From the sequence record OP079919.1: 64,000 nucleotides of DNA. The stretch is one strand, 5' to 3'. The notes under the pieces were generated by a model. That model searched no databases. It was not told the DNA's origin and saw only the letters and a list, made by a program, of their open reading frames with translations. Shown here piece by piece: positions 1-64,000 of this stretch; positions within the stretch are counted from its first letter, which is position 1; the number at the start of each line of letters is the position of its first letter. This DNA is from Klebsiella phage KPN8. The translations under genes and the position numbers were made by a program.

Positions 1-39
1 CAGGATATAATCTGTTAATTTAACTTTTGGAAACTCATC

Positions 40-534
40 ATGCTTTTAGACGAATGGGTCGGTGTTTTTAACTCGCTATCCTCGGATTTGAAAGGAAGGG
101 ATGTAGAGGGTTACATTTACTTGTTTGGAGATATCATTAACGGTTTGTTGTGGACGGGATTAGTAGGATGGTGGATATGGTTGGTGAAGGGACGTAAGAA
201 AAACAAACGAAGAGAAGAGAATGATTATAAGTTAGCGGAATTAATTGAGTCATTCCTTGTCTTTGAAGGCATTACGCCGGATAAGTATTCCATCCCCAAG
301 TTCCTAATAAAGAATGAGAAAGAACTCCTTATCGCACTAGACTACTTTTTAAGGAAGGACCCATTACTACGTAAGAAGCTGAGATTCAAGCGATTAGAAG
401 TTAAATTATCGGAGGATAAGATCAAAATAAGATTTAAGTCTATCTTTAGAGCTGGCGTATACGGCGTATCGGCCGATTCCTCAAGGTTACTAATCTTCTT
501 AGGCCTGTTACTGGAGAAAAATAAAAATGGTTGA
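40..534 (+). CDS. hypothetical protein with one internal hydrophobic segment (may be 5'-truncated by the window edge)
   Basis: Open frame of 164 aa, on the same strand as its neighbours. Hydrophobic stretch LLWTGLVGWWIWLV. Start not verified. Confidence 0.4.
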   Translation: MLLDEWVGVFNSLSSDLKGRDVEGYIYLFGDIINGLLWTGLVGWWIWLVKGRKKNKRREENDYKLAELIESFLVFEGITPDKYSIPKFLIKNEKELLIALDYFLRKDPLLRKKLRFKRLEVKLSEDKIKIRFKSIFRAGVYGVSADSSRLLIFLGLLLEKNKNG

Positions 535-612
535 ATTATCGTTACCTTCTATCGCATTTTAGGTGGACTCATCTAAGTTCTATTTCTAAGGCATACACTC
601 ATTAGGTAAATT

Positions 613-849
613 ATGAAACTCGAAGATTATCAGCATCACGTTTCCATTCTTCAACACGAAGATGGAAAAGAACTCCCTTATTTCAAACAAAAGACTTACT
701 GTAGTGACAAACCTGAACCTTGGATGTTCCAGGGAGCTGGACATGCCATACTGGCGATTTCTAATCAAAGCTATACACAACCATGTCCTGAGTGTATGAA
801 AGCTATACAGGGCGTTATAGATGGTTATTTGAAGGAAAACCAATCATGA
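613..849 (+). CDS. hypothetical small Cys-containing protein
   Basis: 78-aa ORF with a GGT-rich Shine-Dalgarno-like sequence upstream. The antisense ORF 586..843 was judged less likely. Confidence 0.4.
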   Translation: MKLEDYQHHVSILQHEDGKELPYFKQKTYCSDKPEPWMFQGAGHAILAISNQSYTQPCPECMKAIQGVIDGYLKENQS

Positions 850-938
850 GTAAAGCTTACTATAACGGTGTCAATCCTAATTTGATTTTCGCGCCGCGCG
901 TCATTTATTTGTTTTGATTTAGTTACGGAGTAAGTATA

Positions 939-1817
939 ATGAAAAAATTTAGGGCGGTCATCTCAGCTTCTCAGAGTAAAGAAAAATTAGAGCACAACGA
1001 AGATACTTGTTTGGTTGACTTAGGCGGAGTATCCGATCAACTTTTTAGTGAACGGTCTTTAGAGGCTTCTTTAGAGGCTTTAATTGAGAAAGGAGAGGTG
1101 GGGGAAATTATTACAGACCCCGTTTATTTCGATAACGAAGAATGTTTAAATAAACCCACTATCAGTTTCGAAACACTCTTTGCTTTCTTCACTGGAGGAT
1201 GGCAGTACGAACGCAAGGAAGGGTTTTATCACATTAGCGCCAAAATAAGATTCTTAAAGGAATATGAATCGCACTCTGAACTGGAGTTTATCCCCAGGGT
1301 GGTTTGTGACACGACTGGAAGACCAAAAATCGTTGCGTTTGATCTTAAACCAGGGGAATCTAAAATCGATCCATCAATTATTTCGGAGTGCAAAAATAAT
1401 TCCGCCGGATATGCTTTTGGCCGGACCGAGGTGAAGTCAGATTATTCAGTTATATTTATCTTGGGGTATTTCTGTAAAAAACGATGGAGTCGGGATGAGC
1501 TTATTAATGCGATGCGCTACCTTTGCGATAAAAAATCCGTTGGTGAGTTTGGCCGCCCTCCTACTGGAAGATCGAAAGAAAGATGGAGAAAAATTGATTT
1601 AGCTCTATCACTAGGATCCATTAAGGAGTTTCACATCGAAGATTATAGCGACGATGCGTTCGTTATTAAAGCGAAAATCGATTTTAATTTCCCTGTCGGG
1701 AAAGTCCCATGTTTTATTCGTCGGACACAATTCGTCTTCGCTCCTCGTGTCTCAGTATCGTCAGATTTCTATAAATATAATAGAACTCTTATTTGTTTCG
1801 ATCTCGTTCAGGTATAA
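939..1817 (+). CDS. hypothetical protein (292 aa)
   Basis: Long ORF. SD GGAGTAAG 8 nt upstream of the ATG. No recognisable motif. Confidence 0.55.
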   Translation: MKKFRAVISASQSKEKLEHNEDTCLVDLGGVSDQLFSERSLEASLEALIEKGEVGEIITDPVYFDNEECLNKPTISFETLFAFFTGGWQYERKEGFYHISAKIRFLKEYESHSELEFIPRVVCDTTGRPKIVAFDLKPGESKIDPSIISECKNNSAGYAFGRTEVKSDYSVIFILGYFCKKRWSRDELINAMRYLCDKKSVGEFGRPPTGRSKERWRKIDLALSLGSIKEFHIEDYSDDAFVIKAKIDFNFPVGKVPCFIRRTQFVFAPRVSVSSDFYKYNRTLICFDLVQV

Positions 1818-1917
1818 CCTATGGCCAAGCATAAGCTTTCTGATTTCTTTGATATCGCTGCGCTGTTCCTTTGCGTGACAATAGTTTTGATCGTTTTCTT
1901 TTACGCTATTATTAAAT

Positions 1918-2268
1918 ATGGATAAAATTACTATGTTTGACCTTATTAAACTTCTCGAGATCTTCCTGGGATTCTTTATTTGTATCTTACTGATCGTTCT
2001 GCTCGTCATAACGACACGTAAGAATAAACGCCCCCAACTCCCTCCTACGCATGAAACCCTTCGGTACATCATCTCTGGCGCCCTACAGACGGGAGTTTAT
2101 AATACTCCCGATCTTTATGTCGAGCTCGCCTTAAAGCTCTCTAAGGACTACGGAGAGCTCTTAAACGTTAAAATAGAGTACGACCATTTATCGTCGTCTA
2201 GCCATAAAACGTTTTATATAAAGGATTATACACTTAAACGAGTTTACCCGCTAACCTTTAACGCATAA
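1918..2268 (+). CDS. hypothetical membrane protein (N-terminal TM helix)
   Basis: 116-aa ORF. N-terminal hydrophobic segment LGFFICILLIVLLVITT. Followed by a terminator hairpin. Confidence 0.5.
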   Translation: MDKITMFDLIKLLEIFLGFFICILLIVLLVITTRKNKRPQLPPTHETLRYIISGALQTGVYNTPDLYVELALKLSKDYGELLNVKIEYDHLSSSSHKTFYIKDYTLKRVYPLTFNA

Positions 2269-2280
2269 AACGTTGATCTA

Positions 2281-2308
2281 CTCCCTCTCCCTATTACGGG
2301 AGAGGGAG
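2281..2308 (+). terminator. rho-independent terminator hairpin (CTCCCTCTCCC-TATTAC-GGGAGAGGGAG) plus T-rich tail
   Basis: Perfect 11-bp inverted repeat directly after the stop of ORF 1918..2268. Confidence 0.6.
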
Positions 2309-2644
2309 TACTCTTATGAATTTATTTTTAGTTAATTAATGTTAAACCTAGGATATTATAGTATAATTAGCTCTAGCGCTATATATTAGGCCGAAGGCCT
2401 AAAGGGTTAGGGTAAGTCAATTCGTTCGTTTCAGCATCAATCAAGGTATTCGCTACGCTCATACTTTCTTATGCTTACACTCACCCATGCAACCTGGAGA
2501 GAAACCCCGACTGAACAAAGTTGTTTATTCCTTCTCAGGGGAATAAACAGTTCGTCGGCTAAAGACATAGGATGTTTTATGATCAGTAAAGAAATACGAT
2601 AATCTAAACTTATTAGTTCAAACACTGTAATCTAGGAGATAACC

Positions 2645-2761
2645 ATGAATATCATAATGCCATTAAAGCTACTCGGAGGGTTACTTATCCTGGGAGTGGG
2701 TTTTGGATTACTGGTTTATCTCATTGTTAAACTCTCCGTTAAAATGGCGTATAAAAAATGA
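2645..2761 (+). CDS. 38-aa hydrophobic micro-protein (MNIIMPLKLLGGLLILGVGFGLLVYLIVKLSVKMAYKK)
   Basis: Below the ORF-track cut-off. SD TAGGAGAT 5 nt upstream of the ATG. Its stop TGA overlaps the ATG of the downstream gene (ATGA at 2758). Single predicted TM helix. Confidence 0.45.
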   Translation: MNIIMPLKLLGGLLILGVGFGLLVYLIVKLSVKMAYKK

Positions 2762-3225
2762 GTGAAGAAGAGCTGTCATTAGGTTATATTTCGGTTAAAG
2801 TCATTCCCACTCAGGAAGGGATTCTTAAAGATAAGGTGTTGGATGCAGGCTGTCTTCCGTTAGATGAAGGGTCGTACCACGCTACGCTTATTTTTGATAT
2901 TCATCAGGATGGCGTCATTCCCAACGTACCTATGATTCCTGAAAAGATCTTCGAGGGAAAGGTTATCGGAATCAAGGAACTCGGAGAGCGTAAAGGAGAT
3001 ATTATCTCAGCCGTTGTACTCGAACTGGATTCTCCTGAACTGGCAGAAGAACACGATCGGTTAATACAATGTGGGTATGGTCATTCCTATCCGGATTACA
3101 TCCCCCATATTTCGCTCGCTTACAAGGTCACAGAAGAGCAAATGGAAGATCTCAAACGACAGTGTGAGTCGCTTATTGGTAAAACGTTCTACTTATCCGG
3201 AGAAAGCATCGACTGGATAGATTAA
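2758..3225 (+). CDS. 2H-phosphoesterase superfamily protein (LigT/CPDase-like; Acb1-like candidate)
   Basis: 155 aa with two H-x-T/S-x motifs flanked by hydrophobic residues (YHATLIF near residue 51, PHISLAY near residue 117). Spacing is about 66 aa, typical of the 2H fold. Confidence 0.6.
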   Translation: MSEEELSLGYISVKVIPTQEGILKDKVLDAGCLPLDEGSYHATLIFDIHQDGVIPNVPMIPEKIFEGKVIGIKELGERKGDIISAVVLELDSPELAEEHDRLIQCGYGHSYPDYIPHISLAYKVTEEQMEDLKRQCESLIGKTFYLSGESIDWID

Positions 3226-3238
3226 GAGGTAAAGGGGT

Positions 3239-3667
3239 ATGCCTGATAAACTTACTGTATCACTTTTTAAGCTTATAAAAAACCACACTGGGTTAACGTT
3301 AAAGGAAGGCGAATTCTCTTTAACGGGAGAAAGACCCTTTTGGTTCAGAATACCTCCTTTTCCCCTTAACCCTAGTTCAAGAGAGAGATTGAGAGATCTC
3401 TTTCAAGATAACTTTGATGTGACTGTAGTTGATTATGTTGACGATTACCAGATCATATTCAGCCAAATTGAACCAACAACTTCTCGTCGTATAAAACGCG
3501 TCAGGAACATCCTAGATGTGTTAGAAAGAGAGTACGGTAGAAACTGTCTCAGACCAGAAACCGGTAGAATCTTGAGCGGATATTACTCTACCCATAAAGA
3601 CAGAATAGAACAGGAAGAACTTGCTTATAATAAAAAGATTTTAAATGAAGCGTTACGAAGACGTTAA
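3239..3667 (+). CDS. hypothetical protein
   Basis: 142-aa ORF. SD GAGGTAAAGGGG upstream. Confidence 0.5.
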   Translation: MPDKLTVSLFKLIKNHTGLTLKEGEFSLTGERPFWFRIPPFPLNPSSRERLRDLFQDNFDVTVVDYVDDYQIIFSQIEPTTSRRIKRVRNILDVLEREYGRNCLRPETGRILSGYYSTHKDRIEQEELAYNKKILNEALRRR

Positions 3668-3708
3668 TCTTATGCAATATTTTTAATCTTAAAACGTGGG
3701 GTGGGTAA

Positions 3709-4029
3709 ATGACGTACAATGAAGTCGAGAAATATCTGGAAATGGGAGAGGCCGTCTCTAGGCGTAGTTGGAAAGCGAACGAAGCGGTTTATTTAGAGCC
3801 GACGACGTTACTTAATCCAGCGCACTATCCTGAGTGTTTAAAAGCCGCAGGTATTAACTCCCTTTTGAGAGTCGATCGACATTTAGTGCGTGTTACCGCG
3901 AGTAACACTGTTGAGCGTTTTATTCCCAACTTTGTAGAAAGAAACGAAAACGATTGGTACGTTAAAAGTTATACCTTCGAACAAAATAAAGCATTACCAG
4001 AACATAATCAAGCACAAGAAGTCGCATAA
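3709..4029 (+). CDS. DUF2829-like protein (Tad2-like candidate)
   Basis: N-terminal MTYNEVEKYLEMGEAVSRRSWK fits the DUF2829 N-terminal signature (F/Y-x-E-A/V-x-x-x-L-x-x-G-x-x-V-x-R-x-x-W). C-terminal FIPNFVERNENDWYV fits the DUF2829 C-terminal W/F-x-P-S/N-x-x-D-x-x-A/N-x-D-W-x-V signature. Confidence 0.55.
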   Translation: MTYNEVEKYLEMGEAVSRRSWKANEAVYLEPTTLLNPAHYPECLKAAGINSLLRVDRHLVRVTASNTVERFIPNFVERNENDWYVKSYTFEQNKALPEHNQAQEVA

Positions 4030-4034
4030 TAACA

Positions 4035-4045
4035 CCCCCCCCCCC
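4035..4045. repeat. C11 homopolymer tract
   Basis: Eleven consecutive C read directly. Intergenic, between the stop of 3709..4029 and the terminator hairpin. Confidence 0.9.
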
Positions 4046-4060
4046 TACACTTAGATTTTA

Positions 4061-4089
4061 ACCAGGAGAGGCGTAAGCCTCTCCTGGTT
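4061..4089 (+). terminator. rho-independent terminator (ACCAGGAGAGGC-GTAA-GCCTCTCCTGGT) plus TTATTTTA
   Basis: 12-bp perfect inverted repeat followed by a T-run. Confidence 0.65.
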
Positions 4090-4163
4090 TATTTTACATG
4101 TATTCTTTTTTGGATCGATATTATTTATGTGTAAACCTCAATAACTTTTTAGGAATCAACATC

Positions 4164-4379
4164 ATGAACGGTCTTTTTGGAACAGGTTGTTTGCTGTTAG
4201 GTGCTGCAGTGTATTTCTTCCTGAAGTACCTGGAACTGCGTAAAGATTTTAAAGAGAATAAGATTAAAGACAAGGGTCGGGCGTCTGGGTATAAAAATGC
4301 CTATTTCTCTTTAACCATTTGTGTTTTGGGTCTGGGTGTCTTTTTAATGGTTAATGGGACTCTGTTGGAGATCAGATAA
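4164..4379 (+). CDS. small membrane protein (two predicted TM segments)
   Basis: Start chosen at the ATG preceded by the TTTTTAGGAATCAACATCATG motif. This is an in-frame later start within track ORF 4098..4379. Confidence 0.5.
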   Translation: MNGLFGTGCLLLGAAVYFFLKYLELRKDFKENKIKDKGRASGYKNAYFSLTICVLGLGVFLMVNGTLLEIR

Positions 4380-4846
4380 TGGATATCGTTATGCTGACCG
4401 ACGCAGAAACAGTTTTGGATGTCGTCGATGCAGAGGAATACTATCTTCCTACGGGAATTATGCGGCATTGGATACAGATGGCTATCCGAAGAGGGCCTGG
4501 GCATTGTAGGGCGTTTTGGTTTGAAGGCGGGATCTTTGTTTTGACCAAAATACCCTTAACAGGTAATAATACATGGAACGCTTCGATTTGGATTTCTGAA
4601 GATTACAGGCGAAAGGGACTGGCCAAGCGAATAACAGTTTTGGCTTTGGATATGTTCAGACTGGCTAACGCGACTCTACGTTTCCATCCTTGGGATCAGC
4701 GTAGCGTTGCATTCTTTTCTAATTTGGTTAACGAGGGATTGTTGACCGGGAAGAATTTTGGGGATATTGGGTCCAGACGTCTTTTATCGTCTGAACTCCT
4801 TAAAGATCCGGAAACCTTTACATCCCAGCGCGTTGAGCTGGTTTAA
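4379..4846 (+). CDS. probable GNAT-family N-acetyltransferase
   Basis: Motif-A-like YRRKGLAKRITVLAL. ATG overlaps the upstream stop (TAATGG). Confidence 0.4.
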   Translation: MDIVMLTDAETVLDVVDAEEYYLPTGIMRHWIQMAIRRGPGHCRAFWFEGGIFVLTKIPLTGNNTWNASIWISEDYRRKGLAKRITVLALDMFRLANATLRFHPWDQRSVAFFSNLVNEGLLTGKNFGDIGSRRLLSSELLKDPETFTSQRVELV

Positions 4847-4870
4847 TCTTTCATAGTAAGAGGTAATAAA

Positions 4871-5251
4871 ATGGACCGTAACGAATTAGCGATTATTCTC
4901 ATCGATCAACTTAACAAATTCCTTTACCCTAAACTTGAGAAAACCAATATGACGAAATTTTGTCTATTGGGAACGCTGAGCCTTGAGGTCGTCACCGGTC
5001 AGTTTTATGATCATAAAACATGCGTGGGGTCGGAGGATATCCTTGCATTGCTCAAAGAGCACGGGATTAACGACGATGGATTCTTAAGCGTAGAAAAACG
5101 ACTATCGGCCTTTGGCGATATTCTGACTTCCTATTCTTATAGAGTTCTAGGGGATCGTTATGGTGATGCTTTTGTTACCGTGAATTTCAATTTGAATTTA
5201 ACTAATCTTAACATGCTTGAGTTCGCTAATGAACTCGCGCGCTACGAATAA
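4871..5251 (+). CDS. hypothetical protein
   Basis: 126-aa ORF. SD AGAGGTAATAAA upstream. Confidence 0.5.
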   Translation: MDRNELAIILIDQLNKFLYPKLEKTNMTKFCLLGTLSLEVVTGQFYDHKTCVGSEDILALLKEHGINDDGFLSVEKRLSAFGDILTSYSYRVLGDRYGDAFVTVNFNLNLTNLNMLEFANELARYE

Positions 5252-5280
5252 ATCATAATCCCGTCAATTTATTTTATACT

Positions 5281-5299
5281 TTTAGGAAACACCATCATG
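5281..5299 (+). promoter_or_regulatory. representative instance of the recurrent translation-initiation motif TTTAGGAAAC-ACC-ATCATG
   Basis: Same motif at more than 20 gene starts (see findings). Confidence 0.6.
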
Positions 5300-6052
5300 A
5301 ACATCAATCAACTGCCAGAGAATCATCACGTCATTTCTTCTATGGTCAATCCGTTTGACCCTAACGAAGAATTGTTCTTCGTTACCCATCCTCGTGTAAA
5401 TACTTACCTGGATCTTGATGTTTGGTTCTGCGATATGGGTACTGGAGACATGAGGGTAATCGAGTCTTACAGTAAAGTATCCGACGTTCGGCTGCTTGGT
5501 TATATGGAAGGGCACGTTGCTAACAATCCGGATCAATTTCTTTACCCCACAGTTATTACCCCTCTTAGCCTGCGAGAGACTGAGATGGTCGTAGATGGCG
5601 TTCTCGGCGCTTTCAATCCTTCACCTCTTGAAAGAGCTAACGCCAGTAAATCTCTTCATCACCCTTCGCCAGAGGAAATATCCGATGGGGCATTTAAGGA
5701 GTACGAAGCGAGGAAAGCGGCTTTGAAAGAACTGCTGGAAAGCGGAGGTGAGATTAAACCAATTCCGAAAACGGTTTACTACACTAAAGAGTTTTCTGAT
5801 GCTTTAGAGGGCGTCCGCGCTGAACAGAGAGAGGCGACTGACCAACAAAGTTCCAAAATCCCCACTGAGTCTAGCGTAACCGTGACTGACCTTGGTGACG
5901 GATTTTCACGGATAGAAAAAGTAATCGGGGGAAGAACCTTGGTAAGTTACGATGAAAAGGCTCACATTCCTTTTCCAAGAAAGCGTAAGCCCAAGAAACC
6001 CAACCATAATCTTAACGCGATCATGGGTTTGTTAGCGAGGGCCAAGAAGTGA
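5297..6052 (+). CDS. hypothetical protein with basic C-terminal tail (PRKRKPKKPNHN)
   Basis: 251-aa ORF preceded by the TTTTAGGAAACACCATCATG motif. Confidence 0.55.
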   Translation: MNINQLPENHHVISSMVNPFDPNEELFFVTHPRVNTYLDLDVWFCDMGTGDMRVIESYSKVSDVRLLGYMEGHVANNPDQFLYPTVITPLSLRETEMVVDGVLGAFNPSPLERANASKSLHHPSPEEISDGAFKEYEARKAALKELLESGGEIKPIPKTVYYTKEFSDALEGVRAEQREATDQQSSKIPTESSVTVTDLGDGFSRIEKVIGGRTLVSYDEKAHIPFPRKRKPKKPNHNLNAIMGLLARAKK

Positions 6053-6423
6053 CAGAAACGTATCAGAGTTGGGCCGCTGAGTTTAAAAAATCCGTCAGCG
6101 AGCTCAAAGAAGTCGAATCGGCCGGCTACGGCAAATATCGTTTAGGGGTGCAGGATCCGCCAGGAAAGCCCTACGTTCTGGTGGAAGTAAAAACTTCCGA
6201 TTGCGCGTACACACCCAACTATTCGTTGGATCTTGTGAAAACGATTAAGATTCCAAAACCTAAAGGGTTGCGGTTATCGGTAGAACGTCGTATTCGGTTA
6301 GTGGGATATCTTTTAGAAATCGGCGTGTTTGATTTACTCACTCAGGCCGAATGGGGGATGATCTTTAATGTCTCTCGTGGATCCATTTGGCATTATAAGA
6401 AACAGAACGAGGAATTGCTATGA
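6049..6423 (+). CDS. hypothetical protein, possible C-terminal HTH
   Basis: Start overlaps the upstream stop (GTGACAG). C-terminal LTQAEWGMIFNVSRGSIWHY looks helix-turn-helix-like. Confidence 0.45.
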   Translation: MTETYQSWAAEFKKSVSELKEVESAGYGKYRLGVQDPPGKPYVLVEVKTSDCAYTPNYSLDLVKTIKIPKPKGLRLSVERRIRLVGYLLEIGVFDLLTQAEWGMIFNVSRGSIWHYKKQNEELL

Positions 6424-6734
6424 AGATTTATGCTGTAGTTAGCAAGGAAACCGATAATGTGATCGCTAAGTTTCTCGATCACGGGACGGAGAAAATCAAG
6501 TTCAATGGGATCAAATTGGGTATCCTGGATCAACAGGTTCAGCCTGATGAAAGAGAGTTGCTGAAAGTTGTAGAGGTTTATCTTTCGTCGTCAAAAGGAA
6601 AGATGGATCAGACGAAACAACTCGATCCAGACACGTTTATTGTTGAGACGCTCAGTTATTATGAGGAGGTCGATTTTGTCTATCTATCTCGTAACCCTGA
6701 GCATGACATCGCTCTGTGCACACCAAAGGAATAA
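6420..6734 (+). CDS. hypothetical protein
   Basis: ATGA overlap with the upstream gene. Confidence 0.5.
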   Translation: MKIYAVVSKETDNVIAKFLDHGTEKIKFNGIKLGILDQQVQPDERELLKVVEVYLSSSKGKMDQTKQLDPDTFIVETLSYYEEVDFVYLSRNPEHDIALCTPKE

Positions 6735-6736
6735 CG

Positions 6737-7102
6737 ATGCCCGAGATTGTAACCGCTTTTAGTGCTTGGGAATCGAAGTTCGTTTCCAGTTTAAATGAAA
6801 TGGAAAATTTTCTGAAGACTCCACCCGAACACACCAAAATCGAATCGACGATCAAAGGGACTAAACACGGTGTTTGGATTACGTTACTTTATTTCAAAGA
6901 CCGGGACGTTGTTCTAGGGAGAAGTTTCTCTATCACCAAGTGCCCTATCTACGTTGCGAATAACGTCGTGAGAACCAAACTGATTCGTCATATCGCCGAC
7001 CGTGGATTAGAGTCAATTGTTTCGATGACTCGGTGGGGTGGTATCTTAGGAATGAGTTCCGCCACCACCATTCGATGTTTTAAAGAAACTAAAGCACAAT
7101 AA
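6737..7102 (+). CDS. hypothetical protein
   Basis: Start placed at an ATG with AAGGAA SD 6 nt upstream. The track ORF begins 21 nt earlier, inside the previous gene. Confidence 0.45.
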   Translation: MPEIVTAFSAWESKFVSSLNEMENFLKTPPEHTKIESTIKGTKHGVWITLLYFKDRDVVLGRSFSITKCPIYVANNVVRTKLIRHIADRGLESIVSMTRWGGILGMSSATTIRCFKETKAQ

Positions 7103-7133
7103 CCTTTCAATACCTTTATTTAGGAAAAATATC

Positions 7134-7661
7134 ATGGCCAAACATTTTGCAGAAGATTTTAAATTAATGTTAGATCTTCACCAGCGCGTACCAGTTGAAG
7201 TACTCAGGGCCTCAGACCAGGTTAAAGCCGCAGTTAAGGTTATCGTAGACACTGTGTCTAAAATCAACGAAGCTCACCCTAGCAAACTCTTACAATCAGG
7301 GTTTGTTATCACGGGATCTCATATTGCAAAAAATACTGATTTTGTTATTGAGCAAACCGAACTTAAGTTGGCATTATCAGAAATAGTGAGTTCTTCTTGT
7401 TACCGTGTAAAGATTGATCTGGTGAACACGAAAAATGACCGTCCTTCCTCGGCGGACCACCACATCTTATCCGAAGCTATTTTACTAGCTTTGGATATTT
7501 ATGCGGTCTCCCCCTCTGGGGTTAGAGTGAATGATAAACCTAAACCCAGCCTGTGTTTAGCAAATCATTTACAAGAAAGTTTTAAAATGTATTCTTGCGA
7601 AGCTTTCGTTAATATCAACCCCTACGCGATAGACATCCTCTTCCCTATCGTTTCATTATAA
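7134..7661 (+). CDS. hypothetical protein
   Basis: Preceded by the TTTATTTAGGAAAAATATCATG motif. Confidence 0.55.
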   Translation: MAKHFAEDFKLMLDLHQRVPVEVLRASDQVKAAVKVIVDTVSKINEAHPSKLLQSGFVITGSHIAKNTDFVIEQTELKLALSEIVSSSCYRVKIDLVNTKNDRPSSADHHILSEAILLALDIYAVSPSGVRVNDKPKPSLCLANHLQESFKMYSCEAFVNINPYAIDILFPIVSL

Positions 7662-7692
7662 TCAAAAATCTCCGTACCCTACCTAAATAAGG

Positions 7693-8046
7693 ATGAAGAA
7701 AATGAGTACATTTCTGTTAGTTGTATCCGGCTGGTTCGCTCTGTCTATTATCTGTGTCGCTGGCTACTCCTTCGTAAGAGAGGGGTGGAAAAAAGAAGAT
7801 CTCTCTTGGTCGGAGTTTATTAAACAAAGCACGATCTGCGCTAACGTCATTAAAGACAAAGCGGCGCATAAACCTCACGATGTGACTCTGGGGGATTTCT
7901 TAAGCTCCGAAGAAGTTAAACCCTGGTTAAAAGGTTTTGACTACGACGTTGAAGAGAAAACCGATTCTTACGTTATTACGTTGAGAACCCCGGCGCACGC
8001 AAGAGATTTCCTGTTACCACGACAGTTGTTTCCTAATGCCGCATAA
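7693..8046 (+). CDS. hypothetical membrane-anchored protein
   Basis: N-terminal TM segment TFLLVVSGWFALSIICVAGY. SD AAGGATGAAG upstream. Confidence 0.5.
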   Translation: MKKMSTFLLVVSGWFALSIICVAGYSFVREGWKKEDLSWSEFIKQSTICANVIKDKAAHKPHDVTLGDFLSSEEVKPWLKGFDYDVEEKTDSYVITLRTPAHARDFLLPRQLFPNAA

Positions 8047-8052
8047 AACAGT

Positions 8053-8103
8053 ATAGTCCATCCCCTAGGGGATGGACTATACTCAACATTTCATTTTTTT
8101 TTT
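8053..8103 (+). terminator. rho-independent terminator (TATAGTCCATCCCC-TA-GGGGATGGACTATA) followed by a T10 run
   Basis: 14-bp perfect inverted repeat, then TTTCATTTTTTTTTT. Confidence 0.75.
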
Positions 8104-8195
8104 CACTAACGAATTTTATGCTTTGAAAACCGAGTATGTGGGACGCCGCATAAACGTAATCATACATGTATGCTTATTGGTGAATAGAGGACGCT

Positions 8196-10076
8196 ATGAC
8201 CACACCAACTCAACTACCGATACCCAGTAGCAATTTGCTGGATTCGAGATTTAACTTTGAGAAGTTAGACCAGATAGTAAACTCAGATGCCGATTTCTAT
8301 TTGGACCGTTTTGGCAAACAACGTCTTACCGTTTTGGGCGCCACCAATCAGCTCATCCAAAGCCTGAAAGATCAAACTGGTGCCAACAATGTAACCTACG
8401 TCAAATCCAAGGTGGATAAAGTACTGTCATCGATAGGGTATTCCCTTGACGTCATTCCAATGAATATCTTTGACAAGGCTTATTTGTGTTCGGGAACTGA
8501 CAACCCAGATCCTAATACTTGGATCTGGACCGCCGCCCTGCAGGGCGTTTTATCGGATATCGCTTCTTATAAGCTTTTTACCCTCAACGGAAATGACTAT
8601 TATACAACTTTCTCCCTACGAATACCTGGAGGGGTTTATCAGATCGACGATCTGGTTAGTTTGGGTAAGGTAGCAGGGACTGGAGGAGGAGCATCCTTTA
8701 GGACCAACATCGTTATCAACGGAGATGGAAAAAGCAGTTCGGTTCTTCGTCTTATAGGTGATGATAAACAATTGTTTAAATTCACAGAAAGCCGTTTAGT
8801 CATGAGGGATATAGGGCTTCAAACTAACGGGGCTCGTAACATAGGGATGGAATTAGGCGATCAAAATAATTGGGTCCCGATGGCCCACTCCCATCTTGAC
8901 AATGTTTCGATTACCGGATTTTGTCGCGGATTGCTAATAAGCCATTGCTTTGACAGCACGTTCGATTCTTTATTCATATCCGAGATAGCCGATACGGGTA
9001 ATGCGGTTATACCCGCTACCGGTATTGAAATTGCGCAGTTTTTAGGAAAAGATTCCTCTAACAATCCAGATAACTCTAACCAACTGACGTTTATTAACTG
9101 TGTAGTTGAGACGGCTAGGACCGATAACGCTATTTTGTTTTACGTCAACGGAATTAGTAAAAGTTATCCCCACCACGCCATCAACTTCTTAGGTGGGCAC
9201 CTGGAAACCCATAGACGGAACACGGTCTGTTATAAATTTAACAACATGGCCCTGTCAACCTTCACAGGAGTGACATTCAGTCAGAACGGCACTGATTCTA
9301 CTAACCCTGTAAACGTTGGGGTAATAACTGACTCCTGGAATATTATCTTTAATGGCGGAAGAACAGTAACCAATAATGCTAAAAACACTTACGATGATAC
9401 TTGGGATAAATTGATAACCGTAGCGGGATCTAGCATGGGGATCACGTACATGAATCATCATTTTATTACCCCATACCAGACGTATTCTTCGTATAACCGT
9501 AATGCCAACACCGTGTTCAATTTTACCGGGGCGACCGCGGGAATAAACGCCATCGATGCCGATCGCTGTAGATTGAACGACTTCACGTTCAAGCCGTTCA
9601 CCAAATCTATAGAAATAACCAGAATGGATTTGATTACTCAGCGTTTCAGGATATCCGTAAACACTTCTGGTAGTCTGGTTTTCGCGTACTCTAATGATGT
9701 TACTGGCGCCGCCGCTATGACGGATTTGGTAACCATCACCAATACAGGGAATGCGACTTTTCTTGGGTCCGTTACGGCAACTAACGTAACCGGGACGTCC
9801 GATGAGAGGTTAAAAACAGAAATAGGAGAAGTTGATCAAGTTTTAATTGATGTTGTTAAAAGTCTACGGCCTAAGAAGTATCGACTGAAAAACGACCCCC
9901 AAAACAAAATTAGAGTGGGATTCATCGCCCAAGACCTAATAGAACTTATGGATAAAGCTGGATTGGATTTCAAGAAATACAGTATTATCGCAGAGTTTAA
10001 TATTCCTGGGGATGATTCAGAAAACACGTATTATTCCTTGGACTATGATGAAATAATGTTGTTAAGATCCTTGTAG
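8196..10076 (+). CDS. tail spike/fibre protein 1 with conserved N-terminal anchor and C-terminal intramolecular-chaperone (S74-like) domain
   Basis: Its N-terminus MTTPTQLPIPSSNLLDSRFNFEKLDQIVNSDADFYLDRFGKQRLT is shared with eight other genes in this window. The C-terminus DERLKTEIGEVDQVLIDVV...GFIAQDLIEL...YSLDYDEIMLL matches the auto-cleaving chaperone domain known from endosialidase-type tail fibres. Confidence 0.8.
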   Translation: MTTPTQLPIPSSNLLDSRFNFEKLDQIVNSDADFYLDRFGKQRLTVLGATNQLIQSLKDQTGANNVTYVKSKVDKVLSSIGYSLDVIPMNIFDKAYLCSGTDNPDPNTWIWTAALQGVLSDIASYKLFTLNGNDYYTTFSLRIPGGVYQIDDLVSLGKVAGTGGGASFRTNIVINGDGKSSSVLRLIGDDKQLFKFTESRLVMRDIGLQTNGARNIGMELGDQNNWVPMAHSHLDNVSITGFCRGLLISHCFDSTFDSLFISEIADTGNAVIPATGIEIAQFLGKDSSNNPDNSNQLTFINCVVETARTDNAILFYVNGISKSYPHHAINFLGGHLETHRRNTVCYKFNNMALSTFTGVTFSQNGTDSTNPVNVGVITDSWNIIFNGGRTVTNNAKNTYDDTWDKLITVAGSSMGITYMNHHFITPYQTYSSYNRNANTVFNFTGATAGINAIDADRCRLNDFTFKPFTKSIEITRMDLITQRFRISVNTSGSLVFAYSNDVTGAAAMTDLVTITNTGNATFLGSVTATNVTGTSDERLKTEIGEVDQVLIDVVKSLRPKKYRLKNDPQNKIRVGFIAQDLIELMDKAGLDFKKYSIIAEFNIPGDDSENTYYSLDYDEIMLLRSL

Positions 10077-10080
10077 TTTG

Positions 10081-10160
10081 GGAAATTGGGGGCGTATTTT
10101 TAACTAACGTACCATAACGTCCCCCCCCCACTCCAATTTAGTCAAACAAAGGGTGTTATG
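10081..10160 (+). repeat. conserved ~80-bp upstream element, copy A, containing a C9 tract (10121..10129) inside an inverted repeat AATTGGGGG / CCCCCAATT
   Basis: Aligns along its length with 22505..22580. Both copies end in ...AGTCAAA(C/T)AAAGGGT...ATGATGAC, the start of a tail-spike gene. Confidence 0.8.
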
Positions 10161-12299
10161 ATGACGACTCCAACTAAGAACGACATTCCAAGCAATAATT
10201 TGTTGGATGCTCGTTTTAACTTTGAAAAGCTCGATCAGATTGTTAATAGCGACGCGAACTATTACCTTGATCGATTTGGTAAACAACGACTCACTTCGGC
10301 CGGATTGGAAGATTTAGCCAGACGATTATCTGAAGATTATGAATCCACCCTATCTAATCAGGATGGGTATAAGAAAATGGGGATGGTGTCTGATTTTACT
10401 ACTCTCAGAACTATCGCCCCAACAATGGAAGGTCAACGCATTCTGCTCAGGTCGGTTGACGCTGGTTCGAATAATGGATCGGGAGAGTTTATAGGACATT
10501 TAGGGAGCAATGGGGTTGACGACGGGGTTAATGTCGCGGTGGGATCCAACTTCTATTGGGAGAGGCTTTCGACTGATTTTGTTAAATCTTCTTCTATAGG
10601 TGATTACACTCGGATTAACTCCTTTATTTCAGCCGGAAATAAGAAGATCACTGTCGATGCCGATCTCAGCGGGTGGCTTAACGTCAAAAGTAACACCACG
10701 ATAACTTTTAACCCATTGTGTCGGCTGATACCTGATACCGATGACAAAGTCGGCATAAGTATTAGAGGAGCCGCCCCAACCTCCTATGTTAATCTAGCTA
10801 CTGATGCATTAGGGATAGATGGCTCAATTACCACCACTAATGACGTTTTTAACATTGGTGATTGGCTGGAAATTAGATCCAACAAGGTTCTTCCCGGCGC
10901 GAATTTTTATCAGGTTAAGCAATCTGTTTTACGCAAAGTGCTTCGTAAAACACAAAATGGAAATGGAACTTGGACATACCGTCTCCACAGTAGTTTAGGT
11001 TATAACTTTAACGTCAGCGACGGTGCTTCCGCTGGGGTTGCGACAGTATTGGAAAATATTGTTATCGATGGGGCTAACTTAAATAAAGACAATTTCACCA
11101 ATATCTTCACCATAGGGATAAACTGTTATTACGTTTATAACCTCACTATAAAAAATATCAACCTATTCGGAACAAAAGTAAAGGATTCTGCCTCAGACAC
11201 TCCAGGAAGATCCGGAATAAAACTGTATAATTGCGTTAACGTTAGAATCGATAATGTGAACGCCTCTTATATAGGGTGGTATGGTGTAGAGGTTATGGGA
11301 TGCAGTGAAAACGTAGATGTAAATCGTTTATACGGTGTGGATTGTCGACATACCGTTTCCATGAACTGGATCGAATCTGGCGACCTTTATGGTGGGCCTA
11401 TGTGGGTTTCGGTAAGGAACTCAGCAAGTCACGCTGCAAGATTAAGTGGGTTTGACACTCATGATCTAGGAAAGGGGATCGCATTTATTAATTGCCAGAG
11501 TTTCGATTCTGGTGATGATGGATTCCAAGTAAGGGCGATGGACACCGTTCTAATCGATTGCCATGCTGAAGGATCGACACTTGATGGCTTCGGCGGCGCT
11601 ACTGGCGCAAAGAACAGCAAATTAGTAAACTGTTCTTTCAACTACAACGTCAGATACGGAATTAATTTAGGTTATGAAGGCGGTATTGTTATCGACTGTG
11701 ACGTCGATAATAACGGTTACATGGGGATTTGTACCATCGGCGGACTCATTCAAGGAGGGTCGGTCACCAATAATTATCCGGCTGCTATCGATATAGGCGC
11801 CGGATTTAATGCCGCCCAAACCGATCTCAAAATCGATGGTGTTAGAATGCCCTCTTCGACCGCCCAGACAAAAATTTTGAGTTTTGCTGGTGACGCGGTA
11901 GCCGCTAACAACAAACCTGAGTTGGTTAGAATGGAAAATTGTTACGTTCCTGGTTACGGAAGAGATTGGGTCAGACTGGTATCGTTCACCGTCCAACCTT
12001 TACCCCCGGTGCTTAATAATAATCTACTTACTTCCAGCTTAACCTCCCCTGGAAAAATAAGCGGGCAAGTCCAATTATCTGCAGGGACAGCCACGGTGAC
12101 AACCACAGAGGTTTTCTCACAACTTGGTAGCGGTGCAAATGTTTTAAAATACTCATCGCAGATTAAGTTGAAACCTATCGCTCGTTCTGCCAATATAGGC
12201 GCTCATTATGTTTCAGCAATCAACAACGGGACGTCCTTTGTAATCAATTCAACCAATTCCTCGGATGGCTCGACCATTTATTGGGAAATAACACTTTAA
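10158..12299 (+). CDS. tail spike protein 2 (right-handed beta-helix depolymerase-like)
   Basis: Conserved N-terminus MMTTPTKNDIPSNNLLDARFNFEKLDQIVNSDANYYLDRFGKQRLT. Repetitive N/G/V-rich beta-helix-like segments (NVRIDNVNASYIGWYGVEVMGCSENVDVN). Confidence 0.75.
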   Translation: MMTTPTKNDIPSNNLLDARFNFEKLDQIVNSDANYYLDRFGKQRLTSAGLEDLARRLSEDYESTLSNQDGYKKMGMVSDFTTLRTIAPTMEGQRILLRSVDAGSNNGSGEFIGHLGSNGVDDGVNVAVGSNFYWERLSTDFVKSSSIGDYTRINSFISAGNKKITVDADLSGWLNVKSNTTITFNPLCRLIPDTDDKVGISIRGAAPTSYVNLATDALGIDGSITTTNDVFNIGDWLEIRSNKVLPGANFYQVKQSVLRKVLRKTQNGNGTWTYRLHSSLGYNFNVSDGASAGVATVLENIVIDGANLNKDNFTNIFTIGINCYYVYNLTIKNINLFGTKVKDSASDTPGRSGIKLYNCVNVRIDNVNASYIGWYGVEVMGCSENVDVNRLYGVDCRHTVSMNWIESGDLYGGPMWVSVRNSASHAARLSGFDTHDLGKGIAFINCQSFDSGDDGFQVRAMDTVLIDCHAEGSTLDGFGGATGAKNSKLVNCSFNYNVRYGINLGYEGGIVIDCDVDNNGYMGICTIGGLIQGGSVTNNYPAAIDIGAGFNAAQTDLKIDGVRMPSSTAQTKILSFAGDAVAANNKPELVRMENCYVPGYGRDWVRLVSFTVQPLPPVLNNNLLTSSLTSPGKISGQVQLSAGTATVTTTEVFSQLGSGANVLKYSSQIKLKPIARSANIGAHYVSAINNGTSFVINSTNSSDGSTIYWEITL

Positions 12300-12357
12300 C
12301 CTTTGCTGGATGGTGATTGGTCGACGCCGGTCTAAAACTAATTTGTTAGGGTCATTT

Positions 12358-12391
12358 AAAATCCAACCGGTCTTAAGACCGGTTGGATTTT
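12358..12391 (+). terminator. rho-independent terminator (AAAATCCAACCGGTCTTAAGACCGGTTGGATTTT)
   Basis: Perfect palindrome with a T-run, immediately downstream of the stop of tail spike 2. Confidence 0.7.
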
Positions 12392-12433
12392 ATGCTTACC
12401 GATATTTCAACCTTCCTGACCCGAGGAATAGCA

Positions 12434-14665
12434 ATGACTTTACCAACGCAAAAACCTATTCCGAGTTCATCCATAACTGATCAATTATTTAATGCCGAAA
12501 AGATAGATCAGGTTGTTAACTCGGATGAACTAGAATATTCCGATCGTTTCGGAAAGAAACGATTCACCTTTTCAGGATTATACAACGTTGTACAGAATTG
12601 GATCAGCAGTTTGGGGTCAAGTTCCGGGGCGTCAGCTGTAGGTCTTAGCCAGGGCGGTACGGTTCAGGCCGGTCTCTACAACGTTGTTAATGTCGAACAA
12701 TTCGCTTATCTCAATACTTCAGATGATGATTGGGGTCCGGCTTTTAGAGGGGCCAGGGATAAAGCAATCGAGATATCTGCTCCGGTCGTTACTTTTAAAG
12801 GTCAGTACAAAATAAAAGTAAGCTCCGGTCCGACCACTCACACCCTGCCTTTCGACGACGGAACTTACGATACAAGAAGAACTGGCGAAGTTTTACTTTC
12901 TCCAGAAACCTTGAATACAATGCCTGTAGGATTGGAATGGCCTTCCGGACTCTCCCTTAAATCAGACGGGATCGGAAATAACTCAATTACTTTCGATTGG
13001 GATAATGCCACTGTTGGGCTGTCTCAGGGGATTGGTATCTGCATCAGGGTCAGAAACTGGGACGGAACTTATCTTGCTAAGGCCGGGTCAGTTAATCGCA
13101 TGAATAGCGATATAGCCAATGTGGAGTTTGATGGGTTTAGCGTAAATAATGCCTTTATCGGAATACTGGCCGACGGTATCGTGGGATCAGTCAGTTGGGG
13201 CAGTCTCCAGTTTAAGAAATGTTTCTTACCTATGACTTGGCAGGGCGCCGACAGATGCACGATTAAGAAACTGAGATTTACAGATTGTCCTACCGGATTC
13301 TCGGTAGGTGGATGGTGGCTGACCCGTAACGACATATCAGGATCCAATACCGGATTGGGGGTCCCGCCTTACATTGCAGGAACCGACGTGTACTGCATCG
13401 GATGGATGGACTTCGTTAAAATTGAATCTCTGGAGTACTCTAATAGTACTTCGTTTGACAATTCCCCGTTGTTTGCCGCGGTAGATACTTTCTTCGACAC
13501 CTATTTCTACAAAAGCGCGAACAGCGCTAGAACTGCTAGTGGTGGTCGATGCACTAATACAGGCCCTAACCTAACTAGCGCGAGTACGTTAGCGGCAGAT
13601 TCTCCGTTCTTAGGTATCGCCGGGCGCGCTCACTCACAAATGGGGCGTTACCACCGAAATCACATCTTGAATGAAATTATTTCTCTCAAGACGTGGGGAT
13701 GTTTCAGGGCATCAGTCCTTACCACTGCTAATGGAAACTCGGAGCTCAACGTCCCGGGGTGCATAGTGGGTACCGCGTACATCGAACAGGCCTGTAAGGT
13801 CACGGTTGGCGGTGACGCCACGGTGGGGGGAAGTAATGACTTCGTTACATCAGGTAAAGATGTTTGGAAAGGGACAAAAACTTATTCTAAGTATTATGCT
13901 GGTGAAGGATCCGTAATCGTTAAAGATGGATGGTCTGTTAATAGTTTGGGGTTGTTCCCGTCAGCGCGGACTGTTGCAAGAAATGATAATGGGTATAATA
14001 ACAGACTAAGAAGAACAATTGTCGACGATGGCACAGGGAAACCGGTCATACTCGAACAGCTTTCTGAAACGGTCTATGCGACCCCTCCTCAGAAATTTAT
14101 TCCTAACGCCGTGGGTTCAGTAGACGACAAATATTACTGGGTTCAACTAGAAAAGAACGTCTCTTCAAAGGCTACTATTTATTCTGGTGTTCCAACGACG
14201 GCGGCGCAAACACCTATAACCTCTCCGGCCATTAAAGTAATAATGGAACGTTTAGGTAACAGAGTTAAATTAAAAATTAATTTGGATGCGTCAAATTACG
14301 CAGCCGGCGGCAGTAATCCGGTGGTAATCGGATTTACTGGGGTCTATAAACCTATTCTTACTGCAAGTCCCGATTACGCCCTTGGGGCGTACGGTCCGGT
14401 GAGACCCATAATGGTCAGCACCAAAACATTTACAGTTACCGATTCTACTTCAGTGAGTCGGACGTTTAGGATCGAGCCGGTCGCGCATCAAGCTGGGGTA
14501 TTCACTGATGGCGGCGGGGTTAATAATTACTACTTTGTTTTGCTCACCCAGCATCATACTTCTGACACTAATAGACTGTTGTGGTCGGATTTCACCGGTT
14601 CGTTATGTCAGATAGAAATAGAATATGATACGAATGACGCTATCACTTCATCCAGCGTATTTTAA
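12434..14665 (+). CDS. tail spike protein 3
   Basis: Start set at MTLPTQKPIPSS, which restores the conserved N-terminus. The track start at 12383 lies inside the terminator hairpin. SD GAGGAATAGCA upstream. Confidence 0.75.
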   Translation: MTLPTQKPIPSSSITDQLFNAEKIDQVVNSDELEYSDRFGKKRFTFSGLYNVVQNWISSLGSSSGASAVGLSQGGTVQAGLYNVVNVEQFAYLNTSDDDWGPAFRGARDKAIEISAPVVTFKGQYKIKVSSGPTTHTLPFDDGTYDTRRTGEVLLSPETLNTMPVGLEWPSGLSLKSDGIGNNSITFDWDNATVGLSQGIGICIRVRNWDGTYLAKAGSVNRMNSDIANVEFDGFSVNNAFIGILADGIVGSVSWGSLQFKKCFLPMTWQGADRCTIKKLRFTDCPTGFSVGGWWLTRNDISGSNTGLGVPPYIAGTDVYCIGWMDFVKIESLEYSNSTSFDNSPLFAAVDTFFDTYFYKSANSARTASGGRCTNTGPNLTSASTLAADSPFLGIAGRAHSQMGRYHRNHILNEIISLKTWGCFRASVLTTANGNSELNVPGCIVGTAYIEQACKVTVGGDATVGGSNDFVTSGKDVWKGTKTYSKYYAGEGSVIVKDGWSVNSLGLFPSARTVARNDNGYNNRLRRTIVDDGTGKPVILEQLSETVYATPPQKFIPNAVGSVDDKYYWVQLEKNVSSKATIYSGVPTTAAQTPITSPAIKVIMERLGNRVKLKINLDASNYAAGGSNPVVIGFTGVYKPILTASPDYALGAYGPVRPIMVSTKTFTVTDSTSVSRTFRIEPVAHQAGVFTDGGGVNNYYFVLLTQHHTSDTNRLLWSDFTGSLCQIEIEYDTNDAITSSSVF

Positions 14666-14680
14666 CATTTAAGGTGTGAT

Positions 14681-16441
14681 ATGACGCTCCCAACTCAAAA
14701 CGCTGTTCCTAGTTCAGCTAAGAACGACCAGCTCTTTAATGCTGAAAAAATAGATCAGGTCGTCAATAGTGACGACCTCCAGTACACAGATCGCTTCGGT
14801 AAGAAGCGATTTACTTTCTCTGGTTTATACAACATAATCCAAACATGGGTTGCGAGTTTAAGTGATACCACCGGAGCAGGATCGGTCGGGATCGCGCAAG
14901 GGGGGTACATCCAGCAATCTCTTTTGGAAGTGACACCGATGATGCAAGGTGCCGTAGGAGACGGCGTCGCTGATGACTCACAGGCGTTGATCAAAACATT
15001 TACTACTGCTAAAACACTTGGATTGCGGGTTAAAATAGATCGCGCTTATCTTTGCTCCTCAGCGCTTGCCGTTTCTGGACCGCTATACTTAGAAGGAATC
15101 AACCCGGAAACAGGAAAAATTATTTTTACAAATAAAGATGACTTCGGTCTTTACATTACTCAGATCAAATCCACAGACTTCATAACCATAAAAAATATCA
15201 GCATTACGGCCGGAGCTAAAATCGTTAATCCAAAGGGCCTCCTAACCATCGACGGAAGCTCTCAATTAACAACTGATCAGTCGGCAGGCAAATACCTCTT
15301 AGCAGATAGGACAATCCGCCGCGGGCTGTTGGATAATGTTAATCTCGATTGCCTTAGTGGGAACTACGCGGTTAACTACCTTAACATTATTTCATGGATG
15401 AATTATTCCGTTAGAAACATATTGATAAGAGGGTCAAGGGACAACCTGTCGGCGCTCACTAATGGAATACTTTTAAACGGCGATGGTTTCCCCGTCGACA
15501 TCCACATGACCGACCTTTTGATGTATAACCTAGGTCGGGCTATTAACTCCGTGGATTACGTGGAAGGACTCCACATTTCAGAGTTTGAATTTGTAAACGT
15601 TTTAAGGGGGATTAGCGCCGATTACGACTCAAATTATTCCAAACTCAGCTCATCGGTATGCGGATGTTACGGACCTATGATTCACACGGGTCATGTAAAC
15701 CTGGGAACGATGACTGGCGCTGACTCATGCATTTACATTAAAAATACTGTCACTCCTCGTATCAAAGATCTTTTGCTTTTCAATAGCGCCGGCGCTGCCG
15801 TCACAAACAGTTACGGGGTTTACGTTTACGGATCAACCAGCGGTGGGGAAATATCCAGCGTTTATGTTGCGGGTGGTGGTGCCGCCAACACGAAGACCAA
15901 TAATTATTCAATTAGAGTATATGGCGCCAATGGATTAAACATCAAGGACTGTACCGGAAGCTATGCGGGAGCCGTAGTGTATCTTGAAGGGGTTTCCACT
16001 AACTGTGTCATATCAGGAAATAGTGGTATCAGCACCACTAACGTCGTTTATATTTTCAGTGCCAATAACGCCAACAATAAAATAACTTCTGATAACTCGG
16101 GAATAGGAATCACGGATAAGGTGGTCGGCGGAGATCCTAGCGGGTCTTATGTGGAACCTCTAATCTGGCAGAGGAAGTACACACTGAATTTAGCCGCGGC
16201 CAAAGATGCCGGGACGTCTTTCACTTTTAACGTCCCGATTCCCGGGGGAAATTTTGGTGTTGCTCCAGATGCCGCTTTCGCGACATTACCCTCCAATCTT
16301 ATCGGACAATTTTCATATAACCCTTCGGCCAGTTCAGCAACAAGTCTGAATGTAACCATTTATTTTATCTCGGCCGCAGCCATAGGGAGTTACGATATTT
16401 TAATTTCGGCAGCTGGTTTTGGCGTAAGCAGAACGCAATAA
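14681..16441 (+). CDS. tail spike protein 4 (pectate-lyase-3-like beta-helix)
   Basis: Conserved N-terminus MTLPTQNAVPSS...DRFGKKRFTFSGL, paralogous to spike 3. Motif QGAVGDGVADDSQALIKTF resembles the GxxGDGxTDD signature of pectate-lyase-superfamily phage depolymerases. Confidence 0.75.
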   Translation: MTLPTQNAVPSSAKNDQLFNAEKIDQVVNSDDLQYTDRFGKKRFTFSGLYNIIQTWVASLSDTTGAGSVGIAQGGYIQQSLLEVTPMMQGAVGDGVADDSQALIKTFTTAKTLGLRVKIDRAYLCSSALAVSGPLYLEGINPETGKIIFTNKDDFGLYITQIKSTDFITIKNISITAGAKIVNPKGLLTIDGSSQLTTDQSAGKYLLADRTIRRGLLDNVNLDCLSGNYAVNYLNIISWMNYSVRNILIRGSRDNLSALTNGILLNGDGFPVDIHMTDLLMYNLGRAINSVDYVEGLHISEFEFVNVLRGISADYDSNYSKLSSSVCGCYGPMIHTGHVNLGTMTGADSCIYIKNTVTPRIKDLLLFNSAGAAVTNSYGVYVYGSTSGGEISSVYVAGGGAANTKTNNYSIRVYGANGLNIKDCTGSYAGAVVYLEGVSTNCVISGNSGISTTNVVYIFSANNANNKITSDNSGIGITDKVVGGDPSGSYVEPLIWQRKYTLNLAAAKDAGTSFTFNVPIPGGNFGVAPDAAFATLPSNLIGQFSYNPSASSATSLNVTIYFISAAAIGSYDILISAAGFGVSRTQ

Positions 16442-16554
16442 TCTTTTAGTATTTAATAGATTGAGGGCGTGTAATCGATAATAACTGAGGGATGATGATT
16501 AAATTTATATTACGTCGACTTCATCCCAGATTGATCGTCATTTAGGAGTTTTCA

Positions 16555-18696
16555 ATGACACAGCCAACTCAGAATCCTATTCCCAGTGGGAATATACTGG
16601 ATCAGATTTTTAACGCAGAAAAGATAGATGAAGTTGTCAACAGTGGCAGCGAGCAATATACGGATAGGCTGGGAGTTAAAAGATTCACTATAGCCGGACT
16701 CACTGCTTTAGTCAGAAATTTGATCAATTCGATATCGGGGAATACTGGCGGAGGGAACGTAGGATTAGCTAATGATGAAATGCTTCAGTCTTATTTGGAT
16801 AAGTACGAAAATGCGTCATGCTCGATCTTCAAGTTCCTTTCCCCAGAAGAAGCTAGAAATGCGAATTTAAAACTTCTCGTCAATATAGACCAGGCAGTTG
16901 CCTCCGCAGCCGATGCTGGCGTGAGTTCCATTAAACTCCCACCCGGACACTTTGAGTTTAATACCACCACAATGCTTTATAATGTTTGTATTGTGGGTAG
17001 TAATGAATCAGAAGCCCCAGATCTTCAACTCGAAGCGACAGATGGCTCTTCAGGGAAGTTATCACTGAATACCAAAGGTACCGTATTGCACCTTACTGGT
17101 AATTCCGCAGCAAATGGCATCACCTTTAATACGAATACCCCGTCGTCTTCTGTAGTTGGGGTAAGCCGTTGTTCTGTTTATTATCCCGATCAAGACTGGG
17201 CCAACTGGTCAGTGGGAGGGACAGATATAGATGGCGTGACTTATTATCAGCCGACGGTGTACCCGGCGGCGTTTATAATAAACGGTGGAATGCGGGCTTT
17301 CTTCGATAAAGTCTTTTTTATCAACGCATATCAATGGATAGAAATAAGAGACACCCAAATACCGATGATCGGTAAGATAGCGGGAACCCTCATCAATCGT
17401 GGTGTTCAGATCACACGTATGGGAGCGGGAGGATACACGGATACGGTTAACTCCTATCCTTTCTGGACATGGGCTTGTGGGTTTAGGGGTAACTCCATGC
17501 GAGCCAACCTGTACCAAACCTTTAAGGGAATTTGTTATGAGGTAGGTAACGATGACGGAACGACGCGAACTGTAGAACAGATGCTGATTAATCGTCTTAA
17601 CGTTATCGGGTGTGCGGACGGACTCATTTGTGGTGGAAAGGGCGTGACGCTCAATAGCGCTAAATTCGATAACTGTATGCGAGCCATCACGGTTAACAGT
17701 TTGGATAATTCTGCTTACCACAGTTTCAGCAATGTCTGGGCGTCGTGTTATTACAATAACAATTATGTGTTTAAACAGAGAACTGATGGGAGCGTTTACG
17801 TTTTCTCTACGAATAGTTCGACCCCTGTAAATATTAATAATTTTAATGTTGTAAGATCCGACGGTATAGGGATAAACATGCCGTATGCCTCTGGGTCAAA
17901 CATCAGTAATGTGGTCATTCAACAATTGGGTTGGAAAGGGTTTGTTTTGGGTTCTGCCGGAAGAAGCACAGACGTGTTGAATGTTAACACGTGTAATGTG
18001 AACTTTTATACCGGGGATTCGGCTTTAACCCAGATAGGTTATGAGATTGGCGATTTTGTAAGATGCTCGATTAAAGGACTGCAGTACAAAGGTGGGAGTA
18101 ACGTAACGCCTTACGTCATGACAGGGACATTGAATCCGTACGAATCCGGCAAAGAAATAGATTTAAGTTCTCTCGACGGCCCGCTTTATAAAGGGGTAAG
18201 CCAGTCTATCGTTTCTGTTATTCGTGGGAGAATACGCCGTCTTGTGGGGGTAACAGCAAGTTCTACAGACAGTGTTCTCGTGACATCGTTATCGGGGACT
18301 AATACCGGCGGTACAGCTTTAAACTGCGGCGTGGGTGTAAGAAACACGGTATCAACCGGAAATGGCCATGGGGTGTTAGTACTTTATTCGTCTAAGGCGG
18401 GAGAGCTCGTTGAGACAGCAGAAGTTTTTAACGACGGAGCCGTTTTAGGGGTCAGGCCGCGATCAACAACTGCCGTGCTAGGAGATACGAGTAACCCTTG
18501 GAATTCGGCGGATATAAAAACCATCAGGGCGACCTCGTCGATTACACTTAACGGCAATCCAGTTGGGGTTAAAGTTAGTGTGCCGGCGTCAGCTACCGCC
18601 ACTGGAGTGGTAGGTCAGTGGGCGGCCGATACGACCTATATCTATATTTGTGTGGCCACCAATACTTGGGTGAGGGCCAGTTTAGCAACCTGGTAA
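16555..18696 (+). CDS. tail spike protein 5
   Basis: Conserved N-terminus MTQPTQNPIPSGNILDQIFNAEKIDEVVNS...DRLGVKRFT. TTTAGGAG SD motif upstream. Confidence 0.75.
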   Translation: MTQPTQNPIPSGNILDQIFNAEKIDEVVNSGSEQYTDRLGVKRFTIAGLTALVRNLINSISGNTGGGNVGLANDEMLQSYLDKYENASCSIFKFLSPEEARNANLKLLVNIDQAVASAADAGVSSIKLPPGHFEFNTTTMLYNVCIVGSNESEAPDLQLEATDGSSGKLSLNTKGTVLHLTGNSAANGITFNTNTPSSSVVGVSRCSVYYPDQDWANWSVGGTDIDGVTYYQPTVYPAAFIINGGMRAFFDKVFFINAYQWIEIRDTQIPMIGKIAGTLINRGVQITRMGAGGYTDTVNSYPFWTWACGFRGNSMRANLYQTFKGICYEVGNDDGTTRTVEQMLINRLNVIGCADGLICGGKGVTLNSAKFDNCMRAITVNSLDNSAYHSFSNVWASCYYNNNYVFKQRTDGSVYVFSTNSSTPVNINNFNVVRSDGIGINMPYASGSNISNVVIQQLGWKGFVLGSAGRSTDVLNVNTCNVNFYTGDSALTQIGYEIGDFVRCSIKGLQYKGGSNVTPYVMTGTLNPYESGKEIDLSSLDGPLYKGVSQSIVSVIRGRIRRLVGVTASSTDSVLVTSLSGTNTGGTALNCGVGVRNTVSTGNGHGVLVLYSSKAGELVETAEVFNDGAVLGVRPRSTTAVLGDTSNPWNSADIKTIRATSSITLNGNPVGVKVSVPASATATGVVGQWAADTTYIYICVATNTWVRASLATW

Positions 18697-18703
18697 TAAT
18701 TAT

Positions 18704-18735
18704 TACTCCTTCTCCGGTTAACCGGAGAAGGAGTA
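18704..18735 (+). terminator. hairpin TACTCCTTCTCCGGTT-AACCGGAGAAGGAGTA
   Basis: 16-bp perfect palindrome after the stop of spike 5. A second hairpin, AGACTTGCGCAAGTCT, follows at about 18772. Confidence 0.55.
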
Positions 18736-18821
18736 ATAGATACGTCCGATTTTATGCTGATCTAAATTCAGTAGACTTGCGCAAGTCTTTTATACTACAT
18801 TCTTTTTAAAGGAGTAACCTC

Positions 18822-20711
18822 GTGGCTACAACTCCAACTACGGGTGATATCCCCAGCAATGCTGCGGTGGACCTTAAGTTTAACTCGGAACAATTCGACC
18901 GAGTAATGAATTCTGACGATCTGACTTATACGGATCGTTTTGGTAAAAAACGTATTACAATGAAAGGGGTTCAGGAACTCGCTAATGGCTTCCAGGATAC
19001 TTTCACTAATCTGTTGGGTTCTCCCGACGGGTTCAAATTAATCGGCGGGGTTAAATCTTTTGATACCCTGAGATCGACACCAGTGAGAACCGAAGGCCAA
19101 CGTATTTTCCTCAAATCCTATTATGAAAACGGAGTTACTGGGAGTGGGATTTTTATTGGGCGCATCGGAACAAAATTAGATGACGGTGGGACAGTAGCTC
19201 AGGGAATTGGATATTACTGGGAACGTATTCCTTGGTCGAGTCTTACTGCGGAAGACTTCGGAGCAAAAGGTGACGGCGTTACTGATGATAGCTCGGCCAT
19301 ACTAGCTGCCGTGGCTTTTTCCTCAAGCACCGGAACATCGATGGGTCTTTTATCTGGCAAAACCTATGTCTTTAAAGGATCTGTTGGATTATCGATCGAC
19401 CTGGGTAAATTTTCTTTCGGTTGTTTTAACGGGAGAAGTAAACTTGATTTTTCTGCTTTCACCGGATCCAACGCAATAAATGTATTTAGTTCCCCGGGCT
19501 ACCCTACCTCCATGTACAGAAACACAACTAACAGACTGATAGGTTTGGAGGTTTACGGTGGGTTAGTTGCTGGCGTAAACGGCTTGCTGCTGGGGCACGA
19601 CGATTATTCCTACAATGGTCAAAGTGTGATAGAACACTGCGCCTTTGTCAGGTTCGATAATGTGATTCTTTGCGGCAAGAACACATGGCGAACTAAGTTT
19701 ATTTGTTGTACAGTCTCCACCGGAATAACCTCGGTCTTTAATGCGCCTGCGGGATTAGAGAATTCAGGAGAATCGGTGACGTTCTCCGGATCGCAAATTA
19801 GCGATTCAAACGGAGCCCCTATTATTGTTAACTGTGCTAGTTTTTCCCTGGGGCTTGTCGGGGGGACTTCAGTACTAAATACACGCATCCTCATTAACGC
19901 CCAAGGCGCGACGGTACTGATGGATGACATGGGTAACGAAGAAAACCCGGGTCAGCAGGGCTTTTATGTTTACGCTGATGTTAAAGGCGCGGGAGCCCGA
20001 CTAATTATCACCAGTTCTACGATAGTTTGCAATAACCCATCAGCTCAAACTAAATCTTTGTTTAATGTCGATCAAAACGCATACATCATCCTTAACAATG
20101 TAAAAATGCAAGGTAATGGTTATAAATTCGAAGTAGATCCGACAGGCGACCAGGTTGGGAAATGGATTAGCGGGAAAGGTAAAGTCTTGGTATCTGGGGT
20201 TACGGGCGATCCGTTATCAGGGGCAGGAAATATCCCAATCCACGAATCGTTGTCACCGATCAGGAACTGGAACTTTGATTCGGGAGATCTGAGCGATTGG
20301 ACCATCAATAATTCAGGATCCGCATCCCAAACCGGAGTGGTCGGTACGGCGTATAAAAAAGTAGGGGATTACGGCCTTCGTCTTACTTCAGTGGCCGGCC
20401 TTAATGTTTTTGCTACCTCTTCTTTCCCTGTGAGACCTGGCGGGTATTATAAAACAAGTTTCTGGGCCAAAGTAGTTACCGCCAACTCAGGTGCGACTAG
20501 TGCCGGCAACCTCACCCTGTCGTTCAAAACAGCTTCCGGAGTACAAATAATCTCACAAACCGCCAATCTTCCTTCCGCGGTCACTGATTGGGCTGTTTAT
20601 GGCGCATTCATTTGTGGGGACGTCCCTGTAGGGGCTGTCACTGCTGAGATAAGTCTGAGAGCGTCTTCCGGAGCTGTGGTTGATTTCGACGCGGTTCTTT
20701 TTAATTTTTAA
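18822..20711 (+). CDS. tail spike protein 6 (pectate-lyase-3-like depolymerase with C-terminal carbohydrate-binding-like domain)
   Basis: GTG start. Conserved N-terminus MATTPTTGDIPSNAAVDLKFNSEQFDRVMNSDDLTYTDRFGKKRIT. Motif AEDFGAKGDGVTDDSSAILAAV. C-terminal about 150 aa (NWNFDSGDLSDWT...GYYKTSFWAKV) resembles CBM4/9-type domains. Confidence 0.75.
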   Translation: MATTPTTGDIPSNAAVDLKFNSEQFDRVMNSDDLTYTDRFGKKRITMKGVQELANGFQDTFTNLLGSPDGFKLIGGVKSFDTLRSTPVRTEGQRIFLKSYYENGVTGSGIFIGRIGTKLDDGGTVAQGIGYYWERIPWSSLTAEDFGAKGDGVTDDSSAILAAVAFSSSTGTSMGLLSGKTYVFKGSVGLSIDLGKFSFGCFNGRSKLDFSAFTGSNAINVFSSPGYPTSMYRNTTNRLIGLEVYGGLVAGVNGLLLGHDDYSYNGQSVIEHCAFVRFDNVILCGKNTWRTKFICCTVSTGITSVFNAPAGLENSGESVTFSGSQISDSNGAPIIVNCASFSLGLVGGTSVLNTRILINAQGATVLMDDMGNEENPGQQGFYVYADVKGAGARLIITSSTIVCNNPSAQTKSLFNVDQNAYIILNNVKMQGNGYKFEVDPTGDQVGKWISGKGKVLVSGVTGDPLSGAGNIPIHESLSPIRNWNFDSGDLSDWTINNSGSASQTGVVGTAYKKVGDYGLRLTSVAGLNVFATSSFPVRPGGYYKTSFWAKVVTANSGATSAGNLTLSFKTASGVQIISQTANLPSAVTDWAVYGAFICGDVPVGAVTAEISLRASSGAVVDFDAVLFNF

Positions 20712-20764
20712 TGGTGAGCTAGGGGAGGGGGCGCCCTCCTCCCTTATTTATGAGGTTTCTAAAA

Positions 20765-22480
20765 ATGACCACGCCTACCAATAATGACATTCCGAGCAGT
20801 TCGGTACAAGATAGGTTGTATAACGCCGAGAAATTTGATGAATTCATGAATTCATCGAACACTAATTTCACTGATCGCAAAGGAGTTTCACGATGGACAC
20901 TAAGCGGAATCAGAACTGTTATAAGTAACTGGATGACGAGTCTGAGTAGCAATGCAGGCGGAAACACCATAAAGGTCGATAATGCGCTACTACCAGACTT
21001 GGACTATGCGCCGAGCATTTTTAGATTTATGACCGACGCAGATATCGATTCGATGAAGAACACTCTGGGTAGCGAAGTTCCTGTCGATTACGCCTTACAA
21101 GCAGTTATCGATGCCGGTTATAAGTCAGTCAGATTCCCCCACAACGTTAAGGGCATCTATATTCTTTCTGGGTTGGTAACACTCCCTTCAGCCTTCACAA
21201 TCTTTGGAACGTGTTCCAAACCATATAGTAGTATTACCGACTCTTCCTTCTTAAATAAAGGGGTGACTTTACGTAAAGCCGTCGGGGCGGATTATCTGTT
21301 CGGAGCCGGTTCGGTATTCAGAATTTATGGGTGTAATCTAGATGGAAGAGACAACCTTCGCCCTCTAATCAACCAGACCAATCAAATACGCGGCGGAATA
21401 TTAGAAGATTGCGGGATCTACCGTTTTCTTTATGGAGTCGGGAGTTATGGTTACACCTCTATTGTTGTTAAACGATCATCCATTTGTTCAAATAACATAG
21501 GAATAAGGAACCTTATCGACAGCCGTATTATGGACGTTACCCTCAATGCCAATAAAGGTAACGGGGTCGATAACCAGGTCGGGGCCAATAATAATATTTT
21601 TGAAAACGTCAGGAATGAATGGAATGAAGGGATAGGGTATTATTTTTATGGGTCGGTGGGGAACATCATTACTGGTGAACTTATTGATAGATCTGGTTCG
21701 GCCAATGTTGTCGTCCTGGCCGGTGGATCCGCATTGATTTCAGGGGTTATCTCCCAACGACCCGCTCGTACGTTGAGTGAGGACTCAAGTTATAACACTC
21801 ATTTCTATGTGGCCGGAAGTAAATCAAAACTTTGTTTATCCGGTGTAACTACGGCAACGGGCATTGACGACGGGGGTACCGGAACTTTAACGCCACAAAG
21901 GACAATCGTGATAGGCGGGACGAATACCGACGTGACCGTTCTTTCTAGCGGGTGCGATTTATCGGGAAGTATTCTCTCGCCGTTAAGATTCGACGTTACT
22001 CCAGCTACGGTAGGATTTAGAAACAATATTGGCGTTGACGACTGGGTTAACACCGGGCAATATCAGTTCATCAAAGGAAGAGCGTCGATCGGTAGTCAGA
22101 AAAATGCGGTGATCTTGGCCAGTGGTGTGGGGAGTACCGCGACGTTAGTTTTTGATAACACAGGGTTCGTCGACCCCACTTCTAATTTCCCCGATATACC
22201 TAAGAAACGAAAAATTATCATAGAAAGCATGACTTCGGTATCGGCTTCCAGAACTGTAGGTTTTTATGAAGTTTCGTTATTGACCAGGCGTTTCTCTAGC
22301 ACTGCCGGTTTTGATGTCTTACAGGAAACATCTTATCCTGCTGGAGCGTGGGCGCGGACTACCGCAACTGGTGTTTCTATAAACATTGCCCTCTCAGCGG
22401 ACGCCAAACAGATAACAGTTACGCTAACCAACGTAGATGGCGTCGGAAGATTTATAGATGCTGCTCTTAAGTGGGATTAA
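20765..22480 (+). CDS. tail spike protein 7
   Basis: Start at MTTPTNNDIPSSSVQDRLYNAEKFDEFMNS. Full-length diverged paralogue of spike 8. Confidence 0.7.
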   Translation: MTTPTNNDIPSSSVQDRLYNAEKFDEFMNSSNTNFTDRKGVSRWTLSGIRTVISNWMTSLSSNAGGNTIKVDNALLPDLDYAPSIFRFMTDADIDSMKNTLGSEVPVDYALQAVIDAGYKSVRFPHNVKGIYILSGLVTLPSAFTIFGTCSKPYSSITDSSFLNKGVTLRKAVGADYLFGAGSVFRIYGCNLDGRDNLRPLINQTNQIRGGILEDCGIYRFLYGVGSYGYTSIVVKRSSICSNNIGIRNLIDSRIMDVTLNANKGNGVDNQVGANNNIFENVRNEWNEGIGYYFYGSVGNIITGELIDRSGSANVVVLAGGSALISGVISQRPARTLSEDSSYNTHFYVAGSKSKLCLSGVTTATGIDDGGTGTLTPQRTIVIGGTNTDVTVLSSGCDLSGSILSPLRFDVTPATVGFRNNIGVDDWVNTGQYQFIKGRASIGSQKNAVILASGVGSTATLVFDNTGFVDPTSNFPDIPKKRKIIIESMTSVSASRTVGFYEVSLLTRRFSSTAGFDVLQETSYPAGAWARTTATGVSINIALSADAKQITVTLTNVDGVGRFIDAALKWD

Positions 22481-22504
22481 GTAGCTAAATTCCTTATTAG
22501 TAGT

Positions 22505-22580
22505 GGAATTGGGGTGTTTTTAACCAACTTACCATTGTCTTTTGCCTCCACCCCAATTCAGTCAAATAAAGGGTTCAATG
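22505..22580 (+). repeat. conserved upstream element, copy B (no homopolymer; CCTCCACCCCAATT)
   Basis: Aligns with 10081..10160. Confidence 0.8.
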
Positions 22581-24311
22581 ATGACCGCACCGACTAATAA
22601 CAATGTACCGAGTAGCTCGGTTCAAGACAGATTGTACAATGCTGAAAAATTCGATGAATTTATGAATTCGGATAATCCCAATTATACCGATCGTAAGGGG
22701 AACTCCCGCTGGACTCTGAATGGGATAAGAATAGCCATATCCAATTGGATGACGTCATTGGGTACGTCAGTCGGGTCAGCCTATATTGGTAAAGGAAACG
22801 ATACTGTATCCAATCTTTTAGAGGCCTCCATCACTGAATATCTCACCGCTGAAGATCAAAATACACTCAGAAGTTCGTTGGGGGCGGAAGTCAATGTAGA
22901 TTATGCTTTAAAGGCAGCGATCGACGCAGGTATTCTCCGATTAAGATTCCCTAGGATGATAGGGATTTATGTTCTGGGCGCCGACCCTGTTACCCTTCCA
23001 ATAGGCTTTTCTATGGTCGGGGATAGAACCAGGTTATATACAGCGCCTTCCGATTCTACCTTTCTTAACAAGGGTACTGTGCTAAGATTAAGTTCCGGAG
23101 CCTCTTCGCTGTTCTTGTTAACTCAAAAGCATCAGTTTAGCGGAATTAATTTCGATGGCCGTGATAAAACGGTTAACTTAATGAAAGGAGCGGACCAAAC
23201 TCAATTCTGTAGGTTCTATAATTGCGGAATCCATCGATGGTTAAACGGATTGGGCGGATCTTCTTCAGGCGGATATACGGCTACACTTTCAGTATCTTTT
23301 TGTGATATTTCTGGAAATTATCGGGGCGTGCGTAATCTTATCGATTCCAAAATATCGGATAGTACCATTAACGCCAATGACACCAATGGGGTCGAACTTA
23401 ACGTAGGCGCCAATAACAACGTCTTTATTAATGTCAGAAACGAATGGAACAATGGCGTTAACTACTACGGGTATGGGGGTAAGCGCAACATCGTCGTCGG
23501 GGAGCTATGCGATCGAGCCGGACTCAACGGAATTGTTGCTGCGGGAGGCGCCCAGTGGTCCCTCGAAGGAGTGAATGTGCAGCGTTCGGGCAGGCTCGCC
23601 ACCCAGGGATCTGTCGACGACGCCCATTTCTATGTGACTGGTGAAGGATCATCTATCATAATGAGCGGAGTTTACACAACTCAAGGCTCTGACGATACAG
23701 GGGGTGGGAGAGTCTCCCCGTCGTACACTCTGGCTGGTGGAGGAAATTCATCTGACACGAAAACATTCTCGGCCGTGAACAGCGTCTTGAGCGGATTTGG
23801 GGTTTCAGCGATAAGACCTGGGTCCTCCACTTTCTCTAATATGAGCGTTGTGGGTTGTAACGGCTTTTACGATAGAATATCCGGAAACACAATAAATTTC
23901 TACGAAGGAAACTTCTCTTTGGGGAAAAGGGCTTCGTCGTTGAGTTTAAGTGGAACGGGTTCTACGGCACAGATCACATTCCCTACAACAGACTCGTTTC
24001 CGCAATACAGGGTGGGTTTTACCAGACAGTTGCATATAACAGCTAGGAACAACATCAATACGGGATCGGTCGCTTATTACAACGTCCCGCTATTCTTTTA
24101 TAGAGAACAATCGACCGCCGTTGTGCGAGCGAATACAAGTAAAGAAGAAACAATGGTGACCCTCAGCGGAGGAACTTGGGGTTTAACCGCGGCGTCCCCG
24201 ACCGGGGTCGCTATTGACCTGGCGGTTTCTTCTGATGGCCTGACGTTAACCGTAACGCTGACAGCCATCGATAACTCATCAAGAATCATTGATGTGGAAC
24301 TGAGGGCTTAA
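22578..24311 (+). CDS. tail spike protein 8
   Basis: Start at MMTAPTNNNVPSSSVQDRLYNAEKFDEFMNS, matching the position of spike 2's start within the conserved element. Confidence 0.7.
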   Translation: MMTAPTNNNVPSSSVQDRLYNAEKFDEFMNSDNPNYTDRKGNSRWTLNGIRIAISNWMTSLGTSVGSAYIGKGNDTVSNLLEASITEYLTAEDQNTLRSSLGAEVNVDYALKAAIDAGILRLRFPRMIGIYVLGADPVTLPIGFSMVGDRTRLYTAPSDSTFLNKGTVLRLSSGASSLFLLTQKHQFSGINFDGRDKTVNLMKGADQTQFCRFYNCGIHRWLNGLGGSSSGGYTATLSVSFCDISGNYRGVRNLIDSKISDSTINANDTNGVELNVGANNNVFINVRNEWNNGVNYYGYGGKRNIVVGELCDRAGLNGIVAAGGAQWSLEGVNVQRSGRLATQGSVDDAHFYVTGEGSSIIMSGVYTTQGSDDTGGGRVSPSYTLAGGGNSSDTKTFSAVNSVLSGFGVSAIRPGSSTFSNMSVVGCNGFYDRISGNTINFYEGNFSLGKRASSLSLSGTGSTAQITFPTTDSFPQYRVGFTRQLHITARNNINTGSVAYYNVPLFFYREQSTAVVRANTSKEETMVTLSGGTWGLTAASPTGVAIDLAVSSDGLTLTVTLTAIDNSSRIIDVELRA

Positions 24312-24378
24312 GGTTATTTCCTACGAAGTGTTAATGCTATGAAGGTAAGGAGTTAACCCACACACAGCAGGTACTTAT

Positions 24379-25152
24379 ATGCATAATCGTAGTGTTAAGC
24401 GTGCTAACCGCGACGCTCGTCGCGAAGCAAGACGTCAAGATAAGTCCCAAAGTAGCCAACTGAAACTGGTGGACAGCAATTTCAGTGAAGTAAATCTACC
24501 TCTTGCAAAAGCTGATCGGAGTAAGATTGAGCCGAAAAACCCAATGCAGCAAAAATATTGGGATGGGTTACATGCCCACGATGTTGTCATCGGTATAGGG
24601 GAAGCGGGTAGCGGTAAAACGTTCCTCCCAACTTGTTATGCCGCGGAACGTCTGATGGCTAAAGACGTGGAAAAGATCATCGTTACACGGCCAGTTTTAC
24701 AGGCCGATGAAGATCTGGGTTTTCTCCCCGGGGATGTTAATGAGAAATTCGCACCTTACTTCCGACCGGTCTACGATATCTTACTGAAACGCCTGGGTGG
24801 TGGAATGCTCAACTATTGCATGAAGCCTGGCGTGGAGAAAGTTGAAGTCGCCCCCTTTGCTTTTATGAGAGGTCGTACTTTTTCTGACTCAGTAGTGATT
24901 CTTGACGAAGCGCAAAACGTTACAGTCATGCAGATGAAAATGTTCATCACTCGTATGGGTGAGAACACTACGGTAATCATCAACGGCGACCTTACCCAGT
25001 GCGATCTTCCTAAAGGAGTTAAATCCGGTCTGGAAGATCTGCTGGAACGCATCGAACGAGATCCTGAAAATGGATTCCCGGTTTATCGTTTCAACGCCGC
25101 TGATAGTGTGCGGTCAGATATTTGCTCCAAAGCCCTGAAGCTTTACAAATAA
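24379..25152 (+). CDS. phoH: PhoH-like ATPase
   Basis: Walker A GEAGSGKTF, Walker B VVILDEAQN, and the conserved PhoH core LQADEDLGFLPGD. Confidence 0.85.
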   Translation: MHNRSVKRANRDARREARRQDKSQSSQLKLVDSNFSEVNLPLAKADRSKIEPKNPMQQKYWDGLHAHDVVIGIGEAGSGKTFLPTCYAAERLMAKDVEKIIVTRPVLQADEDLGFLPGDVNEKFAPYFRPVYDILLKRLGGGMLNYCMKPGVEKVEVAPFAFMRGRTFSDSVVILDEAQNVTVMQMKMFITRMGENTTVIINGDLTQCDLPKGVKSGLEDLLERIERDPENGFPVYRFNAADSVRSDICSKALKLYK

Positions 25153-25158
25153 GTCCTA

Positions 25159-25192
25159 ATAACTCCTATTCCCTTATCGGGAATAGGAGTTA
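25159..25192 (+). terminator. terminator hairpin TAACTCCTATTCCC-TTATCG-GGAATAGGAGTTA plus TTTTAAAC
   Basis: 14-bp stem. Member of the ACTCCTA...TAGGAGT hairpin family. Confidence 0.75.
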
Positions 25193-25242
25193 TTTTAAAC
25201 GCGCCACGGCCATTTATGAACTTTTCATAAGAGACTGTAATC

Positions 25243-25710
25243 ATGAACCTCATGTACGATAATTACTACGGAAAAGAAATAATTGGATTGGGTTTAGAGG
25301 GAGAAGTCATCACAATGTTAAATTTGGCGATGACTGACATTAATCACTTCGCTAAGAAAAGTATCGCTAAAGACATCAACCCCTATCCGTTCAATCTGGA
25401 AGATTTTAAACACAACCGTTTAAACGAACACTACTTCCTCGTTTTTGATGGGAAGAAAATAGCGTCGATTCTATCCGTCGTTTACGCTTTAGAGCATCAT
25501 CTCAAAATAGCTAAAATCTTTAACGTTTATACGTTACCGGAGTATCGCCATAAAGGGCTTGCTAAACGCAACCTAATCGCCGCTATCGTGTCGGCAAGAT
25601 CAAATGGGTACATTGTGCAGTTAAACGTTTACAGGTCTAATAAAGCCGCTCAGAGGCTTTACAAGAGCCTTAAATTTAAACCCGTCGAATACACTATGCA
25701 GCTCGGTTAA
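25243..25710 (+). CDS. GNAT-family N-acetyltransferase
   Basis: Motif A LPEYRHKGLAKRNLIAAI and downstream YxxLGF-like KSLKFKPVEY. Confidence 0.6.
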   Translation: MNLMYDNYYGKEIIGLGLEGEVITMLNLAMTDINHFAKKSIAKDINPYPFNLEDFKHNRLNEHYFLVFDGKKIASILSVVYALEHHLKIAKIFNVYTLPEYRHKGLAKRNLIAAIVSARSNGYIVQLNVYRSNKAAQRLYKSLKFKPVEYTMQLG

Positions 25711-25810
25711 TTTTAACGACCATAATGTTTTATTGGTAATAAACGAGAATACGTTGTTTTAAACATCGGTTTGAAATAACACGTTCTCATTTTAAACTGT
25801 AAAATAAAAG

Positions 25811-26608
25811 GTGAATGGAATGAAAGTGACTAAAGAAGAATTGATTGAACGCTTTAATCTAGTAATAGAAAAAGAAGATATTAATTTCAGTGATGGGAGT
25901 GATTCGCTTAAACTGGTCTTAGACAACCCTAAGATGACCTCTCAGGCGTTCGAGAATATAGTGGGGTGGTTAACAGAGATCCTATTCGTTGGGAGCAACC
26001 TGATACATATTAGCGAAGAAACATCATTAACTGGCGTGATTTTCTTAAACGATTTAACAAGCTACTCCAAAAAACTTCATTTAAATAACTCCCGGGTTCA
26101 TCGCACCAATATTTCAAATTTGGCTCAGTGCACCATTGCCGACTCCAAACTCCAAGATGTTTCGATTACGTCGAACGGGGAATTTGGGGAAGGAATTACT
26201 ATTAAATACAGTGATCTTATCGGCTGCGATTTGGTCAATGACTTTATTGATCACAGTTATATCATCAACAGAGATTTGACCGGAAGAACGACTTTGAGGA
26301 ATTGCCGAGTTGCGCACTCCAGACTTTTCTTTGGACTGCAAACGATAACGAATAAAAGATTCTCGTCCGTTATTATCGACGCCCCTCAATTTAGCGGCGA
26401 TTATTTCTCCATCGGATTAAATGGAGAAAGCACCGTAGGGTATATCAATGGAACCGAAAAAGTCATCGTAGCGGGTGAGAAGAGATATAACCTGGGGAGT
26501 TGGGAAGAACAATTTGTTAAGAAAGAACAAAATTTATTCATTAAAATGATGAATCAAAAGAAATTAGAAATGATGAATATGTTCTTCGATAGTTTGGCGT
26601 TTAAATAA
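25811..26608 (+). CDS. hypothetical protein (265 aa)
   Basis: SD AAAGGTGAATGGAATG upstream. No clear motif. Confidence 0.5.
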   Translation: MNGMKVTKEELIERFNLVIEKEDINFSDGSDSLKLVLDNPKMTSQAFENIVGWLTEILFVGSNLIHISEETSLTGVIFLNDLTSYSKKLHLNNSRVHRTNISNLAQCTIADSKLQDVSITSNGEFGEGITIKYSDLIGCDLVNDFIDHSYIINRDLTGRTTLRNCRVAHSRLFFGLQTITNKRFSSVIIDAPQFSGDYFSIGLNGESTVGYINGTEKVIVAGEKRYNLGSWEEQFVKKEQNLFIKMMNQKKLEMMNMFFDSLAFK

Positions 26609-26613
26609 TAAAG

Positions 26614-26650
26614 TTTTACTCTACCTCGCGATATCGCGAGGTAGAGTAAA
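26614..26650. terminator. bidirectional terminator (TTTACTCTACCTCGCGATATCGCGAGGTAGAGTAAA) between convergent genes
   Basis: Perfect 17-bp stem between the + strand gene ending at 26608 and the - strand gene ending at 26655. Confidence 0.7.
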
Positions 26651-26654
26651 TTGT

Positions 26655-29225
26655 TTAACTTACATAAATGGAAGTTAACGATAACTGAGAGAATATCCCT
26701 GAAATGTACGCCTGAACGCCTCGTGTCCCTACGGTGTAGCGATCAATAAAACTATTCATTTGGGTCGAACTAGTTCCTGAATAGTCAGTCCCTGAAACCG
26801 ACACGGAGGTTGTTCCCGATAGAGTATTGACTGAACTGGTAATATTAGTGGCGATGGATCTCGCCAAAATACCACTTCCGGGATAGTCAATTTTAAAAAC
26901 ATCAAAAAAGGTATTACCGGATTGCAAATGGGTGGCCTGCAGACAATTTCCTTTGGCCACATACAAAGCGCCGGACCAACTGCTATTATTTACTCCGGTA
27001 TTCCAGATCATCAGAGAAGAAATTGGTGTACCTGAGTTATTATAATAGGAGCAGTCACTTAACCGGAACCATTGGGCTAAATTCAAATTAGATGATGTGA
27101 CCGAACTTAACGAGTAGTCGCCGGAAAAACTTACCCCTGACGCTTTCAGTCTGTGAAGGAACGCCGAATCGGCGGTCGTTAAAGGCAAATTAGTCCCTGA
27201 TTTGACACTCCCTCCCCTCATGTTAATTTCTACACGTTGATTGGCTTCCTGGGTGCCGTCGTTGGTAATGAACCTTGATAACTCACAGTCGTTGAAATTA
27301 TAGGACCCCCTTTGTGAGATTCTCACTAGGGTGGGGGTGCCGTTGTAATTGGGGTTGTGTAATCTCCTAGCGTCGAGCCTGATATTGTGTTGAAATCCGT
27401 AAGATGGACGTTTGATAATTAAATTATCCACCCCTACGTTGTTCATACTGACTTTCATGTCGATAGGTTCGAACATAGTGTCGGTCGATGCAGAAGTATT
27501 GCTTGCCCTGGGCTTCGTGTTGGTGAAATCAATTTTTAACGTCCCGCCGGCGGCGTAGGTAACGTTGTCAAATCGAATATTCATAGGAGGAGTAACCGTT
27601 CCGTCGCGGTTTATCCAATAAATATTTTGAAGGCAACTAGAAGCTTCCGGAGTCTCAATAGTCAAGCCATCAATATCTATTTTATTAAATAGCTCACCGG
27701 CCATCTGAGACCCAGTAGGTAAAGAAGTGTAATTATCGGCGGCTCCCTGTACAATGGACCCTTCTCCATTGGACGCTAAACTGTAATATTTCCAAAATCC
27801 TCTGACCCTGACGTTACGCATAATCAGCGTCCCATCGGTGATTCCTCCGGAAGTAGTCCTGGCCTGCACAAGTGAAGGGAAAAGAAATTTTCCGTAGTAA
27901 GGGTCTCCGGATCCTCTCCCCAGTTCGTATACTGTGTCAAGTATCTCGAGAGTTGAGTTTTTAGTACCTAAGAAAACAGCAGCTCCGTCACCAATCTTGC
28001 AGTTTACAAGTTTGTAATATCCGATGCTTGGGTTATGGCTATCGAAGTTGTTGGCCGAGCAATTATCAAAAATGGTATCGGCTATCCAACCGGCCGCGGA
28101 TATCGACCCCCATCCGTAGCCAAACGCGTTTACGTTTCTTACGTATAACTTCGCCCCCCACCCATGGTGGAGTGTGTAAGATGCATAAGTGGTCGTTTGA
28201 TCCGAGGAAGAAAAGGAAGCGGTTGGGTGAGCGTCGTAGATGAAATCCACGTAGGTGTTGTAGTAATACTGAATGTCGATAACGTGACGTGATCCTATTT
28301 CCGTAATCGGTTTATTGAGTATTCTCCCCTCTTTTATGATCAAGTTGGACACATAAAAGAACTGGAAGAATATAGGTCTAGGCCCATAACGATAGTCGAC
28401 GTCCGGCATAATAAATTCACTGAAACCAGCCTGGATAGGTAGCGCCGATATGCTAGTAATCGACGTCCCGTTGTAAGGGAAGACGTTATCCATTTTGCCG
28501 TTAGCACTTATCCTGGTTACGTGAGCGAGTTTCTGAGTTTTTGCGCCAGCTTGGGTTTGTGTGCTATTATAAACATATAGGTCGTCTGAAAAATTCATAA
28601 TGACCATGCTGTCGTTTAAAGTCGTGTCCGATCCCAACGAATCTAAACAACCGTTTCCGCTTAAGAAGTCTGTGGAGGCATTAGTATTTAACTTAGTTAC
28701 CACGGAAGATCCGGAGGCATGGTTAACTAATCCGCTCGATTGAGAGATCCAGAAAGTCCCGGTAAAATCAGCCGCCGGAATAATTTTCATTCCCCCTAAA
28801 TCGGTCTTCTTATTATCGATGATCCAGTTAAACTTGGCGTTACCGGAAATCAAGTACTCACCAGATTTTTGTTTTATAGGAATGCCCGTCAATGTCGACA
28901 ATTGAATAAGGGCTAAAAGTTTGTCGGTGACGTCAACATCCCCCGTGTTCTCTATACCAAACATGTCACAGGAAAGAAATGTTTGAAGGTTAGAGACTTT
29001 ACCTCCATAAGGAAGATTTATAATTGACGACCCGTCCCCTCCGGTTAAAACATTCAGGGTTTCCTGGACGGCCGCCGCTACCCCCTTAGCGGTCAATCTC
29101 TGGTTACCAAAACGATCAGTATAGGTATTCTCATCGGAATTAATGATCTCATCTAACTTTTCGGCATTAAATCTAACATCTATAGCGGTGCTACTGGGTA
29201 TACCATTTTGTGTTGGAGTCGTCAT
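26655..29225 (-). CDS. tail spike protein 9 (856 aa) on the opposite strand
   Basis: N-terminus MTTPTQNGIPSSTAIDVRFNAEKLDEIINSDENTYTDRFGNQRLT, the same anchor as spikes 1-8. Long N/S/T/G-rich beta-helix-like body. Confidence 0.75.
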   Translation of the reverse strand: MTTPTQNGIPSSTAIDVRFNAEKLDEIINSDENTYTDRFGNQRLTAKGVAAAVQETLNVLTGGDGSSIINLPYGGKVSNLQTFLSCDMFGIENTGDVDVTDKLLALIQLSTLTGIPIKQKSGEYLISGNAKFNWIIDNKKTDLGGMKIIPAADFTGTFWISQSSGLVNHASGSSVVTKLNTNASTDFLSGNGCLDSLGSDTTLNDSMVIMNFSDDLYVYNSTQTQAGAKTQKLAHVTRISANGKMDNVFPYNGTSITSISALPIQAGFSEFIMPDVDYRYGPRPIFFQFFYVSNLIIKEGRILNKPITEIGSRHVIDIQYYYNTYVDFIYDAHPTASFSSSDQTTTYASYTLHHGWGAKLYVRNVNAFGYGWGSISAAGWIADTIFDNCSANNFDSHNPSIGYYKLVNCKIGDGAAVFLGTKNSTLEILDTVYELGRGSGDPYYGKFLFPSLVQARTTSGGITDGTLIMRNVRVRGFWKYYSLASNGEGSIVQGAADNYTSLPTGSQMAGELFNKIDIDGLTIETPEASSCLQNIYWINRDGTVTPPMNIRFDNVTYAAGGTLKIDFTNTKPRASNTSASTDTMFEPIDMKVSMNNVGVDNLIIKRPSYGFQHNIRLDARRLHNPNYNGTPTLVRISQRGSYNFNDCELSRFITNDGTQEANQRVEINMRGGSVKSGTNLPLTTADSAFLHRLKASGVSFSGDYSLSSVTSSNLNLAQWFRLSDCSYYNNSGTPISSLMIWNTGVNNSSWSGALYVAKGNCLQATHLQSGNTFFDVFKIDYPGSGILARSIATNITSSVNTLSGTTSVSVSGTDYSGTSSTQMNSFIDRYTVGTRGVQAYISGIFSQLSLTSIYVS

Positions 29226-29338
29226 CTCTCCCTCCGACTATAAAAATTAACGGCCACACATATTACTATGCATGACTCCTAATGAACTTGGGTCATAAAA
29301 TTCAACATGATATTAATCTACATTATTGAGGTTTTATT

Positions 29339-29614
29339 ATGAAATTTACTTCTGCTGTTGCAAAACTCAAACCCGGTTACGGGATTCAGTGCACCGATTG
29401 GAATGGTGCTAATCAATTTGTTTTTGATGCCTCTTTGACCATGTCTCTCGTTGAAGCACGCAAACAGGGATTCCCGGGCCCGGTTAAACTGAAGCCGGTT
29501 TACGTGTTGCATAACGCTAAAGGTGAGCTGCAACCTGGTTGGGTGCCGTCCCAGGGCGATCTTCGCAACGAGAACTGGATCGTTGTCAAAATCAAAGACG
29601 CGTTGGCGAAATGA
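29339..29614 (+). CDS. DUF2829-like protein (Tad2-like candidate)
   Basis: N-terminal MKFTSAVAKLKPGYGIQCTDWNG and C-terminal PGWVPSQGDLRNENWIVV match both DUF2829 signature blocks. 91 aa. Confidence 0.6.
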   Translation: MKFTSAVAKLKPGYGIQCTDWNGANQFVFDASLTMSLVEARKQGFPGPVKLKPVYVLHNAKGELQPGWVPSQGDLRNENWIVVKIKDALAK

Positions 29615-29937
29615 ACTACCATCTCTTCTTCGTCGTAGGATTGACGGTTTGTTTGATCGTTTTTAGTGTCTTTGACGATTACTACACGAAAAGAGCGATT
29701 GGGCTTAAAGGTTACGTTCCTTTCTGGGTCGTCGCCGTAATTCCAGGAAAATCCAAACTTAGTCTTAAACTGATTAAGTTTAAGATGACGTGTTATGTTT
29801 TAGTTTGGATTGCGTGGCTGGTCATTTTATCATCTCCGTTACCTTTTCTTGTTGCGTTGATGATGACGATCTTGGGATTGCTCAGTTGCATCATGTTAGG
29901 ATCGTTGCTTCACAACATCGCTCAATCTAAAAAATAA
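29611..29937 (+). CDS. small membrane protein (3 predicted TM segments)
   Basis: ATG overlaps the upstream TGA (ATGA). The track ORF 29539..29937 extends upstream in-frame, but the coupled start is preferred. Confidence 0.5.
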   Translation: MNYHLFFVVGLTVCLIVFSVFDDYYTKRAIGLKGYVPFWVVAVIPGKSKLSLKLIKFKMTCYVLVWIAWLVILSSPLPFLVALMMTILGLLSCIMLGSLLHNIAQSKK

Positions 29938-29940
29938 ATC

Positions 29941-29971
29941 TAAGTAGGAGAGGTTTCCCCTCTCCTACTTA
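29941..29971 (+). terminator. terminator hairpin TAAGTAGGAGAGG-TTTCC-CCTCTCCTACTTA
   Basis: 13-bp perfect stem. Confidence 0.65.
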
Positions 29972-29988
29972 ATAAAGGATAATCTTTT

Positions 29989-30912
29989 ATGCCCATCATT
30001 ATCGTTCCAGTTAGCGGTGGGGTGGAATCCACTGCTTTACTCCATAAAGCCTTACAAGGTGACAACGAAGTTCATCCTGTATACGTTGCTGTCAACGGCG
30101 ATCCCAGATCATCAGTATTTGATTTAACCGCAGCCGAACATATAGTGAATTGGTTTGAAGAACATAAAGGTGGTTACGTCGGGAGATTAAGACCCTTAAC
30201 GTATATGATCAATCCGGTTTTCTTTCATCTCCATAACAACAACAAAATAGAAAACACTCCGGCCAATTATGGAGTGACCCAACAATTTCAATTGGTTTAC
30301 AACATTAGTCTTCTTCGATCTAAATTTTGGGATTGTAATCCAGGTGTCTGGATTGGTTGGTTAAAGGAGGATGGCAATGAATTTTCTTTTAACGAATACG
30401 ATTTCTCGGCAGAGGAGTATAAGGAACTCTTAAAATTACCCGTGACGCTAGGGACGTTATCTAATATAGATAGAACGTGTAAGCCTTTTAGACCCCCCTT
30501 CTGGGAAATGACTAAATCCGATGTTTATCTAAGCCTGCCTGAAGAGCTTAAAACTTTAGTCGTTCCTAACGGTTCCGAGTATTATAACGGAGACGGTGAC
30601 TTGGTCAGAACGCCTTGGAAAGCTAAAAGGAAAGAATGGATCAATGCGAATATACCTATTAAAGACAGTTATGTGTTTTCAGCAGCTCAGATCTCCCGCA
30701 TAGGGCGATACGCCGGAAAGAAACTCTTGGGGAAAGATTTCAATCTCTCTCCTAATTACGACGCTTTAATCGAATTAGTTTATCGAGACTCTCGATGGCA
30801 CCCACTCCCCTTTACCAATAAAGACTTCTACACCATTTGTAGTGCGAATAACTTAAAAGCCATCGTCAGGGAAGCCCAACACAACATCCCTGCTATCAAA
30901 CTAATCGGTTAG
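29989..30912 (+). CDS. PP-loop ATP pyrophosphatase superfamily protein
   Basis: N-terminal IIVPVSGGVESTALLH is an SGGxDS-type PP-loop with Glu in place of Asp. The motif sits at residues 9-14, as in QueC/MnmA/PAPS-reductase-like families. The family cannot be assigned by eye. Confidence 0.55.
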   Translation: MPIIIVPVSGGVESTALLHKALQGDNEVHPVYVAVNGDPRSSVFDLTAAEHIVNWFEEHKGGYVGRLRPLTYMINPVFFHLHNNNKIENTPANYGVTQQFQLVYNISLLRSKFWDCNPGVWIGWLKEDGNEFSFNEYDFSAEEYKELLKLPVTLGTLSNIDRTCKPFRPPFWEMTKSDVYLSLPEELKTLVVPNGSEYYNGDGDLVRTPWKAKRKEWINANIPIKDSYVFSAAQISRIGRYAGKKLLGKDFNLSPNYDALIELVYRDSRWHPLPFTNKDFYTICSANNLKAIVREAQHNIPAIKLIG

Positions 30913-30962
30913 TTGGATAGTTCATCTATTTTTAGTTCTACATTATCTTTTCGGAGTAATCA

Positions 30963-31151
30963 ATGAAATGTAATCACGATTTTGAAAAACCCACCTATGA
31001 ATTCTTAAAGAAGGAGTTGGGGTTCTTTCATTGTTTTAAACGAACGTGTAAACTATGCGGCCATGTTCACCAACAAGAAGTGAAACGTAAATCAGATGCA
31101 CCTCTCTGGGCTAAAGAAGCAGAAGAGGTATTTCACTATCACAAATTTTAG
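30963..31151 (+). CDS. small Cys/His-rich protein (possible zinc ribbon)
   Basis: CNHDFE...CFKRTCKLCGHVH. Confidence 0.4.
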   Translation: MKCNHDFEKPTYEFLKKELGFFHCFKRTCKLCGHVHQQEVKRKSDAPLWAKEAEEVFHYHKF

Positions 31152-31163
31152 GAGTTAACACCC

Positions 31164-31730
31164 ATGGGTTTCTTTGTTTCTGAAAATGGTCTAAAGGCAA
31201 AGGGTTTAAGGACCCCTAATTGCTCTTGGATTAAAAATGCGAATGATCGATTCTATTCAATCGATAATGGTTGGGAGCGGTATATGAAAGCTTCTACAGA
31301 AGAGATCATTAATGGGGTAAAACGCATTAACCTCAGCTCACCTGATTTTGGTATTAACGATATTTTGATTAGTTTAATCGTTAGATTCAATACCGATATT
31401 CGTTTGAGCAAAATCTTCAGGGAGGTTAACAATAACGACGTCCCTTCTTTGTTTAACGATAACGACTACGTTAAACGCTTTACCCAACGTCCTTACGTAG
31501 AAAACGGGTTATTGAAATATAACAGTTGGACGGTGGGGGTGGGACGTCTGCCAAAAATTCAGTCTTTTGATTGGAGAGTGCATGGATCTGAGGGATTTAA
31601 CGTCATAACTGTTGCCGCCCCAAAACCTAAACTAAAGGTCTGGTTTACAAGAAGCGATAAACCGGGTTACGTTAATTTTGTCGTTAAAGATCAGCCGGGA
31701 CTTAACGAATGGGAGAAAGTTTATGGGTAA
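31164..31730 (+). CDS. hypothetical protein
   Basis: 188-aa ORF. SD GGAGTTAACACCC upstream. Confidence 0.5.
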   Translation: MGFFVSENGLKAKGLRTPNCSWIKNANDRFYSIDNGWERYMKASTEEIINGVKRINLSSPDFGINDILISLIVRFNTDIRLSKIFREVNNNDVPSLFNDNDYVKRFTQRPYVENGLLKYNSWTVGVGRLPKIQSFDWRVHGSEGFNVITVAAPKPKLKVWFTRSDKPGYVNFVVKDQPGLNEWEKVYG

Positions 31731-31941
31731 AGCGGATCGAATTAAAGTTAAACGGGCCGCGAAGTCATTGGCCTCGATGAAAGACGAGATGGCACGGGCG
31801 TTAGACAGGTCGTTTTTAGCCGCAATCGAAGCGTTAAAATCGGTTACGGTCCCACCCCAACCGGCTTTGGTGAAAAGGCCAGAAGTAGAGGTCCTGGAAG
31901 AGGATACGATAGTTGAGGAACGCGGTAATGACAAAACGTAA
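31723..31941 (+). CDS. hypothetical protein (72 aa)
   Basis: Start at the ATG overlapping the upstream stop by 8 nt, with GGGAGAAAG SD. Confidence 0.4.
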   Translation: MGKADRIKVKRAAKSLASMKDEMARALDRSFLAAIEALKSVTVPPQPALVKRPEVEVLEEDTIVEERGNDKT

Positions 31942-32233
31942 GTTACTCTCTGGTCAAGGCATGACACGATCTGAAAAGAAGATTTTCAGATATTTCGAGG
32001 GTCGCGTCTTAAAGGGCCGGCGTAAGTATATTGAAATTACTCGTGATGGAATTTTATCTCGGAAATATGACCGGTCTTTTATGCCCGAGTCGGCATTCGT
32101 CAAGATGTTGGAAAAATCCTTCGGTCACACCTTCGAAGGAAAAATAAACGAACGCTGGTCTGCGAGTTTAGCCAACTATTCTTCTCTCAACAAAAAGGTT
32201 GCTTTTCGCGGACATTTAAGAGATTCTATTTAA
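31928..32233 (+). CDS. small highly basic protein
   Basis: K/R-rich (MTKRKLLSGQGMTRSEKKIFRYFEGRVLKGRRKY). GAGGAA SD. Overlaps the upstream gene. Confidence 0.45.
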   Translation: MTKRKLLSGQGMTRSEKKIFRYFEGRVLKGRRKYIEITRDGILSRKYDRSFMPESAFVKMLEKSFGHTFEGKINERWSASLANYSSLNKKVAFRGHLRDSI

Positions 32234-32259
32234 ACCTAATTACCTACGAGAAATAAAAA

Positions 32260-32763
32260 ATGAGTAAACGAGGATTATCATCCAGCCCCTATAGGAGTAG
32301 GCTCGAAAAGAAAATGCTGGATAAGAGGAGAGCCGGCCTTTTGACGGGACCTAAACTGAGAGGCCGGAAAGCCATTCAGCAGAGGATTCAAATAGATTCG
32401 TTCCTGGAAAATATCATCTCTGATGCCGAATCATGGGCGGAACGACAAAAGATGGAAGAGTGGTTAAAAAATCCGCTTTATCCCTATTGGCGTAAGGATC
32501 CCTTTGAAATAAGGAATTCGGGGATTGTTCCTCCCCCTGCGTTTTCCGGTAAAGACCACCGGATGCTTTCCGAAACACTTAAAAATCTTGTGTTGGCTAA
32601 AACTATTCCTGGTGTTTCTGTAGAGGCGCTGAATGGATCAGCCAATCGCCAGGAAAGTATTCACGAAACATTCTCTTTTTACACCCACAAAAATATTGAC
32701 CTTAGAGATTATCGCAAGGTTCATGGCCGTCCTTTAACTACTAACGGATTCCAACATGGCTAA
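32260..32763 (+). CDS. basic protein (167 aa)
   Basis: K/R-rich N-terminus (MSKRGLSSSPYRSRLEKKMLDKRRAGLLTGPKLRGRK). Confidence 0.5.
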   Translation: MSKRGLSSSPYRSRLEKKMLDKRRAGLLTGPKLRGRKAIQQRIQIDSFLENIISDAESWAERQKMEEWLKNPLYPYWRKDPFEIRNSGIVPPPAFSGKDHRMLSETLKNLVLAKTIPGVSVEALNGSANRQESIHETFSFYTHKNIDLRDYRKVHGRPLTTNGFQHG

Positions 32764-33304
32764 AAGTATCTGGAAACCGGGTGTTAAGATCACCCGTAAA
32801 GAAAAGAAAGCACTTCGTCGTTTAATGCCTCATCCTAATAAAGGTCGCAGACACTACCAGTGGCGGGTAGAAAACTTACGCATTAGCCACATCATGAAAA
32901 ACGTATTGAATGATGACGGTACACTGAATATCGTTCAGGTTGCTAAACGCTCGGTTCGCGTTTCGGCCAAACTCACGATGAAGAGAGAATTCGCGATATC
33001 GCGTGTCCAGGGTAAAGTAAAGGGTCCGATCTTTACAGAAGTCGATAACGCCGGTCAAAATCAAGGAGAGGTCATCGAGAGACTGAGAGCCGGATACCAA
33101 TTCACCGTGACCTCCCCAGAATTAGCGAAAACGATTAGGGAACTCCCCGCTGATATCGATCCGGTCCAATTCAAAGAAACCTGCGATAAGGTTATCGAAC
33201 AATATCTCAGTGATAACATTAAGAACGGAACCGTTAATCCAGAAATAAAAGGAGTACATCTTCGTGGCCAAGCCAGTTACCTATCGTCAGTTCCTAAAGA
33301 ATAA
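32756..33304 (+). CDS. basic protein (182 aa)
   Basis: ATGGCTAA overlap with the upstream gene. N-terminus KITRKEKKALRRLMPHPNKGRRHYQWR. Confidence 0.5.
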   Translation: MAKSIWKPGVKITRKEKKALRRLMPHPNKGRRHYQWRVENLRISHIMKNVLNDDGTLNIVQVAKRSVRVSAKLTMKREFAISRVQGKVKGPIFTEVDNAGQNQGEVIERLRAGYQFTVTSPELAKTIRELPADIDPVQFKETCDKVIEQYLSDNIKNGTVNPEIKGVHLRGQASYLSSVPKE

Positions 33305-33518
33305 CGGCATTCCCAAGGATAAGAAAGAACCTCTTATTCCTACTACGGCGGTATTGCTACCGAAACCTGAGGTTCCTAAAGGGCTTAATTCTAGTCTGCG
33401 CAGTACTGATGGAACGGGAATAGATACCTTCGGTAATTTAGATGGGAGGTCCGGAAAGATCGAAATACTCAACGCTAAGTATGCTCATGGAGAATGGTTT
33501 ACTTGGCCTAACAAATAG
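33264..33518 (+). CDS. hypothetical protein (84 aa)
   Basis: Overlaps the upstream gene by 41 nt in another frame. Confidence 0.4.
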   Translation: MAKPVTYRQFLKNNGIPKDKKEPLIPTTAVLLPKPEVPKGLNSSLRSTDGTGIDTFGNLDGRSGKIEILNAKYAHGEWFTWPNK

Positions 33519-33536
33519 AAAGGGTGGGACGACGTA

Positions 33537-34909
<1,373 letters not shown>

Positions 34910-34910
34910 A

Positions 34911-35354
34911 ATGGGGTTCAATATTAGAATCGCAAACGCAACGGTCGTTCAAACGGAAAACGGATATTTGTCGTTCAAAGTTCCCAGGATCGACCGAGAC
35001 GATGACGTCCCGTTTTCTTTAGGGATATGGGGATCCAATGAGATAATACCGACTTATGGATTCTGGCAAGATTTTTGTGTCGATTTAGGTATAGCCGATC
35101 TCTTTTATTACGAGCTAGAATCTAAAGGGTTGGGTTGCCACCAATATCCTGGCGTGTTGGCGATAACCGAGGAAGTGATCACTAAGCTTAAAACAGCACT
35201 GGAAGATTATCAGAAACGCTACCCGGATATTGAGATCAAAGACGAGCTAACTACTGATCTCACCAGAACGTATCTCCACGGTTTACGCTGGCTTATTTAC
35301 TGGAGCGAACGAGCTTTTAAAAGCGGTCCTCTTCCTGGAATCAGTTTGTCTTAA
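34911..35354 (+). CDS. hypothetical protein
   Basis: Coupled start (TGAAATGG). Confidence 0.5.
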   Translation: MGFNIRIANATVVQTENGYLSFKVPRIDRDDDVPFSLGIWGSNEIIPTYGFWQDFCVDLGIADLFYYELESKGLGCHQYPGVLAITEEVITKLKTALEDYQKRYPDIEIKDELTTDLTRTYLHGLRWLIYWSERAFKSGPLPGISLS

Positions 35355-35367
35355 AAGGCAGGTAACT

Positions 35368-35928
35368 ATGAAACAGAAATTTCATCAAGGCGATTTGGTT
35401 TTTATAAAAGAAGACCTCGGTCCATACATGTCCCATTTCGAAAGTGGGTGTCGGGCTATCGTTCAATACAGTTACAATGATCGTTACGGCGACAAAGATA
35501 AATCAAAAGAGTTTAAAAATGAGTCTGACATCAGCTATTCTCTTTGGTTGGAAGGGAGGGGAAGCGTTGCTTGGTATCAACAGGACCAACTCATTCTCAT
35601 TGAGGCGGGGAGAGGCGATCTCTTAGAACGGTGGGAAAAGGAAGAGGAAGAGAAAAAGGTTAGGGAATCCGATCTGGATTACATCTTTTCCATTAAAGAT
35701 CCGAATCAACTGGGTTATTACAGTCTGCAGGCCTTGGCTGACGTTATGGAACTGGGCTCGCTTTGGGGTTCAAGAGGAGAGGGTGTAGATTTGGTCCGTA
35801 ATCAACACTGCATGCGTATTCTCTTTAGCCGATTCGTGTCGTGTGAAAACCCCAAGGAAGAATTCTTAAAATCAGTGGCTGAATTTAAAGAGAAAGTCCG
35901 GTCCGGTCAAATCGACACACAGATTTAA
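35368..35928 (+). CDS. hypothetical protein
   Basis: SD AAGGCAGGTAACT upstream. Confidence 0.5.
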   Translation: MKQKFHQGDLVFIKEDLGPYMSHFESGCRAIVQYSYNDRYGDKDKSKEFKNESDISYSLWLEGRGSVAWYQQDQLILIEAGRGDLLERWEKEEEEKKVRESDLDYIFSIKDPNQLGYYSLQALADVMELGSLWGSRGEGVDLVRNQHCMRILFSRFVSCENPKEEFLKSVAEFKEKVRSGQIDTQI

Positions 35929-35983
35929 TCAGGTCTTTAATATCTCGTCGTAACGCTCAATAATTTTTAGGGGTATCGACATC

Positions 35984-36391
35984 ATGAAGAAAGATATTGA
36001 AAAACCAAACAGCTTCCATATTACCGAGTGCTCTTTATCATCCGCCAGTTCCCTTTCTTTTAACAAAGAAGGGTTTCTGGAGAATTATACCGGGTTTAAC
36101 GAGCACATTGTTTATACCTCTGATATTGTCGGGGGATATTTAGAAAGAGAAAATGACGAATTAGGCGAAAGCTTATTCGAAGTTCTTTTTGACAGATCCC
36201 GTAGTCCATCCATCGTCTACATTACCGTTCTTAAAAAGAACACGGACGTTCTAGAACTTAACGTGACAATAAAAGATGTGAAAGACTGTTCCGCTTTAAT
36301 AGAAGCGTACGATAAAGTGATCTTGGCTTTTGATGAAACGAGAGAACATTCCCTCGCTAAAGCCTTTGACCTCGCGCTACAATACTGCTAA
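35984..36391 (+). CDS. hypothetical protein, paralogue family A (copy 1)
   Basis: TTTTTAGGGGTATCGACATCATG motif. Shares its N- and C-terminal blocks with 36416..36850. Confidence 0.55.
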   Translation: MKKDIEKPNSFHITECSLSSASSLSFNKEGFLENYTGFNEHIVYTSDIVGGYLERENDELGESLFEVLFDRSRSPSIVYITVLKKNTDVLELNVTIKDVKDCSALIEAYDKVILAFDETREHSLAKAFDLALQYC

Positions 36392-36415
36392 TTTAATTTA
36401 TCTTTAGGAAAAATC

Positions 36416-36850
36416 ATGGAAAATCAAATCGAAAAACCGGATTGCTTTTATATTGCTAAAGGTCATTTGTCCGGATGCAGTTCTTTGTCTTTCGACAAAG
36501 AGGGGTTCTTAAGTAATAATGAAGTCGACGAATCGCTGATTGAAAACCTGGTCGGCGGTTATCTTGAAATAGAAGATCACGAAGACGGACTTAGTTATTT
36601 TGAAGCATTGGTGACCGTCTCGGAAGAACGAATTGGAAGTGGATTTAAAACCCATACGGTGAAACGCCACACACTCCATATCGAAGCCGTCAATGACGAA
36701 TCCGACACCCTGAAATTCACCATCGACAACGTTGATACGAAAGACTTCGACGCGCTAATCGAACGTTACAACGGTGTGATCTCCGCCTTTGATGAGAATC
36801 GTCAACATTCCTTGTACTCGGCCTTTGCAACGGCTTTACAATACTGCTAA
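36416..36850 (+). CDS. hypothetical protein, paralogue family A (copy 2)
   Basis: CTTTAGGAAAAATCATG motif. C-terminal ...HSLYSAFATALQYC versus ...HSLAKAFDLALQYC in copy 1. Confidence 0.55.
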   Translation: MENQIEKPDCFYIAKGHLSGCSSLSFDKEGFLSNNEVDESLIENLVGGYLEIEDHEDGLSYFEALVTVSEERIGSGFKTHTVKRHTLHIEAVNDESDTLKFTIDNVDTKDFDALIERYNGVISAFDENRQHSLYSAFATALQYC

Positions 36851-36874
36851 TCAACACCACTTTTAGGAAAAATC

Positions 36875-37402
36875 ATGTCTGACATCAAACGTATTGCTGA
36901 CTTAATGTACCAATCGGTTATTCAGAATAACCCAGGGATTCTAAAAGCCGGATTGGTTGTCATTGCGACAGACCAAGAAAAAATGGTGAAGTCGGATGTT
37001 CGTTTCATTCCGGTCTCAGCCGCTGTTGGGCCAAATCCGGTCCATGAAAGAATAGAAGCGATTATTAAGGAGGGCGGGTTTTACCTTCACCACCTCGATA
37101 ACGTCTGGGTTGTCACCAATTTCGAAGGGCGGGCACAGGCGGCGTTGTTATACGCGCAACATTGCTTCCAACAATATGCCGTGCGTCTACCACCTGACAG
37201 CGGGTATCGTGGTTATGAAATCAATCCTGGTGTCAGAGTCGAGATCGTTGGGTTCTCCGATCCAACCGCCGAGCCTGAAGAGGCATTCTCGCTTTATGAA
37301 TCATTATGTGCTGAATGCAACCCCTCCCTTGTCAACATAAACGGCGAAGTCCATCTGAAGTCAGACGCTCGTTATCGTAACAGTCACGAGGGCGGTTACT
37401 AA
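36875..37402 (+). CDS. hypothetical protein
   Basis: TTTTAGGAAAAATCATG motif. Confidence 0.55.
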   Translation: MSDIKRIADLMYQSVIQNNPGILKAGLVVIATDQEKMVKSDVRFIPVSAAVGPNPVHERIEAIIKEGGFYLHHLDNVWVVTNFEGRAQAALLYAQHCFQQYAVRLPPDSGYRGYEINPGVRVEIVGFSDPTAEPEEAFSLYESLCAECNPSLVNINGEVHLKSDARYRNSHEGGY

Positions 37403-37429
37403 TAGTCTAAGTAACACAAGGAATAAAAA

Positions 37430-37795
37430 ATGATAGTGAGACTTGTGGTTAACCAACATTGTCGTCTAGGTTGGTGGTTTGAAAGAGAATATTTCTCCTA
37501 CAATAACCGCGATCTGAGAGACCTCGCCCCTAAGAATAGTGAAACTTATTATTCTGGTGGGGAGCACGGCGTTAATCTCTTCACAGAGAAAGGCGATGAA
37601 ATCAGGGCGTGGTTAGAACTCGTCAAAGAAACTTATCCGATTATTGAAGAAGAGATCGGTCTGGTTCTTAAAGAGATCGGAAACAGTAAAGGGGGATTTT
37701 ACGATGTGCGTAAAATCCTGCGAGATCGCAAACCTTCTTTACTTTGGCAGTGGTCTCCAATGAACAAAGATTTCTTGCCTCCTTCCGTTTTTTGA
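37430..37795 (+). CDS. hypothetical protein, paralogue family B (copy 1)
   Basis: Shares DLAP...EEEIGLVLKEIG / GEEVELIVRAIEG blocks with 41412..41804. Confidence 0.5.
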   Translation: MIVRLVVNQHCRLGWWFEREYFSYNNRDLRDLAPKNSETYYSGGEHGVNLFTEKGDEIRAWLELVKETYPIIEEEIGLVLKEIGNSKGGFYDVRKILRDRKPSLLWQWSPMNKDFLPPSVF

Positions 37796-37880
37796 TCTAG
37801 AGCAATGCCCAGACAAGGATGTCGTCAACACAGCTTAGTGCTGTTTCGAGTCAACTAATTAAACTCAACGAGGAATAAAC

Positions 37881-38756
37881 ATGTTAAGAAATATTCACGA
37901 ATGCATCCGCGCTATCGATATTCATTCTGGTGTAGTGATGTCACTCAGACTCAACGCAGATGATCGAGTAGAACGTCTCACTGCGTCGATCATGATCTCA
38001 GATAGATACGATAACCGGTTCTTAATCTTACCAGATGAAATTAGAACATTCACACAAACCATCCGTGAGTTTGTGCACGGAATTATACCAGGATTTAATC
38101 CTAACGCACCTAAACTTCAATATGTCGTAGTAGAAAACCTGAAAGAAAAACGGGTTAACATTTCTTTTAAAGGAACGACGATAAAAGTGGGCGGGGATAG
38201 AGACCCAAGGATCAATCTTACCGAGATTCTTGAAACGATATCACTCTGGCACCCTTTCATTATTCAGTGGCCAATTTACGGGGTGGTTGACTACGCCGAA
38301 TTGAATAAACTAAACAGAATGCTGTTGCTTCATCGAGACTCCGGCAACTTCCTTAAAGTTCTAACTCGACAAGGAAATATGTCCAATCCGTTGACGACCA
38401 TTACCGTAAGAGATGGTCGGGGATCTCACAAGGAGCTGGTGATTTCTAACAGAACCCAATTCTCGATGATTATTTCTGGTACTGCCGGTAAAGACATCTT
38501 GGAGTTGATTATCGAAACGCTCCAATCTAAACCAATGTTAGGTGATCGGAAAGGTCACATCAAAGAGCTGGCAGGGAAGTACGTTTTTGTCTGCTCCTTG
38601 ATAAAAGCCCCTCGTAAAGAAAACTTTGATCGACACCAGCTCACGATTATGAGTGAGGTCGGACCTTATCCTCAAGCTATCCGTTTAAATTTTGAAACAG
38701 ATGAAGAAAGAAATGAAATTATTTCGGGACTGGAACACGCTTTAACAATCGTTTAA
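37881..38756 (+). CDS. hypothetical protein (291 aa)
   Basis: SD CGAGGAATAAACATG. Confidence 0.55.
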   Translation: MLRNIHECIRAIDIHSGVVMSLRLNADDRVERLTASIMISDRYDNRFLILPDEIRTFTQTIREFVHGIIPGFNPNAPKLQYVVVENLKEKRVNISFKGTTIKVGGDRDPRINLTEILETISLWHPFIIQWPIYGVVDYAELNKLNRMLLLHRDSGNFLKVLTRQGNMSNPLTTITVRDGRGSHKELVISNRTQFSMIISGTAGKDILELIIETLQSKPMLGDRKGHIKELAGKYVFVCSLIKAPRKENFDRHQLTIMSEVGPYPQAIRLNFETDEERNEIISGLEHALTIV

Positions 38757-38757
38757 C

Positions 38758-38792
38758 TTATACTCCTACTCCCTTATCGGGAGTAGGAGTAT
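38758..38792 (+). terminator. terminator hairpin TATACTCCTACTCCC-TTATCG-GGAGTAGGAGTATA
   Basis: 15-bp stem with the same loop as the 25159 hairpin. A second hairpin at 38888..38912 (ACCGAGGA...TCCTCGGT plus T6) follows an AT-rich spacer. Confidence 0.75.
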
Positions 38793-38951
38793 AAACCTTA
38801 TTATTTTTTACTTGTATTTATTTATAGATCTTTATTATCAAAGCGTAAACTAAAACAACCGTTAACTTTATATGGTTGGTTTTTCCTAACCGAGGAAATG
38901 GAAGTCCTCGGTCTTTTTTAATACGGAATACAAATTTAGGAAATCAAGATC

Positions 38952-39368
38952 ATGAAAAATATCTTTATCGCCCTCTCTCTGTTCGTTTTCTCTTTCTCCG
39001 CACTAGCTGAAGATTTTGTCTGTAAGACAGAAGCCTATGTCGCCGATCCGAAAGGAACCGATCCGGCAGTAATAACTCACGGCGTTTACAGTTTTGATTA
39101 TAATCGCGCTACCGACGTTTTAACCAAAATCGATGGTAAGAAAGATGACTTCGCAGTCCCTACCTTTGCGGTAGGTAAGGACGACAAAGGCATCACCGTC
39201 CGCGTGGGGTATAAAGGCAAAATGGTATATTGGTTTGGGTTTAACGGCCGGGCTATCGATTCCGTCATTCTGGCGGAACATAAAACCATGATAACCCGAG
39301 ATTCTTTTAAAGGGGATACCATGGCGAAAACTGTTTATTTGAAAATGTACAGCGACTGTTCTTATTAA
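38952..39368 (+). CDS. small secreted protein (signal peptide)
   Basis: MKNIFIALSLFVFSFSALA-EDF signal peptide. TTTAGGAAATCAAGATCATG motif. Confidence 0.55.
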   Translation: MKNIFIALSLFVFSFSALAEDFVCKTEAYVADPKGTDPAVITHGVYSFDYNRATDVLTKIDGKKDDFAVPTFAVGKDDKGITVRVGYKGKMVYWFGFNGRAIDSVILAEHKTMITRDSFKGDTMAKTVYLKMYSDCSY

Positions 39369-39377
39369 GGGACGACG

Positions 39378-40073
39378 ATGAAAAGAAATGTGTTCGTCGA
39401 AATGCTCGACAACGGAGTGAGGATAAGAGCGCTTTCGGAAGATGCTAAATCCACACTGATCGACCACACGTTCACCACTCAATCGTTGTTGACTTCCGAA
39501 CAGTTTCGGCGCCTAGTGGACATCGCAGAAGAGAATTGGGAGATCGAAAGTCAGTTTAGAAGATCTGTCCAGCTGTGTGTCCACTGGGGTGTGGTTACCA
39601 AGGAAATCGTAGACGGGTTAACTGAATACATCGGCGATCGTAAAGTTGCTGAACTGGGTTGCGGGCACGGTTATCTTCTTTCTTGTTTAAAAGAAAAAGG
39701 AGTCGATATCCGAGGATACGACCTGGGGATCGAATCAGGAGAGGCCGAAGAATGGTTGGGGTCTAAACTCGTAACTGATAAAAAGCACCATTTGTTTGCT
39801 TCTTATACTTCGGGCAATTATAACGAACTCTCGTTCGATTATTACGATATCATTCTCATGGTCTGGCCTCGTAATGCCGATCAAGCATTACTCAAAATGA
39901 AGCCTAGACAGACGCTCATTCTTATCGGGGAATTGGACGGCTGCACCGGAGGTCCTCTTCAAGAGAGGATTTTGAATGAGCGTTTTGAAGTCATAGAAGA
40001 AAATTTCTTAGGGAAGCATTATATCCGCTGGGATGGACTCCACGACAAGATTAACATTTATCGTAAAAACTGA
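39378..40073 (+). CDS. SAM-dependent methyltransferase-like protein
   Basis: Motif I VAELGCGHGYLL, with an acidic motif-II-like DIRGYDL 18 aa downstream. Substrate unknown. Confidence 0.5.
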   Translation: MKRNVFVEMLDNGVRIRALSEDAKSTLIDHTFTTQSLLTSEQFRRLVDIAEENWEIESQFRRSVQLCVHWGVVTKEIVDGLTEYIGDRKVAELGCGHGYLLSCLKEKGVDIRGYDLGIESGEAEEWLGSKLVTDKKHHLFASYTSGNYNELSFDYYDIILMVWPRNADQALLKMKPRQTLILIGELDGCTGGPLQERILNERFEVIEENFLGKHYIRWDGLHDKINIYRKN

Positions 40074-40100
40074 CATCAACTTTATTTAGGGAAACGTATC

Positions 40101-40556
40101 ATGTCATTACTGAAAAACATCGTTATTAAATCTTCTTCTATTTCCGCCATCTGTGGGATTCCGACTTATAAGGATAAACCTTGCGCTTACACCAACGTGG
40201 GGTTCAATCGCAAACTTTACGGTACGGGCGTGGACTACGTCCTCGATAATTCGGATGGGATCCTCAAACAAACTAATCTGGATGAAACCAGTTCTGATCA
40301 GCCGACTAAGCTTAACGGTGTTTTCGTTATTAAACACATGACCGGGTTGGTTGACGGCAATTCCTGCGTAATCGGGGTTAAGGACGACGTCATCCTTTGC
40401 GTGGCGGACAACAAAGGACTTATCTGGACCCACCCCACCTGTTCCACAATGAGTATTCAGGATGAGTGTCTCAAAGAGGTGATGACTCCCGACGGATTCG
40501 AGCAGTATAAGTTGGGTCGTAAACGTCGCTTCTCTGACGATCTGGCTTTCTTTTAA
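40101..40556 (+). CDS. hypothetical protein
   Basis: TTTATTTAGGGAAACGTATCATG motif. The antisense ORF 40107..40850 is considered spurious. Confidence 0.5.
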   Translation: MSLLKNIVIKSSSISAICGIPTYKDKPCAYTNVGFNRKLYGTGVDYVLDNSDGILKQTNLDETSSDQPTKLNGVFVIKHMTGLVDGNSCVIGVKDDVILCVADNKGLIWTHPTCSTMSIQDECLKEVMTPDGFEQYKLGRKRRFSDDLAFF

Positions 40557-40568
40557 AGGAAACGAAAA

Positions 40569-40883
40569 ATGCACTCGCAGCTCACAACCATTATTGACAC
40601 GGTGGAAAGGGTCAAAAACGATCGGTTTAATCCCGAGACCTTCATCACCAGTCGAAAAGTAAGCACCAACGATATGGTGTTTTCTTACAGTTATCTTTTG
40701 GGTAATCTTTACATCAAAGGTGCGTTCGACGACGGCGAATTCGAAATCTTCAAAGATCACGCTACCTGGCAGGTTTGGATCTGGGGTGAAAAGAAACCGG
40801 ATCGCTGTCAGTTCTCCTGTCCTGAACACGGGTACGATAAAGTAAAACACTTTATCGAAACCACTTTCCCAGAAACGAAATAA
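40569..40883 (+). CDS. hypothetical protein
   Basis: SD AAAGGAAACGAAAAATG. Confidence 0.5.
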   Translation: MHSQLTTIIDTVERVKNDRFNPETFITSRKVSTNDMVFSYSYLLGNLYIKGAFDDGEFEIFKDHATWQVWIWGEKKPDRCQFSCPEHGYDKVKHFIETTFPETK

Positions 40884-40925
40884 CGTGGTTGGGGAGAAAC
40901 CTCCCCAGCTAATTAAGAGGCCGAT

Positions 40926-41402
40926 ATGGATACCATTTCAGTATTAACTCATCAAATTGTCGTCGTTCAAATGGATGAGGAAACACTCACTTTGAAAGAT
41001 CTTCGTCATGACGGCACGCTGGTCTTCAAGCACTTTGATGATAATTCCCCCCGAGCGACGTTGAATGATCTGAAAAGGTTATTTGAGGCGGGAGACCTCC
41101 TCCTGAGAATCAAAGGACATAATGAGATAGGTGTTTCAGAAGGGTTTGATTTTACTGGCTACGTCGAATTACACAACGTAGTCCTCACCGACCCAATTCT
41201 GGAAAACACGGATCTTCTTGACGTCAGCCTCCCTAACAACACTTTCTTATCGGTGCGCTTTGCTTCTCTAGAACGTGTCTCCACTGATGTCAAGTCAAAG
41301 AAAATCTTTTTGGCTTATGGGCTATATGCCGGGACTGATTTAACGACAGCTGGTGACATCAATCTCGTTAATGGTCAGCGGTGTAACTTGGATAGAATTT
41401 AA
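40926..41402 (+). CDS. hypothetical protein
   Basis: SD TAAGAGGCCGATATG. Confidence 0.5.
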   Translation: MDTISVLTHQIVVVQMDEETLTLKDLRHDGTLVFKHFDDNSPRATLNDLKRLFEAGDLLLRIKGHNEIGVSEGFDFTGYVELHNVVLTDPILENTDLLDVSLPNNTFLSVRFASLERVSTDVKSKKIFLAYGLYAGTDLTTAGDINLVNGQRCNLDRI

Positions 41403-41411
41403 GAGGTAGCC

Positions 41412-41804
41412 ATGATTACTGTCGATTTAACAATGGGTTGCGTGACTCGTCTGGGTCTAATCATCAACAGAATCCAAAATTATCCGCGTCATAAGGCCCT
41501 CAAAGATTTAGCTCCGCTATTTATCTTTGATGAAACCAATTGGTTTTACCCGCGTTGCGAAATAAAGTGGAATAACCCGGAAACCTTAATCACCTGGCTG
41601 GGGTTGGTGGCTGATGAATTTCCCGAAGTCGGTGAAGAAGTCGAATTGATCGTTCGTGCAATCGAGGGTAAAACGTCCGGTCGGGTCAGTGTTTTTGATT
41701 TACTCAATACCCCCACTCACCAACACCTTCTCCTGGTTTGGGATATCCATGAGAAAAAGACAACGGTTAAACATCCAGGCGGTGACCATCCCTTCTTTAA
41801 ATAA
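41412..41804 (+). CDS. hypothetical protein, paralogue family B (copy 2)
   Basis: See 37430..37795. Confidence 0.5.
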   Translation: MITVDLTMGCVTRLGLIINRIQNYPRHKALKDLAPLFIFDETNWFYPRCEIKWNNPETLITWLGLVADEFPEVGEEVELIVRAIEGKTSGRVSVFDLLNTPTHQHLLLVWDIHEKKTTVKHPGGDHPFFK

Positions 41805-41830
41805 TCCGTTTTTCTTTAGGAATTAACATC

Positions 41831-42208
41831 ATGTCTAAGTTATCATCTTCAGCGGTAAATGATTTATTTTGTGAGTGTTTGGCTGGATCAGAAGAAGATC
41901 CCGACGTAAAGGTCGTAGTGGGTATCGTAGGGGTCTTTATCTTCGATCCCGCTAAACTTATTGAAAACAAAGAAAGTATCGTTTCTTTTCTCATGGAGCT
42001 TCCTGAGAAATTTCAGGAAGAGAAAGGAGGCGGGTGGAGTTTCCTCGAAGCTTGTATGGATAAAGAGGGAAACCACTGGGCAGAACATCCAACCATCGAA
42101 CGGCTAATGGGTCTGGGAATCGCCATAGATAAAGTAGAATACGTTCTACCGCGCGAAATGTGGTCCGTCCTCCCAGGCGGAATGCCGTATTTTGTTATTA
42201 AGAAATAA
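41831..42208 (+). CDS. hypothetical acidic protein
   Basis: TTCTTTAGGAATTAACATCATG motif. Confidence 0.55.
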   Translation: MSKLSSSAVNDLFCECLAGSEEDPDVKVVVGIVGVFIFDPAKLIENKESIVSFLMELPEKFQEEKGGGWSFLEACMDKEGNHWAEHPTIERLMGLGIAIDKVEYVLPREMWSVLPGGMPYFVIKK

Positions 42209-42237
42209 CCAAACCTAACTTTTGAAAGGAACATCCA

Positions 42238-42696
42238 ATGAAAAGCATCGTTTTAGTTTTACTCTCTTTCTTTTCCGCTTCCGTATTTGCTGGCGCAATG
42301 GGAATGGTCGATCCTCTGGACGTTGTAGGCGATCGTTGCGCTCCAGGCGATATCGTCTTTTACGGTCAAACTGAAAAAGGACATAAAGAAGTTCTCGTCT
42401 GCCGTTGGGACAATGACGTCTTTTACTCCTACGGTAAGATCGGTCAGAAACCCGAGCTGTATCTTAAAGTCAATGTTCGCGATGTAAGGGCTCAGGTTGA
42501 AGACACCGACAACACCAGCGGCGAACAAGTCATCATCAAAAATGGTAACACGCTTTATTACGTTGGCGCGAAATCTTACTTCAACGAAGCTAAAGATGTG
42601 GGTTGGGTTAACGTTACCGATACCAATGGTAAAAAGATCGTTAACATTCCACTGGTAGGCAGCGGAACCATAAGCGACATTCGTAATCAATTTTAA
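42238..42696 (+). CDS. small secreted protein (signal peptide)
   Basis: MKSIVLVLLSFFSASVFA signal peptide. SD AAAGGAACATCCAATG. Confidence 0.55.
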   Translation: MKSIVLVLLSFFSASVFAGAMGMVDPLDVVGDRCAPGDIVFYGQTEKGHKEVLVCRWDNDVFYSYGKIGQKPELYLKVNVRDVRAQVEDTDNTSGEQVIIKNGNTLYYVGAKSYFNEAKDVGWVNVTDTNGKKIVNIPLVGSGTISDIRNQF

Positions 42697-42710
42697 CTGG
42701 GTGGGTTAAG

Positions 42711-43058
42711 ATGACTTATAAAGAGCTCAACGAACTACTCTCTACCAAAACACCGACCGAACAGTTTGTTTGGTTGGAAGCGGAAGTGAAACGTCTCGGT
42801 CTCGAGATCACTGATAAGCGCCACGCTGATTGGATTACTGAAGGAAAGCAAGATCCTTTCGGAGGACGGTATGATGACGATGACCGCGCGCATCAATCTC
42901 AACATACCGACTATGATGTAGGGAACGCCGTTTACCTGGCGGATCGGCACGACCTCAGTCTCATCGCTCAACAAACCGAAGCTAAAGAACGCATCCGCTG
43001 GCTATCCCGGCAGTTGTATAAACATCGATTAATCCAGGCTATCCTTTTAGCCGAATAA
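42711..43058 (+). CDS. hypothetical protein
   Basis: SD GGGTGGGTTAAGATG. Confidence 0.5.
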   Translation: MTYKELNELLSTKTPTEQFVWLEAEVKRLGLEITDKRHADWITEGKQDPFGGRYDDDDRAHQSQHTDYDVGNAVYLADRHDLSLIAQQTEAKERIRWLSRQLYKHRLIQAILLAE

Positions 43059-43071
43059 CAAAGGTATCACC

Positions 43072-43425
43072 GTGAAAAACATTTTAGGTCTCATCATCCT
43101 GTTCTTCCTGGCAACAACCCCGGCACGAGCCCACTTGTTTGGACCGGTGGACCAAGTCAACATCCGTGGTTACGAAACGACTCTGATCAACATGCGGTTA
43201 AAATCGGATCGTAACGACTACTACGCGTTTAGCGTCGGAGACGTCACTAAGGTGGACAGTAAGGGGAATCCGGTTAAGATGTACGTGATGGCTGGCATGG
43301 AAGCCATTTTCCCAATGACCATTAGTAATAAGTACATTAAAAACGACCACATCAAGATCTGTTCCTGGCCTCTTGATGCCCACTCGCAATTCACCGGAAA
43401 GGTATGCTTCGATGTTCGCGTATAA
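43072..43425 (+). CDS. small secreted protein (signal peptide, GTG start)
   Basis: MKNILGLIILFFLATTPARA signal peptide. Confidence 0.5.
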   Translation: MKNILGLIILFFLATTPARAHLFGPVDQVNIRGYETTLINMRLKSDRNDYYAFSVGDVTKVDSKGNPVKMYVMAGMEAIFPMTISNKYIKNDHIKICSWPLDAHSQFTGKVCFDVRV

Positions 43426-43807
43426 AACACTCATCATCCTCATTGCAGCGTTTTTCACTAACCTGGCGTTAGCTGACGCGCCCTACATGACTAACAACAC
43501 CGCCTCGTCTTCTGAACGAGTACAGGTCGGTGATGTAAGTTGCGATTCTTCTAAACCACAGTCAACTATTAATATAGGAGCTTACGGTAATAACGGCAAT
43601 CGTTACAGTTACGAAGATTCTGATAAAGGCGGGTTCGTATCCATCTCCATCCCTATCGGGGAATCTGCCGTAAAGACGGATTGCTCGCGCCTCTATGACT
43701 TAGGCGTGAAGATGAAAGAAGTTGAATTAAAACAGCGTGAAATGGCTGTTGCTGCTGCCGAAGAAAACCTTCGGCTCCAACAGCAGCGAGCTTTAGATTT
43801 CAAATAA
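43412..43807 (+). CDS. small secreted protein with C-terminal coiled-coil
   Basis: Start at MFAYKTLIILIAAFFTNLALA (signal peptide). Overlaps the upstream gene by 14 nt. C-terminal KEVELKQREMAVAAAEENLRLQQQRA. Confidence 0.5.
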   Translation: MFAYKTLIILIAAFFTNLALADAPYMTNNTASSSERVQVGDVSCDSSKPQSTINIGAYGNNGNRYSYEDSDKGGFVSISIPIGESAVKTDCSRLYDLGVKMKEVELKQREMAVAAAEENLRLQQQRALDFK

Positions 43808-43852
43808 CCAACCTTAACGTTATACCAACCAACCCAACAGGAAAATTCCTAA

Positions 43853-44344
43853 ATGAAAAAGATCATGATCGCTATTGCTCTTCTGTCTACCACAGCATTC
43901 GCCAACGCCGCTTCTGAGCAGGTATGGAACGCGTCTCTCACCAACAGCCAAATCACCTGCGGCATCGACTACACCGGCGGCACCCCGGTTGAAGGCGGTA
44001 TTCTTACTGCTAACGAAAGCGGGACGAATACGTCCAAAGCCATTTCCTTCACCCTGATCGCGAACACGCAAAACGTCAACTGGCAGATCACCGAAGCCAA
44101 ACTGGTTCAAAACACCGGCCGGTTTGATTTCAGCGATAACCTACTGAGCGTAAACGATAAAACCAAAACGTCGGTTTACATCAACGATCAGGAATACGCG
44201 TGGCCTGACGCCGCTCAAGCTAAAGCGTTGGCGAGCAATTCTCGCGTGATCAAACTGGCGCCGAAAATCAATCTGGAACAGTCGGTCTTCCCGGTCGGGA
44301 CAACCCGCATCCAAGGCAAGATTGTGATCAACTGCATTCAGTAA
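43853..44344 (+). CDS. secreted protein with atypically high GC / host-like codon usage
   Basis: MKKIMIAIALLSTTAFANA signal peptide. Third-position G/C-rich codons, unlike its neighbours. Followed by the terminator at 44365..44389. Confidence 0.6.
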   Translation: MKKIMIAIALLSTTAFANAASEQVWNASLTNSQITCGIDYTGGTPVEGGILTANESGTNTSKAISFTLIANTQNVNWQITEAKLVQNTGRFDFSDNLLSVNDKTKTSVYINDQEYAWPDAAQAKALASNSRVIKLAPKINLEQSVFPVGTTRIQGKIVINCIQ

Positions 44345-44364
44345 TCGTCATCTACACATCTTCA

Positions 44365-44394
44365 ATAGGGGGAGATACTCCCCCTATTTTTTAC
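44365..44394 (+). terminator. terminator AATAGGGGGAG-ATA-CTCCCCCTATT plus T6
   Basis: Perfect stem plus T-run. Confidence 0.75.
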
Positions 44395-44413
44395 ACCCCT
44401 CACTTTTAGGAAA

Positions 44414-44818
44414 ATGCAAATGTCTACTATCTCTCAAAACTCAACTACTGATATGAACGGCAAAGTGACTTTTAATAAAGGCGCTTTCCCGCAGCTGATG
44501 ACCCCAACTTTCATGATCTTCATCTGGGCCTATCAGCCGGTTATGAACGCCATCCAGGGCTGGAACCCGGCCATCGGTTTCATCTTCGCCTTTGTCGTCT
44601 TCCTGATCTGGTTTTGTCATGACCGCGCATTCTTGGCTTCACAAGGTGCGTTCGTCCCTCACTGGCTTTGGTTCCTTTTCGTTCCGGTGTATATCTATAA
44701 ACGCCAGAAACGTAACGGTAATAGCCGTTGGTGGGTCGTCTTCTGGCTGATCAGCGTAATAATGGGGTTGGTGGTTTCCGCCGCCACTATGGCAGTATTC
44801 CATCCCCAGGGTTACTGA
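44414..44818 (+). CDS. integral membrane protein (3-4 TM)
   Basis: TTTTAGGAAAATGCAAATG motif. Hydrophobic segments. Confidence 0.55.
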   Translation: MQMSTISQNSTTDMNGKVTFNKGAFPQLMTPTFMIFIWAYQPVMNAIQGWNPAIGFIFAFVVFLIWFCHDRAFLASQGAFVPHWLWFLFVPVYIYKRQKRNGNSRWWVVFWLISVIMGLVVSAATMAVFHPQGY

Positions 44819-44823
44819 TTTCA

Positions 44824-44851
44824 TTTGTGAGGCGGAATTCCGCCTCACAAA
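44824..44851 (+). terminator. terminator TTTGTGAGGCGGAATTCCGCCTCACAAA plus T-rich tail
   Basis: Perfect 12-bp stem. Confidence 0.75.
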
Positions 44852-44893
44852 AACTCTCTTTTATTTTTTATTTATTTCTTAGGAATAAACATC

Positions 44894-45538
44894 ATGGCAA
44901 CTCCACGTAAAAAGAAACCCGCAACAAAAAACCGCATGACTTTCGAACAAAAACGTCTGTCTGAAATCATTAAGAAAGTCTATCACGAGCTCTATTTTGT
45001 CGGGGCGTCTTTTTATAAACCGACGGCGGTCAACGCCAACAAGCTCTTCTTAGGAGCTCAGGGTAAAGAAGTTCATACCGCGCGGCGAATTCTATTAGAT
45101 CATTTGATCAGCCTTAAGACGAACTGGCCTTTATGGGTTGGGTGTTTCTTCAATACCCCTAATGGAATCTCTGTGGCTACCGCAGACTCTTTATGGGAAG
45201 CAGAGACGATGTTATCCTTCGGGGGACAGTTCAATAAAAGAATAGAGACTGTGGTAGATGGCATCATCGAAGCTGAAAATGACCCCGACTGCACTCGGGA
45301 AACATTGATAGGCTACGGATATTTCTTTAGCCACTGCGACATCTACAACATGTCCGGGACAGACGAACGTTTAGTAAAACTGATGCTCCCCTATATGGAC
45401 AAGCATTTGGCTAAAGAAGTTAAACCAGAAGACGTCGTCGTTAGCACAGACCTTTTGATCGAATCAATAGTCAAGCGTGGTGGGGTCGCTAAAGATGGCA
45501 AAATCGAAGAATACATCGAGGTGTCGGAGGAGTGGTGA
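44894..45538 (+). CDS. hypothetical protein
   Basis: TTTCTTAGGAATAAACATCATG motif. Confidence 0.55.
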   Translation: MATPRKKKPATKNRMTFEQKRLSEIIKKVYHELYFVGASFYKPTAVNANKLFLGAQGKEVHTARRILLDHLISLKTNWPLWVGCFFNTPNGISVATADSLWEAETMLSFGGQFNKRIETVVDGIIEAENDPDCTRETLIGYGYFFSHCDIYNMSGTDERLVKLMLPYMDKHLAKEVKPEDVVVSTDLLIESIVKRGGVAKDGKIEEYIEVSEEW

Positions 45539-46086
45539 AACGATTATACCTGTTACTCATTTTGCTCGGATTAAGTTTTAGTAGTTTGGCCAGAGTCGAT
45601 ATCGTCCTGGTCTGTAATAAAGTTGGAGAGACCAAAGGAACTGGGGTTGTTAAACCGACTCTTTACAACACCGACATCAATTATTTTATAATTTCCAAAA
45701 ATAAAATATCGTTACTTAATGGGCGTTACGGCGGGGTTCTTATGGAACTGCCTTTTTTCCTTTATCATGATAAAGGAAAAATAGAGGGTAGTGGGACTGC
45801 TGGGTACGATAAGATCGATCTCGGTTTTACTAACGGCGACCTCGTCATAAACCTCACTAGGTTCACGAAATTCATAGCGACCCCGGATAACAAAGAGAAC
45901 AAAGTAGATAAAACGATTGAGTTCTCAGAGTGCTATATTTTGGATAGGATTATCACGCCTGAAGCAGAGGATGCAGTTCCTTTCTCTAAAAGCGATAATA
46001 GTGACACCAAAAGCAGAAGAGGTCCTGGTCCAGGTCCGGCTAATCCAGGTAGTCACCCCAACGGTCCTCCGGGACCACCCCGTTAA
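45532..46086 (+). CDS. secreted protein with Pro/Gly-rich C-terminal tail
   Basis: LYLLLILLGLSFSSLA signal peptide. C-terminal RRGPGPGPANPGSHPNGPPGPPR. Confidence 0.5.
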   Translation: MVKRLYLLLILLGLSFSSLARVDIVLVCNKVGETKGTGVVKPTLYNTDINYFIISKNKISLLNGRYGGVLMELPFFLYHDKGKIEGSGTAGYDKIDLGFTNGDLVINLTRFTKFIATPDNKENKVDKTIEFSECYILDRIITPEAEDAVPFSKSDNSDTKSRRGPGPGPANPGSHPNGPPGPPR

Positions 46087-46104
46087 TTACTCAAAGGAAA
46101 TATC

Positions 46105-46722
46105 GTGGAAAAAACTATTTTTGACAAGATCGTCGACTGGTCTACTGAACGTAATATCATCACCGCGGGGAAGCCTTCCGGCCAAGTCCTTAAAGTCATG
46201 GAAGAAATGGGGGAGATTGCTGGCGGCGTTGCACGCAACAAACTCGATTTGATCAAAGATGCGGTGGGTGACGTATTGGTCATCATGACTAACGTTGCGA
46301 AGATGTACGGGGTTGAGCCGTCTTCTGTTATTACCTTTGACGAAGAAGAACGAGGAGGGCATTTTGAATGGAGCGCTGGTACGATTGGGTTGATCGCGGA
46401 CATGTACGCCTTTTGGGGGGAAGCTTTTAGCCTTGTAGAAGATTACGACGTCGAGCGTAAATTTACCGACCTAGAAGCCGTCTATTATCCGGTGCTCAAC
46501 ATCCTTTATGAAATCTCCCGCCGTTATAACTTTACGTTGCAAGAAGCTGTCGAAGCGTCTTACGACGAGATTAAAGATCGTAAGGGGGTTTTCTATAATG
46601 ACGTCTTTGTTAAAGAAGCCGACTTCACTCCAGCTTGGGCGGTTGAGACGTTAGCGGATAAAGGTCTGTCGATGTCGGCTCGCGGATATCTCTCCCATTG
46701 GTTGGCGAGACAAGCCGGTTAG
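46105..46722 (+). CDS. MazG-like nucleoside-triphosphate pyrophosphohydrolase
   Basis: GTG start. VLKVMEEMGEIAGGVAR...LIKDAVGDVLVIMTNVAKMYGVEP fits the all-alpha NTP-PPase (MazG) EExxE / DxxD motifs. Confidence 0.6.
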   Translation: MEKTIFDKIVDWSTERNIITAGKPSGQVLKVMEEMGEIAGGVARNKLDLIKDAVGDVLVIMTNVAKMYGVEPSSVITFDEEERGGHFEWSAGTIGLIADMYAFWGEAFSLVEDYDVERKFTDLEAVYYPVLNILYEISRRYNFTLQEAVEASYDEIKDRKGVFYNDVFVKEADFTPAWAVETLADKGLSMSARGYLSHWLARQAG

Positions 46723-46768
46723 TAATCTTTGTGGGTGGGGTTTCCCACCCCCTATTTAGGAGAAAATT

Positions 46769-47044
46769 ATGGCTCAGGCGCCATCCATAGTTTATTATGC
46801 TGCACGCACCACACCGACGGGAATTCTTTTGGTTGGTCAGGATCCTGACACCAAAGAGGTTCGTAAGTTCGATGTACCTAAAGATAAGCTGAACGCCAAA
46901 TTAGGCGAGAAGTTTCGTTTGAGTTTCGGGGAGTTTCTCAGGGAAGATGAACCCGACCCGATTATCTTCAGGGTTCATGATCTGAGTAAACCCAAAAAGA
47001 AACTCAATCCAAATAAGAAACATGCTAAAAGGAAAAGAAAATGA
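46769..47044 (+). CDS. small protein with poly-basic C-terminus (KPKKKLNPNKKHAKRKRK)
   Basis: TATTTAGGAGAAAATTATG motif. Confidence 0.5.
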   Translation: MAQAPSIVYYAARTTPTGILLVGQDPDTKEVRKFDVPKDKLNAKLGEKFRLSFGEFLREDEPDPIIFRVHDLSKPKKKLNPNKKHAKRKRK

Positions 47045-47250
47045 TCACGGAGATAGTAACTATCGTACTATGTTACTTCGCCGGAGGGTGGTTTTTACAT
47101 TTACTCTGGTGGCGTAATCAGAGAGCTCCAAAAGAAGGCTACGTCAAAACGTTATTCAAAGCCTGGCTTAGTCCTATATGGCATCTGTTTATTCTTATCG
47201 GCCATGCGTTCAAACGGGTAAGTGAATTCTTTTTGGAAATCTTTAAGTAG
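47041..47250 (+). CDS. small membrane protein
   Basis: ATGA overlap. Hydrophobic. Confidence 0.45.
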   Translation: MITEIVTIVLCYFAGGWFLHLLWWRNQRAPKEGYVKTLFKAWLSPIWHLFILIGHAFKRVSEFFLEIFK

Positions 47251-47252
47251 TC

Positions 47253-47477
47253 ATGTTAGAATTTAAAATTAAATGTGTCAGAGGAAGACGGATGTATAAA
47301 CTGTTTTCCTTTTTAAGGGAAGTTCTTTACGGGAGAGGAGTGATTTCTTCTACAGTGATTGACTGGGAGTTGGGAGAAATCACTTTGAGTATCTTTGCGC
47401 CGGGAGAAGAAGAAACACTGACAGAAGAAATAAAACAGTATTGCGAACAACACAGCTCATTGACTTTTCTATCCTAG
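47253..47477 (+). CDS. hypothetical small protein (alternative start at 47292 with GAGGAAGACGG SD)
   Basis: ORF-track frame. Confidence 0.4.
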   Translation: MLEFKIKCVRGRRMYKLFSFLREVLYGRGVISSTVIDWELGEITLSIFAPGEEETLTEEIKQYCEQHSSLTFLS

Positions 47478-47501
47478 TCTATCTTTTTAGGAATTAACAT
47501 C

Positions 47502-47750
47502 ATGATGAATAGGTTGAGGTTAAGACTAAAGAAAAACCTTTCTAAGACCTATCGACAATCCATTAGGTTTGAATCAGATTACCGTTATAGGGTTATCGAC
47601 CTCGGCAATCATTTTCGTATTGAGAAAAGGATCTCTGGATATTGGATATTTGCGCACTGGATGCGTTTACCGGTTATCTTTAACACCTACGACAGGGCTA
47701 AGAACAAGATCATTATTCTCGGTATTCATCACACGTTTAAACTCGGTTAA
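47502..47750 (+). CDS. hypothetical small basic protein
   Basis: TTTTTAGGAATTAACATCATGATG motif. Confidence 0.5.
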   Translation: MMNRLRLRLKKNLSKTYRQSIRFESDYRYRVIDLGNHFRIEKRISGYWIFAHWMRLPVIFNTYDRAKNKIIILGIHHTFKLG

Positions 47751-47780
47751 TCGATTTATTACTAATTAAGGAAACAAAAA

Positions 47781-48203
47781 ATGTACTTATGGTTATTTCG
47801 CATTTTAATGGTGATCGCTGTTGCACTCAATCTTTACGGGACGTCGGTTGGTAGCGAACAAATCGTTTCGTTCGCTGACTGGCTATTTTTACTCTTCACG
47901 TCATTCACGATAGGTTGTTTTATCGCTTTGTGTTTAGTTTACGCCACCCTGTTCGCATCGGGCCAAAAGGTCAAAGATATGGCTAAGAATATCTTAGCTA
48001 AAAATGAAGAACGTAAGAAAAAATCATGGTACGGTCTCAGGGTATGTGTCGGTCGTATCTGGCTATTTGGTTTCATGGCGTTTATGGCTTACTCAGGTTC
48101 ACCTATTTTGGCTACGCTCAGCATCGTCTTCGTATTGATGTCATATGGGCTAAGTTCTTTGATCACGACAAAGGCAAAAGACGTTGTCGCTAAGGAGATT
48201 TAA
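47781..48203 (+). CDS. integral membrane protein (4 TM)
   Basis: SD TTAAGGAAACAAAAAATG. Hydrophobic segments. Confidence 0.55.
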   Translation: MYLWLFRILMVIAVALNLYGTSVGSEQIVSFADWLFLLFTSFTIGCFIALCLVYATLFASGQKVKDMAKNILAKNEERKKKSWYGLRVCVGRIWLFGFMAFMAYSGSPILATLSIVFVLMSYGLSSLITTKAKDVVAKEI

Positions 48204-48451
48204 TGGAGAATATCTCTTTCGGCGATTACCGAAGATCATTAGGGCTAACCAGGACCAATCCTAAGACCGATAAAGAATTCGCCGTTCCGGATCACGCAGA
48301 GCGTGTTTATGAGATACCCACGGAGATTGATGTTATCGAGGGCGGGGTAAAGCTTGAGTACATTAGCGGAAAGGGTCACGTGTACGCGACATATTGCTGG
48401 ATCGGCGATATGGGTTGGTGGCGCTGGGAAAGCAGAAATAAACCAAATTAA
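48203..48451 (+). CDS. hypothetical small protein
   Basis: TAATGG overlap with the upstream gene. Confidence 0.45.
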   Translation: MENISFGDYRRSLGLTRTNPKTDKEFAVPDHAERVYEIPTEIDVIEGGVKLEYISGKGHVYATYCWIGDMGWWRWESRNKPN

Positions 48452-48465
48452 CTTTAGGGAATATC

Positions 48466-48918
48466 ATGGCTAACGAATTCAACATTAACGGTAAAAGTAT
48501 CAATGTGCCTTCAGGCGCGTCCATCAGTTTCTCCAATGGCGAACTGTTAATTAACGGCAAACCTCCTTCAGAGATTGAGCCTGGTCAGAACATCACAGTT
48601 AATATCATTGTGCAGGGTTCTGCTACGAAAATCGATATCGGATCAGGGACCGTTACTGTCAATGGATCGGCCGGGGAAATAAAAACAGCATCCGGCGATG
48701 TTAACGTGCAAGGTAATTGTGAAGGTCAGATAACCACCGCATCGGGTGATGTGGATGTTGGCCAAGAAGCAAGAAACGGAATAAAAACTGCTTCTGGTAA
48801 CGTGACGGCAAAGACTATAAAGGGGAACGTTGAAACTTCTTCCGGAGATATTCAAGCTGATCAGATCGTCGGTAATGTTAAAACGACTTTCGGTACGATA
48901 AAACCCCCTCATGGATAA
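48466..48918 (+). CDS. beta-solenoid repeat protein (bactofilin / DUF4097-like periodicity)
   Basis: CTTTAGGGAATATCATG motif. Repeats of about 19 aa: ..KTASGDVNVQGN.., ..TTASGDVDVGQE.., ..KTASGNVTAKT.., ..ETSSGDIQADQ.. Confidence 0.5.
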   Translation: MANEFNINGKSINVPSGASISFSNGELLINGKPPSEIEPGQNITVNIIVQGSATKIDIGSGTVTVNGSAGEIKTASGDVNVQGNCEGQITTASGDVDVGQEARNGIKTASGNVTAKTIKGNVETSSGDIQADQIVGNVKTTFGTIKPPHG

Positions 48919-48922
48919 ACAA

Positions 48923-48958
48923 TATATACTCCTACGGCTTAATCGCCGTAGGAGTATA
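48923..48958 (+). terminator. terminator hairpin ATATACTCCTACGGC-TTAATC-GCCGTAGGAGTATAT
   Basis: 15-bp stem. Member of the ACTCCTAC family. Confidence 0.75.
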
Positions 48959-49011
48959 TTTAAACGGTTATTTTTAGTTATTGAACTTCTCTTCCCTTTT
49001 AAGGATTATCT

Positions 49012-49875
49012 ATGAATTTTCAATCTTTGAAGAAACTCGTCGGCCCGATTGAGTTATCTTGCATATCCTTCTGTTTGTTATTTATGATATTTAATCTACC
49101 GGCGGCTCAGGAGTCGTGGTTAGTCTCCGCAGTATGTTATTTGGCTTTATTGTTCTCTGCCAGTTGGTTATTCAAAGCGGCAGGTTGTGTTCTGTGTTAT
49201 AAAACGGAAGGCGGGTATGATGACGAACACGATCTGGAACATGCAGAGAACGTATTGCGCAGTGAGCTTAGCTCTAAGGAATGGTCTATATTAACCGCGT
49301 GGCGAGTTCTAGTCGGGTTAGTTGTTCTGCTGGGACTGGGAACGTGGTACGGGGTGGGTTATTTCACTATGCTCTTTGCATCGCTGGGATTGGGTTTGCT
49401 TGTCAAAACCTATTACGAAGATTGGAAGAAAAACAACCAACCGGCATTAGAGAATGCCCGTAAAGAATTCATCTTAGCCATTCAAGATGAAGGAGCTATT
49501 CTCAGCGGGGCTGTTTTTATTAAAGGTCGGGGATCCTTCATTCTTAAGAAAGGATATAACGCGGCCGAATTCGACGCCATGCTAGATTGGTTAGATTTTG
49601 ATTACGACCAAGAAGCATTAGAAGATGGATTCATGATGATCCAGGGCTTCTTCGAACTCCAAGGCAACTATCAAATTCAGCGTTATTGGGATGGGGAAGT
49701 TGGAGAATGCTGGGTGGTATTTAAGTACCATGATTTAAGTACCATAACCGATCCGTTAACTTTATCGGCTGCGTTATTAACCGATAATGAATTCGTAGAA
49801 GAATTCGAGGATTACCTCAAGAAACATCCAGAAGAGATAGGATTAGAAAATGAAACCGATCGAACCGGGTTGTAA
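49012..49875 (+). CDS. membrane protein (4 N-terminal TM segments plus cytoplasmic domain)
   Basis: SD TTTTAAGGATTATCTATG. Hydrophobic segments. Confidence 0.55.
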   Translation: MNFQSLKKLVGPIELSCISFCLLFMIFNLPAAQESWLVSAVCYLALLFSASWLFKAAGCVLCYKTEGGYDDEHDLEHAENVLRSELSSKEWSILTAWRVLVGLVVLLGLGTWYGVGYFTMLFASLGLGLLVKTYYEDWKKNNQPALENARKEFILAIQDEGAILSGAVFIKGRGSFILKKGYNAAEFDAMLDWLDFDYDQEALEDGFMMIQGFFELQGNYQIQRYWDGEVGECWVVFKYHDLSTITDPLTLSAALLTDNEFVEEFEDYLKKHPEEIGLENETDRTGL

Positions 49876-50290
49876 ATGTGTTATTGTGGCCGACAAATAT
49901 ACTCCTGAAAATGTCGGTAAGGTCGTTACGGTCATACATCGTTACGGTCAGGGAAGTTTCTTCTTATTTAAATACCCCGACGGAATTACCGCGGGCGGAT
50001 CGATCGACTCTCCCGCTTGGAGTGTTGTCGAGCAAATTGATATGAGACTCATACCGCACGGGTCCTCGCCTCTGGTGGTACGTCGCATCGTCGATCTTTG
50101 TGGATCCAATGGGAAAATAAATGGGTTGGTAGGGGAACACAGGCTTATGCGTATAGACGGAGGTGACTTCGACGATAATCCTTATCGGGAGAAGAAACCT
50201 GTCTCGGAAGTACTGGATTCTTTACAAGCTCATTGGATCAATTCACCAGAAGTATGGGATGAACATCAAAGGAGAGCTCAACATGGATGA
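49850..50290 (+). CDS. hypothetical protein
   Basis: Overlaps its neighbours. Confidence 0.45.
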   Translation: MKPIEPGCKCVIVADKYTPENVGKVVTVIHRYGQGSFFLFKYPDGITAGGSIDSPAWSVVEQIDMRLIPHGSSPLVVRRIVDLCGSNGKINGLVGEHRLMRIDGGDFDDNPYREKKPVSEVLDSLQAHWINSPEVWDEHQRRAQHG

Positions 50291-50549
50291 TCTGATGAAT
50301 TATCTTTGGGTCTTCCTAGCAATGCTGGGGGCGAAGATTATTTTTGCTATTTACAAAGATAGCAAAGAAATGGGATATAATCCCATTCCCAAAGTAGAAT
50401 GGCGCGGAGGGGCGTTCCCAGCAGGCCCGGTAGTTTATTTTCTTTTCGGGTGCGCGATAGGGAATTACCAAAACATTTATTTATGTTTGGCCGCTCTAGC
50501 GTTAATTATAGTCATTCTCAAATGCGATTTCTTTGTAAGGGAAGAGTAA
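50283..50549 (+). CDS. small membrane protein (2 TM)
   Basis: Start at MDDLMNYLWVFLAMLG, overlapping the upstream stop (ATGGATGA). Confidence 0.45.
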   Translation: MDDLMNYLWVFLAMLGAKIIFAIYKDSKEMGYNPIPKVEWRGGAFPAGPVVYFLFGCAIGNYQNIYLCLAALALIIVILKCDFFVREE

Positions 50550-50619
50550 TCTGAATAGACCTAGTAATAACTGGGTCTATATTACTCCTATACCACACTA
50601 AGATTTAGGAATTAAAATC

Positions 50620-51207
50620 ATGATGAATCAATTAAAGGATTGGATCGATTACTCTTCTTACTGGAATACGTATAACCGCGTTCTTCTTCGTAAAGGAGGG
50701 ATGTACACCGAACAGATCGAACTGGAGCTCACCCCAATTAACGACGAGTGGGACGAAGTTAAACTCTGTAAAATCCGTAAGCATCGTACGAGCATGGGAC
50801 CGGGGGATAAAATTAGTCATCATCTCCATCCTGACATCTTTGCATTGATGGAAGAGAAGCTAGGATATCATTTAGCTCATTTCATCTTTCACTACGATAT
50901 CTACACTAAGCTAACCAATTACGATGCAAGAAGATACTGGTACTTGCTAGATCGTTATGTCTTTAATGGCGGCGGCGGAATACCGCTGGTGTTGATAGAT
51001 CCAAACTTTGATTTGCTGAGAGAGGATTGGGCTAAAGGGACTTCCTCGGCTTACGCCGACGCTAAACAACGCATTATGGATAGATTGAACATAGGGTTGG
51101 ACCAGGTAAACAATCTGAGTTTTTTCGGGGATTTAAGACGCTTGGACATTCACGATCACACACCATTTAGAGTGGGCGTGGCAACTTGGGTGGGGGATAA
51201 ACGATGA
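50620..51207 (+). CDS. hypothetical protein
   Basis: GATTTAGGAATTAAAATCATG motif. Confidence 0.55.
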   Translation: MMNQLKDWIDYSSYWNTYNRVLLRKGGMYTEQIELELTPINDEWDEVKLCKIRKHRTSMGPGDKISHHLHPDIFALMEEKLGYHLAHFIFHYDIYTKLTNYDARRYWYLLDRYVFNGGGGIPLVLIDPNFDLLREDWAKGTSSAYADAKQRIMDRLNIGLDQVNNLSFFGDLRRLDIHDHTPFRVGVATWVGDKR

Positions 51208-51623
51208 AACTCATTCATGGTAGAACTAGGTCGGTTATCCTCATAGGGAAATACGCCATAAAGCTCCCCTATTTGAAATCCTGGCCGTATTTCGTTAGGG
51301 GGCTATTGGATAACATGTTCGAGAAAAGCTATAACCGATTCCCTAGTGAGTCATTAGCCCCTTTATTATTTTCTCTTCCTGGGGGTTTCTTAAACGTATA
51401 CCCGCGTTGTAGTGTAATAACTGATCCCAAAGACCCGCAACTCTGGAAACTATTCAAAAATCTTTACGAAGAGGATAACGAGTACATTTTAAATATCATA
51501 GAAGTCGCCGAGCCTTCCAACTTCGGTTATTATCAAGGTCGAATAGTAGCGATTGACTATGGTCATGGTCAACAGTACTTTTTGAACAAACGTATCGTCG
51601 AAGATGAATTGGAGTTATTTTGA
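51204..51623 (+). CDS. hypothetical protein
   Basis: ATGA overlap with 50620..51207. Confidence 0.5.
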   Translation: MKLIHGRTRSVILIGKYAIKLPYLKSWPYFVRGLLDNMFEKSYNRFPSESLAPLLFSLPGGFLNVYPRCSVITDPKDPQLWKLFKNLYEEDNEYILNIIEVAEPSNFGYYQGRIVAIDYGHGQQYFLNKRIVEDELELF

Positions 51624-51673
51624 ATCTTTATTTAGTCAAGCATGGTTTGGGCGGCTAAACCATAAGGAACGGT

Positions 51674-51919
51674 ATGAGAGATAATTTGGTAATATTGGGT
51701 AAGGGGTTCTATTTAGTAAGAACCCAGGCCGGTTTCAGAAAAGCGATTAAACATAGATTCTCTAATTCTCCGGATATCGCTGAAGAACGACCGTCCAATT
51801 ATCCACGTTCGTACCCGGCCATTGTGTCCATATCGACAGAATACAGGGGGTATTGGTATCCTAGTGTAAACTGGATCCCTTTAAACGACTTACTTGGTCA
51901 GATAAAGGAAAGTGAATGA
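51674..51919 (+). CDS. hypothetical small protein (shares FLVR / RGYWYP blocks with 52207..52518)
   Basis: Paralogue motif. Confidence 0.45.
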   Translation: MRDNLVILGKGFYLVRTQAGFRKAIKHRFSNSPDIAEERPSNYPRSYPAIVSISTEYRGYWYPSVNWIPLNDLLGQIKESE

Positions 51920-52185
51920 AATCGGAAATCATCGTTACCAGAACGTTCGCTCAGTTAAAAGAACTTCGGATAATGATCAGCCGTAAATTGGTTAAGTCGG
52001 CTTCTTTGGTTGAAACCACAGAGGGGTGGTCGGTAGAGTTCAAAACTGAATACGGAGATAGAGTATTCTCTTCGTCAAAGAATGCGTACTATCCAAAGAC
52101 CTTTAAAGGTTTTGCAGCACCCATCAAAATGTTGAGAAAGATGGGATTTGACGAAGTAAAGATGGTATTTCTAAAGGCCAAATGA
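51916..52185 (+). CDS. hypothetical small protein
   Basis: ATGA overlap. Confidence 0.45.
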   Translation: MKSEIIVTRTFAQLKELRIMISRKLVKSASLVETTEGWSVEFKTEYGDRVFSSSKNAYYPKTFKGFAAPIKMLRKMGFDEVKMVFLKAK

Positions 52186-52206
52186 TATTAATTTAGGGGA
52201 AATCAA

Positions 52207-52518
52207 ATGAAATTATTTCTGGTCCGTTCGCCCGATAATGCGGGGGAATATGAAAGATGGCGAGAGCTGGTTGTTGTTGCTAGAGATGAAAAGGAAGCAA
52301 AAGACATAACGTTCCCGCATCCCGATTTCGTTTCTGGGACTTCAGTATTTGGACAGGTTCCTACCGGTGATAACCATGGTTCGCTATCAGGGCTTCCTTA
52401 TGGAGAAAAAGGCCGTGGGTATTGGTACCCTAACCGTGATAACCTCCAGGTTATCTGTTTGGGGGAAACGTCTCTTACAGAACCTGGAGCTATATCAGGG
52501 TTTTTCTACCACGCGTAA
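52207..52518 (+). CDS. hypothetical small protein (RGYWYP motif)
   Basis: AATTTAGGGGAAATCAAATG motif. Confidence 0.5.
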   Translation: MKLFLVRSPDNAGEYERWRELVVVARDEKEAKDITFPHPDFVSGTSVFGQVPTGDNHGSLSGLPYGEKGRGYWYPNRDNLQVICLGETSLTEPGAISGFFYHA

Positions 52519-52541
52519 TAAACATCTTTAGGGGAAATATC

Positions 52542-52763
52542 GTGAGACCAATACTTTTAGTCGAAAGAGATCTTACGCCAATCAAAAATGCGGGGGTTGA
52601 GATCGTCATGCCCAAGTTTAGAGTGGTTGGGATTGAGGAGTTAGGCGTCGTCCGATTGGATTCTCCTCAGGGGAAGAAAACGGATATGGATGAGATGTTT
52701 ATCCCGGTCTCTCTAGACATAAATGGGATTTGTGCTTCTTTTGTGATGGCTTTGGGAAATTGA
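52542..52763 (+). CDS. hypothetical small protein, paralogue family C
   Basis: CTTTAGGGGAAATATCGTG motif (GTG start). N-terminal LLVERDLTPIKN, compare 52800 MVLVEKDLTPNE. Confidence 0.45.
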   Translation: MRPILLVERDLTPIKNAGVEIVMPKFRVVGIEELGVVRLDSPQGKKTDMDEMFIPVSLDINGICASFVMALGN

Positions 52764-52799
52764 TACAACATGTCTGATGCCGTGATTTGAGGTGGTCTC

Positions 52800-53132
52800 A
52801 TGAAAATAATGGTTTTAGTTGAAAAAGATCTTACCCCGAATGAAATTATGGAATCCAATATTCCGGGACTAAGATTTGAGATAGTAGGGCCAAATCGATT
52901 AGGCGACAGTCTATTTGATTTCCCCCAGAGAAAAGCTCTGGGTGGGGATAAGGATGTCGTTTTGGTATCTCAGGAAATACCCGAGATTATAACAACCAGA
53001 CTTTTCTTTATTGAATGTGGTGAATTTGCTAAGATAATAGGACGCACCCCATTTCGCCTAATAGAGGCGAAAATAAAGAAATACATCGTCGATAACTTAC
53101 ATCGCGCCATTTTAATTACCGAGGGTCAATGA
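52800..53132 (+). CDS. hypothetical small protein, paralogue family C
   Basis: See 52542..52763. Confidence 0.45.
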   Translation: MKIMVLVEKDLTPNEIMESNIPGLRFEIVGPNRLGDSLFDFPQRKALGGDKDVVLVSQEIPEIITTRLFFIECGEFAKIIGRTPFRLIEAKIKKYIVDNLHRAILITEGQ

Positions 53133-53133
53133 A

Positions 53134-53460
53134 ATGAAAGTAACGATTCAAGTACTCGAAGACAGAGAAGTCGATATCATCGAGGCTCTAGAAAAGTGTT
53201 TGTTCATCCCCCATTTCTATTTCGTACATCGGGGGCGCGATAAACGAGAATTCTTAGGGGAGGACGACGATTCCATTTTGATCATCTCACAGGAGTTGGT
53301 TGATTGTTGTCCTGAACTGGTCGTATTGGAATGCGGGGATTTGGAAAAACTGTGTTTCTCCCAACGACGCGCCAAAACCGAAAAAGAGGTTATTATCGAA
53401 TACCTCAAAGCCAATCGAGAAAAGATTATCAAAGTCACTGACTTGCCGGGGTACTATTAA
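53134..53460 (+). CDS. hypothetical small protein
   Basis: Coupled to its neighbours (TGAAATG). Confidence 0.45.
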   Translation: MKVTIQVLEDREVDIIEALEKCLFIPHFYFVHRGRDKREFLGEDDDSILIISQELVDCCPELVVLECGDLEKLCFSQRRAKTEKEVIIEYLKANREKIIKVTDLPGYY

Positions 53461-53993
53461 TGACCGCTCGTTATTTTGCCGGTGATTTCCATTTAGGAGA
53501 CCCCTCTATTATCAAATACCGTAAGCAGTTTAAAACGGTAAAGGAGCACGATGAATTTATCGCTGATACGATTTTGGTTAAACCTCGTGATCACGACATA
53601 CTAACGATCGTGGGTGACGGATTCATTAAACCAGAATCGTTGTTCATTCTGAAGAAGTTCCCGTATAAGAAACATCTTATCCCAGGGAATCACTGTATGG
53701 AGAAAGGCGTTAAAGTTACTGATCTCGCTGCTTTCTTCGACGTTGTTACCGGATCGTTTAAATGGAAGAGTGGGTTCTTCGTATCCCATGAACCTCAACA
53801 TCCTGATCATCTCCGAGGTCGCATCAATATTCATGCTCATTTGCATGATAAAGTGATTGAAGACGAACGTTATATCGGGGTGTCGTTAGAACAAACCGGT
53901 TATCGTTTAATCCATCACGATGAGATCTTATCTGGTTCTTATCGTACTTATCGAGCGCCAAGATTAGAAGATCATCTTCACGTAGGAAAATAA
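53460..53993 (+). CDS. calcineurin-like metallophosphoesterase (small, YfcE-like size)
   Basis: Motifs GDFHLGD, VGDGF, GNHC and IHAHLHD, in the order of metallophosphoesterase motifs I, II, III and VI. Confidence 0.55.
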   Translation: MTARYFAGDFHLGDPSIIKYRKQFKTVKEHDEFIADTILVKPRDHDILTIVGDGFIKPESLFILKKFPYKKHLIPGNHCMEKGVKVTDLAAFFDVVTGSFKWKSGFFVSHEPQHPDHLRGRINIHAHLHDKVIEDERYIGVSLEQTGYRLIHHDEILSGSYRTYRAPRLEDHLHVGK

Positions 53994-53995
53994 TT

Positions 53996-54256
53996 ATGGA
54001 TCTAGATAACGATATTGTTAGTAAAGAGCATCCCAAACCGATGAGTATAAGCACAGTGTATGGTGATGAGAAAGAAATAGCCTCTCGTGTGTGCGTCATC
54101 GACGCCTGCGTTAATTTCAGCAGGGCTATTGAAGAAGCATGGTTGAAATTACAAAAACCAGAAAAGGTAACAAAAGTCGATTTGAGCTTCGTTATGGAAG
54201 ATGGAAATACATGTGACATAACCGTGGTTAAAAAGATAGAAGATGAAGTATTGTAA
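53996..54256 (+). CDS. hypothetical small protein
   Basis: TAATTATGG overlap-type coupling. Confidence 0.45.
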   Translation: MDLDNDIVSKEHPKPMSISTVYGDEKEIASRVCVIDACVNFSRAIEEAWLKLQKPEKVTKVDLSFVMEDGNTCDITVVKKIEDEVL

Positions 54257-54332
54257 ATCTTTACGAAGCTAAGCGAGATAAAGAACTTAAGGCAACGTTG
54301 AAGAAAATTGTTCCCATTAGTAAGGTGTAAAG

Positions 54333-54677
54333 ATGAATCCATTTAACATTTATTTTTCTGCTTCTCCCCTGGGGTCCGCTATAGGGTTAGCGATCTTGCT
54401 AGTCCTTGGGTGGTTTTTTATTTACCGCAGCCCTACGGTGATTAACCAAGTTATCGGTAAACAGAAACGCGTCTACGTTGTTTTGTTCGTCCTGGTATTT
54501 TTTATCGGGAGTTGTTTTAATATAGGTACTCGGCAAGCTGAGCTTAATCGTTCTCAGTTCGACACCCAGATGAACACTGAGATCATCAAGAAATCACCTA
54601 CCTCCACGGAAGTCTTCGATGCCCGTGGTAACTTTAATCAAGCGTTAGATAAAGCAAAAAAGGAAAATGAACAATGA
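54333..54677 (+). CDS. membrane protein, probable partner of the SPFH protein
   Basis: Two TM segments. ATGA overlap with the downstream SPFH gene. Confidence 0.5.
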   Translation: MNPFNIYFSASPLGSAIGLAILLVLGWFFIYRSPTVINQVIGKQKRVYVVLFVLVFFIGSCFNIGTRQAELNRSQFDTQMNTEIIKKSPTSTEVFDARGNFNQALDKAKKENEQ

Positions 54678-55540
54678 AGAAACTTTTCTCAATTGTGGGA
54701 TTAGTGATGATTGCAACTTTACTCTCTGGATGCGGTCAGATTGTAGAACCTGGTTTTAAAGCCAAGTTCCTTTCTTCCAGCGGTTACAGTAACGAGATCA
54801 AGGAGCCGGGTAAATATCAAGTTTGGTGGGGCGAGAAGTTGATTAAACTTGATACCTCGACCAAAGCGATATCCATTCCTCTCACTGTTAAGATGGCGGA
54901 TGAAATGGATTTATCCTTTAGCGTTAACTTCCGTACCCGAGTCGGGGGTAACGATAAAGTCCTGAACGCCATGTTTAACGACATTCGACCTCAGGATACC
55001 GATAAGGGTCTGATCATCTCCTTAGATCAGGTATTCTCGGTTTACGGTAATGACGTAGTGAGTAACGTTGCTCGTTCCGTAGTGGGGAAATACAAAGTCA
55101 GTGAGGTCTCTAAAAACTACGACACGATCAACGAGCAACTTCAGGCTAAGTTAATCGAAGCGATGAAGAACAACCCGCTGGAAGTGTCCAACGTGACCGT
55201 CGCTAACATTACCTGGCCTAAAGTCATTACTGACGCCATCGAAAAGCAACAAGAACGTGAACTGGCAATCAAGACAGAAGAAAACCAGCAAGCGATAGAA
55301 ATGGTTAAACGCACTAACCAGCTCAAACTCGCCGAAGCTGACCGAGAGATCGAACTCACTCGAGCGAGAACCCTGCGAGATCAGAATGCCATTACCGCCG
55401 ATGGCTTAAGCGATAAACTCATCGCTTATAAAGCGTTAGAGGTTCAACAATCCATGACAGATAACAAGTCGGCGGTGTTTGTCCCTTATGAAGCGTTCAA
55501 TGCACCCGGATTGTCCAACCGCATCTTTAGTGCCAAATAA
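54674..55540 (+). CDS. SPFH/band-7 (prohibitin/HflK-like) lipoprotein
   Basis: Lipobox LLSGC after a hydrophobic leader. Central SPFH-like region. Long C-terminal coiled-coil AIEKQQERELAIKTEENQQAIEMVKRTNQLKLAEADREIELTRAR. Confidence 0.55.
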   Translation: MKKLFSIVGLVMIATLLSGCGQIVEPGFKAKFLSSSGYSNEIKEPGKYQVWWGEKLIKLDTSTKAISIPLTVKMADEMDLSFSVNFRTRVGGNDKVLNAMFNDIRPQDTDKGLIISLDQVFSVYGNDVVSNVARSVVGKYKVSEVSKNYDTINEQLQAKLIEAMKNNPLEVSNVTVANITWPKVITDAIEKQQERELAIKTEENQQAIEMVKRTNQLKLAEADREIELTRARTLRDQNAITADGLSDKLIAYKALEVQQSMTDNKSAVFVPYEAFNAPGLSNRIFSAK

Positions 55541-55548
55541 TTAACAAT

Positions 55549-55577
55549 TAATCTGGTTGGGCTCATCCAACCAGATT
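55549..55577 (+). terminator. terminator AATCTGGTTGG-GCTCAT-CCAACCAGATT
   Basis: 11-bp stem after the SPFH gene. Confidence 0.6.
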
Positions 55578-55603
55578 ACCTTTACTTTAGGAAAAAAAAT
55601 ATC

Positions 55604-56167
55604 ATGATCAATTGCTTGAGTGCCAATGAGTCAGAATTGTTTAAAAAGCAATGGAACGAATACGTAGAGGAAGGGCTTCCCGGACTCGATGAAAGAATGA
55701 AGGGCCCGATGCTGATCCTGAACGCAATACCTGGGGTAACGACCCGATTTTGTTGTTCCGGTCATACCTTTGAAGAAAGGCTATCATCTCACCCGACCAA
55801 AGTTTATTCTCGAGTACAGAAAAGGAATTTCATTTTTGTTGTTGAGGTGGCGCACCCAACCATTTTTTCAGTATTTGATAAGTTCTTTAAATCTTTAGAT
55901 GAGGACGAGTTTATTTTCTGCCGACCTTCTCTAGAGACCACTCTGCTTAAGAAAAACTTTGGTGGTCGTGAAGTATATCCGGTTTGGGTATTCGAAATGA
56001 ACTGGGTTTACGAACTTACCGAGGAGGAAAAAACAAAAGGGAGAGACGAGGTTCAAAAAGAACTGTGGGAGAGACTCCTCAGAGAACTTTTCCTTATTAC
56101 CTCCCCTGAAATTCGCAACGAATATTATTCCAGGTCGGTTTTTACTCATCCCCATCAACCTAGCTAA
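55604..56167 (+). CDS. hypothetical protein
   Basis: TTTACTTTAGGAAAAAAAATATCATG motif. Confidence 0.55.
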   Translation: MINCLSANESELFKKQWNEYVEEGLPGLDERMKGPMLILNAIPGVTTRFCCSGHTFEERLSSHPTKVYSRVQKRNFIFVVEVAHPTIFSVFDKFFKSLDEDEFIFCRPSLETTLLKKNFGGREVYPVWVFEMNWVYELTEEEKTKGRDEVQKELWERLLRELFLITSPEIRNEYYSRSVFTHPHQPS

Positions 56168-56181
56168 CTAGGGACTTTATC

Positions 56182-57291
56182 ATGTTTGATATCGGCATCG
56201 TCGTTGGTAAATTCGCCCCGCTCACTCAGGGTCATATCAACCTTATCACCCAAGCCTCCCTCCAGGCTAAGAAAGTTATCGTTGTGTTAAGTCACGACAG
56301 TCGCTGGTTAGCGCAACAATGTCCTCGTGATCAGAAGGCGTTGACGTTCACCAACCGTCTTCGTTGGTTACAGCAGCATTACGCCGATTCTGACCATATT
56401 GATATTAAATATATCATCGAAGATGACATCCCGGAATTCCCCAACGGATGGAGCGCTTACTGTAACCTCCTCAGGAAGATCTACACTGAGGAACAGCACA
56501 AGAAATATAAAGGAATCGGATCAGTCGACAACACTCGTCGGATTGCTCAGACCGTAGCCATTTTCAGTAGCGAAATCGATTACGATAAAGGCTACGAGGA
56601 GCATCTTCCTGAAGTCAGTCACGTCGTCGTTGACGCGCATCGTACGGCGGTTCCAATTAGCGCGACTAAAATTCGTGAGAATCTTTACGCCAACTGGGAA
56701 TACCTCCCTTCTATTGTTCGTAAGGACTACACCAAACGGATTGTCATCCTCGGTCAGGAATCTTGCGGTAAAAGTGTCATGGTCAAGAATCTGGCTAAGA
56801 TGTTTAATACGTCCTGGGTAGAGGAGTACGGTCGGACGTATTGTGAAACAGAGCTCTGTGGTTCAGAATCGACACTCCGTAGCGATGATTATCCTATTAT
56901 CGCTTATCGCCATAAGGAGCTGGAAATCCAGGCCATGCGCTCAGCCAATCGTATCTGCATCGTGGATACGAACGCGTTCATTACTGAATACTACCATCGG
57001 TTGTATGAAGGAAAACCTAACCGGATCGTTTCCGCAATTGCTGCTGAGGAAAACTACGATTTAGTTATCGTACTCAAGCCTACAGTGCCGTGGGTCGACG
57101 ACGGCCTTCGTAGTAATCCCGAAAGACAACGCACGACTGAACTATTTAATCTCATGTGTCTGGAGTTCCCTAATCAGCTCCCGGGAGGAAGAACGTTCTA
57201 TATTTCTTCCCCTGATTACAAAGTTAGGTTCGATCAGGCTTACGAGATTATCAAAACCTTTACCCAGCGTGTTAACTCAGGTGAATTTTAA
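56182..57291 (+). CDS. nadR: NadR-like bifunctional NMN adenylyltransferase / ribosylnicotinamide kinase (no HTH domain)
   Basis: N-terminal IVVGKFAPLTQGHINLI is the (H/T)xGH nucleotidyltransferase motif, as in NadR YPLHTGH. Mid-protein IVILGQESCGKSVMVKNLA is a Walker A motif nearly identical to the NadR kinase-domain P-loop. 369 aa. Confidence 0.8.
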   Translation: MFDIGIVVGKFAPLTQGHINLITQASLQAKKVIVVLSHDSRWLAQQCPRDQKALTFTNRLRWLQQHYADSDHIDIKYIIEDDIPEFPNGWSAYCNLLRKIYTEEQHKKYKGIGSVDNTRRIAQTVAIFSSEIDYDKGYEEHLPEVSHVVVDAHRTAVPISATKIRENLYANWEYLPSIVRKDYTKRIVILGQESCGKSVMVKNLAKMFNTSWVEEYGRTYCETELCGSESTLRSDDYPIIAYRHKELEIQAMRSANRICIVDTNAFITEYYHRLYEGKPNRIVSAIAAEENYDLVIVLKPTVPWVDDGLRSNPERQRTTELFNLMCLEFPNQLPGGRTFYISSPDYKVRFDQAYEIIKTFTQRVNSGEF

Positions 57292-57987
57292 ATGAAAGAA
57301 CTTTTTAGCGTAATCTATACTGATTTCCAGAGCGGATGGAGTCGTAAGGAATGGCTGTGGTTAGTCGTAGCCGTCTCGGCTGTTGTAGTTGGGAGTATCT
57401 CCGCTTCGCCACTGGAATTCTGGGCGGGTATATTCAACGTCGTCTGCGTTATTCTTGTTGCTAAAGGTCGACTCTCCAATTACTATTGGGGACTATTAGG
57501 GGTGGTTCTCTACGCGATCGTTTCCTACAAGCAACAACTCTACGGCAACATGGCGCTTAACGTCATTTACTTTGGATTCCAATTCTGGGGTATTTACGAA
57601 TGGCGTAAAACATTGCTGAATAAGACTGATGCTGGCGTTGACGTATCCGTTAAAAGACTGTCACTTCTCCAGTTCCTTCAGATGACGTTCGTTGTTTTGG
57701 CGGGGACCTTTGCAGTCAGTTTGTTCCTTCGTCATATCGGGGATAGCTCACCTGTATTAGATGCGTTTACGATGGTAGCGAGCTTAATCGCTATGGGCTT
57801 GATGGTTAAACAGTATTCCGAACAATGGTTACTCTGGATACTGGTCGATATCGCTTCTATTTACATGTGGGTCATTCCTGCTTTAGACCAACCTGGTTCT
57901 TGGTCCATGGTAGCGATGTGGACGGTCATCACCGGTAACGCGCTGTACGGCGCTTACATGTGGTTTATTGTTAAGATAAATAAATAA
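57292..57987 (+). CDS. pnuC: PnuC-like nicotinamide riboside transporter
   Basis: ATG directly abuts the nadR-like TAA (TAAATG). About 230 aa with 7-8 hydrophobic helices. PnuC-like size, topology and W/Y-rich helices (FGFQFWGIYEW). Adjacent to nadR, as in bacterial pnuC-nadR salvage. Confidence 0.65.
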   Translation: MKELFSVIYTDFQSGWSRKEWLWLVVAVSAVVVGSISASPLEFWAGIFNVVCVILVAKGRLSNYYWGLLGVVLYAIVSYKQQLYGNMALNVIYFGFQFWGIYEWRKTLLNKTDAGVDVSVKRLSLLQFLQMTFVVLAGTFAVSLFLRHIGDSSPVLDAFTMVASLIAMGLMVKQYSEQWLLWILVDIASIYMWVIPALDQPGSWSMVAMWTVITGNALYGAYMWFIVKINK

Positions 57988-58012
57988 TTCCGATAATAGA
58001 GGATAAAATATC

Positions 58013-58714
58013 ATGCGTGAGAACTATGACATTAATGCCACTTCAGACGACGTCTTCTTTAATCACTCTAAATCATTTAAGCTGGTGAGCAAAGCGATTA
58101 AGAAGATCAGTTCAGCAAAATGGGAGGGGGTTTTTAGTGACCCTACCCAGAATGCTGCCCGTGGGTATGATGAAGGCCGGTTCGATAACATCCTCCGCGC
58201 AATGTATTCTGAAGATTTGGCGAGGGCCTTGGACTTTGCTATTCATCGCAACGAGATTGCCCGAATAGATATCGCCATCATGATGATGAAACCTGAAACC
58301 AAAATCGATTACCATTTTAGGCACGATATCCCCTATCGTCAATGGGGATATCTTAGTTTCCGATCTGATTTAACAATTGCCAGCGCGGATCAGCTCGACA
58401 GCAATCCCTTTTTCTTCACTACGCTCTTGCGGGAGCTCAAAAGAGCGGGGATTTACGATTACAACGTAAACGCGATCAGCGAGCTTTATCAACTTGTACA
58501 TCTGGCCTCTATCGCGCTGTCGTACACTGGTTTGAGTGGATTGGGGGAATCGGATTCCTACCAGAACGCAATCGGTGTCGCCATGCAGGTAATTCGTCGT
58601 TGGGGCGCGGGAGAGAGTTCTGAAGTTATGAGTGATCTTGATCGAGCCACTCAGATTTGGTCGCCTTCGGAATCGGACTATGTTAAGTTTTACGAAGAAT
58701 TGGTCATCGGATAA
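58013..58714 (+). CDS. hypothetical protein
   Basis: SD AGAGGATAAAATATCATG. Confidence 0.55.
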   Translation: MRENYDINATSDDVFFNHSKSFKLVSKAIKKISSAKWEGVFSDPTQNAARGYDEGRFDNILRAMYSEDLARALDFAIHRNEIARIDIAIMMMKPETKIDYHFRHDIPYRQWGYLSFRSDLTIASADQLDSNPFFFTTLLRELKRAGIYDYNVNAISELYQLVHLASIALSYTGLSGLGESDSYQNAIGVAMQVIRRWGAGESSEVMSDLDRATQIWSPSESDYVKFYEELVIG

Positions 58715-58813
58715 CGAAGCGTAATTAAATTTAATAGTATGGTCAGTCGACCTAGGTGAGAGTGATCTTGTAGGTTACTCTCATTCCTTTCGTAAATATC
58801 GGAGAAATAAAAA

Positions 58814-59329
58814 ATGGCTAAAGAAAACGTTGTTCGTATTCCACTGTATAATTTAGGTAATCTTTCTTGTGTAGGGTATCGAGAAGGGTGTGGGTATAAC
58901 GTTAAGGTTTATTGGGGTGATTATCTGCTGGCCTCTAAACCTAATCTCACCCAAGCACTCGACTTCGCTTATATCGGAGTTCGACTCTTCTCCCCGATTC
59001 ATAGTGAATGGTTAACCAACGATCTGCGCTTAACTATTTGTGAATCTTTGATAAAAGCCCGTTTATTAATTGATGGCAATCATAGCGTAGAGCGTTCTTC
59101 TGTTCTTTCAGAGGGATTCCTTAAACATTGGAAAACAGGTGAGTCTGGAGTAGACTATTATCTGGAAGTACGTCTTGCTAGAGACCCGGGTAAAATAGAA
59201 GACGACATCGTTCAAGTCACCTTAAAGTATGACAACGACGGGTGCAGCTTCACTCATAGCTTCAAGAAATACGCTTCCGTTTTCAACTATAAAGAACATT
59301 TAGGCCTTTTCAAACAAGTTACCCGCTGA
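58814..59329 (+). CDS. hypothetical protein
   Basis: SD TCGGAGAAATAAAAAATG. Confidence 0.5.
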   Translation: MAKENVVRIPLYNLGNLSCVGYREGCGYNVKVYWGDYLLASKPNLTQALDFAYIGVRLFSPIHSEWLTNDLRLTICESLIKARLLIDGNHSVERSSVLSEGFLKHWKTGESGVDYYLEVRLARDPGKIEDDIVQVTLKYDNDGCSFTHSFKKYASVFNYKEHLGLFKQVTR

Positions 59330-59336
59330 GTCATTC

Positions 59337-59370
59337 TAACTCCTACTCCCGATAAGGGAGTAGGAGTTAT
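59337..59370 (+). terminator. terminator hairpin TAACTCCTACTCCC-GATAAG-GGAGTAGGAGTTA (loop is the reverse complement of the TTATCG loop in the 25159 and 38758 copies)
   Basis: 14-bp stem identical to the 38758 stem. Loop inverted. Confidence 0.7.
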
Positions 59371-59444
59371 TACACATGTAAATAAAAACAGACCTTTATT
59401 ATCTCTATGTGGAATAAACCATAATCTTTTTAGGAGCATGTAAC

Positions 59445-59747
59445 GTGAACATCTATTTAGTTAAACCAATGGAATTTACTGGCGACGAAGATATCAACGG
59501 TATGGTCGTTGTAGCACCTGACACCAACACCGCCTTGCTGACCCACCCTCATATCGACGCAGACGGCAATACCTTCGAATGGGAAGTCGAAACCAATTCT
59601 GAAGCTGGTAACTGGGTGGATGATGAGGGCCGAACTGACATCTTCCACGGCTGCGCTTGGCCGGCTCCTGATCGTTTACACTGTGTTCTGTTGGGCGTAG
59701 CCGCCGACGGGATGGAAGAAGGTATCGTGTTGGTCGATCGTGATTAA
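59445..59747 (+). CDS. hypothetical acidic protein (GTG start)
   Basis: TCTTTTTAGGAGCATGTAACGTG motif. Confidence 0.5.
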   Translation: MNIYLVKPMEFTGDEDINGMVVVAPDTNTALLTHPHIDADGNTFEWEVETNSEAGNWVDDEGRTDIFHGCAWPAPDRLHCVLLGVAADGMEEGIVLVDRD

Positions 59748-59757
59748 GGGGTAACGC

Positions 59758-60276
59758 ATGAAAGTCGTTAGATTTGGGAACCTGACCGTTAATAAAGATA
59801 ACAAGCTGGAGATAACACAGTTTAATTTTTCCAGTGAGTCCAACGGCGAACCCGTCACACCGGCTGGTATGGTGAAAGCTATTGTCAAATGGCTAAACAG
59901 TCATGTCGGGAACACCGATGGGATGTTCAATCCCATCAAAGACTTAAACGGAGTCCCGCTTATCGCAGGAGTAAATATCCCAATTGATCAATCCAAGTTG
60001 GTTATGCCTAAAAGTGTGGCTTTAGCCGAACTGGATCCTCCTGTTTTTAGCACCAACGAATATACGTTCCTGGAAGTAGAGGAACGCGTTTATCAGCTCA
60101 TAGCGATGCAAATAGGTATAACGCTCACTACCGAAATGGGTGTCATTCCTGGCTCGGTTGAACTGATTGATGTGGATGACTCTCGTCCACATCCCGACAA
60201 TGTCGTAGGTTACTGCCTGACATTAGAAAATCCACCGCGGTATTTCTTGAAAGTTAAGAATAAAGGAGTTCGGTAA
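59758..60276 (+). CDS. hypothetical protein
   Basis: SD AAGGGGTAACGCATG. Confidence 0.5.
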   Translation: MKVVRFGNLTVNKDNKLEITQFNFSSESNGEPVTPAGMVKAIVKWLNSHVGNTDGMFNPIKDLNGVPLIAGVNIPIDQSKLVMPKSVALAELDPPVFSTNEYTFLEVEERVYQLIAMQIGITLTTEMGVIPGSVELIDVDDSRPHPDNVVGYCLTLENPPRYFLKVKNKGVR

Positions 60277-61061
60277 TGTTAGAGACCCAGCTTAAAGATC
60301 GCCTGACCATCCTGAATACTTTCGAATGGTTTACCTACTTCTGGAATAAATTCGAGGAAGGCATGTATGATGTAAGGCGAACCATGCATAGCGCGTCGGT
60401 TGCGATTAATAACGGCGATTGTGCGGTAGCCGCCTTGGCAGTAGGTTCTGTTTTGAATCGTCGACTGGATGTTAACGTTGGAATGGCTCGCAACACTCTT
60501 CACGCCTGGGTCACTATCGGTAGCGATATCTTCGATACCGAATACCCCACAGGACACGATATATCAAGTTTTAAATCTAAATGGGGCGATCGTATCAGTG
60601 AGGTGGTTTTAACACCTGAGACCCTCGTAGAAGAGTTTATGCCGTGCGATCTGGTAGGCGCTTATCTCGTAAAAGAATTCTGCGGGATAATGTGTGAACC
60701 GCATCCTAAAGAAATCGATTTTCTCCTGAATAATCCTACCGAATACGAATCACGGGAGGGTGTTCACAAAATCGAAAAGGCTATTGCGTTCGCAGTAGAG
60801 GAAACTCTGAAAGCTCGCCGGGTAGTAACCACCATCAAACACGAGTCTTACTTCACTGCTAAAGAAGCCACGATGGATCATGAACTCAAAGATCACGTCA
60901 GGGATATCTATTCCGGTATTCTGATCTGCGTACTGGTGGATAAGAACGATTACAAAGTGATCGGAGAGTCTTATCGCAAAGGACCAGAAACAGAACGCAC
61001 ACTCCTGGCGAGATCAAGAGCCAAGTTTATCGCTCTGGATAAACTTAAAGACGTAGCGTGA
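60276..61061 (+). CDS. hypothetical protein
   Basis: TAATG overlap with the upstream gene. Confidence 0.5.
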   Translation: MLETQLKDRLTILNTFEWFTYFWNKFEEGMYDVRRTMHSASVAINNGDCAVAALAVGSVLNRRLDVNVGMARNTLHAWVTIGSDIFDTEYPTGHDISSFKSKWGDRISEVVLTPETLVEEFMPCDLVGAYLVKEFCGIMCEPHPKEIDFLLNNPTEYESREGVHKIEKAIAFAVEETLKARRVVTTIKHESYFTAKEATMDHELKDHVRDIYSGILICVLVDKNDYKVIGESYRKGPETERTLLARSRAKFIALDKLKDVA

Positions 61062-61086
61062 TCATTCAATTTTAGGAAATAAAATC

Positions 61087-62799
61087 ATGAACGAAGAAAA
61101 TAAAATCGCGATCGTTTCTCATGGGGAGGTTGTTGAGTTTGATCCTAACAACGCTGAGCATCGAAAGATTCTTGAGTCGGCAAATAGGAAACTTATAACG
61201 AACGAACTCTACCAGCGGGATTTAAAACGCTTTAAAGATCTGGTTTTGTTTTATCAAAGTGCGGTTAGCAAAGAAACCATCGATGATAAAATTGAGGAGT
61301 TCTTAAGGGCTACCGGGATAAGGTTGGACTATTCCGATCTGGCCATTTTTAACTACGGGTACCCGGACATAGATGGATACTTCGGTACTCTCTATAACCG
61401 CGCAATGGGGATTGAACCTCCTTCTGTGTCAGCTGATGAAAATCCGATTGTTGGACTGAAGGAGAAGAGCTTGGACCCTCAACATTCATCAACCAACACT
61501 GGCGGTGGGTTATTATACGGCATTCTGCTCCGTAAATTTAACCGTTTTATGCAGAACGTAACAGCCGACCTTTTATTATTAGTGGACGTAAAATCGTTAA
61601 CGGCACAATGCCGGATTGAGACAAACATCCTCAGAAAAATAGAGGGGTTTAATAAAGAAACAAATCTGGAACTGGATCGCGTCGGTATAGGTCGGTCAAT
61701 CGATGAAAATACGCAACCCGAGTATTTTAATGTTCTTTTCGCAGACCTAATTAAACGATCAGAAGAATTCAGAATACAGACGATCCCTCTTTCTGAGAAA
61801 ATTCGGTTTTATCAATCAGACTGTGGTGAAATCAGGATTGGCGGAATTGACAAATCTTCAGCGGATATACCGCTGGTGCTGGTTACCGATAAAGAAGGAC
61901 GGGTTCGTTGCCGTCAGGTCGGGGAACTATTGCGTGGCGACAAACCATTCCCATGTTTTATCTGTAACGGCTCGCCGGATAAAAAGGAATCAAGAAATGA
62001 ACAACCTACTGGAAGATTAAGGACAGCCTCGCGTTATTGGTACGATCGTTTCGGTCACCCTCATCTTTTAGAGTCTGGCGGGCCAATGCACGTAAACTCT
62101 ATTAAATGCGAACCGGCGCGTGGTAAAATTTTGGAGGTATCGGTCAACAAGGACCCGATTCCTTCTCCTGATCCCCGCGATGAAAGTGTAAGGAGTAAAG
62201 ATACCGTTATTCAAAACAGTATTTCGATTACCACCGGGAAAGTTAACATGCATGCGCTTGAGGCGGCATGTCGGACAATGGCCGAAAGTATGAAAGTCAT
62301 GCACCGCAAGCCCGTCTCTGATGAATTTCGCAATAAACTTTACGAGGCGCTGGCCGCCTTTTATCATCGACATCACTCTCTAGGAAATGTTTCAAGAGAG
62401 TTCCTATACGGGGATGTTATTTGCATCGAACGGTTTAAGCGGGAGTTTGGAATTGTTTTCTCCGCTAGGGACGTGGACGCTTTTCTTAATGGAGTTATGA
62501 CTATCCCTGTGTTACTCGGCAAATACGTTAGAGAACGCCATCCCGGTGAAAAGAAAATCACAACTTACTCACAATACGCTTTAGCTCTAAACACATTAAC
62601 CTCGTTATTGTGTTTGTTTCCCTCAAACGTAAGGACGAGAGAAGATATTGAACGTGCTAAAGCATTACACGTTCAATTCAATATTCGTTTTGACATTGAT
62701 ATGTCCGAAGAGGATTTCTTAGCGATTATCTATCGTCATGGCACCCCCCGCCATTTTCTCAAAAAACACGCTACCACTGAAGCCACTAAAGGTGAATAA
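61087..62799 (+). CDS. hypothetical protein (570 aa)
   Basis: ATTTTAGGAAATAAAATCATG motif. No motif recognised. Confidence 0.55.
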   Translation: MNEENKIAIVSHGEVVEFDPNNAEHRKILESANRKLITNELYQRDLKRFKDLVLFYQSAVSKETIDDKIEEFLRATGIRLDYSDLAIFNYGYPDIDGYFGTLYNRAMGIEPPSVSADENPIVGLKEKSLDPQHSSTNTGGGLLYGILLRKFNRFMQNVTADLLLLVDVKSLTAQCRIETNILRKIEGFNKETNLELDRVGIGRSIDENTQPEYFNVLFADLIKRSEEFRIQTIPLSEKIRFYQSDCGEIRIGGIDKSSADIPLVLVTDKEGRVRCRQVGELLRGDKPFPCFICNGSPDKKESRNEQPTGRLRTASRYWYDRFGHPHLLESGGPMHVNSIKCEPARGKILEVSVNKDPIPSPDPRDESVRSKDTVIQNSISITTGKVNMHALEAACRTMAESMKVMHRKPVSDEFRNKLYEALAAFYHRHHSLGNVSREFLYGDVICIERFKREFGIVFSARDVDAFLNGVMTIPVLLGKYVRERHPGEKKITTYSQYALALNTLTSLLCLFPSNVRTREDIERAKALHVQFNIRFDIDMSEEDFLAIIYRHGTPRHFLKKHATTEATKGE

Positions 62800-62976
62800 A
62801 TGCAACCACTGATCAGTCTTAAAGAGTTAGCCAAACTTCTGGGTATTTCCGTTAAAACCCTGAAAATTCGTATTAGCAAAGGTACTGTTCCCCAGCCTTT
62901 CGTTAGCGAGGGGAAAAATATGCGTTGGATGCGTTCTGACGTTGAGCATCTCTTCTCTAAAGAAGAAGTCGTTTAA
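62800..62976 (+). CDS. AlpA/Xis-family small HTH DNA-binding protein (58 aa)
   Basis: Not in the ORF track. ATG immediately follows the upstream TAA. LKELAKLLGISVKTLKIRISKGTVPQPF...MRWMRSDVE matches the AlpA-type helix-turn-helix followed by a conserved W/R segment. Confidence 0.5.
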   Translation: MQPLISLKELAKLLGISVKTLKIRISKGTVPQPFVSEGKNMRWMRSDVEHLFSKEEVV

Positions 62977-63050
62977 GTTGTAAATATTTACAGCCCTGTA
63001 CTATTGTAATGGTTAACCGACCGTAAACTTTAATTAAAGGAAAAGAAGTT

Positions 63051-63332
63051 ATGTCTAAAATCAAACTGACCGAAGAACAACTCGCCGCCCTGAATGGTTC
63101 GGAATCCTTCGTCGTCTCCGGCCTGGCTGCCGGCAAAGTCTCCCTGGCAACCGACGTGTCGGTCATCACCCTCGATCTCGATCCGGGTCAGCTGACCATC
63201 GGCCAAACCCTGAAGATTAAAGACGGCGTCCTCGTCACGGACAAAGCCCAAGAACAAAAGGCCGAAAAAGCCAAAGGTAAAAACAACCCGTCTCCGGAAA
63301 TGGCGGCCAAACTTGCCGGCAGCGCCTGCTAA
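63051..63332 (+). CDS. small protein with atypically GC-rich coding sequence
   Basis: SD AAAGGAAAAGAAGTTATG. GC3-rich codons (GCC, CTG, GGC, ACC). Followed by a strong terminator at 63343..63370. Confidence 0.55.
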   Translation: MSKIKLTEEQLAALNGSESFVVSGLAAGKVSLATDVSVITLDLDPGQLTIGQTLKIKDGVLVTDKAQEQKAEKAKGKNNPSPEMAAKLAGSAC

Positions 63333-63342
63333 GTTAAGGTAA

Positions 63343-63370
63343 AGTAGGAGGGGGGTTTCCTCCTCCTACT
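63343..63370 (+). terminator. terminator GTAGGAGG-GGGGTTTC-CTCCTCCTAC plus T-run
   Basis: Stem plus GTTTATTTTTTGG. Confidence 0.7.
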
Positions 63371-63386
63371 CCCTCGTGTTTATTTT

Positions 63387-63965
63387 TTGGGAATTTCGTT
63401 AATGACCATAAAGACTCTTTCCGGGAGATTATTTCTTAACCGAGATAAATCTAATCTCAACAGCGTAAGTTGGTCGGCTAAAGTCACCATTGTCGATTAT
63501 GAAACGAAAAAGAAAGAAAAAATCCATAACGAGATTTTTGACGCTAATCTTACCATTCGTAAAGGGAATTCAAGCATAGTCCTCCATACCAATAATGACG
63601 GGGTAGACAAAAATTTTGAATCTTTTTTGTCTAAGCTTCGGCTCATCAGCACTCACGTTCGTGATTTCGTTGAGCAATGCGAGATTAAGCGCAGTAAACC
63701 AACCCAGGTTAAAACCGAGCGCTACTGGTTAAATGACCCTGAAGGAATCGATAAATCATTTACTGGGTCACTGGTAAAGATATACGATACTTATAGCGAC
63801 ACCATAGAAATAAGTTCCTGTGAGCGATCAGCGCGTTGGTATATCAATAGTTACCTTAATCGAGGGAAGTCCGAGATTGGCGAACTTATTGTTTTACAGC
63901 GCGCCATAGATCGGCTCATTAGAGATATTGGTATTGTTTTAAAAGAGGTTAAAAATGGGGCGTAA
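63387..63965 (+). CDS. hypothetical protein
   Basis: 192-aa ORF. Confidence 0.5.
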   Translation: MGISLMTIKTLSGRLFLNRDKSNLNSVSWSAKVTIVDYETKKKEKIHNEIFDANLTIRKGNSSIVLHTNNDGVDKNFESFLSKLRLISTHVRDFVEQCEIKRSKPTQVKTERYWLNDPEGIDKSFTGSLVKIYDTYSDTIEISSCERSARWYINSYLNRGKSEIGELIVLQRAIDRLIRDIGIVLKEVKNGA

Positions 63966-64000
63966 GAGTCACGGGGAAGATTATTCCGACGCAGAGCTTG

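Follow-up and report, generated by a model that had tools for sequence, protein, structure and literature searches.

The window analysed here, a 64,000-nt stretch of DNA from the jumbo phage Klebsiella phage KPN8 (OP079919.1), encodes a 155-aa protein that is an ordinary member of the known Acb1 family, and this assignment is secure. CBASS immunity uses cyclic-nucleotide alarm signals, which enzymes of the Acb1 family destroy. Judged from its sequence, the KPN8 protein is probably a phosphodiesterase that destroys the CBASS messenger, encoded by the second gene of a four-gene unit and translated in coupling with an independent micro-protein gene. The family assignment is not new, being already present in public databases through Pfam-derived annotation and UniProt.

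The gene lies in a region of phage accessory genes with many short + strand ORFs. DNA of the locus was 95–97% identical to that of the ~250-kb Klebsiella jumbo phages Miami (Miamivirus) and phiKp_32 and of 'Stenotrophomonas' phage BUCTxx100, and Raoultella phage VB_ZK_P1 showed 92% DNA identity over a 3.1-kb query. Phage BUCTxx100 (OR529409.1) shared 95.6% DNA identity with the Klebsiella phages over the region, and it looks as if its recorded host is questionable or its host range unusually wide. The features of the locus are as follows.

2279–2310, + strand: terminator-like hairpin after the preceding gene, 12-bp stem (ACTCCCTCTCCC/GGGAGAGGGAGT), read from the sequence
2634–2639, + strand: Shine-Dalgarno sequence AGGAGA, 5 nt before the ATG of the micro-ORF
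2645–2761, + strand: micro-protein gene, 38 aa (MNIIMPLKLLGGLLILGVGFGLLVYLIVKLSVKMAYKK), one predicted transmembrane (TM) helix and a basic C-terminus
2758–3225, + strand: acb1, Acb1-family 2H phosphodiesterase gene, 155 aa, start overlapping the micro-ORF stop (ATGA)
2878–2886, + strand: first catalytic motif of acb1, H41-A-T43, aligned to T4 Acb1 H44/T46
3106–3114, + strand: second catalytic motif of acb1, H117-I-S119, aligned to T4 Acb1 H113/T115
3239–3667, + strand: ORF142, unknown protein, own Shine-Dalgarno sequence (−7.3 kcal/mol)
3709–4029, + strand: 106-aa protein with a Tad2-like (DUF2829) domain, last gene of the unit
4060–4089, + strand: strong intrinsic-terminator-like hairpin, found by scan, with 8 GC pairs in its 13-bp stem and a T-run after it, with a Miami terminator at the equivalent place

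In Pfam, the 155-aa protein matched the Acb1 family (PF23474) with a score of 49.1 bits, where the gathering cutoff is 27 (E = 6.4e-13). In the same Pfam search PF13563 (2_5_RNA_ligase2) scored 20.3 bits, below its cutoff of 27, and PF02834 gave no match. It also matched PHROG family 755 (E = 1.5e-24), which carries the label 'RNA ligase'. When the PDB was searched by sequence, the sole significant matches were the Acb1 of Erwinia phage FBB1 (7T26) and PDE-9 of Burkholderia phage BCSR5 (9Q2G/9Q2Y). The former (7T26/7T27) and T4 Acb1 (57B) are the founding anti-CBASS 2H phosphodiesterases, and PDE-9 is a viral 2H phosphodiesterase (PDE) of structural group 3. Identity to the T4 and FBB1 enzymes was ~20% over the whole structure and 37% over a 70-residue core.

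A HMMER search of 1.84 billion representatives returned 277 homologues at E ≤ 1e-3, and 111 single-domain homologues were chosen from them for the family alignment. All 111 matched Pfam Acb1 at E ≤ 0.001, and 47 also touched PF13563. H41 was invariant among these homologues, with Y10, T43, G106, H117, and Y122 conserved in at least 90%; taken with the Pfam and PHROG scores, these matches lie far outside chance expectation. Searched against the PDB, the 111-sequence profile matched 7T26 (E = 1.9e-22) and 9Q2G (E = 3.2e-21), and none of its matches at E ≤ 1 was a LigT or CPDase. The LigT/CPDase enzymes compared (D. radiodurans 5H7F, Arabidopsis 1FSI, E. coli LigT 5LDI) are larger, at 170–190 aa; they lacked a significant match to the family profile, and their structural scores fell clearly below those of Acb1-type enzymes.

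The AlphaFold2 model built from the family alignment was confident (pLDDT 90.8, pTM 0.86) and had a compact 2H phosphoesterase fold, nearest to the solved Acb1 structures. Foldseek ranked Acb1-type structures above LigT/CPDase, with an E value of about 0.2–1 for E. coli LigT. In the viral structure library BFVD, the best match was a truncated Miami orthologue, followed by other jumbo-phage proteins named Acb1. The UniProt name of the Miami orthologue is 'Anti-CBASS protein Acb1', and the phiKp_32 protein, 98% identical, carries the same precomputed Pfam Acb1 call. The published Acb1 supplements (PMC9117128, 10.1101/2025.08.21.671373) make no mention of Miami or Klebsiella phages. A preliminary description of this DNA had preferred an Acb1-like 2H enzyme over an RNA-repair enzyme or CPDase, and the Pfam threshold, the family profile, and the ligand-contact residues all favour that choice, as does the comparison of the predicted structure with the Acb1 and LigT types.

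Acb1 domains also occurred in other architectures. Many of those found were located inside larger proteins of 301–912 aa, at either end, as fusions with unknown partner domains. The family profile also matched the C-terminal part of the portal protein of cyanophage Pam3 (8hds_A, residues 482–605, E = 5.9e-8), which suggests that a 2H phosphoesterase domain is fused to this portal protein.

Both catalytic motifs of the 2H superfamily are present in the KPN8 protein. The sequence YHATLIF occupies residues 40–46, with the H41 codon at 2878–2880, and PHISLAY occupies residues 116–122, with the H117 codon at 3106–3108. Residues H41, T43, H117, and S119 align with the HxT/HxT tetrad, with Ser in place of the second Thr. 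Across 112 family sequences, the His of the first motif was invariant and its Thr was found in 111, while Ser was the majority residue in the second-motif column (86 Ser, 26 Thr). The preliminary description had thus recognised the two motifs (HxT and HxS) correctly, and it was right that the protein is similar in size to Acb1, which has about 150 aa; its spacing of about 66 residues was a minor slip, as the two histidines are 76 residues apart. It had also placed a 38-aa ORF at 2645–2761 that overlaps the start of the gene by ATGA, and both the coordinates and the overlap proved correct.

The gene model given here differs from that in GenBank for phage Miami (CPT_Miami_080), in which the protein has 129 aa, begins at an internal GTG, and is labelled 'RNA ligase'; the same model is found in UniProt/BFVD A0A873WM59. 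We rejected the GTG start (position 2836 of the window), as homologues align from residue 7–9 and Tyr10 is near-invariant. The 129-aa model would also remove strand b1 (residues 7–15) and helix a1 (residues 17–29), which were predicted with an AlphaFold2 pLDDT of 95. Based on the homologue alignment, the conservation of Tyr10, and the predicted b1 and a1, we conclude that the 155-aa gene model is correct. The gene was under strong purifying selection, with a pN/pS of 0.05.

Four + strand genes, the micro-ORF, acb1, ORF142, and the Tad2-like gene, lie between the two hairpins with no intervening + strand terminator. The site equivalent to the hairpin at 2279–2310 is annotated as a terminator in Miami, and this hairpin is likely the upstream boundary of the unit; a simple scan missed it because its T-run is not immediately adjacent. 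The hairpin at 4060–4089 marks the downstream boundary. Searching the intergenic region 2269–2644 against Rfam gave only sub-threshold, chance-level matches centred on the hairpin, and no sigma-70-like promoter was called in the same interval. The spacer upstream of the micro-ORF is 375 nt long in KPN8. In phiKp_32 an IS200/IS605 TnpB gene, which adds ~1.4 kb of DNA, sits in it directly before the micro-ORF, so the spacer evidently tolerates insertions.

The last gene of the unit, 480 nt downstream of acb1, encodes a protein that passed the Pfam threshold for the Tad2-like domain (PF11195, 29.9 bits vs a cutoff of 25) and resembles Tad2 (DUF2829) sponges in its small size and in its location, in a phage accessory region beside another anti-signalling gene. 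Its relatives carry the same precomputed call. However, the protein had no detectable sequence match to the solved Tad2 structures, and single-sequence and profile searches of the PDB yielded no relevant match. Its AlphaFold2 model had a pLDDT of 45.7; since only four close homologues were available, the alignment was shallow and the model did not confirm the Tad2 fold. Proteins of the Tad2 type act as sponges that soak up the signals of Thoeris, CBASS, and Pycsar (PMC12393519), and genes directed against host defences often lie in clusters (PMC9117128). Given this tendency and the Tad2-like neighbour, the context of acb1 fits an anti-defence role, and the four-gene unit looks like a small anti-signalling operon. 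ORF142, which lies between acb1 and the Tad2-like gene in an order conserved in relatives, had no match in Pfam, NCBIfam, or the PDB, and its PHROG match was weak and non-significant (E = 0.0067); its position alone makes it a candidate for an anti-defence role. No protein of the operon matched a model in NCBIfam. Immediately beyond the operon, an ORF at 4379–4846 resembles GNAT acetyltransferases (PF00583, 21.6 bits vs a cutoff of 20.7) and overlaps the stop of a 2-TM ORF at 4098–4379.

T4 57B was aligned with the family, and the residue roles were taken from Hobbs et al. (PMC9117128). The equivalences were as follows.

T4 Y12, KPN8 Y10: stacking
T4 H44/T46, KPN8 H41/T43: catalytic
T4 W74, KPN8 L75: stacking residue in T4; Leu is the majority residue in the family sample
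T4 F107, KPN8 Y111: stacking
T4 H113/T115, KPN8 H117/S119: catalytic; Ser is the majority residue
T4 E141, KPN8 D152: adenine contact; the short C-terminal alignment was inspected partly by eye

Most ligand-contact residues of T4 Acb1 were thus kept, with Y10, Y111, and D152 as conservative equivalents and W74 replaced by L75. Compared to T4 Acb1, the KPN8 protein has an HxS second motif, Leu at T4 position 74, and no C-terminal lid: its last residue aligns with T4 K144, and the T4 lid (residues 145–152, including W147) is absent. In PDE-9 a 15-residue N-terminal lid (residues 1–15) closes the active site, whereas the KPN8 protein has ~6 residues before strand b1 and 9 residues before Tyr10, compared to 18 in PDE-9. 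The KPN8 enzyme therefore has neither the T4-type nor the PDE-9-type lid. Both termini were also short in 64 of the 112 sampled family sequences, indicating that lid absence is not peculiar to the KPN8 phage and that not every protein of the Pfam family has a lid. W153, beside D152, might partly substitute for it. With its lid deleted, T4 Acb1 no longer had an effect in a Panoptes activation assay, and PDE-9 without its lid still cut 3'3'-cGAMP but lost activity on a poorer substrate (10.1101/2025.08.21.671373). The missing lid matters in view of these deletion results, and it makes any assignment of substrates to the KPN8 enzyme tentative. Some structural groups of viral 2H PDEs had no activity on a panel of 18 messengers, and PDE-9 selectively avoids 2'3'-c-di-AMP.

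We considered two other roles for the enzyme, as an Acb1-family member with substrates that differ from, or are narrower than, those of T4 Acb1, and as a housekeeping RNA 2',3'-cyclic phosphodiesterase or RNA-repair enzyme of the LigT/CPDase type that acts on phage or host RNA ends rather than in immune evasion. A different substrate range, which we regard as unlikely, would follow from the lack of both lid types. Such an enzyme might spare 2'3'-c-di-AMP and thus not trigger Panoptes, or might target cA3 or other oligoadenylates. The lids missing from both termini and the W74-to-L75 replacement are in line with this, as are the differences in substrates between and within the structural groups of viral 2H PDEs and the finding that lid removal from PDE-9 mainly hit the less preferred substrate. 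However, Doherty et al. conclude that specificity is set by the enzyme core and not by the lid, the core of the KPN8 protein most resembles the broad-spectrum enzymes of group 3, and short-tailed proteins are the majority of the family sample. A broader proposal, distinctly improbable as a whole, combines the shifted range with the surrounding genes: a lid-less Acb1 branch would cut CBASS signals and spare the Panoptes-restraining 2'3'-c-di-AMP, within one multi-signal anti-immunity operon that includes the Tad2-like sponge and an unknown protein, and its translation would be slaved to a micro-protein with a role of its own. A shift in substrate range caused by the missing lid is the most interesting possibility that remains. 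A role in RNA repair is very unlikely. The GenBank and PHROG label 'RNA ligase', which would agree with it, is a historical name that was also given to T4 57B, since shown to be Acb1. The sub-threshold match to 2_5_RNA_ligase2 and the homologues that touch this Pfam family point the same way, and Acb1 chemistry also passes through a 2',3'-cyclic phosphate, but the protein clearly stands closer in both sequence and structure to Acb1 than to any LigT or CPDase, and neither an RNA ligase nor a kinase accompanies the gene in the operon. In the nearest relatives outside Miamivirus, the Acb1 homologue lies directly after RNase H or one gene away from it, and one of these relatives also has an NAD-dependent DNA ligase nearby; this context, the sole hint towards an RNA-repair role among the comparisons, is one of nucleic-acid metabolism rather than anti-defence and counts against the anti-CBASS reading.

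The micro-ORF in front of acb1 is very probably a genuine gene. As read directly from the sequence, the ATG of acb1 (2758–2760) overlaps the TGA of the micro-ORF (2759–2761). The AGGAGA Shine-Dalgarno sequence, the ATGA overlap, and an intact micro-ORF were found in all five related genomes, one of which is only 85% identical in DNA, and the records of Miami, VB_ZK_P1, and BUCTxx100 list it as a CDS. Amino-acid changes among the five genomes were confined to six positions of the micro-protein (N-terminal residues 1, 4, 5, and 6, and the changes G19S and A35V). In comparison with the Raoultella phage, 10 of 15 substitutions were synonymous (pN/pS 0.16, binomial p = 6e-4). Together, the synonymous excess and the conservation indicate that the micro-protein is very probably a real peptide under selection. 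It is hydrophobic, with a maximum 19-residue Kyte-Doolittle mean of 2.5.

The predicted duplex with the anti-Shine-Dalgarno sequence had an energy of −7.3 kcal/mol for the micro-ORF and −1.5 kcal/mol upstream of the acb1 ATG, so that the micro-ORF has the only good ribosome-binding site for the pair. Since acb1 lacks its own Shine-Dalgarno sequence and the micro-ORF has a good one, coupling by termination and reinitiation is a reasonable expectation, and it is plausible that translation of acb1 is coupled to that of the micro-ORF through ATGA.

No family match was found for the micro-protein in Pfam, PHROG, or NCBIfam. A tblastn search of phage sequences gave no match, probably owing to masking of the hydrophobic query by the low-complexity filter, and a degenerate DNA pattern for the conserved core found nothing in IMG/VR. 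Next to other Acb1 homologues, different genes occupied the upstream position: RNase H, 13 nt upstream, in the 59%-identical homologue P0002, a 106-aa non-hydrophobic protein in Vibrio phage USC-1, and dihydrofolate reductase in Erwinia phage Joad. In a scripted survey of IMG/VR loci, queried with a 10-sequence alignment, none of ~40 distant loci had a small hydrophobic ORF upstream of the Acb1 homologue, whereas in eight the homologue overlapped a larger, unrelated gene upstream by 4 nt. A 4-nt overlap likewise joins T4 57B to 57A, a small chaperone gene. Among the loci compared, the pairing of micro-ORF and acb1 looks lineage-specific, being confined to the Miami-like phage genus rather than a property of the family. 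Because the pairing is so confined and 4-nt overlaps are common, we consider the overlap to be ordinary phage gene packing that probably drives acb1 translation, and we do not take it as a sign of a two-component system. Several other small ORFs with TM helices lie nearby, at 1821–1925 (34 aa), 1918–2268 (116 aa, helix at the N-terminus), and 4098–4379 (93 aa), suggesting that small membrane proteins are a general feature of this region.

The micro-protein is most likely functionally independent of Acb1, and two other explanations were weighed against this. It could be a functional partner that tethers or regulates Acb1 at the membrane, where many CBASS effectors act. Such a partnership would account for the overlap and the shared ribosome-binding site kept in five genomes and for the purifying selection on the micro-protein, yet it is exceedingly improbable, given that an upstream small hydrophobic ORF is missing from the ~40 distant loci and from P0002, that 4-nt overlaps with unrelated genes are common, 57A/57B included, that characterised Acb1 enzymes are soluble and act alone, and that the region around the gene is rich in small TM ORFs. 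Alternatively, the micro-ORF may serve only as a translational leader, loading ribosomes for acb1 and yielding a peptide without function. The lack of a Shine-Dalgarno sequence for acb1 and the failure to find homologues or a family match for the peptide agree with a leader, but we think this quite unlikely: the predominance of synonymous substitutions, although drawn from just 15, and the TM core, almost unchanged across the five genomes (G19S only), argue for selection on the amino-acid sequence of the micro-protein.

We therefore favour an Acb1-family phosphodiesterase directed against the CBASS messenger and expressed together with an independent micro-protein. The analysis shows the homology, the fold, the conserved residues, the purifying selection, and the gene order; enzymatic activity, substrate range, the effect on CBASS, and translational coupling are inferred. 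By homology, H41 and H117 of the tetrad, with T43 and S119, would perform metal-independent acid-base catalysis. A cyclic di- or trinucleotide would be held in the U-shaped pocket of the beta-sheet through aromatic stacking by Y10 and Y111, and attack of its 2'-OH on the 3'-5' phosphodiester would open the ring, with a 2',3'-cyclic phosphate as the intermediate. The CBASS messenger of the Klebsiella host may in this way be destroyed before the effector is activated. The enzyme itself would be translated by ribosomes that terminate at the TGA of the micro-ORF.

The practical value of these results is limited, and they leave the knowledge of the Acb1 family unchanged. They correct the GenBank gene model and the 'RNA ligase' and 'hypothetical protein' labels for Miami-like Klebsiella jumbo phages. 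The four-gene unit is a likely anti-signalling cassette, which is relevant to the choice of therapeutic Klebsiella phages against strains that bear CBASS or Thoeris. For the family, the absence of the lid from most of the sampled members raises a question on substrate binding by Acb1 enzymes that would be cheap to test.

Follow-up and report, generated by a model that had tools for sequence, protein, structure and literature searches.

Candidate counter-defence modules of described families in a plastic genome arm of a Miamivirus-like Klebsiella jumbo phage

The analyzed window, a stretch of 64,000 nucleotides of Klebsiella phage KPN8 (OP079919.1), is probably part of a plastic and largely non-structural genome arm of a Miamivirus-like Klebsiella jumbo phage and, judged from its sequence, seems to carry three or four independent counter-defence modules, all of already described families. 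An Acb1-like 2H phosphodiesterase, two Tad2-like proteins, a NadR-PnuC pair, a MazG-like protein and a PP-loop protein had been named in a preliminary description, and all were found where they had been placed (Table 1). Their activities, substrates and any roles in infection are predictions. Such an arsenal would make biological sense, since the phage nucleus protects the DNA, whereas signal-based abortive systems act in the cytoplasm, which it leaves unshielded.

The window shows ~94% identity to Klebsiella phage Miami (Miamivirus, classified in the Chimalliviridae) and contains ~98 ORFs. An ORF was called variable when any of five close relatives lacked it or had it at less than 85% identity, which applied to 62 of the 89 non-fibre ORFs (70%); the region is highly plastic. 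The NARP3 cassette (NadR and PnuC) and the PP-loop gene are the sole modules of the proposed composite to vary in presence among the five relatives. The term accessory region, used in the preliminary description, does not suit the Acb1-like gene, both Tad2-like genes and the MazG-like gene, which are kept in all five at 85-100% identity and therefore belong to the core of the lineage. About 20 kb of the span then described consists of tail-fibre and depolymerase (host-range) genes, which its composite view had left out.

Table 1. Features of the window, with coordinates, strand and basis of assignment
Feature	Position	Strand	Basis
Terminator-like hairpin, end of upstream unit	2282..2310	+	Read from sequence
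38-aa hydrophobic peptide ORF, operon gene 1	2645..2761	+	
Acb1-like 2H phosphodiesterase	2758..3225	+	Pfam Acb1 PF23474
142-aa ORFan between Acb1-like and Tad2-like genes	3239..3667	+	
Tad2-like-1, divergent Tad2-like protein (DUF2829)	3709..4029	+	Pfam PF11195
Intrinsic terminator, operon end	4060..4089	+	13-bp stem and T run
Nine tail-fibre/capsule-depolymerase genes	8196-24311 and 26655-29225		
Tad2-like-2, canonical Tad2-like sponge candidate	29339..29614	+	Pfam PF11195
Small hydrophobic ORF, probably membrane protein	29611..29937	+	
PP-loop ATP-pyrophosphatase superfamily protein, rare family	29989..30912	+	N-terminal SGGVES motif
MazG-like NTP pyrophosphohydrolase	46105..46722	+	Pfam MazG, PHROG 1992
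NARP3 enzyme, HTH-less NadR	56182..57291	+	NMN adenylyltransferase and ribosylnicotinamide kinase domains
NARP3 transporter of the PnuC type, for import of nicotinamide riboside	57292..57987	+	Abuts NadR
233-aa all-helical ORFan	58013..58714	+	Inside indel 56111-58729 with NadR and PnuC

The Acb1-like and Tad2-like genes

The Acb1-like gene and the gene of Tad2-like-1 are separated by 484 bp within one operon (2645-4029), which is bracketed by the two terminators. The upstream hairpin corresponds in position to a terminator annotated in Miami and is followed by an AT-rich gap of 335 nt. The first ORF of the operon was found in four of the five relatives, and its stop codon overlaps the start of the Acb1-like gene (ATGA). 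The product of the latter scored 49.1 bits against the Pfam Acb1 model (cut-off 27), and in a search of solved structures the Acb1 chains 7T26 and 9Q2G were its top matches. Both catalytic His-x-Thr/Ser motifs are kept (H41-A-T43 and H117-I-S119), and this tetrad aligns with H44/T46/H113/T115 of Acb1 (PMC9117128). With Acb1 (anti-CBASS 1; phage T4 gp57B, Erwinia phage FBB1, PDB 7T26/7T27; Hobbs et al., 2022, PMC9117128) the protein shares the ~150-aa 2H phosphoesterase family and the PDYxPHI(T/S)L block, whereas overall identity is low, the alignment lies mostly near the second motif, and this motif is HxS instead of HxT. By metal-independent acid-base catalysis at the HxT/HxS pair, the enzyme would be expected to cut cyclic oligonucleotide alarm signals at their 3'-5' bonds.

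Viral 2H phosphodiesterases differ widely in their substrates. If the modules were housekeeping or auxiliary-metabolic genes that are not directed at immunity, which we consider unlikely, this enzyme would act in RNA repair as a LigT-like RNA 2',3'-cyclic phosphodiesterase or ligase. Many of its homologues, which were found in 180 phage records, are annotated as 'RNA ligase'; the gene is conserved across this chimallivirus lineage and adjoins RNase H in Aphroditevirus, a position with which a role in RNA-end processing also fits. That the Acb1-like gene (96-99% identity in all five relatives), the Tad2-like genes and the MazG-like gene are conserved and not variable likewise speaks for housekeeping. 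Against it, the generic 2'-5' RNA ligase model reached only 20 bits, below its own cut-off, and for Tad2-like proteins we know of no housekeeping role. An Acb1-like gene sharing an operon with a Tad2-like gene was seen in the Miamivirus clade only.

Both Tad2-like ORFs pass PF11195 over the full domain and in this resemble the Tad2/DUF2829 sponges (SPO1 Tad2, HgmTad2, SptTad2, MoTad2 and Tad2_71) and their homologue AcrIIA7; in a pairwise comparison no similarity between the two was detected. Members of the family inhibit CBASS, Pycsar and Thoeris types I, II and IV (PMC12393519), and the anti-CRISPR AcrIIA7 also belongs to it. Tad2-like-2 scored 52.7 bits, matched SptTad2, SPO1 Tad2 and ModTad2 among solved structures, and is 97-100% identical in all five relatives. 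When aligned, it keeps W21-N22-G23 and an S-Q-G-D stretch, that is the W-N-G and S-x-x-D of the sponges at the gcADPR site; at 91 aa it is devoid of the large beta2-beta5 insertion with which HgmTad2 and SptTad2 bind cyclic dinucleotides (PMC10680739). It may form a tetrameric sponge for Thoeris gcADPR-type signals and possibly for cyclic nucleotides. Tad2-like-1 scored 29.9 bits (cut-off 25), is confined to the Miamivirus clade and had no match in a sequence search of solved structures. Unlike the sponges, it has W-K-A and N-F-V-E at the positions of the gcADPR-binding residues W21/N22 and S90/T92/D93 of HgmTad2 (PMC10680739), with four of the five contact residues missing, and it ends in a C-terminal tail of 20 aa. 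It probably sequesters a different small-molecule signal.

The NadR-PnuC cassette

NARP3 consists of the NadR-like enzyme Bas30_86 and the PnuC-like transporter Bas30_87 of the T5-like Escherichia phage TrudiRoth (Yan et al., Sci Adv 2026, PMC13464706; PDB 9X6H/9X6F), and its rescue of phages from Sir2-HerA was proved by experiment, K. pneumoniae included (August 2026; PMC13464706). The two genes of the window abut in the same order, NadR before PnuC, which is also the order in TrudiGerster. In NadR the Pfam domains CTP_transf_like and AAA_28 were detected and an HTH was absent from the Pfam domain calls, as expected of the HTH-less NARP3 enzyme with its two catalytic domains. The protein matched TIGR01526 (nadR_NMN_Atrans, 1.3e-78) and the crystal structure of Bas30_86 (PDB 9X6F, E=6e-138), and shares 57% identity with the Bas27 homologue, to which its GKFAPLTxGH and Walker-A (GxESxGK(S/T)) motifs align. 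PnuC (PF04973, 147.8 bits, above the curated cut-off) is 44% identical to the T5-like (Bas27) protein. Two of the three nicotinamide-riboside contacts of Bas30_87 (N45/Q94/N180) are identical in the window protein (N49/Q97/D186), whereas the third is changed from Asn to Asp. The cassette further differs from NARP3 in an 18-aa insertion in NadR (residues 103-120), in its carrier, a chimallivirus jumbo phage instead of a T5-like siphovirus, and in a third, co-inherited gene, the ORFan 58013-58714, for which T5-like phages have no counterpart; in these, tRNA genes follow PnuC.

By analogy, PnuC would import nicotinamide riboside, which NadR would phosphorylate to NMN and adenylate to NAD+, so that NAD+ pools could be refilled after depletion by Sir2- or TIR-type NADases. 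The same reactions could instead supply more NAD+ to NAD-dependent enzymes of the phage, as jumbo phages often have NAD+ synthesis clusters with pnuC and nadR, which were read as metabolic support (PMC11662467). However, a NadR/PnuC pair of 57-65% identity was directly shown to neutralise Sir2-HerA; the preliminary description had proposed NAD+ rebuilding against immunity, and this has since been proved for the 57%-identical homologue (PMC13464706). The cassette is moreover a clean 2.6-kb indel (56111-58729) between near-identical genomes and is missing from two sister phages. Being dispensable there, it looks more like an accessory of the arms race than a part of core metabolism.

The MazG-like and PP-loop genes

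The MazG-like protein (Pfam MazG 24.2 bits, cut-off 22; PHROG 1992, 1e-42) is 85-97% identical in all five relatives. Its likeness to Atd1 of Pectobacterium phage PcCB7V, a MazG-like pyrophosphatase directed against TIR-STING (Ho et al., bioRxiv 2022), lies at the level of the MazG catalytic-domain family, and such genes are generic and near-ubiquitous in phages (1103 records, of every type). It could blunt alarmone-dependent suicide, which is less certain than the functions proposed above; house-cleaning of the nucleotide pool would be its role under a metabolic reading.

The PP-loop protein had no Pfam match of its own, a match to PHROG 8825 and a weak QueC-like match. Its family has 34 representatives among 1.8 billion proteins, and the family profile matched TilS, LarE, QueC and Cap9 among solved structures over the SGGVES motif only. 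As the AF2 model (pLDDT 68.7) weakly matched the folds of ThiI and QueC, and so resembles tRNA-thiolation enzymes, tRNA or nucleotide modification would be its function if it were metabolic. The protein is placeable at superfamily level only, with no assignable reaction. The gene co-occurs with the small hydrophobic ORF upstream, both being missing from BUCTxx100 and VB_ZK_P1. An aim at nucleotide-signalling and NAD+-depleting immunity, as proposed for the whole set in the preliminary description, is thus backed by experimentally established counter-defence families for the Acb1-like protein, the Tad2-like proteins and NARP3, and is weakened by the generic MazG, the PP-loop protein and the missing gcADPR contacts of Tad2-like-1.

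Arrangement of the modules and the intervening ORFs

The modules had been described as stacked, which their positions contradict: they lie at four places, at ~3, 29, 46 and 56 kb. For two of four systems to fall within two gene slots, the chance is p ~0.23-0.25, so that the sole adjacency is not significant. AntiDefenseFinder defines islands by known anti-defence genes no more than 1 kb apart (PMC11724313). The Acb1-like and Tad2-like-1 genes lie within this distance and share an operon bounded by terminators, in which one ORFan separates them, whereas the other modules are 25-50 kb away among tail-fibre, PhoH, DHFR, GNAT and SPFH genes. The window may therefore hold no island and be an ordinary arm, hypervariable and made up of small early or moron genes, with a few anti-defence homologues by chance, its ORFans being no likelier to act in anti-defence than any ORFan of a jumbo phage; this joint reading falls somewhat short of probable. 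The spread of the four systems over ~54 kb, the share of host-range genes and the position of the known homologues in the stable minority of ORFs are consistent with it. The shared operon argues against it, as does density, four systems in 64 kb compared with phiKZ, in which only one known anti-defence gene was detected.

Five ORFs between and beside the modules (939-1817, 5297-6052, 37881-38756, 58013-58714 and 61087-62799) had been put forward as prime candidates for new anti-defence proteins. All five were without a match in Pfam and PHROG, and by position none but 58013-58714 is linked to a known module. The comparative presence/absence check then suggested does not set them apart, since variability is the norm among non-fibre ORFs. 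The genes between the modules are thus weakly implicated in anti-defence, and two ORFans are the best leads. ORFan 58013-58714 lies exactly inside the NARP3 indel, which speaks against the chance reading; its homologues form eight clusters, each in a Miamivirus-like context, and one relative without NadR and most of PnuC still keeps such a gene, which favours the chance reading. Its AF2 model (pLDDT 45) was unusable. ORFan 3239-3667, which the earlier list did not contain, had no match in Pfam; its homologues occur only in Miamivirus-like genomes, and it is 96-99% conserved. By position it is the strongest candidate for a new function, ahead of the other four named ORFs.

The common initiation motif reported for the small genes was confirmed. 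TAGGAA-N3-6-ATCATG occurs nine times compared with 0.07 expected, and every occurrence lies on the + strand at a gene start. Eight coincide with the ORF starts used, and the ninth suggests that the start of its gene should probably be corrected to ATG 4164.

Distribution of the counter-defence homologues

In the preliminary description, the window was read as an accessory region in which counter-defence genes are stacked. The component observations were confirmed, and the composite interpretation was partly supported: the systems of known type (see table) do not form one stack and were found in four places, at about 3, 29, 46 and 56 kb, interspersed with the nine tail fibre/capsule depolymerase genes, with genes for PhoH, DHFR, an SPFH protein and two GNAT acetyltransferases, and with many ORFans. 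The sole tight association among these systems is that of the Acb1-like gene with Tad2-like-1, the first of two Tad2-like genes. Both belong to one four-gene unit, which is bordered by a hairpin on one side and a strong terminator on the other, and their distance of 484 bp lies within the 1 kb used as criterion for phage anti-defence islands (PMC11724313). The main rival to an island is that none exists and that the placement of the systems is coincidental; with four systems and about 97 slots, the chance of one such pair is about 23-25%. A conserved Acb1-Tad2 adjacency was ruled out, as the pairing is absent from Aphroditevirus relatives: in these chimalliviruses the Acb1-like gene (Pfam Acb1, 57.8 bits) adjoins RNase H and has no Tad2-like neighbour. 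Most likely, the window contains independent counter-measures of known type in a plastic chimallivirus arm, of which the Acb1-like enzyme would degrade signals, the Tad2-like proteins would sequester them, NARP3 (a NadR-like enzyme with a PnuC-like transporter) would rebuild NAD+ and the MazG-like enzyme might dampen alarmone signalling.

Positions of the features discussed, in window coordinates
Feature	Position	Strand	Domains
Hairpin beside the Acb1/Tad2 unit	2282-2310
Acb1/Tad2 operon	2645-4029
Acb1-like gene	2758-3225
ORF between Acb1-like and Tad2-like-1	3239-3667
Tad2-like-1	3709-4029
Strong terminator	4060-4089
Tail fibre/capsule depolymerase genes, nine consecutive, 576-856 aa	8196-24311; 26655-29225	+; -	K1-lyase, Peptidase_S74, beta-helix
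Tad2-like-2	29339-29614
Small membrane ORF	29611-29937
PP-loop gene	29989-30912
MazG-like gene	46105-46722
86-aa ORF	53996-54256
Small membrane ORF and SPFH/Band-7 gene	54333-55540
NARP3 indel	56111-58729
NadR-like gene	56182-57291		CTP_transf_like, AAA_28
PnuC-like gene	57292-57987		PnuC
ORF downstream of PnuC	58013-58714
Terminator hairpin, 35 nt	59337-59371; about 25160-25195

By megablast, Klebsiella phage Miami (MT701590, 253 kb) was ~94% identical to both window ends, and four further relatives matched, namely phiKp_32, BUCTxx100, YC1 and Raoultella phage VB_ZK_P1. NCBI taxonomy assigns Miamivirus to the Chimalliviridae, which are nucleus-forming jumbo phages, and Erwinia phage RAY was placed as a distant relative of Miami in a chimallivirus core-genome study. 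The counterpart of the window in Miami comprises genes 073 to about 169, whose annotation is mostly hypothetical. Within the window 98 ORFs were defined, 97 of them on the + strand. When all 98 were screened with PADLOC and NCBIfam, nothing further of relevance emerged, and no RNA families were found in the window by an Rfam search. One of the ORFs matches the PADLOC model mad1 of the MADS defence system (1.4e-6).

The initiation motif shared by many small genes, on which the preliminary description had also drawn, proved to be real. The start context TAGGAA-N3-6-ATCATG was seen nine times versus 0.07 expected, every time at a + strand gene start, and ATC precedes 20 of 97 gene starts. It was ruled out as an anti-defence marker: many genes carry it as a general extended Shine-Dalgarno/start context, and no functional class is marked by it. 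As one occurrence (4150-4166) falls within ORF 4098-4379, the true start of this ORF is suggested to be ATG 4164. The gene would then measure 216 nt, in agreement with the Miami and phiKp_32 annotations.

Acb1-like, Tad2-like, PP-loop and MazG-like proteins

At family level, the assignment of the Acb1-like protein as a 2H esterase was borne out. It scored 49.1 bits against Pfam Acb1 (PF23474, cut-off 27), while the generic 2_5_RNA_ligase2 model reached 20.3 bits and remained below its cut-off of 27, and the top matches among solved structures were the Acb1 chains 7T26 and 9Q2G. The catalytic HxT/HxT tetrad of Acb1 is formed by H44/T46/H113/T115 (PMC9117128), to which H41-A-T43 and H117-I-S119 correspond in the window protein. 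Both catalytic motifs are thus kept, although the second is HxS instead of HxT.

Two Tad2-like sponges had been proposed, and both proteins pass the family model, but only one of them retains the ligand site. Tad2-like-2 matched DUF2829 with 52.7 bits (cut-off 25) over profile positions 1-73 of 73 and gave sequence matches to solved Tad2 chains. In HgmTad2, mutation of W21/N22 and S90/T92/D93 abolishes gcADPR binding (PMC10680739); four of these five residues are kept in Tad2-like-2 (W21-N22 and S-Q-G-D), with Gly replacing Thr. Tad2-like-1 scored 29.9 bits against the same cut-off over profile positions 1-72 of 73, had no sequence match to solved structures, showed no pairwise similarity to its paralogue and had no homologue outside the Miamivirus-like clade. 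Its site positions read W-K and N-F-V-E. Because Trp is the sole site residue kept, the name gcADPR sponge is unsuitable for Tad2-like-1, which is better described as Tad2-like by fold family. The Tad2 family is functionally broad, acting on CBASS, Pycsar and Thoeris I/II/IV and including the anti-CRISPR AcrIIA7. Different target molecules are plausible for the two divergent copies.

The PP-loop enzyme could be upheld at the level of the superfamily. The motif V-S-G-G-V-E-S-T occupies residues 8-15, and G11 and S14 do not vary among 30 homologues. When the profile of this 30-member family was compared with solved structures, TilS, LarE, QueC and Cap9 were matched over the motif only. A Pfam scan of the protein itself gave no match, and scans of family members gave weak matches to QueC, ATP_bind_3 and PAPS_reduct. 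Neither full-length homology to QueC, TilS, NadE or any other defined PP-loop enzyme nor a substrate-binding domain of such an enzyme was found, the likeness being limited to the first ~40 residues. An AF2 model of medium quality (pLDDT 68.7, pTM 0.73, disordered over 77-170) was matched by Foldseek to ThiI and QueC in the PDB with probabilities of 0.92-0.99 and TM-scores of only 0.25-0.33; the modelled fold weakly resembles these enzymes, and the matches are at superfamily level only. The family is rare: from 1.8 billion proteins, an exhaustive HMMER search recovered only 34 representatives. A NadE-like NAD synthetase, which would tie the protein to NAD+, was considered and rejected, a rank-39 match to NMN synthetase being the one point in its favour.

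The MazG call was likewise sustained by PF03819 (24.2 bits, cut-off 22) and PHROG 1992 (1.1e-42). The one anti-defence precedent for MazG is Atd1, a (p)ppGpp-depleting protein that confers protection from TIR-STING. Since 1103 phage records contain a MazG-like gene, the tie to anti-defence is weak. Housekeeping roles for the counter-defence homologues of the window are the other main rival.

The NARP3 cassette

The proposal that NadR and PnuC would rebuild NAD+ was right as to the type of system, and the window pair is predicted to act in this way. The pair is NARP3, by now a named and proven system that was defined in Science Advances in August 2026 (PMC13464706) as the PnuC-like nicotinamide riboside importer Bas30_87 together with the HTH-less NadR Bas30_86, so that the inference, although right, is no longer new. 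The two genes adjoin in the same orientation, and their order and abutment are the same as in bas27_0092/0093 of the T5-like phage TrudiGerster. CTP_transf_like (residues 6-166) and AAA_28 (186-329) were detected in the window NadR, and the Pfam scan revealed no HTH domain. It matched the Bas30_86 crystal structure 9X6F over its full length (E=6e-138). Its identity to the Bas27 homologue is 57%, and the two nucleotide-binding motifs coincide in the alignment. The PnuC protein (147.8 bits in Pfam) is 44% identical to its Bas27 counterpart; of the nicotinamide riboside contacts N45/Q94/N180 of Bas30_87, the first two are the same (N49, Q97) and the third is D186, the numbering being taken via the Bas27 homologue and not via Bas30.

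Together with ORF 58013-58714, the two genes form a clean 2.6-kb indel. Miami, BUCTxx100 and YC1 carry it, and phiKp_32 and VB_ZK_P1 lack it. In a metagenomic relative, a third state was observed: NadR is missing, PnuC is reduced to a 27-aa remnant, and the adjoining gene resembles ORF 58013-58714 at 35% identity. Therefore, the cassette decays by deletion and ORF 58013-58714 is not strictly dependent on NARP3, which weakens the idea of an obligate partner. All eight homologue clusters of this ORF occur in the same context; its AF2 model (pLDDT 45 from 9 sequences) was unusable. Just upstream of the NARP3 unit, a small membrane ORF and an SPFH/Band-7 gene, shared with Miami and BUCTxx100 only, constitute a second indel independent of the first.

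With these data the range of NARP3, so far T5-like phages, comes to include a family that forms a nucleus. This agrees with the view that nucleus-forming phages still require protection from signal-based abortive systems of the cytoplasm. The Klebsiella jumbo phages to whose clade KPN8 belongs are phage-therapy candidates, and carriage of the Acb1-like gene, the Tad2-like genes and NARP3 (the latter in Miami, BUCTxx100, YC1 and KPN8, not in phiKp_32 and VB_ZK_P1) predicts differing host ranges on strains with CBASS, Thoeris or Sir2-HerA. The window holds no new kind of system; its use lies in annotation and host-range prediction for phage therapy, and the scientific surprise is modest.

Variability among relatives and ORFan candidates

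To compare gene content, tblastn searches with all 98 ORFs were run on the syntenic regions in the five relatives. Among the 89 non-fibre ORFs, 62 were variable, in that one or more relatives lacked them or had them at less than 85% identity; 41 were missing from at least one relative, including one locus-boundary artefact (53460-53993, BUCTxx100). The window is thus a very plastic arm. NARP3 and the PP-loop gene take part in this variability, the latter being missing, with the preceding small membrane ORF, from BUCTxx100 and VB_ZK_P1. In contrast, the Acb1-like gene, ORF 3239-3667, both Tad2-like genes and MazG were 85-100% identical in all five, so that the recognised counter-defence homologues mostly belong to the stable minority of ORFs.

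The five ORFs named as prime anti-defence candidates fared unequally. Only ORF 58013-58714 is linked by its position to a module of known type. ORFs 939-1817, 5297-6052, 37881-38756 and 61087-62799 gave no family match. Between otherwise ~96%-identical genomes, ORFs 939-1817 and 5297-6052 are 42-46% and 37-75% identical; this divergence fits arms-race genes, but dozens of neighbours fit equally. The best guilt-by-association lead is ORF 3239-3667, which was not on that list; it lies between the Acb1-like gene and Tad2-like-1, and homologue searches recovered it from the same clade only. Two concrete ORFan leads thus emerge, ORFs 3239-3667 and 58013-58714. A joint reading that goes further appears unlikely to us: the Acb1/Tad2 operon would be a dedicated anti-signalling unit with new activities from ORF 3239-3667 and Tad2-like-1 (e.g. 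sequestration of a signal for which no sponge is known so far, or shielding of the phage from decoy-nucleotide sensors such as Panoptes) and, separately, ORF 58013-58714 would serve as a third component, specific to chimalliviruses, that improves NARP3, e.g. by generating or channelling nicotinamide riboside.

Low identity (37-66%) to positional counterparts in most relatives, with flanks at ~96%, was seen for ORFs 939-1817, 5297-6052, 25811-26608, 34911-35354, 35984-36391 and 36875-37402, which have either been replaced by other alleles or evolve very fast. For the 86-aa ORF, neither a family match nor a counterpart in any of the five relatives was found; in the relatives, this position is occupied by a gene for a HigA-like HTH antitoxin. 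In phiKp_32 (L003), two IS200/IS605-family TnpB genes (2898-4034 and 30037-31173) were found, one directly upstream of the Acb1-like operon (window gap 2269-2644) and one directly downstream of the PP-loop gene (just after 30912); the window contains neither.

Of each of the nine fibre/depolymerase genes, the relatives share only the N-terminal 8-28%, the exceptions being two genes that are identical in phiKp_32 and one that is identical in Miami. The pattern resembles a modular exchange of receptor-binding domains. BUCTxx100 (OR529409) was deposited as a Stenotrophomonas maltophilia phage, a host assignment that looks doubtful given its ~94% identity to Klebsiella Miamivirus genomes across the window. 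Finally, the 35-nt terminator hairpin downstream of ORF 58814-59329 recurs at 100% identity downstream of phoH, and this repeat is likewise present in the relatives.

Follow-up and report, generated by a model that had tools for sequence, protein, structure and literature searches.

The stretch of 64,000 nucleotides from Klebsiella phage KPN8 (OP079919.1) analysed here, hereafter the window, encodes two Tad2-like (formerly DUF2829) proteins, and the gene at 3709..4029 raises the question of whether so divergent a sequence belongs to this family and, if so, which ligand it might bind. Few phage counter-defences are as widespread as Tad2 sponges, and recent studies show that these proteins differ broadly in ligand, in ways not easily foreseen from sequence. 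The initial annotation had read this gene as a strongly diverged second copy of a Tad2-like gene and proposed that the two are specialised for different signalling molecules.

Gene and transcription unit

The open reading frame has an ATG start and a TAA stop in both the ORF list and the sequence. Its 106-aa translation, MTYNEVEKYLEMGEAVSRRSWK ... FIPNFVERNENDWYV, exactly reproduces the one quoted in the initial annotation and is a 100% match to NCBI 'hypothetical protein KPN8_62' of Klebsiella phage KPN8, the name used below. KPN8_62 is the last gene of a hairpin-bracketed unit of four genes, in the order 38-aa hydrophobic peptide, Acb1-like phosphodiesterase, 142-aa protein and KPN8_62:

2279..2310 (+), upstream hairpin with a 13-bp stem, closing the preceding unit (-26.4 kcal/mol, z = -5.9)
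2645..2761 (+), small open reading frame for a hydrophobic peptide of 38 aa, first gene of the unit (from sequence)
2758..3225 (+), Acb1-like 2H phosphoesterase gene (PF23474 Acb1, E = 6.4e-13, 49.1 bits)
3239..3667 (+), conserved gene for a protein of 142 aa (synteny, dN/dS 0.03-0.17)
3696..3705 (+), G-rich Shine-Dalgarno-like stretch GTGGGGTGGG, read from the sequence, ending 3 nt before the ATG of KPN8_62
3709..4029 (+), divergent Tad2-like coding sequence KPN8_62, 106 aa plus stop (NCBI match, PF11195, dN/dS)
4060..4089 (+), intrinsic terminator, 13-bp stem with 8 G-C pairs, then UUUAUUUU (terminator scan; -26.8 kcal/mol, z = -7.5)

The record of phage Miami has a terminator directly after the preceding gene, at the same relative position as the upstream hairpin, a ribosome-binding site at the place equivalent to the Shine-Dalgarno-like stretch, and an annotated terminator corresponding to the one downstream of KPN8_62. 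The stop of the 38-aa reading frame overlaps the start of the Acb1-like gene (ATGA), and this frame is annotated as a 117-nt CDS in Miami, BUCTxx100, VB_ZK_P1 and YC1. The Acb1-like gene named in the initial annotation is real: its Pfam score lies well above the PF23474 cut-off of 27 bits, the protein matches the Acb1 chains 7T26 and 9Q2G, and it contains both H-x-T/S catalytic motifs (H41-A-T43 and H117-I-S119), the second of which aligns to PHITLSY of 7T26. Its dN/dS ranges from 0.02 to 0.27 across pairs, with most values at 0.02-0.08. The distance of 1 kb given between this gene and KPN8_62 holds from start to start (951 bp); from stop to start the gap is 484 bp, and the 142-aa gene lies within it. 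The latter is syntenic in all relatives, and its product had no match in Pfam, NCBIfam or the PDB. NCBIfam likewise returned no meaningful match for KPN8_62, the canonical Tad2-like protein or the Acb1-like protein, and an Rfam search of the window gave no match. Acb1-type enzymes degrade immune signals, and the presence of the Acb1-like gene in the same unit points to an anti-signalling context for KPN8_62.

Family membership and predicted fold

KPN8_62 belongs to the Tad2-like/DUF2829 family, as a genuine though highly diverged member. Residues 1-85 match PF11195 (Tad2-like) with 29.9 bits (E = 8.5e-7; curated cut-off 25 bits) over profile positions 1-72 of 73, which is well beyond chance; among other members of its clade, P0005 reaches 38.5 bits and P0006 reaches 36.0 bits, and the orthologues P0003 and P0004 do not exceed the cut-off. 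As a single sequence in phmmer, KPN8_62 matched no PDB chain, and a profile was needed: hmmsearch with the clade profile matched chains of HgmTad2, SptTad2, ModTad2 and SPO1 Tad2 (8KBI, 8WJD, 8V3E, 9EIB, 8SME) with E-values of 3e-5 to 6e-3. Profile-profile alignment of the clade with 30 canonical Tad2s (hhalign) gave a probability of 97.4% and E 1.1e-11 over 87 columns. The profile search, for which the initial annotation had named an unrelated family as the adverse outcome, returned the Tad2 family.

An AlphaFold2 monomer model computed from a 47-sequence alignment reached a pLDDT of 86.5 overall and about 95 over residues 1-88; canonical Tad2s were among the aligned sequences, which makes the model in part dependent on the family assignment, and single-sequence AlphaFold2 gave an unusable model (pLDDT 43). 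The top 24 PDB matches of the alignment-based model in Foldseek were exclusively Tad2 (E 2e-7 to 7e-5), followed by a next match at E 0.44, and all named BFVD matches with E <= 0.001 were Tad2-like or DUF2829 proteins. Membership therefore rests on the Pfam HMM, profile matches, profile-profile alignment and predicted fold, which are only partly independent of each other. The protein is divided as follows:

3709..3972 (+), Tad2-like domain, residues 1-88 (AlphaFold2 pLDDT, Foldseek, hhalign columns 1-87)
3973..4026 (+), C-terminal tail, residues 89-106 (low pLDDT; no counterpart in canonical Tad2s)

The tail is probably disordered, with block-mean pLDDT values of 47 (residues 91-100) and 38 (residues 101-106) and every residue from 96 to 106 below 50. 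Ala/Glu-rich tails also occur in the clade members P0006 and P0007, whereas canonical Tad2s end a few residues past the DW motif.

The founding anti-Thoeris sponge, SPO1 Tad2 (Gp34.65; 8SME/8SMF/8SMG, 8WJE), is a small single-domain phage protein like KPN8_62 and has the same fold as its model (Foldseek E 2e-6, TMt 0.70-0.77). The two share helix alpha1, the G13 and W21 positions, the C-terminal D-W motif and a similarly short beta2-beta3 insertion, but are only about 20% identical, and KPN8_62 has an additional tail of 18 residues. HgmTad2, also known as AcrIIA7 (8KBI-8KBM, 8WJC), a gcADPR and cyclic-dinucleotide sponge, is both the best profile match (E 2.9e-5) and the best fold match (E 1.9e-7). 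ModTad2 (9EIB, 8V3E) likewise has the fold of the model (Foldseek E 6.5e-7, TMt 0.76-0.85).

Relation to the canonical Tad2-like gene

The other Tad2-like gene of the window, about 25 kb away, was located by an HMM from three canonical Tad2 sequences; a phmmer search of KPN8_62 against all open reading frames of the window and a regular expression for the R..W motif had each missed it.

29339..29614 (+), canonical Tad2-like gene, 91 aa (PF11195, 52.7 bits)

Its product keeps the canonical gcADPR pocket, W-N-G / W..S.G-D (W-V-P-S-Q-G-D), and resembles SptTad2 (phmmer E 4.4e-7) and SPO1 Tad2 (7.3e-5). BLASTP between the two KPN8 proteins found nothing significant (best E = 0.22), and their identity in multiple alignments is about 13-15%, which bears out their description as strongly diverged. 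Because pairwise similarity is not detectable, the two genes are, as judged by sequence comparison, representatives of two very different lineages of the Tad2 family and not recent paralogues. A recent duplication was considered and rejected, given this lack of similarity and their different nearest relatives. The term second copy is thus right as to the Pfam family and misleading as to descent. Homologues of the canonical gene were found in 111 phage records and are 97-100% identical within the phage group; KPN8_62 was found only in the phage group of KPN8, within which it is 91.5-92.5% identical.

A largely rewritten canonical pocket

Two segments of KPN8_62 correspond to the ligand-binding motifs of canonical Tad2s:

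3769..3777 (+), codons 21-23, W-K-A, at the canonical W-N-G loop (beta1-beta2; three alignments)
3919..3939 (+), codons 71-77, F-I-P-N-F-V-E, at the canonical W-L-A-S-Q-T-D pocket motif (alignments)

Together they read W-K-A / F..N.V-E, in contrast to the invariant W-N-G / W..S..D of canonical Tad2s and the canonical KPN8 protein, and five of the seven residues invariant in canonical Tad2s are replaced. The W-N-G loop, invariant in 30 canonical sequences, is W21-K22-A23 in KPN8_62, a mapping that was the same in three alignments, and the W-x-x-S-x-T-D motif before helix alpha3 is F71-I-P-N74-F-V76-E77, with W, S, T and D all replaced. From SPO1 Tad2 to KPN8_62, N26 becomes K22, W73 F71, S76 N74, T78 V76 and D79 E77; the gcADPR contacts W21/N22/G23 and W87/S90/T92/D93 of HgmTad2 correspond to W/K/A and F/N/V/E. 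In the solved complexes, N and G of the W-N-G loop bind the diphosphate of gcADPR and W stacks on the ligand, and in both of them the decisive polar interactions with phosphates and hydroxyls come from N22 and D93 (10.1101/2023.11.15.567273; 10.1101/2023.05.01.538930). The polar gcADPR contacts are thus replaced in KPN8_62 (N22K, G23A, S to N74, T to V76, D to E77), while the chemical skeleton of the pocket is kept (aromatic W21, a second aromatic F71 and acidic E77). Counting its residues gives KPN8_62 a net negative charge, which speaks against a sponge role in so far as the sponge pockets described in the literature are positively charged. Because the contacts that read gcADPR are replaced, the ligand of KPN8_62 is probably not the 3'cADPR expected for the canonical protein, or not only this.

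Such a change would have precedents. Tad2 homologues differ in ligand and bind 3'cADPR, His-ADPR, N7-cADPR, cyclic dinucleotides or cUMP/cCMP, and ModTad2 itself takes His-ADPR into the canonical pocket and cUMP into a second one (10.1101/2025.08.24.671296). ModTad2 thus provides an example of a Tad2 pocket re-tuned to another ligand, and of a second pocket in a Tad2 whose insertion is short, but it keeps W-N-G and W-T-P-S-V-S-D, from which KPN8_62 departs much further. Closer in this respect is Tad2_79, an IMG/VR metagenomic homologue with a similarly non-canonical pocket (10.1101/2025.08.24.671296), in which N of the W-N-G loop is replaced by S (W-S-K) and the C-terminal motif is W-K-E-T-M-I-E, so that, as in KPN8_62, T is replaced by an aliphatic residue and D by E. 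The two proteins have no detectable pairwise similarity (phmmer E 1.8), and Tad2_79 has neither the EP..LLNP motif nor the tail, and keeps W at the position of F71. As we read Table S2 of that study, Tad2_79 inhibits type I and type IV Thoeris, and a non-canonical pocket can therefore still be active; the non-canonical Tad2_69, _80 and _81 inhibited none of the seven assayed systems, so that divergent Tad2s need not be sponges (10.1101/2025.08.24.671296). The motif strings of the two KPN8 proteins were absent from the 84 tested sponges of the same table.

On balance, and with confidence only somewhat above even, we favour the reading that KPN8_62 is a divergent, homo-oligomeric Tad2 sponge with altered ligand specificity. 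By analogy with the solved Tad2 structures, it would assemble into a homotetramer whose inter-protomer pockets sequester a nucleotide-derived immune second messenger of the host, so that the defence effector would never be activated. Both Tad2-like genes and the Acb1-like enzyme could then jointly cover several Klebsiella signalling defences. The proposed specialisation of the two proteins for different signals is compatible with their pocket residues (canonical in one, five of seven replaced in the other) and with the ligand diversity of Tad2s, and stands as a candidate explanation.

Among six close alleles, 13 of the 26 variable sites fall within the 21 pocket-forming residues (P = 4e-4), and codons 71-77 are the most variable segment of the gene. 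This clustering is the pattern that an arms-race surface would show; it could equally reflect relaxed constraint on a disused pocket. The KPN8 allele carries extra arginines at positions 18-19.

The beta2-alpha2 insertion and a possible second pocket

The most conserved stretch of the clade lies elsewhere, in the insertion that forms the dimer-interface and second-pocket region of Tad2:

3796..3852 (+), codons 30-48, EPTTLLNPAHYPECLKAAG, clade-specific conserved motif in the beta2-alpha2 insertion (clade alignment, close alleles)

The motif reads E30-P31-x-x-L-L-N36-P-x-H-Y...K45, with E30, P31 and N36 invariant throughout the clade, and among close alleles variation is confined to 2 of its 19 sites (P = 0.03). 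KPN8_62 might accordingly be a sponge whose ligand sits in a second pocket, at the V-shaped interface of the dimer (the binding site for cyclic dinucleotides in HgmTad2 and for cUMP in MoTad2), while its canonical pocket degenerates; the concentration of allelic variation in the canonical-pocket segments would fit this, as would the alignment of the motif to the cyclic-dinucleotide pocket region of HgmTad2 (R31-P32...L36...K46), of which P, L and K are kept as P31, L35 and K45. We consider this unlikely, albeit the best placed of the alternatives. Binding of cyclic dinucleotides in Tad2 needed insertions of 35-41 residues that form a cavity (10.1101/2023.11.15.567273), and the insertion between beta2 and beta5 comprises 41 residues (32-72) in HgmTad2 but about 22 (31-52) in KPN8_62, which shows as a gap of about 16-24 columns relative to HgmTad2-like sequences. 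Mutation of R31, S47, F70 or N85 of HgmTad2 abolishes cyclic-dinucleotide binding (10.1101/2023.11.15.567273), and all four contacts differ in KPN8_62 (E30, A46, V55 and R70). The segment is moreover the dimer interface in SPO1 Tad2, and its conservation may be purely structural. In SPO1 Tad2 the second-pocket site is occluded by stacking of F44.

Functions other than a sponge

A scarcely less probable alternative is that KPN8_62 has the Tad2 fold and does not act on small molecules, for instance as an inhibitor of a host protein or as an anti-CRISPR of the kind once claimed for AcrIIA7, with which it shares its domain. Its best PDB sequence matches are deposited as 'Inhibitor of Type II CRISPR-Cas system' and AcrIIA7, its clade has the extra C-terminal tail, and about half of the tested Tad2 homologues inhibited none of seven signalling systems in Table S2 as we read it (10.1101/2025.08.24.671296). 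However, the anti-Cas9 activity of AcrIIA7 was not reproducible and the same protein is a gcADPR and cyclic-dinucleotide sponge (10.1101/2023.11.15.567273), the literature examined gives no DUF2829 protein with a demonstrated non-sponge mechanism, and the Acb1-like operon partner points to interference with immune signals.

Selection, redundancy and decay

KPN8_62 is under purifying selection: its dN/dS against five orthologues is 0-0.24 (ω; 0-0.06 among the relatives and 0.17-0.24 on the KPN8 branch) at appreciable dS. Each of the five sequenced relatives carries the gene in synteny, as do metagenomic relatives; its reading frame is intact in every relative, and the Shine-Dalgarno-like stretch and terminator are conserved with it.

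These data bear on a further reading that we also consider unlikely and place behind the previous two, namely that KPN8_62 is an ordinary anti-Thoeris (3'cADPR) sponge redundant with the canonical protein, its substitutions being neutral drift in a tolerant pocket. The retained skeleton of W21, F71 and E77 is in line with this, and so are the non-canonical Tad2_72 (W-P-K) and Tad2_79, which still inhibit type I Thoeris according to Table S2 as we read it (10.1101/2025.08.24.671296). Against redundancy, all five related phages (5/5) keep both genes under purifying selection, and the residues at the key contacts N22 and D93 are both replaced. If KPN8_62 bound 3'cADPR like other Tad2s, it would be an ordinary member of the family. 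That KPN8_62 is a decaying, non-functional remnant, as its low Pfam score, the scores of P0003 and P0004 and the loss of canonical contact residues might suggest, is very improbable given the intact frames, conserved locus and confident predicted fold, and a pseudogene was rejected on dN/dS, the selection analysis effectively refuting it.

Implications and distribution

With a largely rewritten pocket yet under purifying selection, beside a canonical Tad2 and an Acb1-like enzyme, KPN8_62 is a well-defined candidate for a new sponge specificity. It could help to explain how Klebsiella jumbo phages withstand the numerous signalling systems with which Klebsiella defends itself, and together with the canonical protein it forms a natural pair for the study of pocket re-tuning in Tad2. 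It is a long shot, though a consequential one, that the remodelled pocket traps a messenger for which no phage sponge is known, or one wholly undescribed in Enterobacteriaceae. If so, KPN8_62 could serve as bait to purify and identify this messenger, as ModTad2 did for His-ADPR, and an arms race still under way over the signal would account for the concentration of allelic differences in the pocket segments. KPN8 is a Klebsiella jumbo phage, and these phages are therapeutically relevant.

A literature search found nothing relevant on phages with two Tad2 genes or on anti-defence work with KPN8. The clade of KPN8_62 is very small and lineage-restricted, with about ten sequences in the public data searched. 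Neither a word-indexed profile search with the clade alone nor a motif scan of IMG/VR yielded further members. A single-sequence search of 1.84 billion representative proteins gave four matches, and 241 million metagenome records contained two loci only, a Miamivirus-like contig and the contig of P0007.

Copy 2 is a divergent member of the Tad2-like family

Copy 2 (3709..4029, +) is an open reading frame of 106 aa running from ATG to TAA, and its translation matches exactly the protein quoted in the initial annotation, which had described it as a DUF2829/Tad2-like protein strongly diverged from copy 1. The window comes from Klebsiella phage KPN8, and the copy 2 protein matches NCBI "hypothetical protein KPN8_62", encoded on a 256,576-bp contig, at 100% identity. 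Nearly the whole profile of PF11195 (Tad2-like, formerly DUF2829) was covered with a score of 29.9 bits (E = 8.5e-7), above the curated cut-off of 25 bits; in PHROGs, the protein falls into phrog_1048 (function unknown). As a single sequence, it matched no PDB chain with phmmer and, in an exhaustive HMMER scan, only four of 1.84 billion representative proteins (one at 85% identity, three at 27-38%). A profile built from seven clade sequences (alignment A1) matched HgmTad2/AcrIIA7 (8KBI, E 2.9e-5), SptTad2 (8WJD, E 4.4e-4), ModTad2 (8V3E/9EIB, E about 2e-3), and SPO1 Tad2 (8SME, E 4.7e-3), and profile-profile comparison of the clade with 30 canonical Tad2 sequences gave 97.4% probability (E = 1.1e-11, 87 columns).

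The AlphaFold2 model has a mean pLDDT of 86.5, with about 95 over residues 1-88 and a drop in confidence across the C-terminal tail (residues 96-106 all < 50). In a Foldseek search of the PDB, all 24 matches with E <= 1e-4 were Tad2 structures (TM 0.55-0.85), a family match to be read with the caveat that the 47-sequence input alignment of the model included canonical Tad2s; the next match followed at E = 0.44. All named BFVD matches with E <= 0.001 were Tad2-like or DUF2829 proteins. No profile search led to an unrelated family, and the assignment holds: copy 2 truly belongs to the Tad2-like domain family and, as judged from its sequence, is an outlier within it.

Copy 1 and copy 2 represent two lineages

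Copy 1 (29339..29614, +; 91 aa), found with an HMM of three canonical Tad2 sequences, is located ~25 kb from copy 2. It scores 52.7 bits on PF11195 and directly matches SptTad2 (4.4e-7) and SPO1 Tad2 (7.3e-5). The proposed strong divergence was borne out by BLASTP, which found no match between the copies (E = 0.22). Homologues of copy 1 occur in 111 phage records, with ~35-47% identity among the matches listed (E. coli, Salmonella, Pseudomonas, and other phages) and 97-100% inside the Miamivirus group. Copy 2 was present in 6 of 50,697 phage records, all from the Miamivirus group (91.5-92.5% identity). The broad distribution of copy 1, the group-restricted copy 2, and the empty pairwise comparison thus indicate two distinct family lineages; recent duplication is ruled out by the lack of BLASTP similarity and the differing homologue sets.

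A motif scan of IMG/VR did not recover the copy 2 clade, and 241 million metagenome records contained only two loci, one on a Miamivirus-like contig of 252,837 bp and one on the contig of the distant clade member P0007. Distant members are encoded on short phage-like contigs, one adjoining a DHFR gene. A literature search found no paper on the copy 2 protein or on any phage with two Tad2 lineages. Five jumbo phages of ~250 kb, namely phiKp_32, Miami (genus Miamivirus), BUCTxx100, VB_ZK_P1, and YC1, share 91-97% DNA identity with KPN8. BUCTxx100 (OR529409.1) was deposited as a Stenotrophomonas maltophilia phage and is ~94% identical here to Miamivirus-type Klebsiella and Raoultella phages; it has either an unusually broad host range or a questionable host label.

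Transcription unit and selection

Copy 2 is the last gene of a unit whose gene order is kept in all relatives, including metagenomic ones:

Features of the copy 2 transcription unit
2279-2310, hairpin closing the preceding unit (-26.4 kcal/mol, z = -5.9)
2645..2761 (+), first gene, hydrophobic small ORF of 38 aa (MNIIMPLKLLGGLLILGVGFGLLVYLIVKLSVKMAYKK), stop overlapping the Acb1-like start (ATGA)
2758..3225 (+), second gene, Acb1-like (PF23474)
3239..3667 (+), unknown gene of 142 aa
3696-3705 (+), Shine-Dalgarno-like G-rich stretch ahead of the copy 2 ATG
3709..4029 (+), copy 2
4035..4045, C homopolymer between the copy 2 stop codon and the terminator
4060-4089 (+), strong intrinsic terminator (13-bp stem, -26.8 kcal/mol, z = -7.5, then UUUAUUUU)

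Four relatives have the strongly hydrophobic 38-aa ORF annotated; no function is known for it. The Acb1-like protein reaches 49.1 bits on PF23474, has the motifs H41-A-T and H117-I-S, and matches Acb1 chains 7T26 and 9Q2G, which indicates an Acb1-like 2H phosphoesterase and counters the label 'RNA ligase' used in PHROGs (phrog_755) and in the Miami record, where the gene (4118..4507) begins 78 nt further in (390 nt vs 468 nt). The 142-aa protein had no Pfam, NCBIfam, or PDB sequence match and only a weak match to phrog_22859; its gene is kept in all relatives under purifying selection and is a candidate anti-defence gene because of its location inside the anti-signalling operon.

Nei-Gojobori dN/dS of copy 2 was 0-0.06 among five relatives (dS 0.05-0.11) and 0.17-0.24 between KPN8 and relatives. 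Values were 0-0.10 for copy 1, 0.03-0.17 for the 142-aa gene, and 0.02-0.27 for the Acb1-like gene (most pairs 0.02-0.08; 0.27 for KPN8-Miami, with only 4 changes). Low dN/dS and kept synteny show that copy 2 is functional, and gene decay is refuted. Its Tad2 fold, purifying selection, and operon with the Acb1-like 2H phosphoesterase are established.

The C homopolymer is C11 in KPN8 and VB_ZK_P1, C12 in Miami, and C10 in phiKp_32 and BUCTxx100, differences that may reflect either true slippage or errors in sequencing. In phiKp_32, an IS200/IS605-family TnpB gene (1..261 of locus L002) lies immediately upstream of the Acb1-like operon; the equivalent place in KPN8 (~2310-2640) is a 330-bp non-coding stretch with hairpins. 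An Rfam scan of the window gave no match.

Pocket divergence and allelic variation

Nucleotide divergence between KPN8 and Miami jumps from ~0.9% over 2701-3700 to ~5.8% over 3701-4100, with dS increasing from 0.02-0.03 in adjoining genes to 0.20 in copy 2. A mosaic or recombination boundary thus lies exactly where the gene begins (~3700). Among six close alleles, 26 of 88 domain positions are variable, 13 of them within the 21 pocket-forming residues (16-24 and 70-81; hypergeometric P = 4e-4, partly post hoc as the segments were picked from the published pocket description) and two within the 19-residue insertion motif (P = 0.03). This concentration is compatible with a pocket under diversifying pressure and with one under relaxed constraint.

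The gcADPR pocket comprises W25, N26, W73, S76, T78, and D79 in SPO1 Tad2 (10.1101/2023.05.01.538930) and W21, N22, G23, W87, L88, S90, T92, and D93 in HgmTad2 (10.1101/2023.11.15.567273). W-N-G and W..S..D are invariant in the alignment of 30 canonical sequences. Residue mapping was identical in three alignments that differ in method and partly share input sequences:

Pocket residues of the two copies and distant copy 2 clade members
Copy 1, loop W-N-G, motif W..S.G-D
Copy 2, loop W21-K22-A23, motif F71..N74.V76-E77
P0005, loop W-L-P, motif Y..T.E-D
P0006, loop W-G-G, motif W..T.I-D
P0007, loop I-K-G, motif Y..T.S-D

The clade has kept an aromatic / hydroxyl-or-amide / acidic skeleton and lost the diphosphate-binding Asn; the most derived pocket is that of the KPN8-Miami group.

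Putative function of copy 2

By family knowledge, copy 2 would assemble as a homotetramer whose inter-protomer pockets would sequester a nucleotide-derived immune signal. Its ligand most likely differs from that of copy 1 because polar contacts are remodelled; which ligand it is cannot be read off the sequence. The ligands published for Tad2 homologues are 3'cADPR, His-ADPR, N7-cADPR, cyclic dinucleotides, and cCMP/cUMP (10.1101/2025.08.24.671296). As we read Table S2 of the same study, the parsed columns of which are somewhat ambiguous, non-canonical Tad2_79 (W-S-K / W..T.I-E) inhibits Thoeris of types I and IV, Tad2_72 (W-P-K) inhibits that of type I, and Tad2_69, Tad2_80, and Tad2_81 inhibit 0/7 systems (10.1101/2025.08.24.671296). 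A diverged pocket is therefore compatible with sponge activity but does not ensure it.

We also considered that copy 2 works through the second, dimer-interface pocket. The beta2-alpha2 region of Tad2 forms the V-shaped dimer interface and also a second pocket, which binds cyclic dinucleotides in HgmTad2 (10.1101/2023.11.15.567273) and cUMP in MoTad2 (10.1101/2025.08.24.671296). In the copy 2 clade, this insertion carries the motif EP-x-T-L-L-N-P-x-H-Y with invariant E30-P31 and N36. However, it has about 22 residues, whereas cyclic dinucleotide binding needs 35-41 (10.1101/2023.11.15.567273), and four of the HgmTad2 contacts to cyclic dinucleotides are not conserved. On its mapped residues, copy 2 fails the residue-level definition of both the characterised gcADPR-binding and cyclic-dinucleotide-binding Tad2 types. 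Redundancy with copy 1 was likewise considered; it would imply a shared ligand, and the remodelled contacts favour a different one. A non-sponge role was considered as well, but the AcrIIA7 anti-Cas9 claim for the Tad2-like domain was not reproducible (10.1101/2023.11.15.567273). A sponge whose ligand is not the one bound by copy 1 remains our preferred reading, and copy 2 makes a good candidate for inexpensive experiments on a possible new sponge specificity. Functional plasticity of Tad2 is already documented, however, and none of the present results shows a new mechanism.

Other features

Eight large ORFs (576-760 aa) run over 8196..24311 (+), followed by an 856-aa ORF at 26655..29225 (-), for which the Miami annotation gives a putative tail fibre with similarity to phage K64-1; together they look like a multi-receptor-binding-protein array. 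Copy 1 opens the + strand block directly after the 856-aa ORF. The window also contains two GNAT-family acetyltransferase genes:

4379..4846 (+), next gene after the anti-signalling unit, weak match (PF00583, E 2.8e-4)
25243..25710 (+), clear match (E 8.5e-12)

Many Bacteroides-type HgmTad2-like proteins of 150-209 aa (P0008, P0009, P0062, and others) have an extra short N-terminal DUF2829-like half-domain (e.g. MKFEEALKAMKAGSKAKLPSWGGYW...DEW) before the full Tad2 domain, which suggests possible tandem Tad2-like repeats inside one polypeptide.
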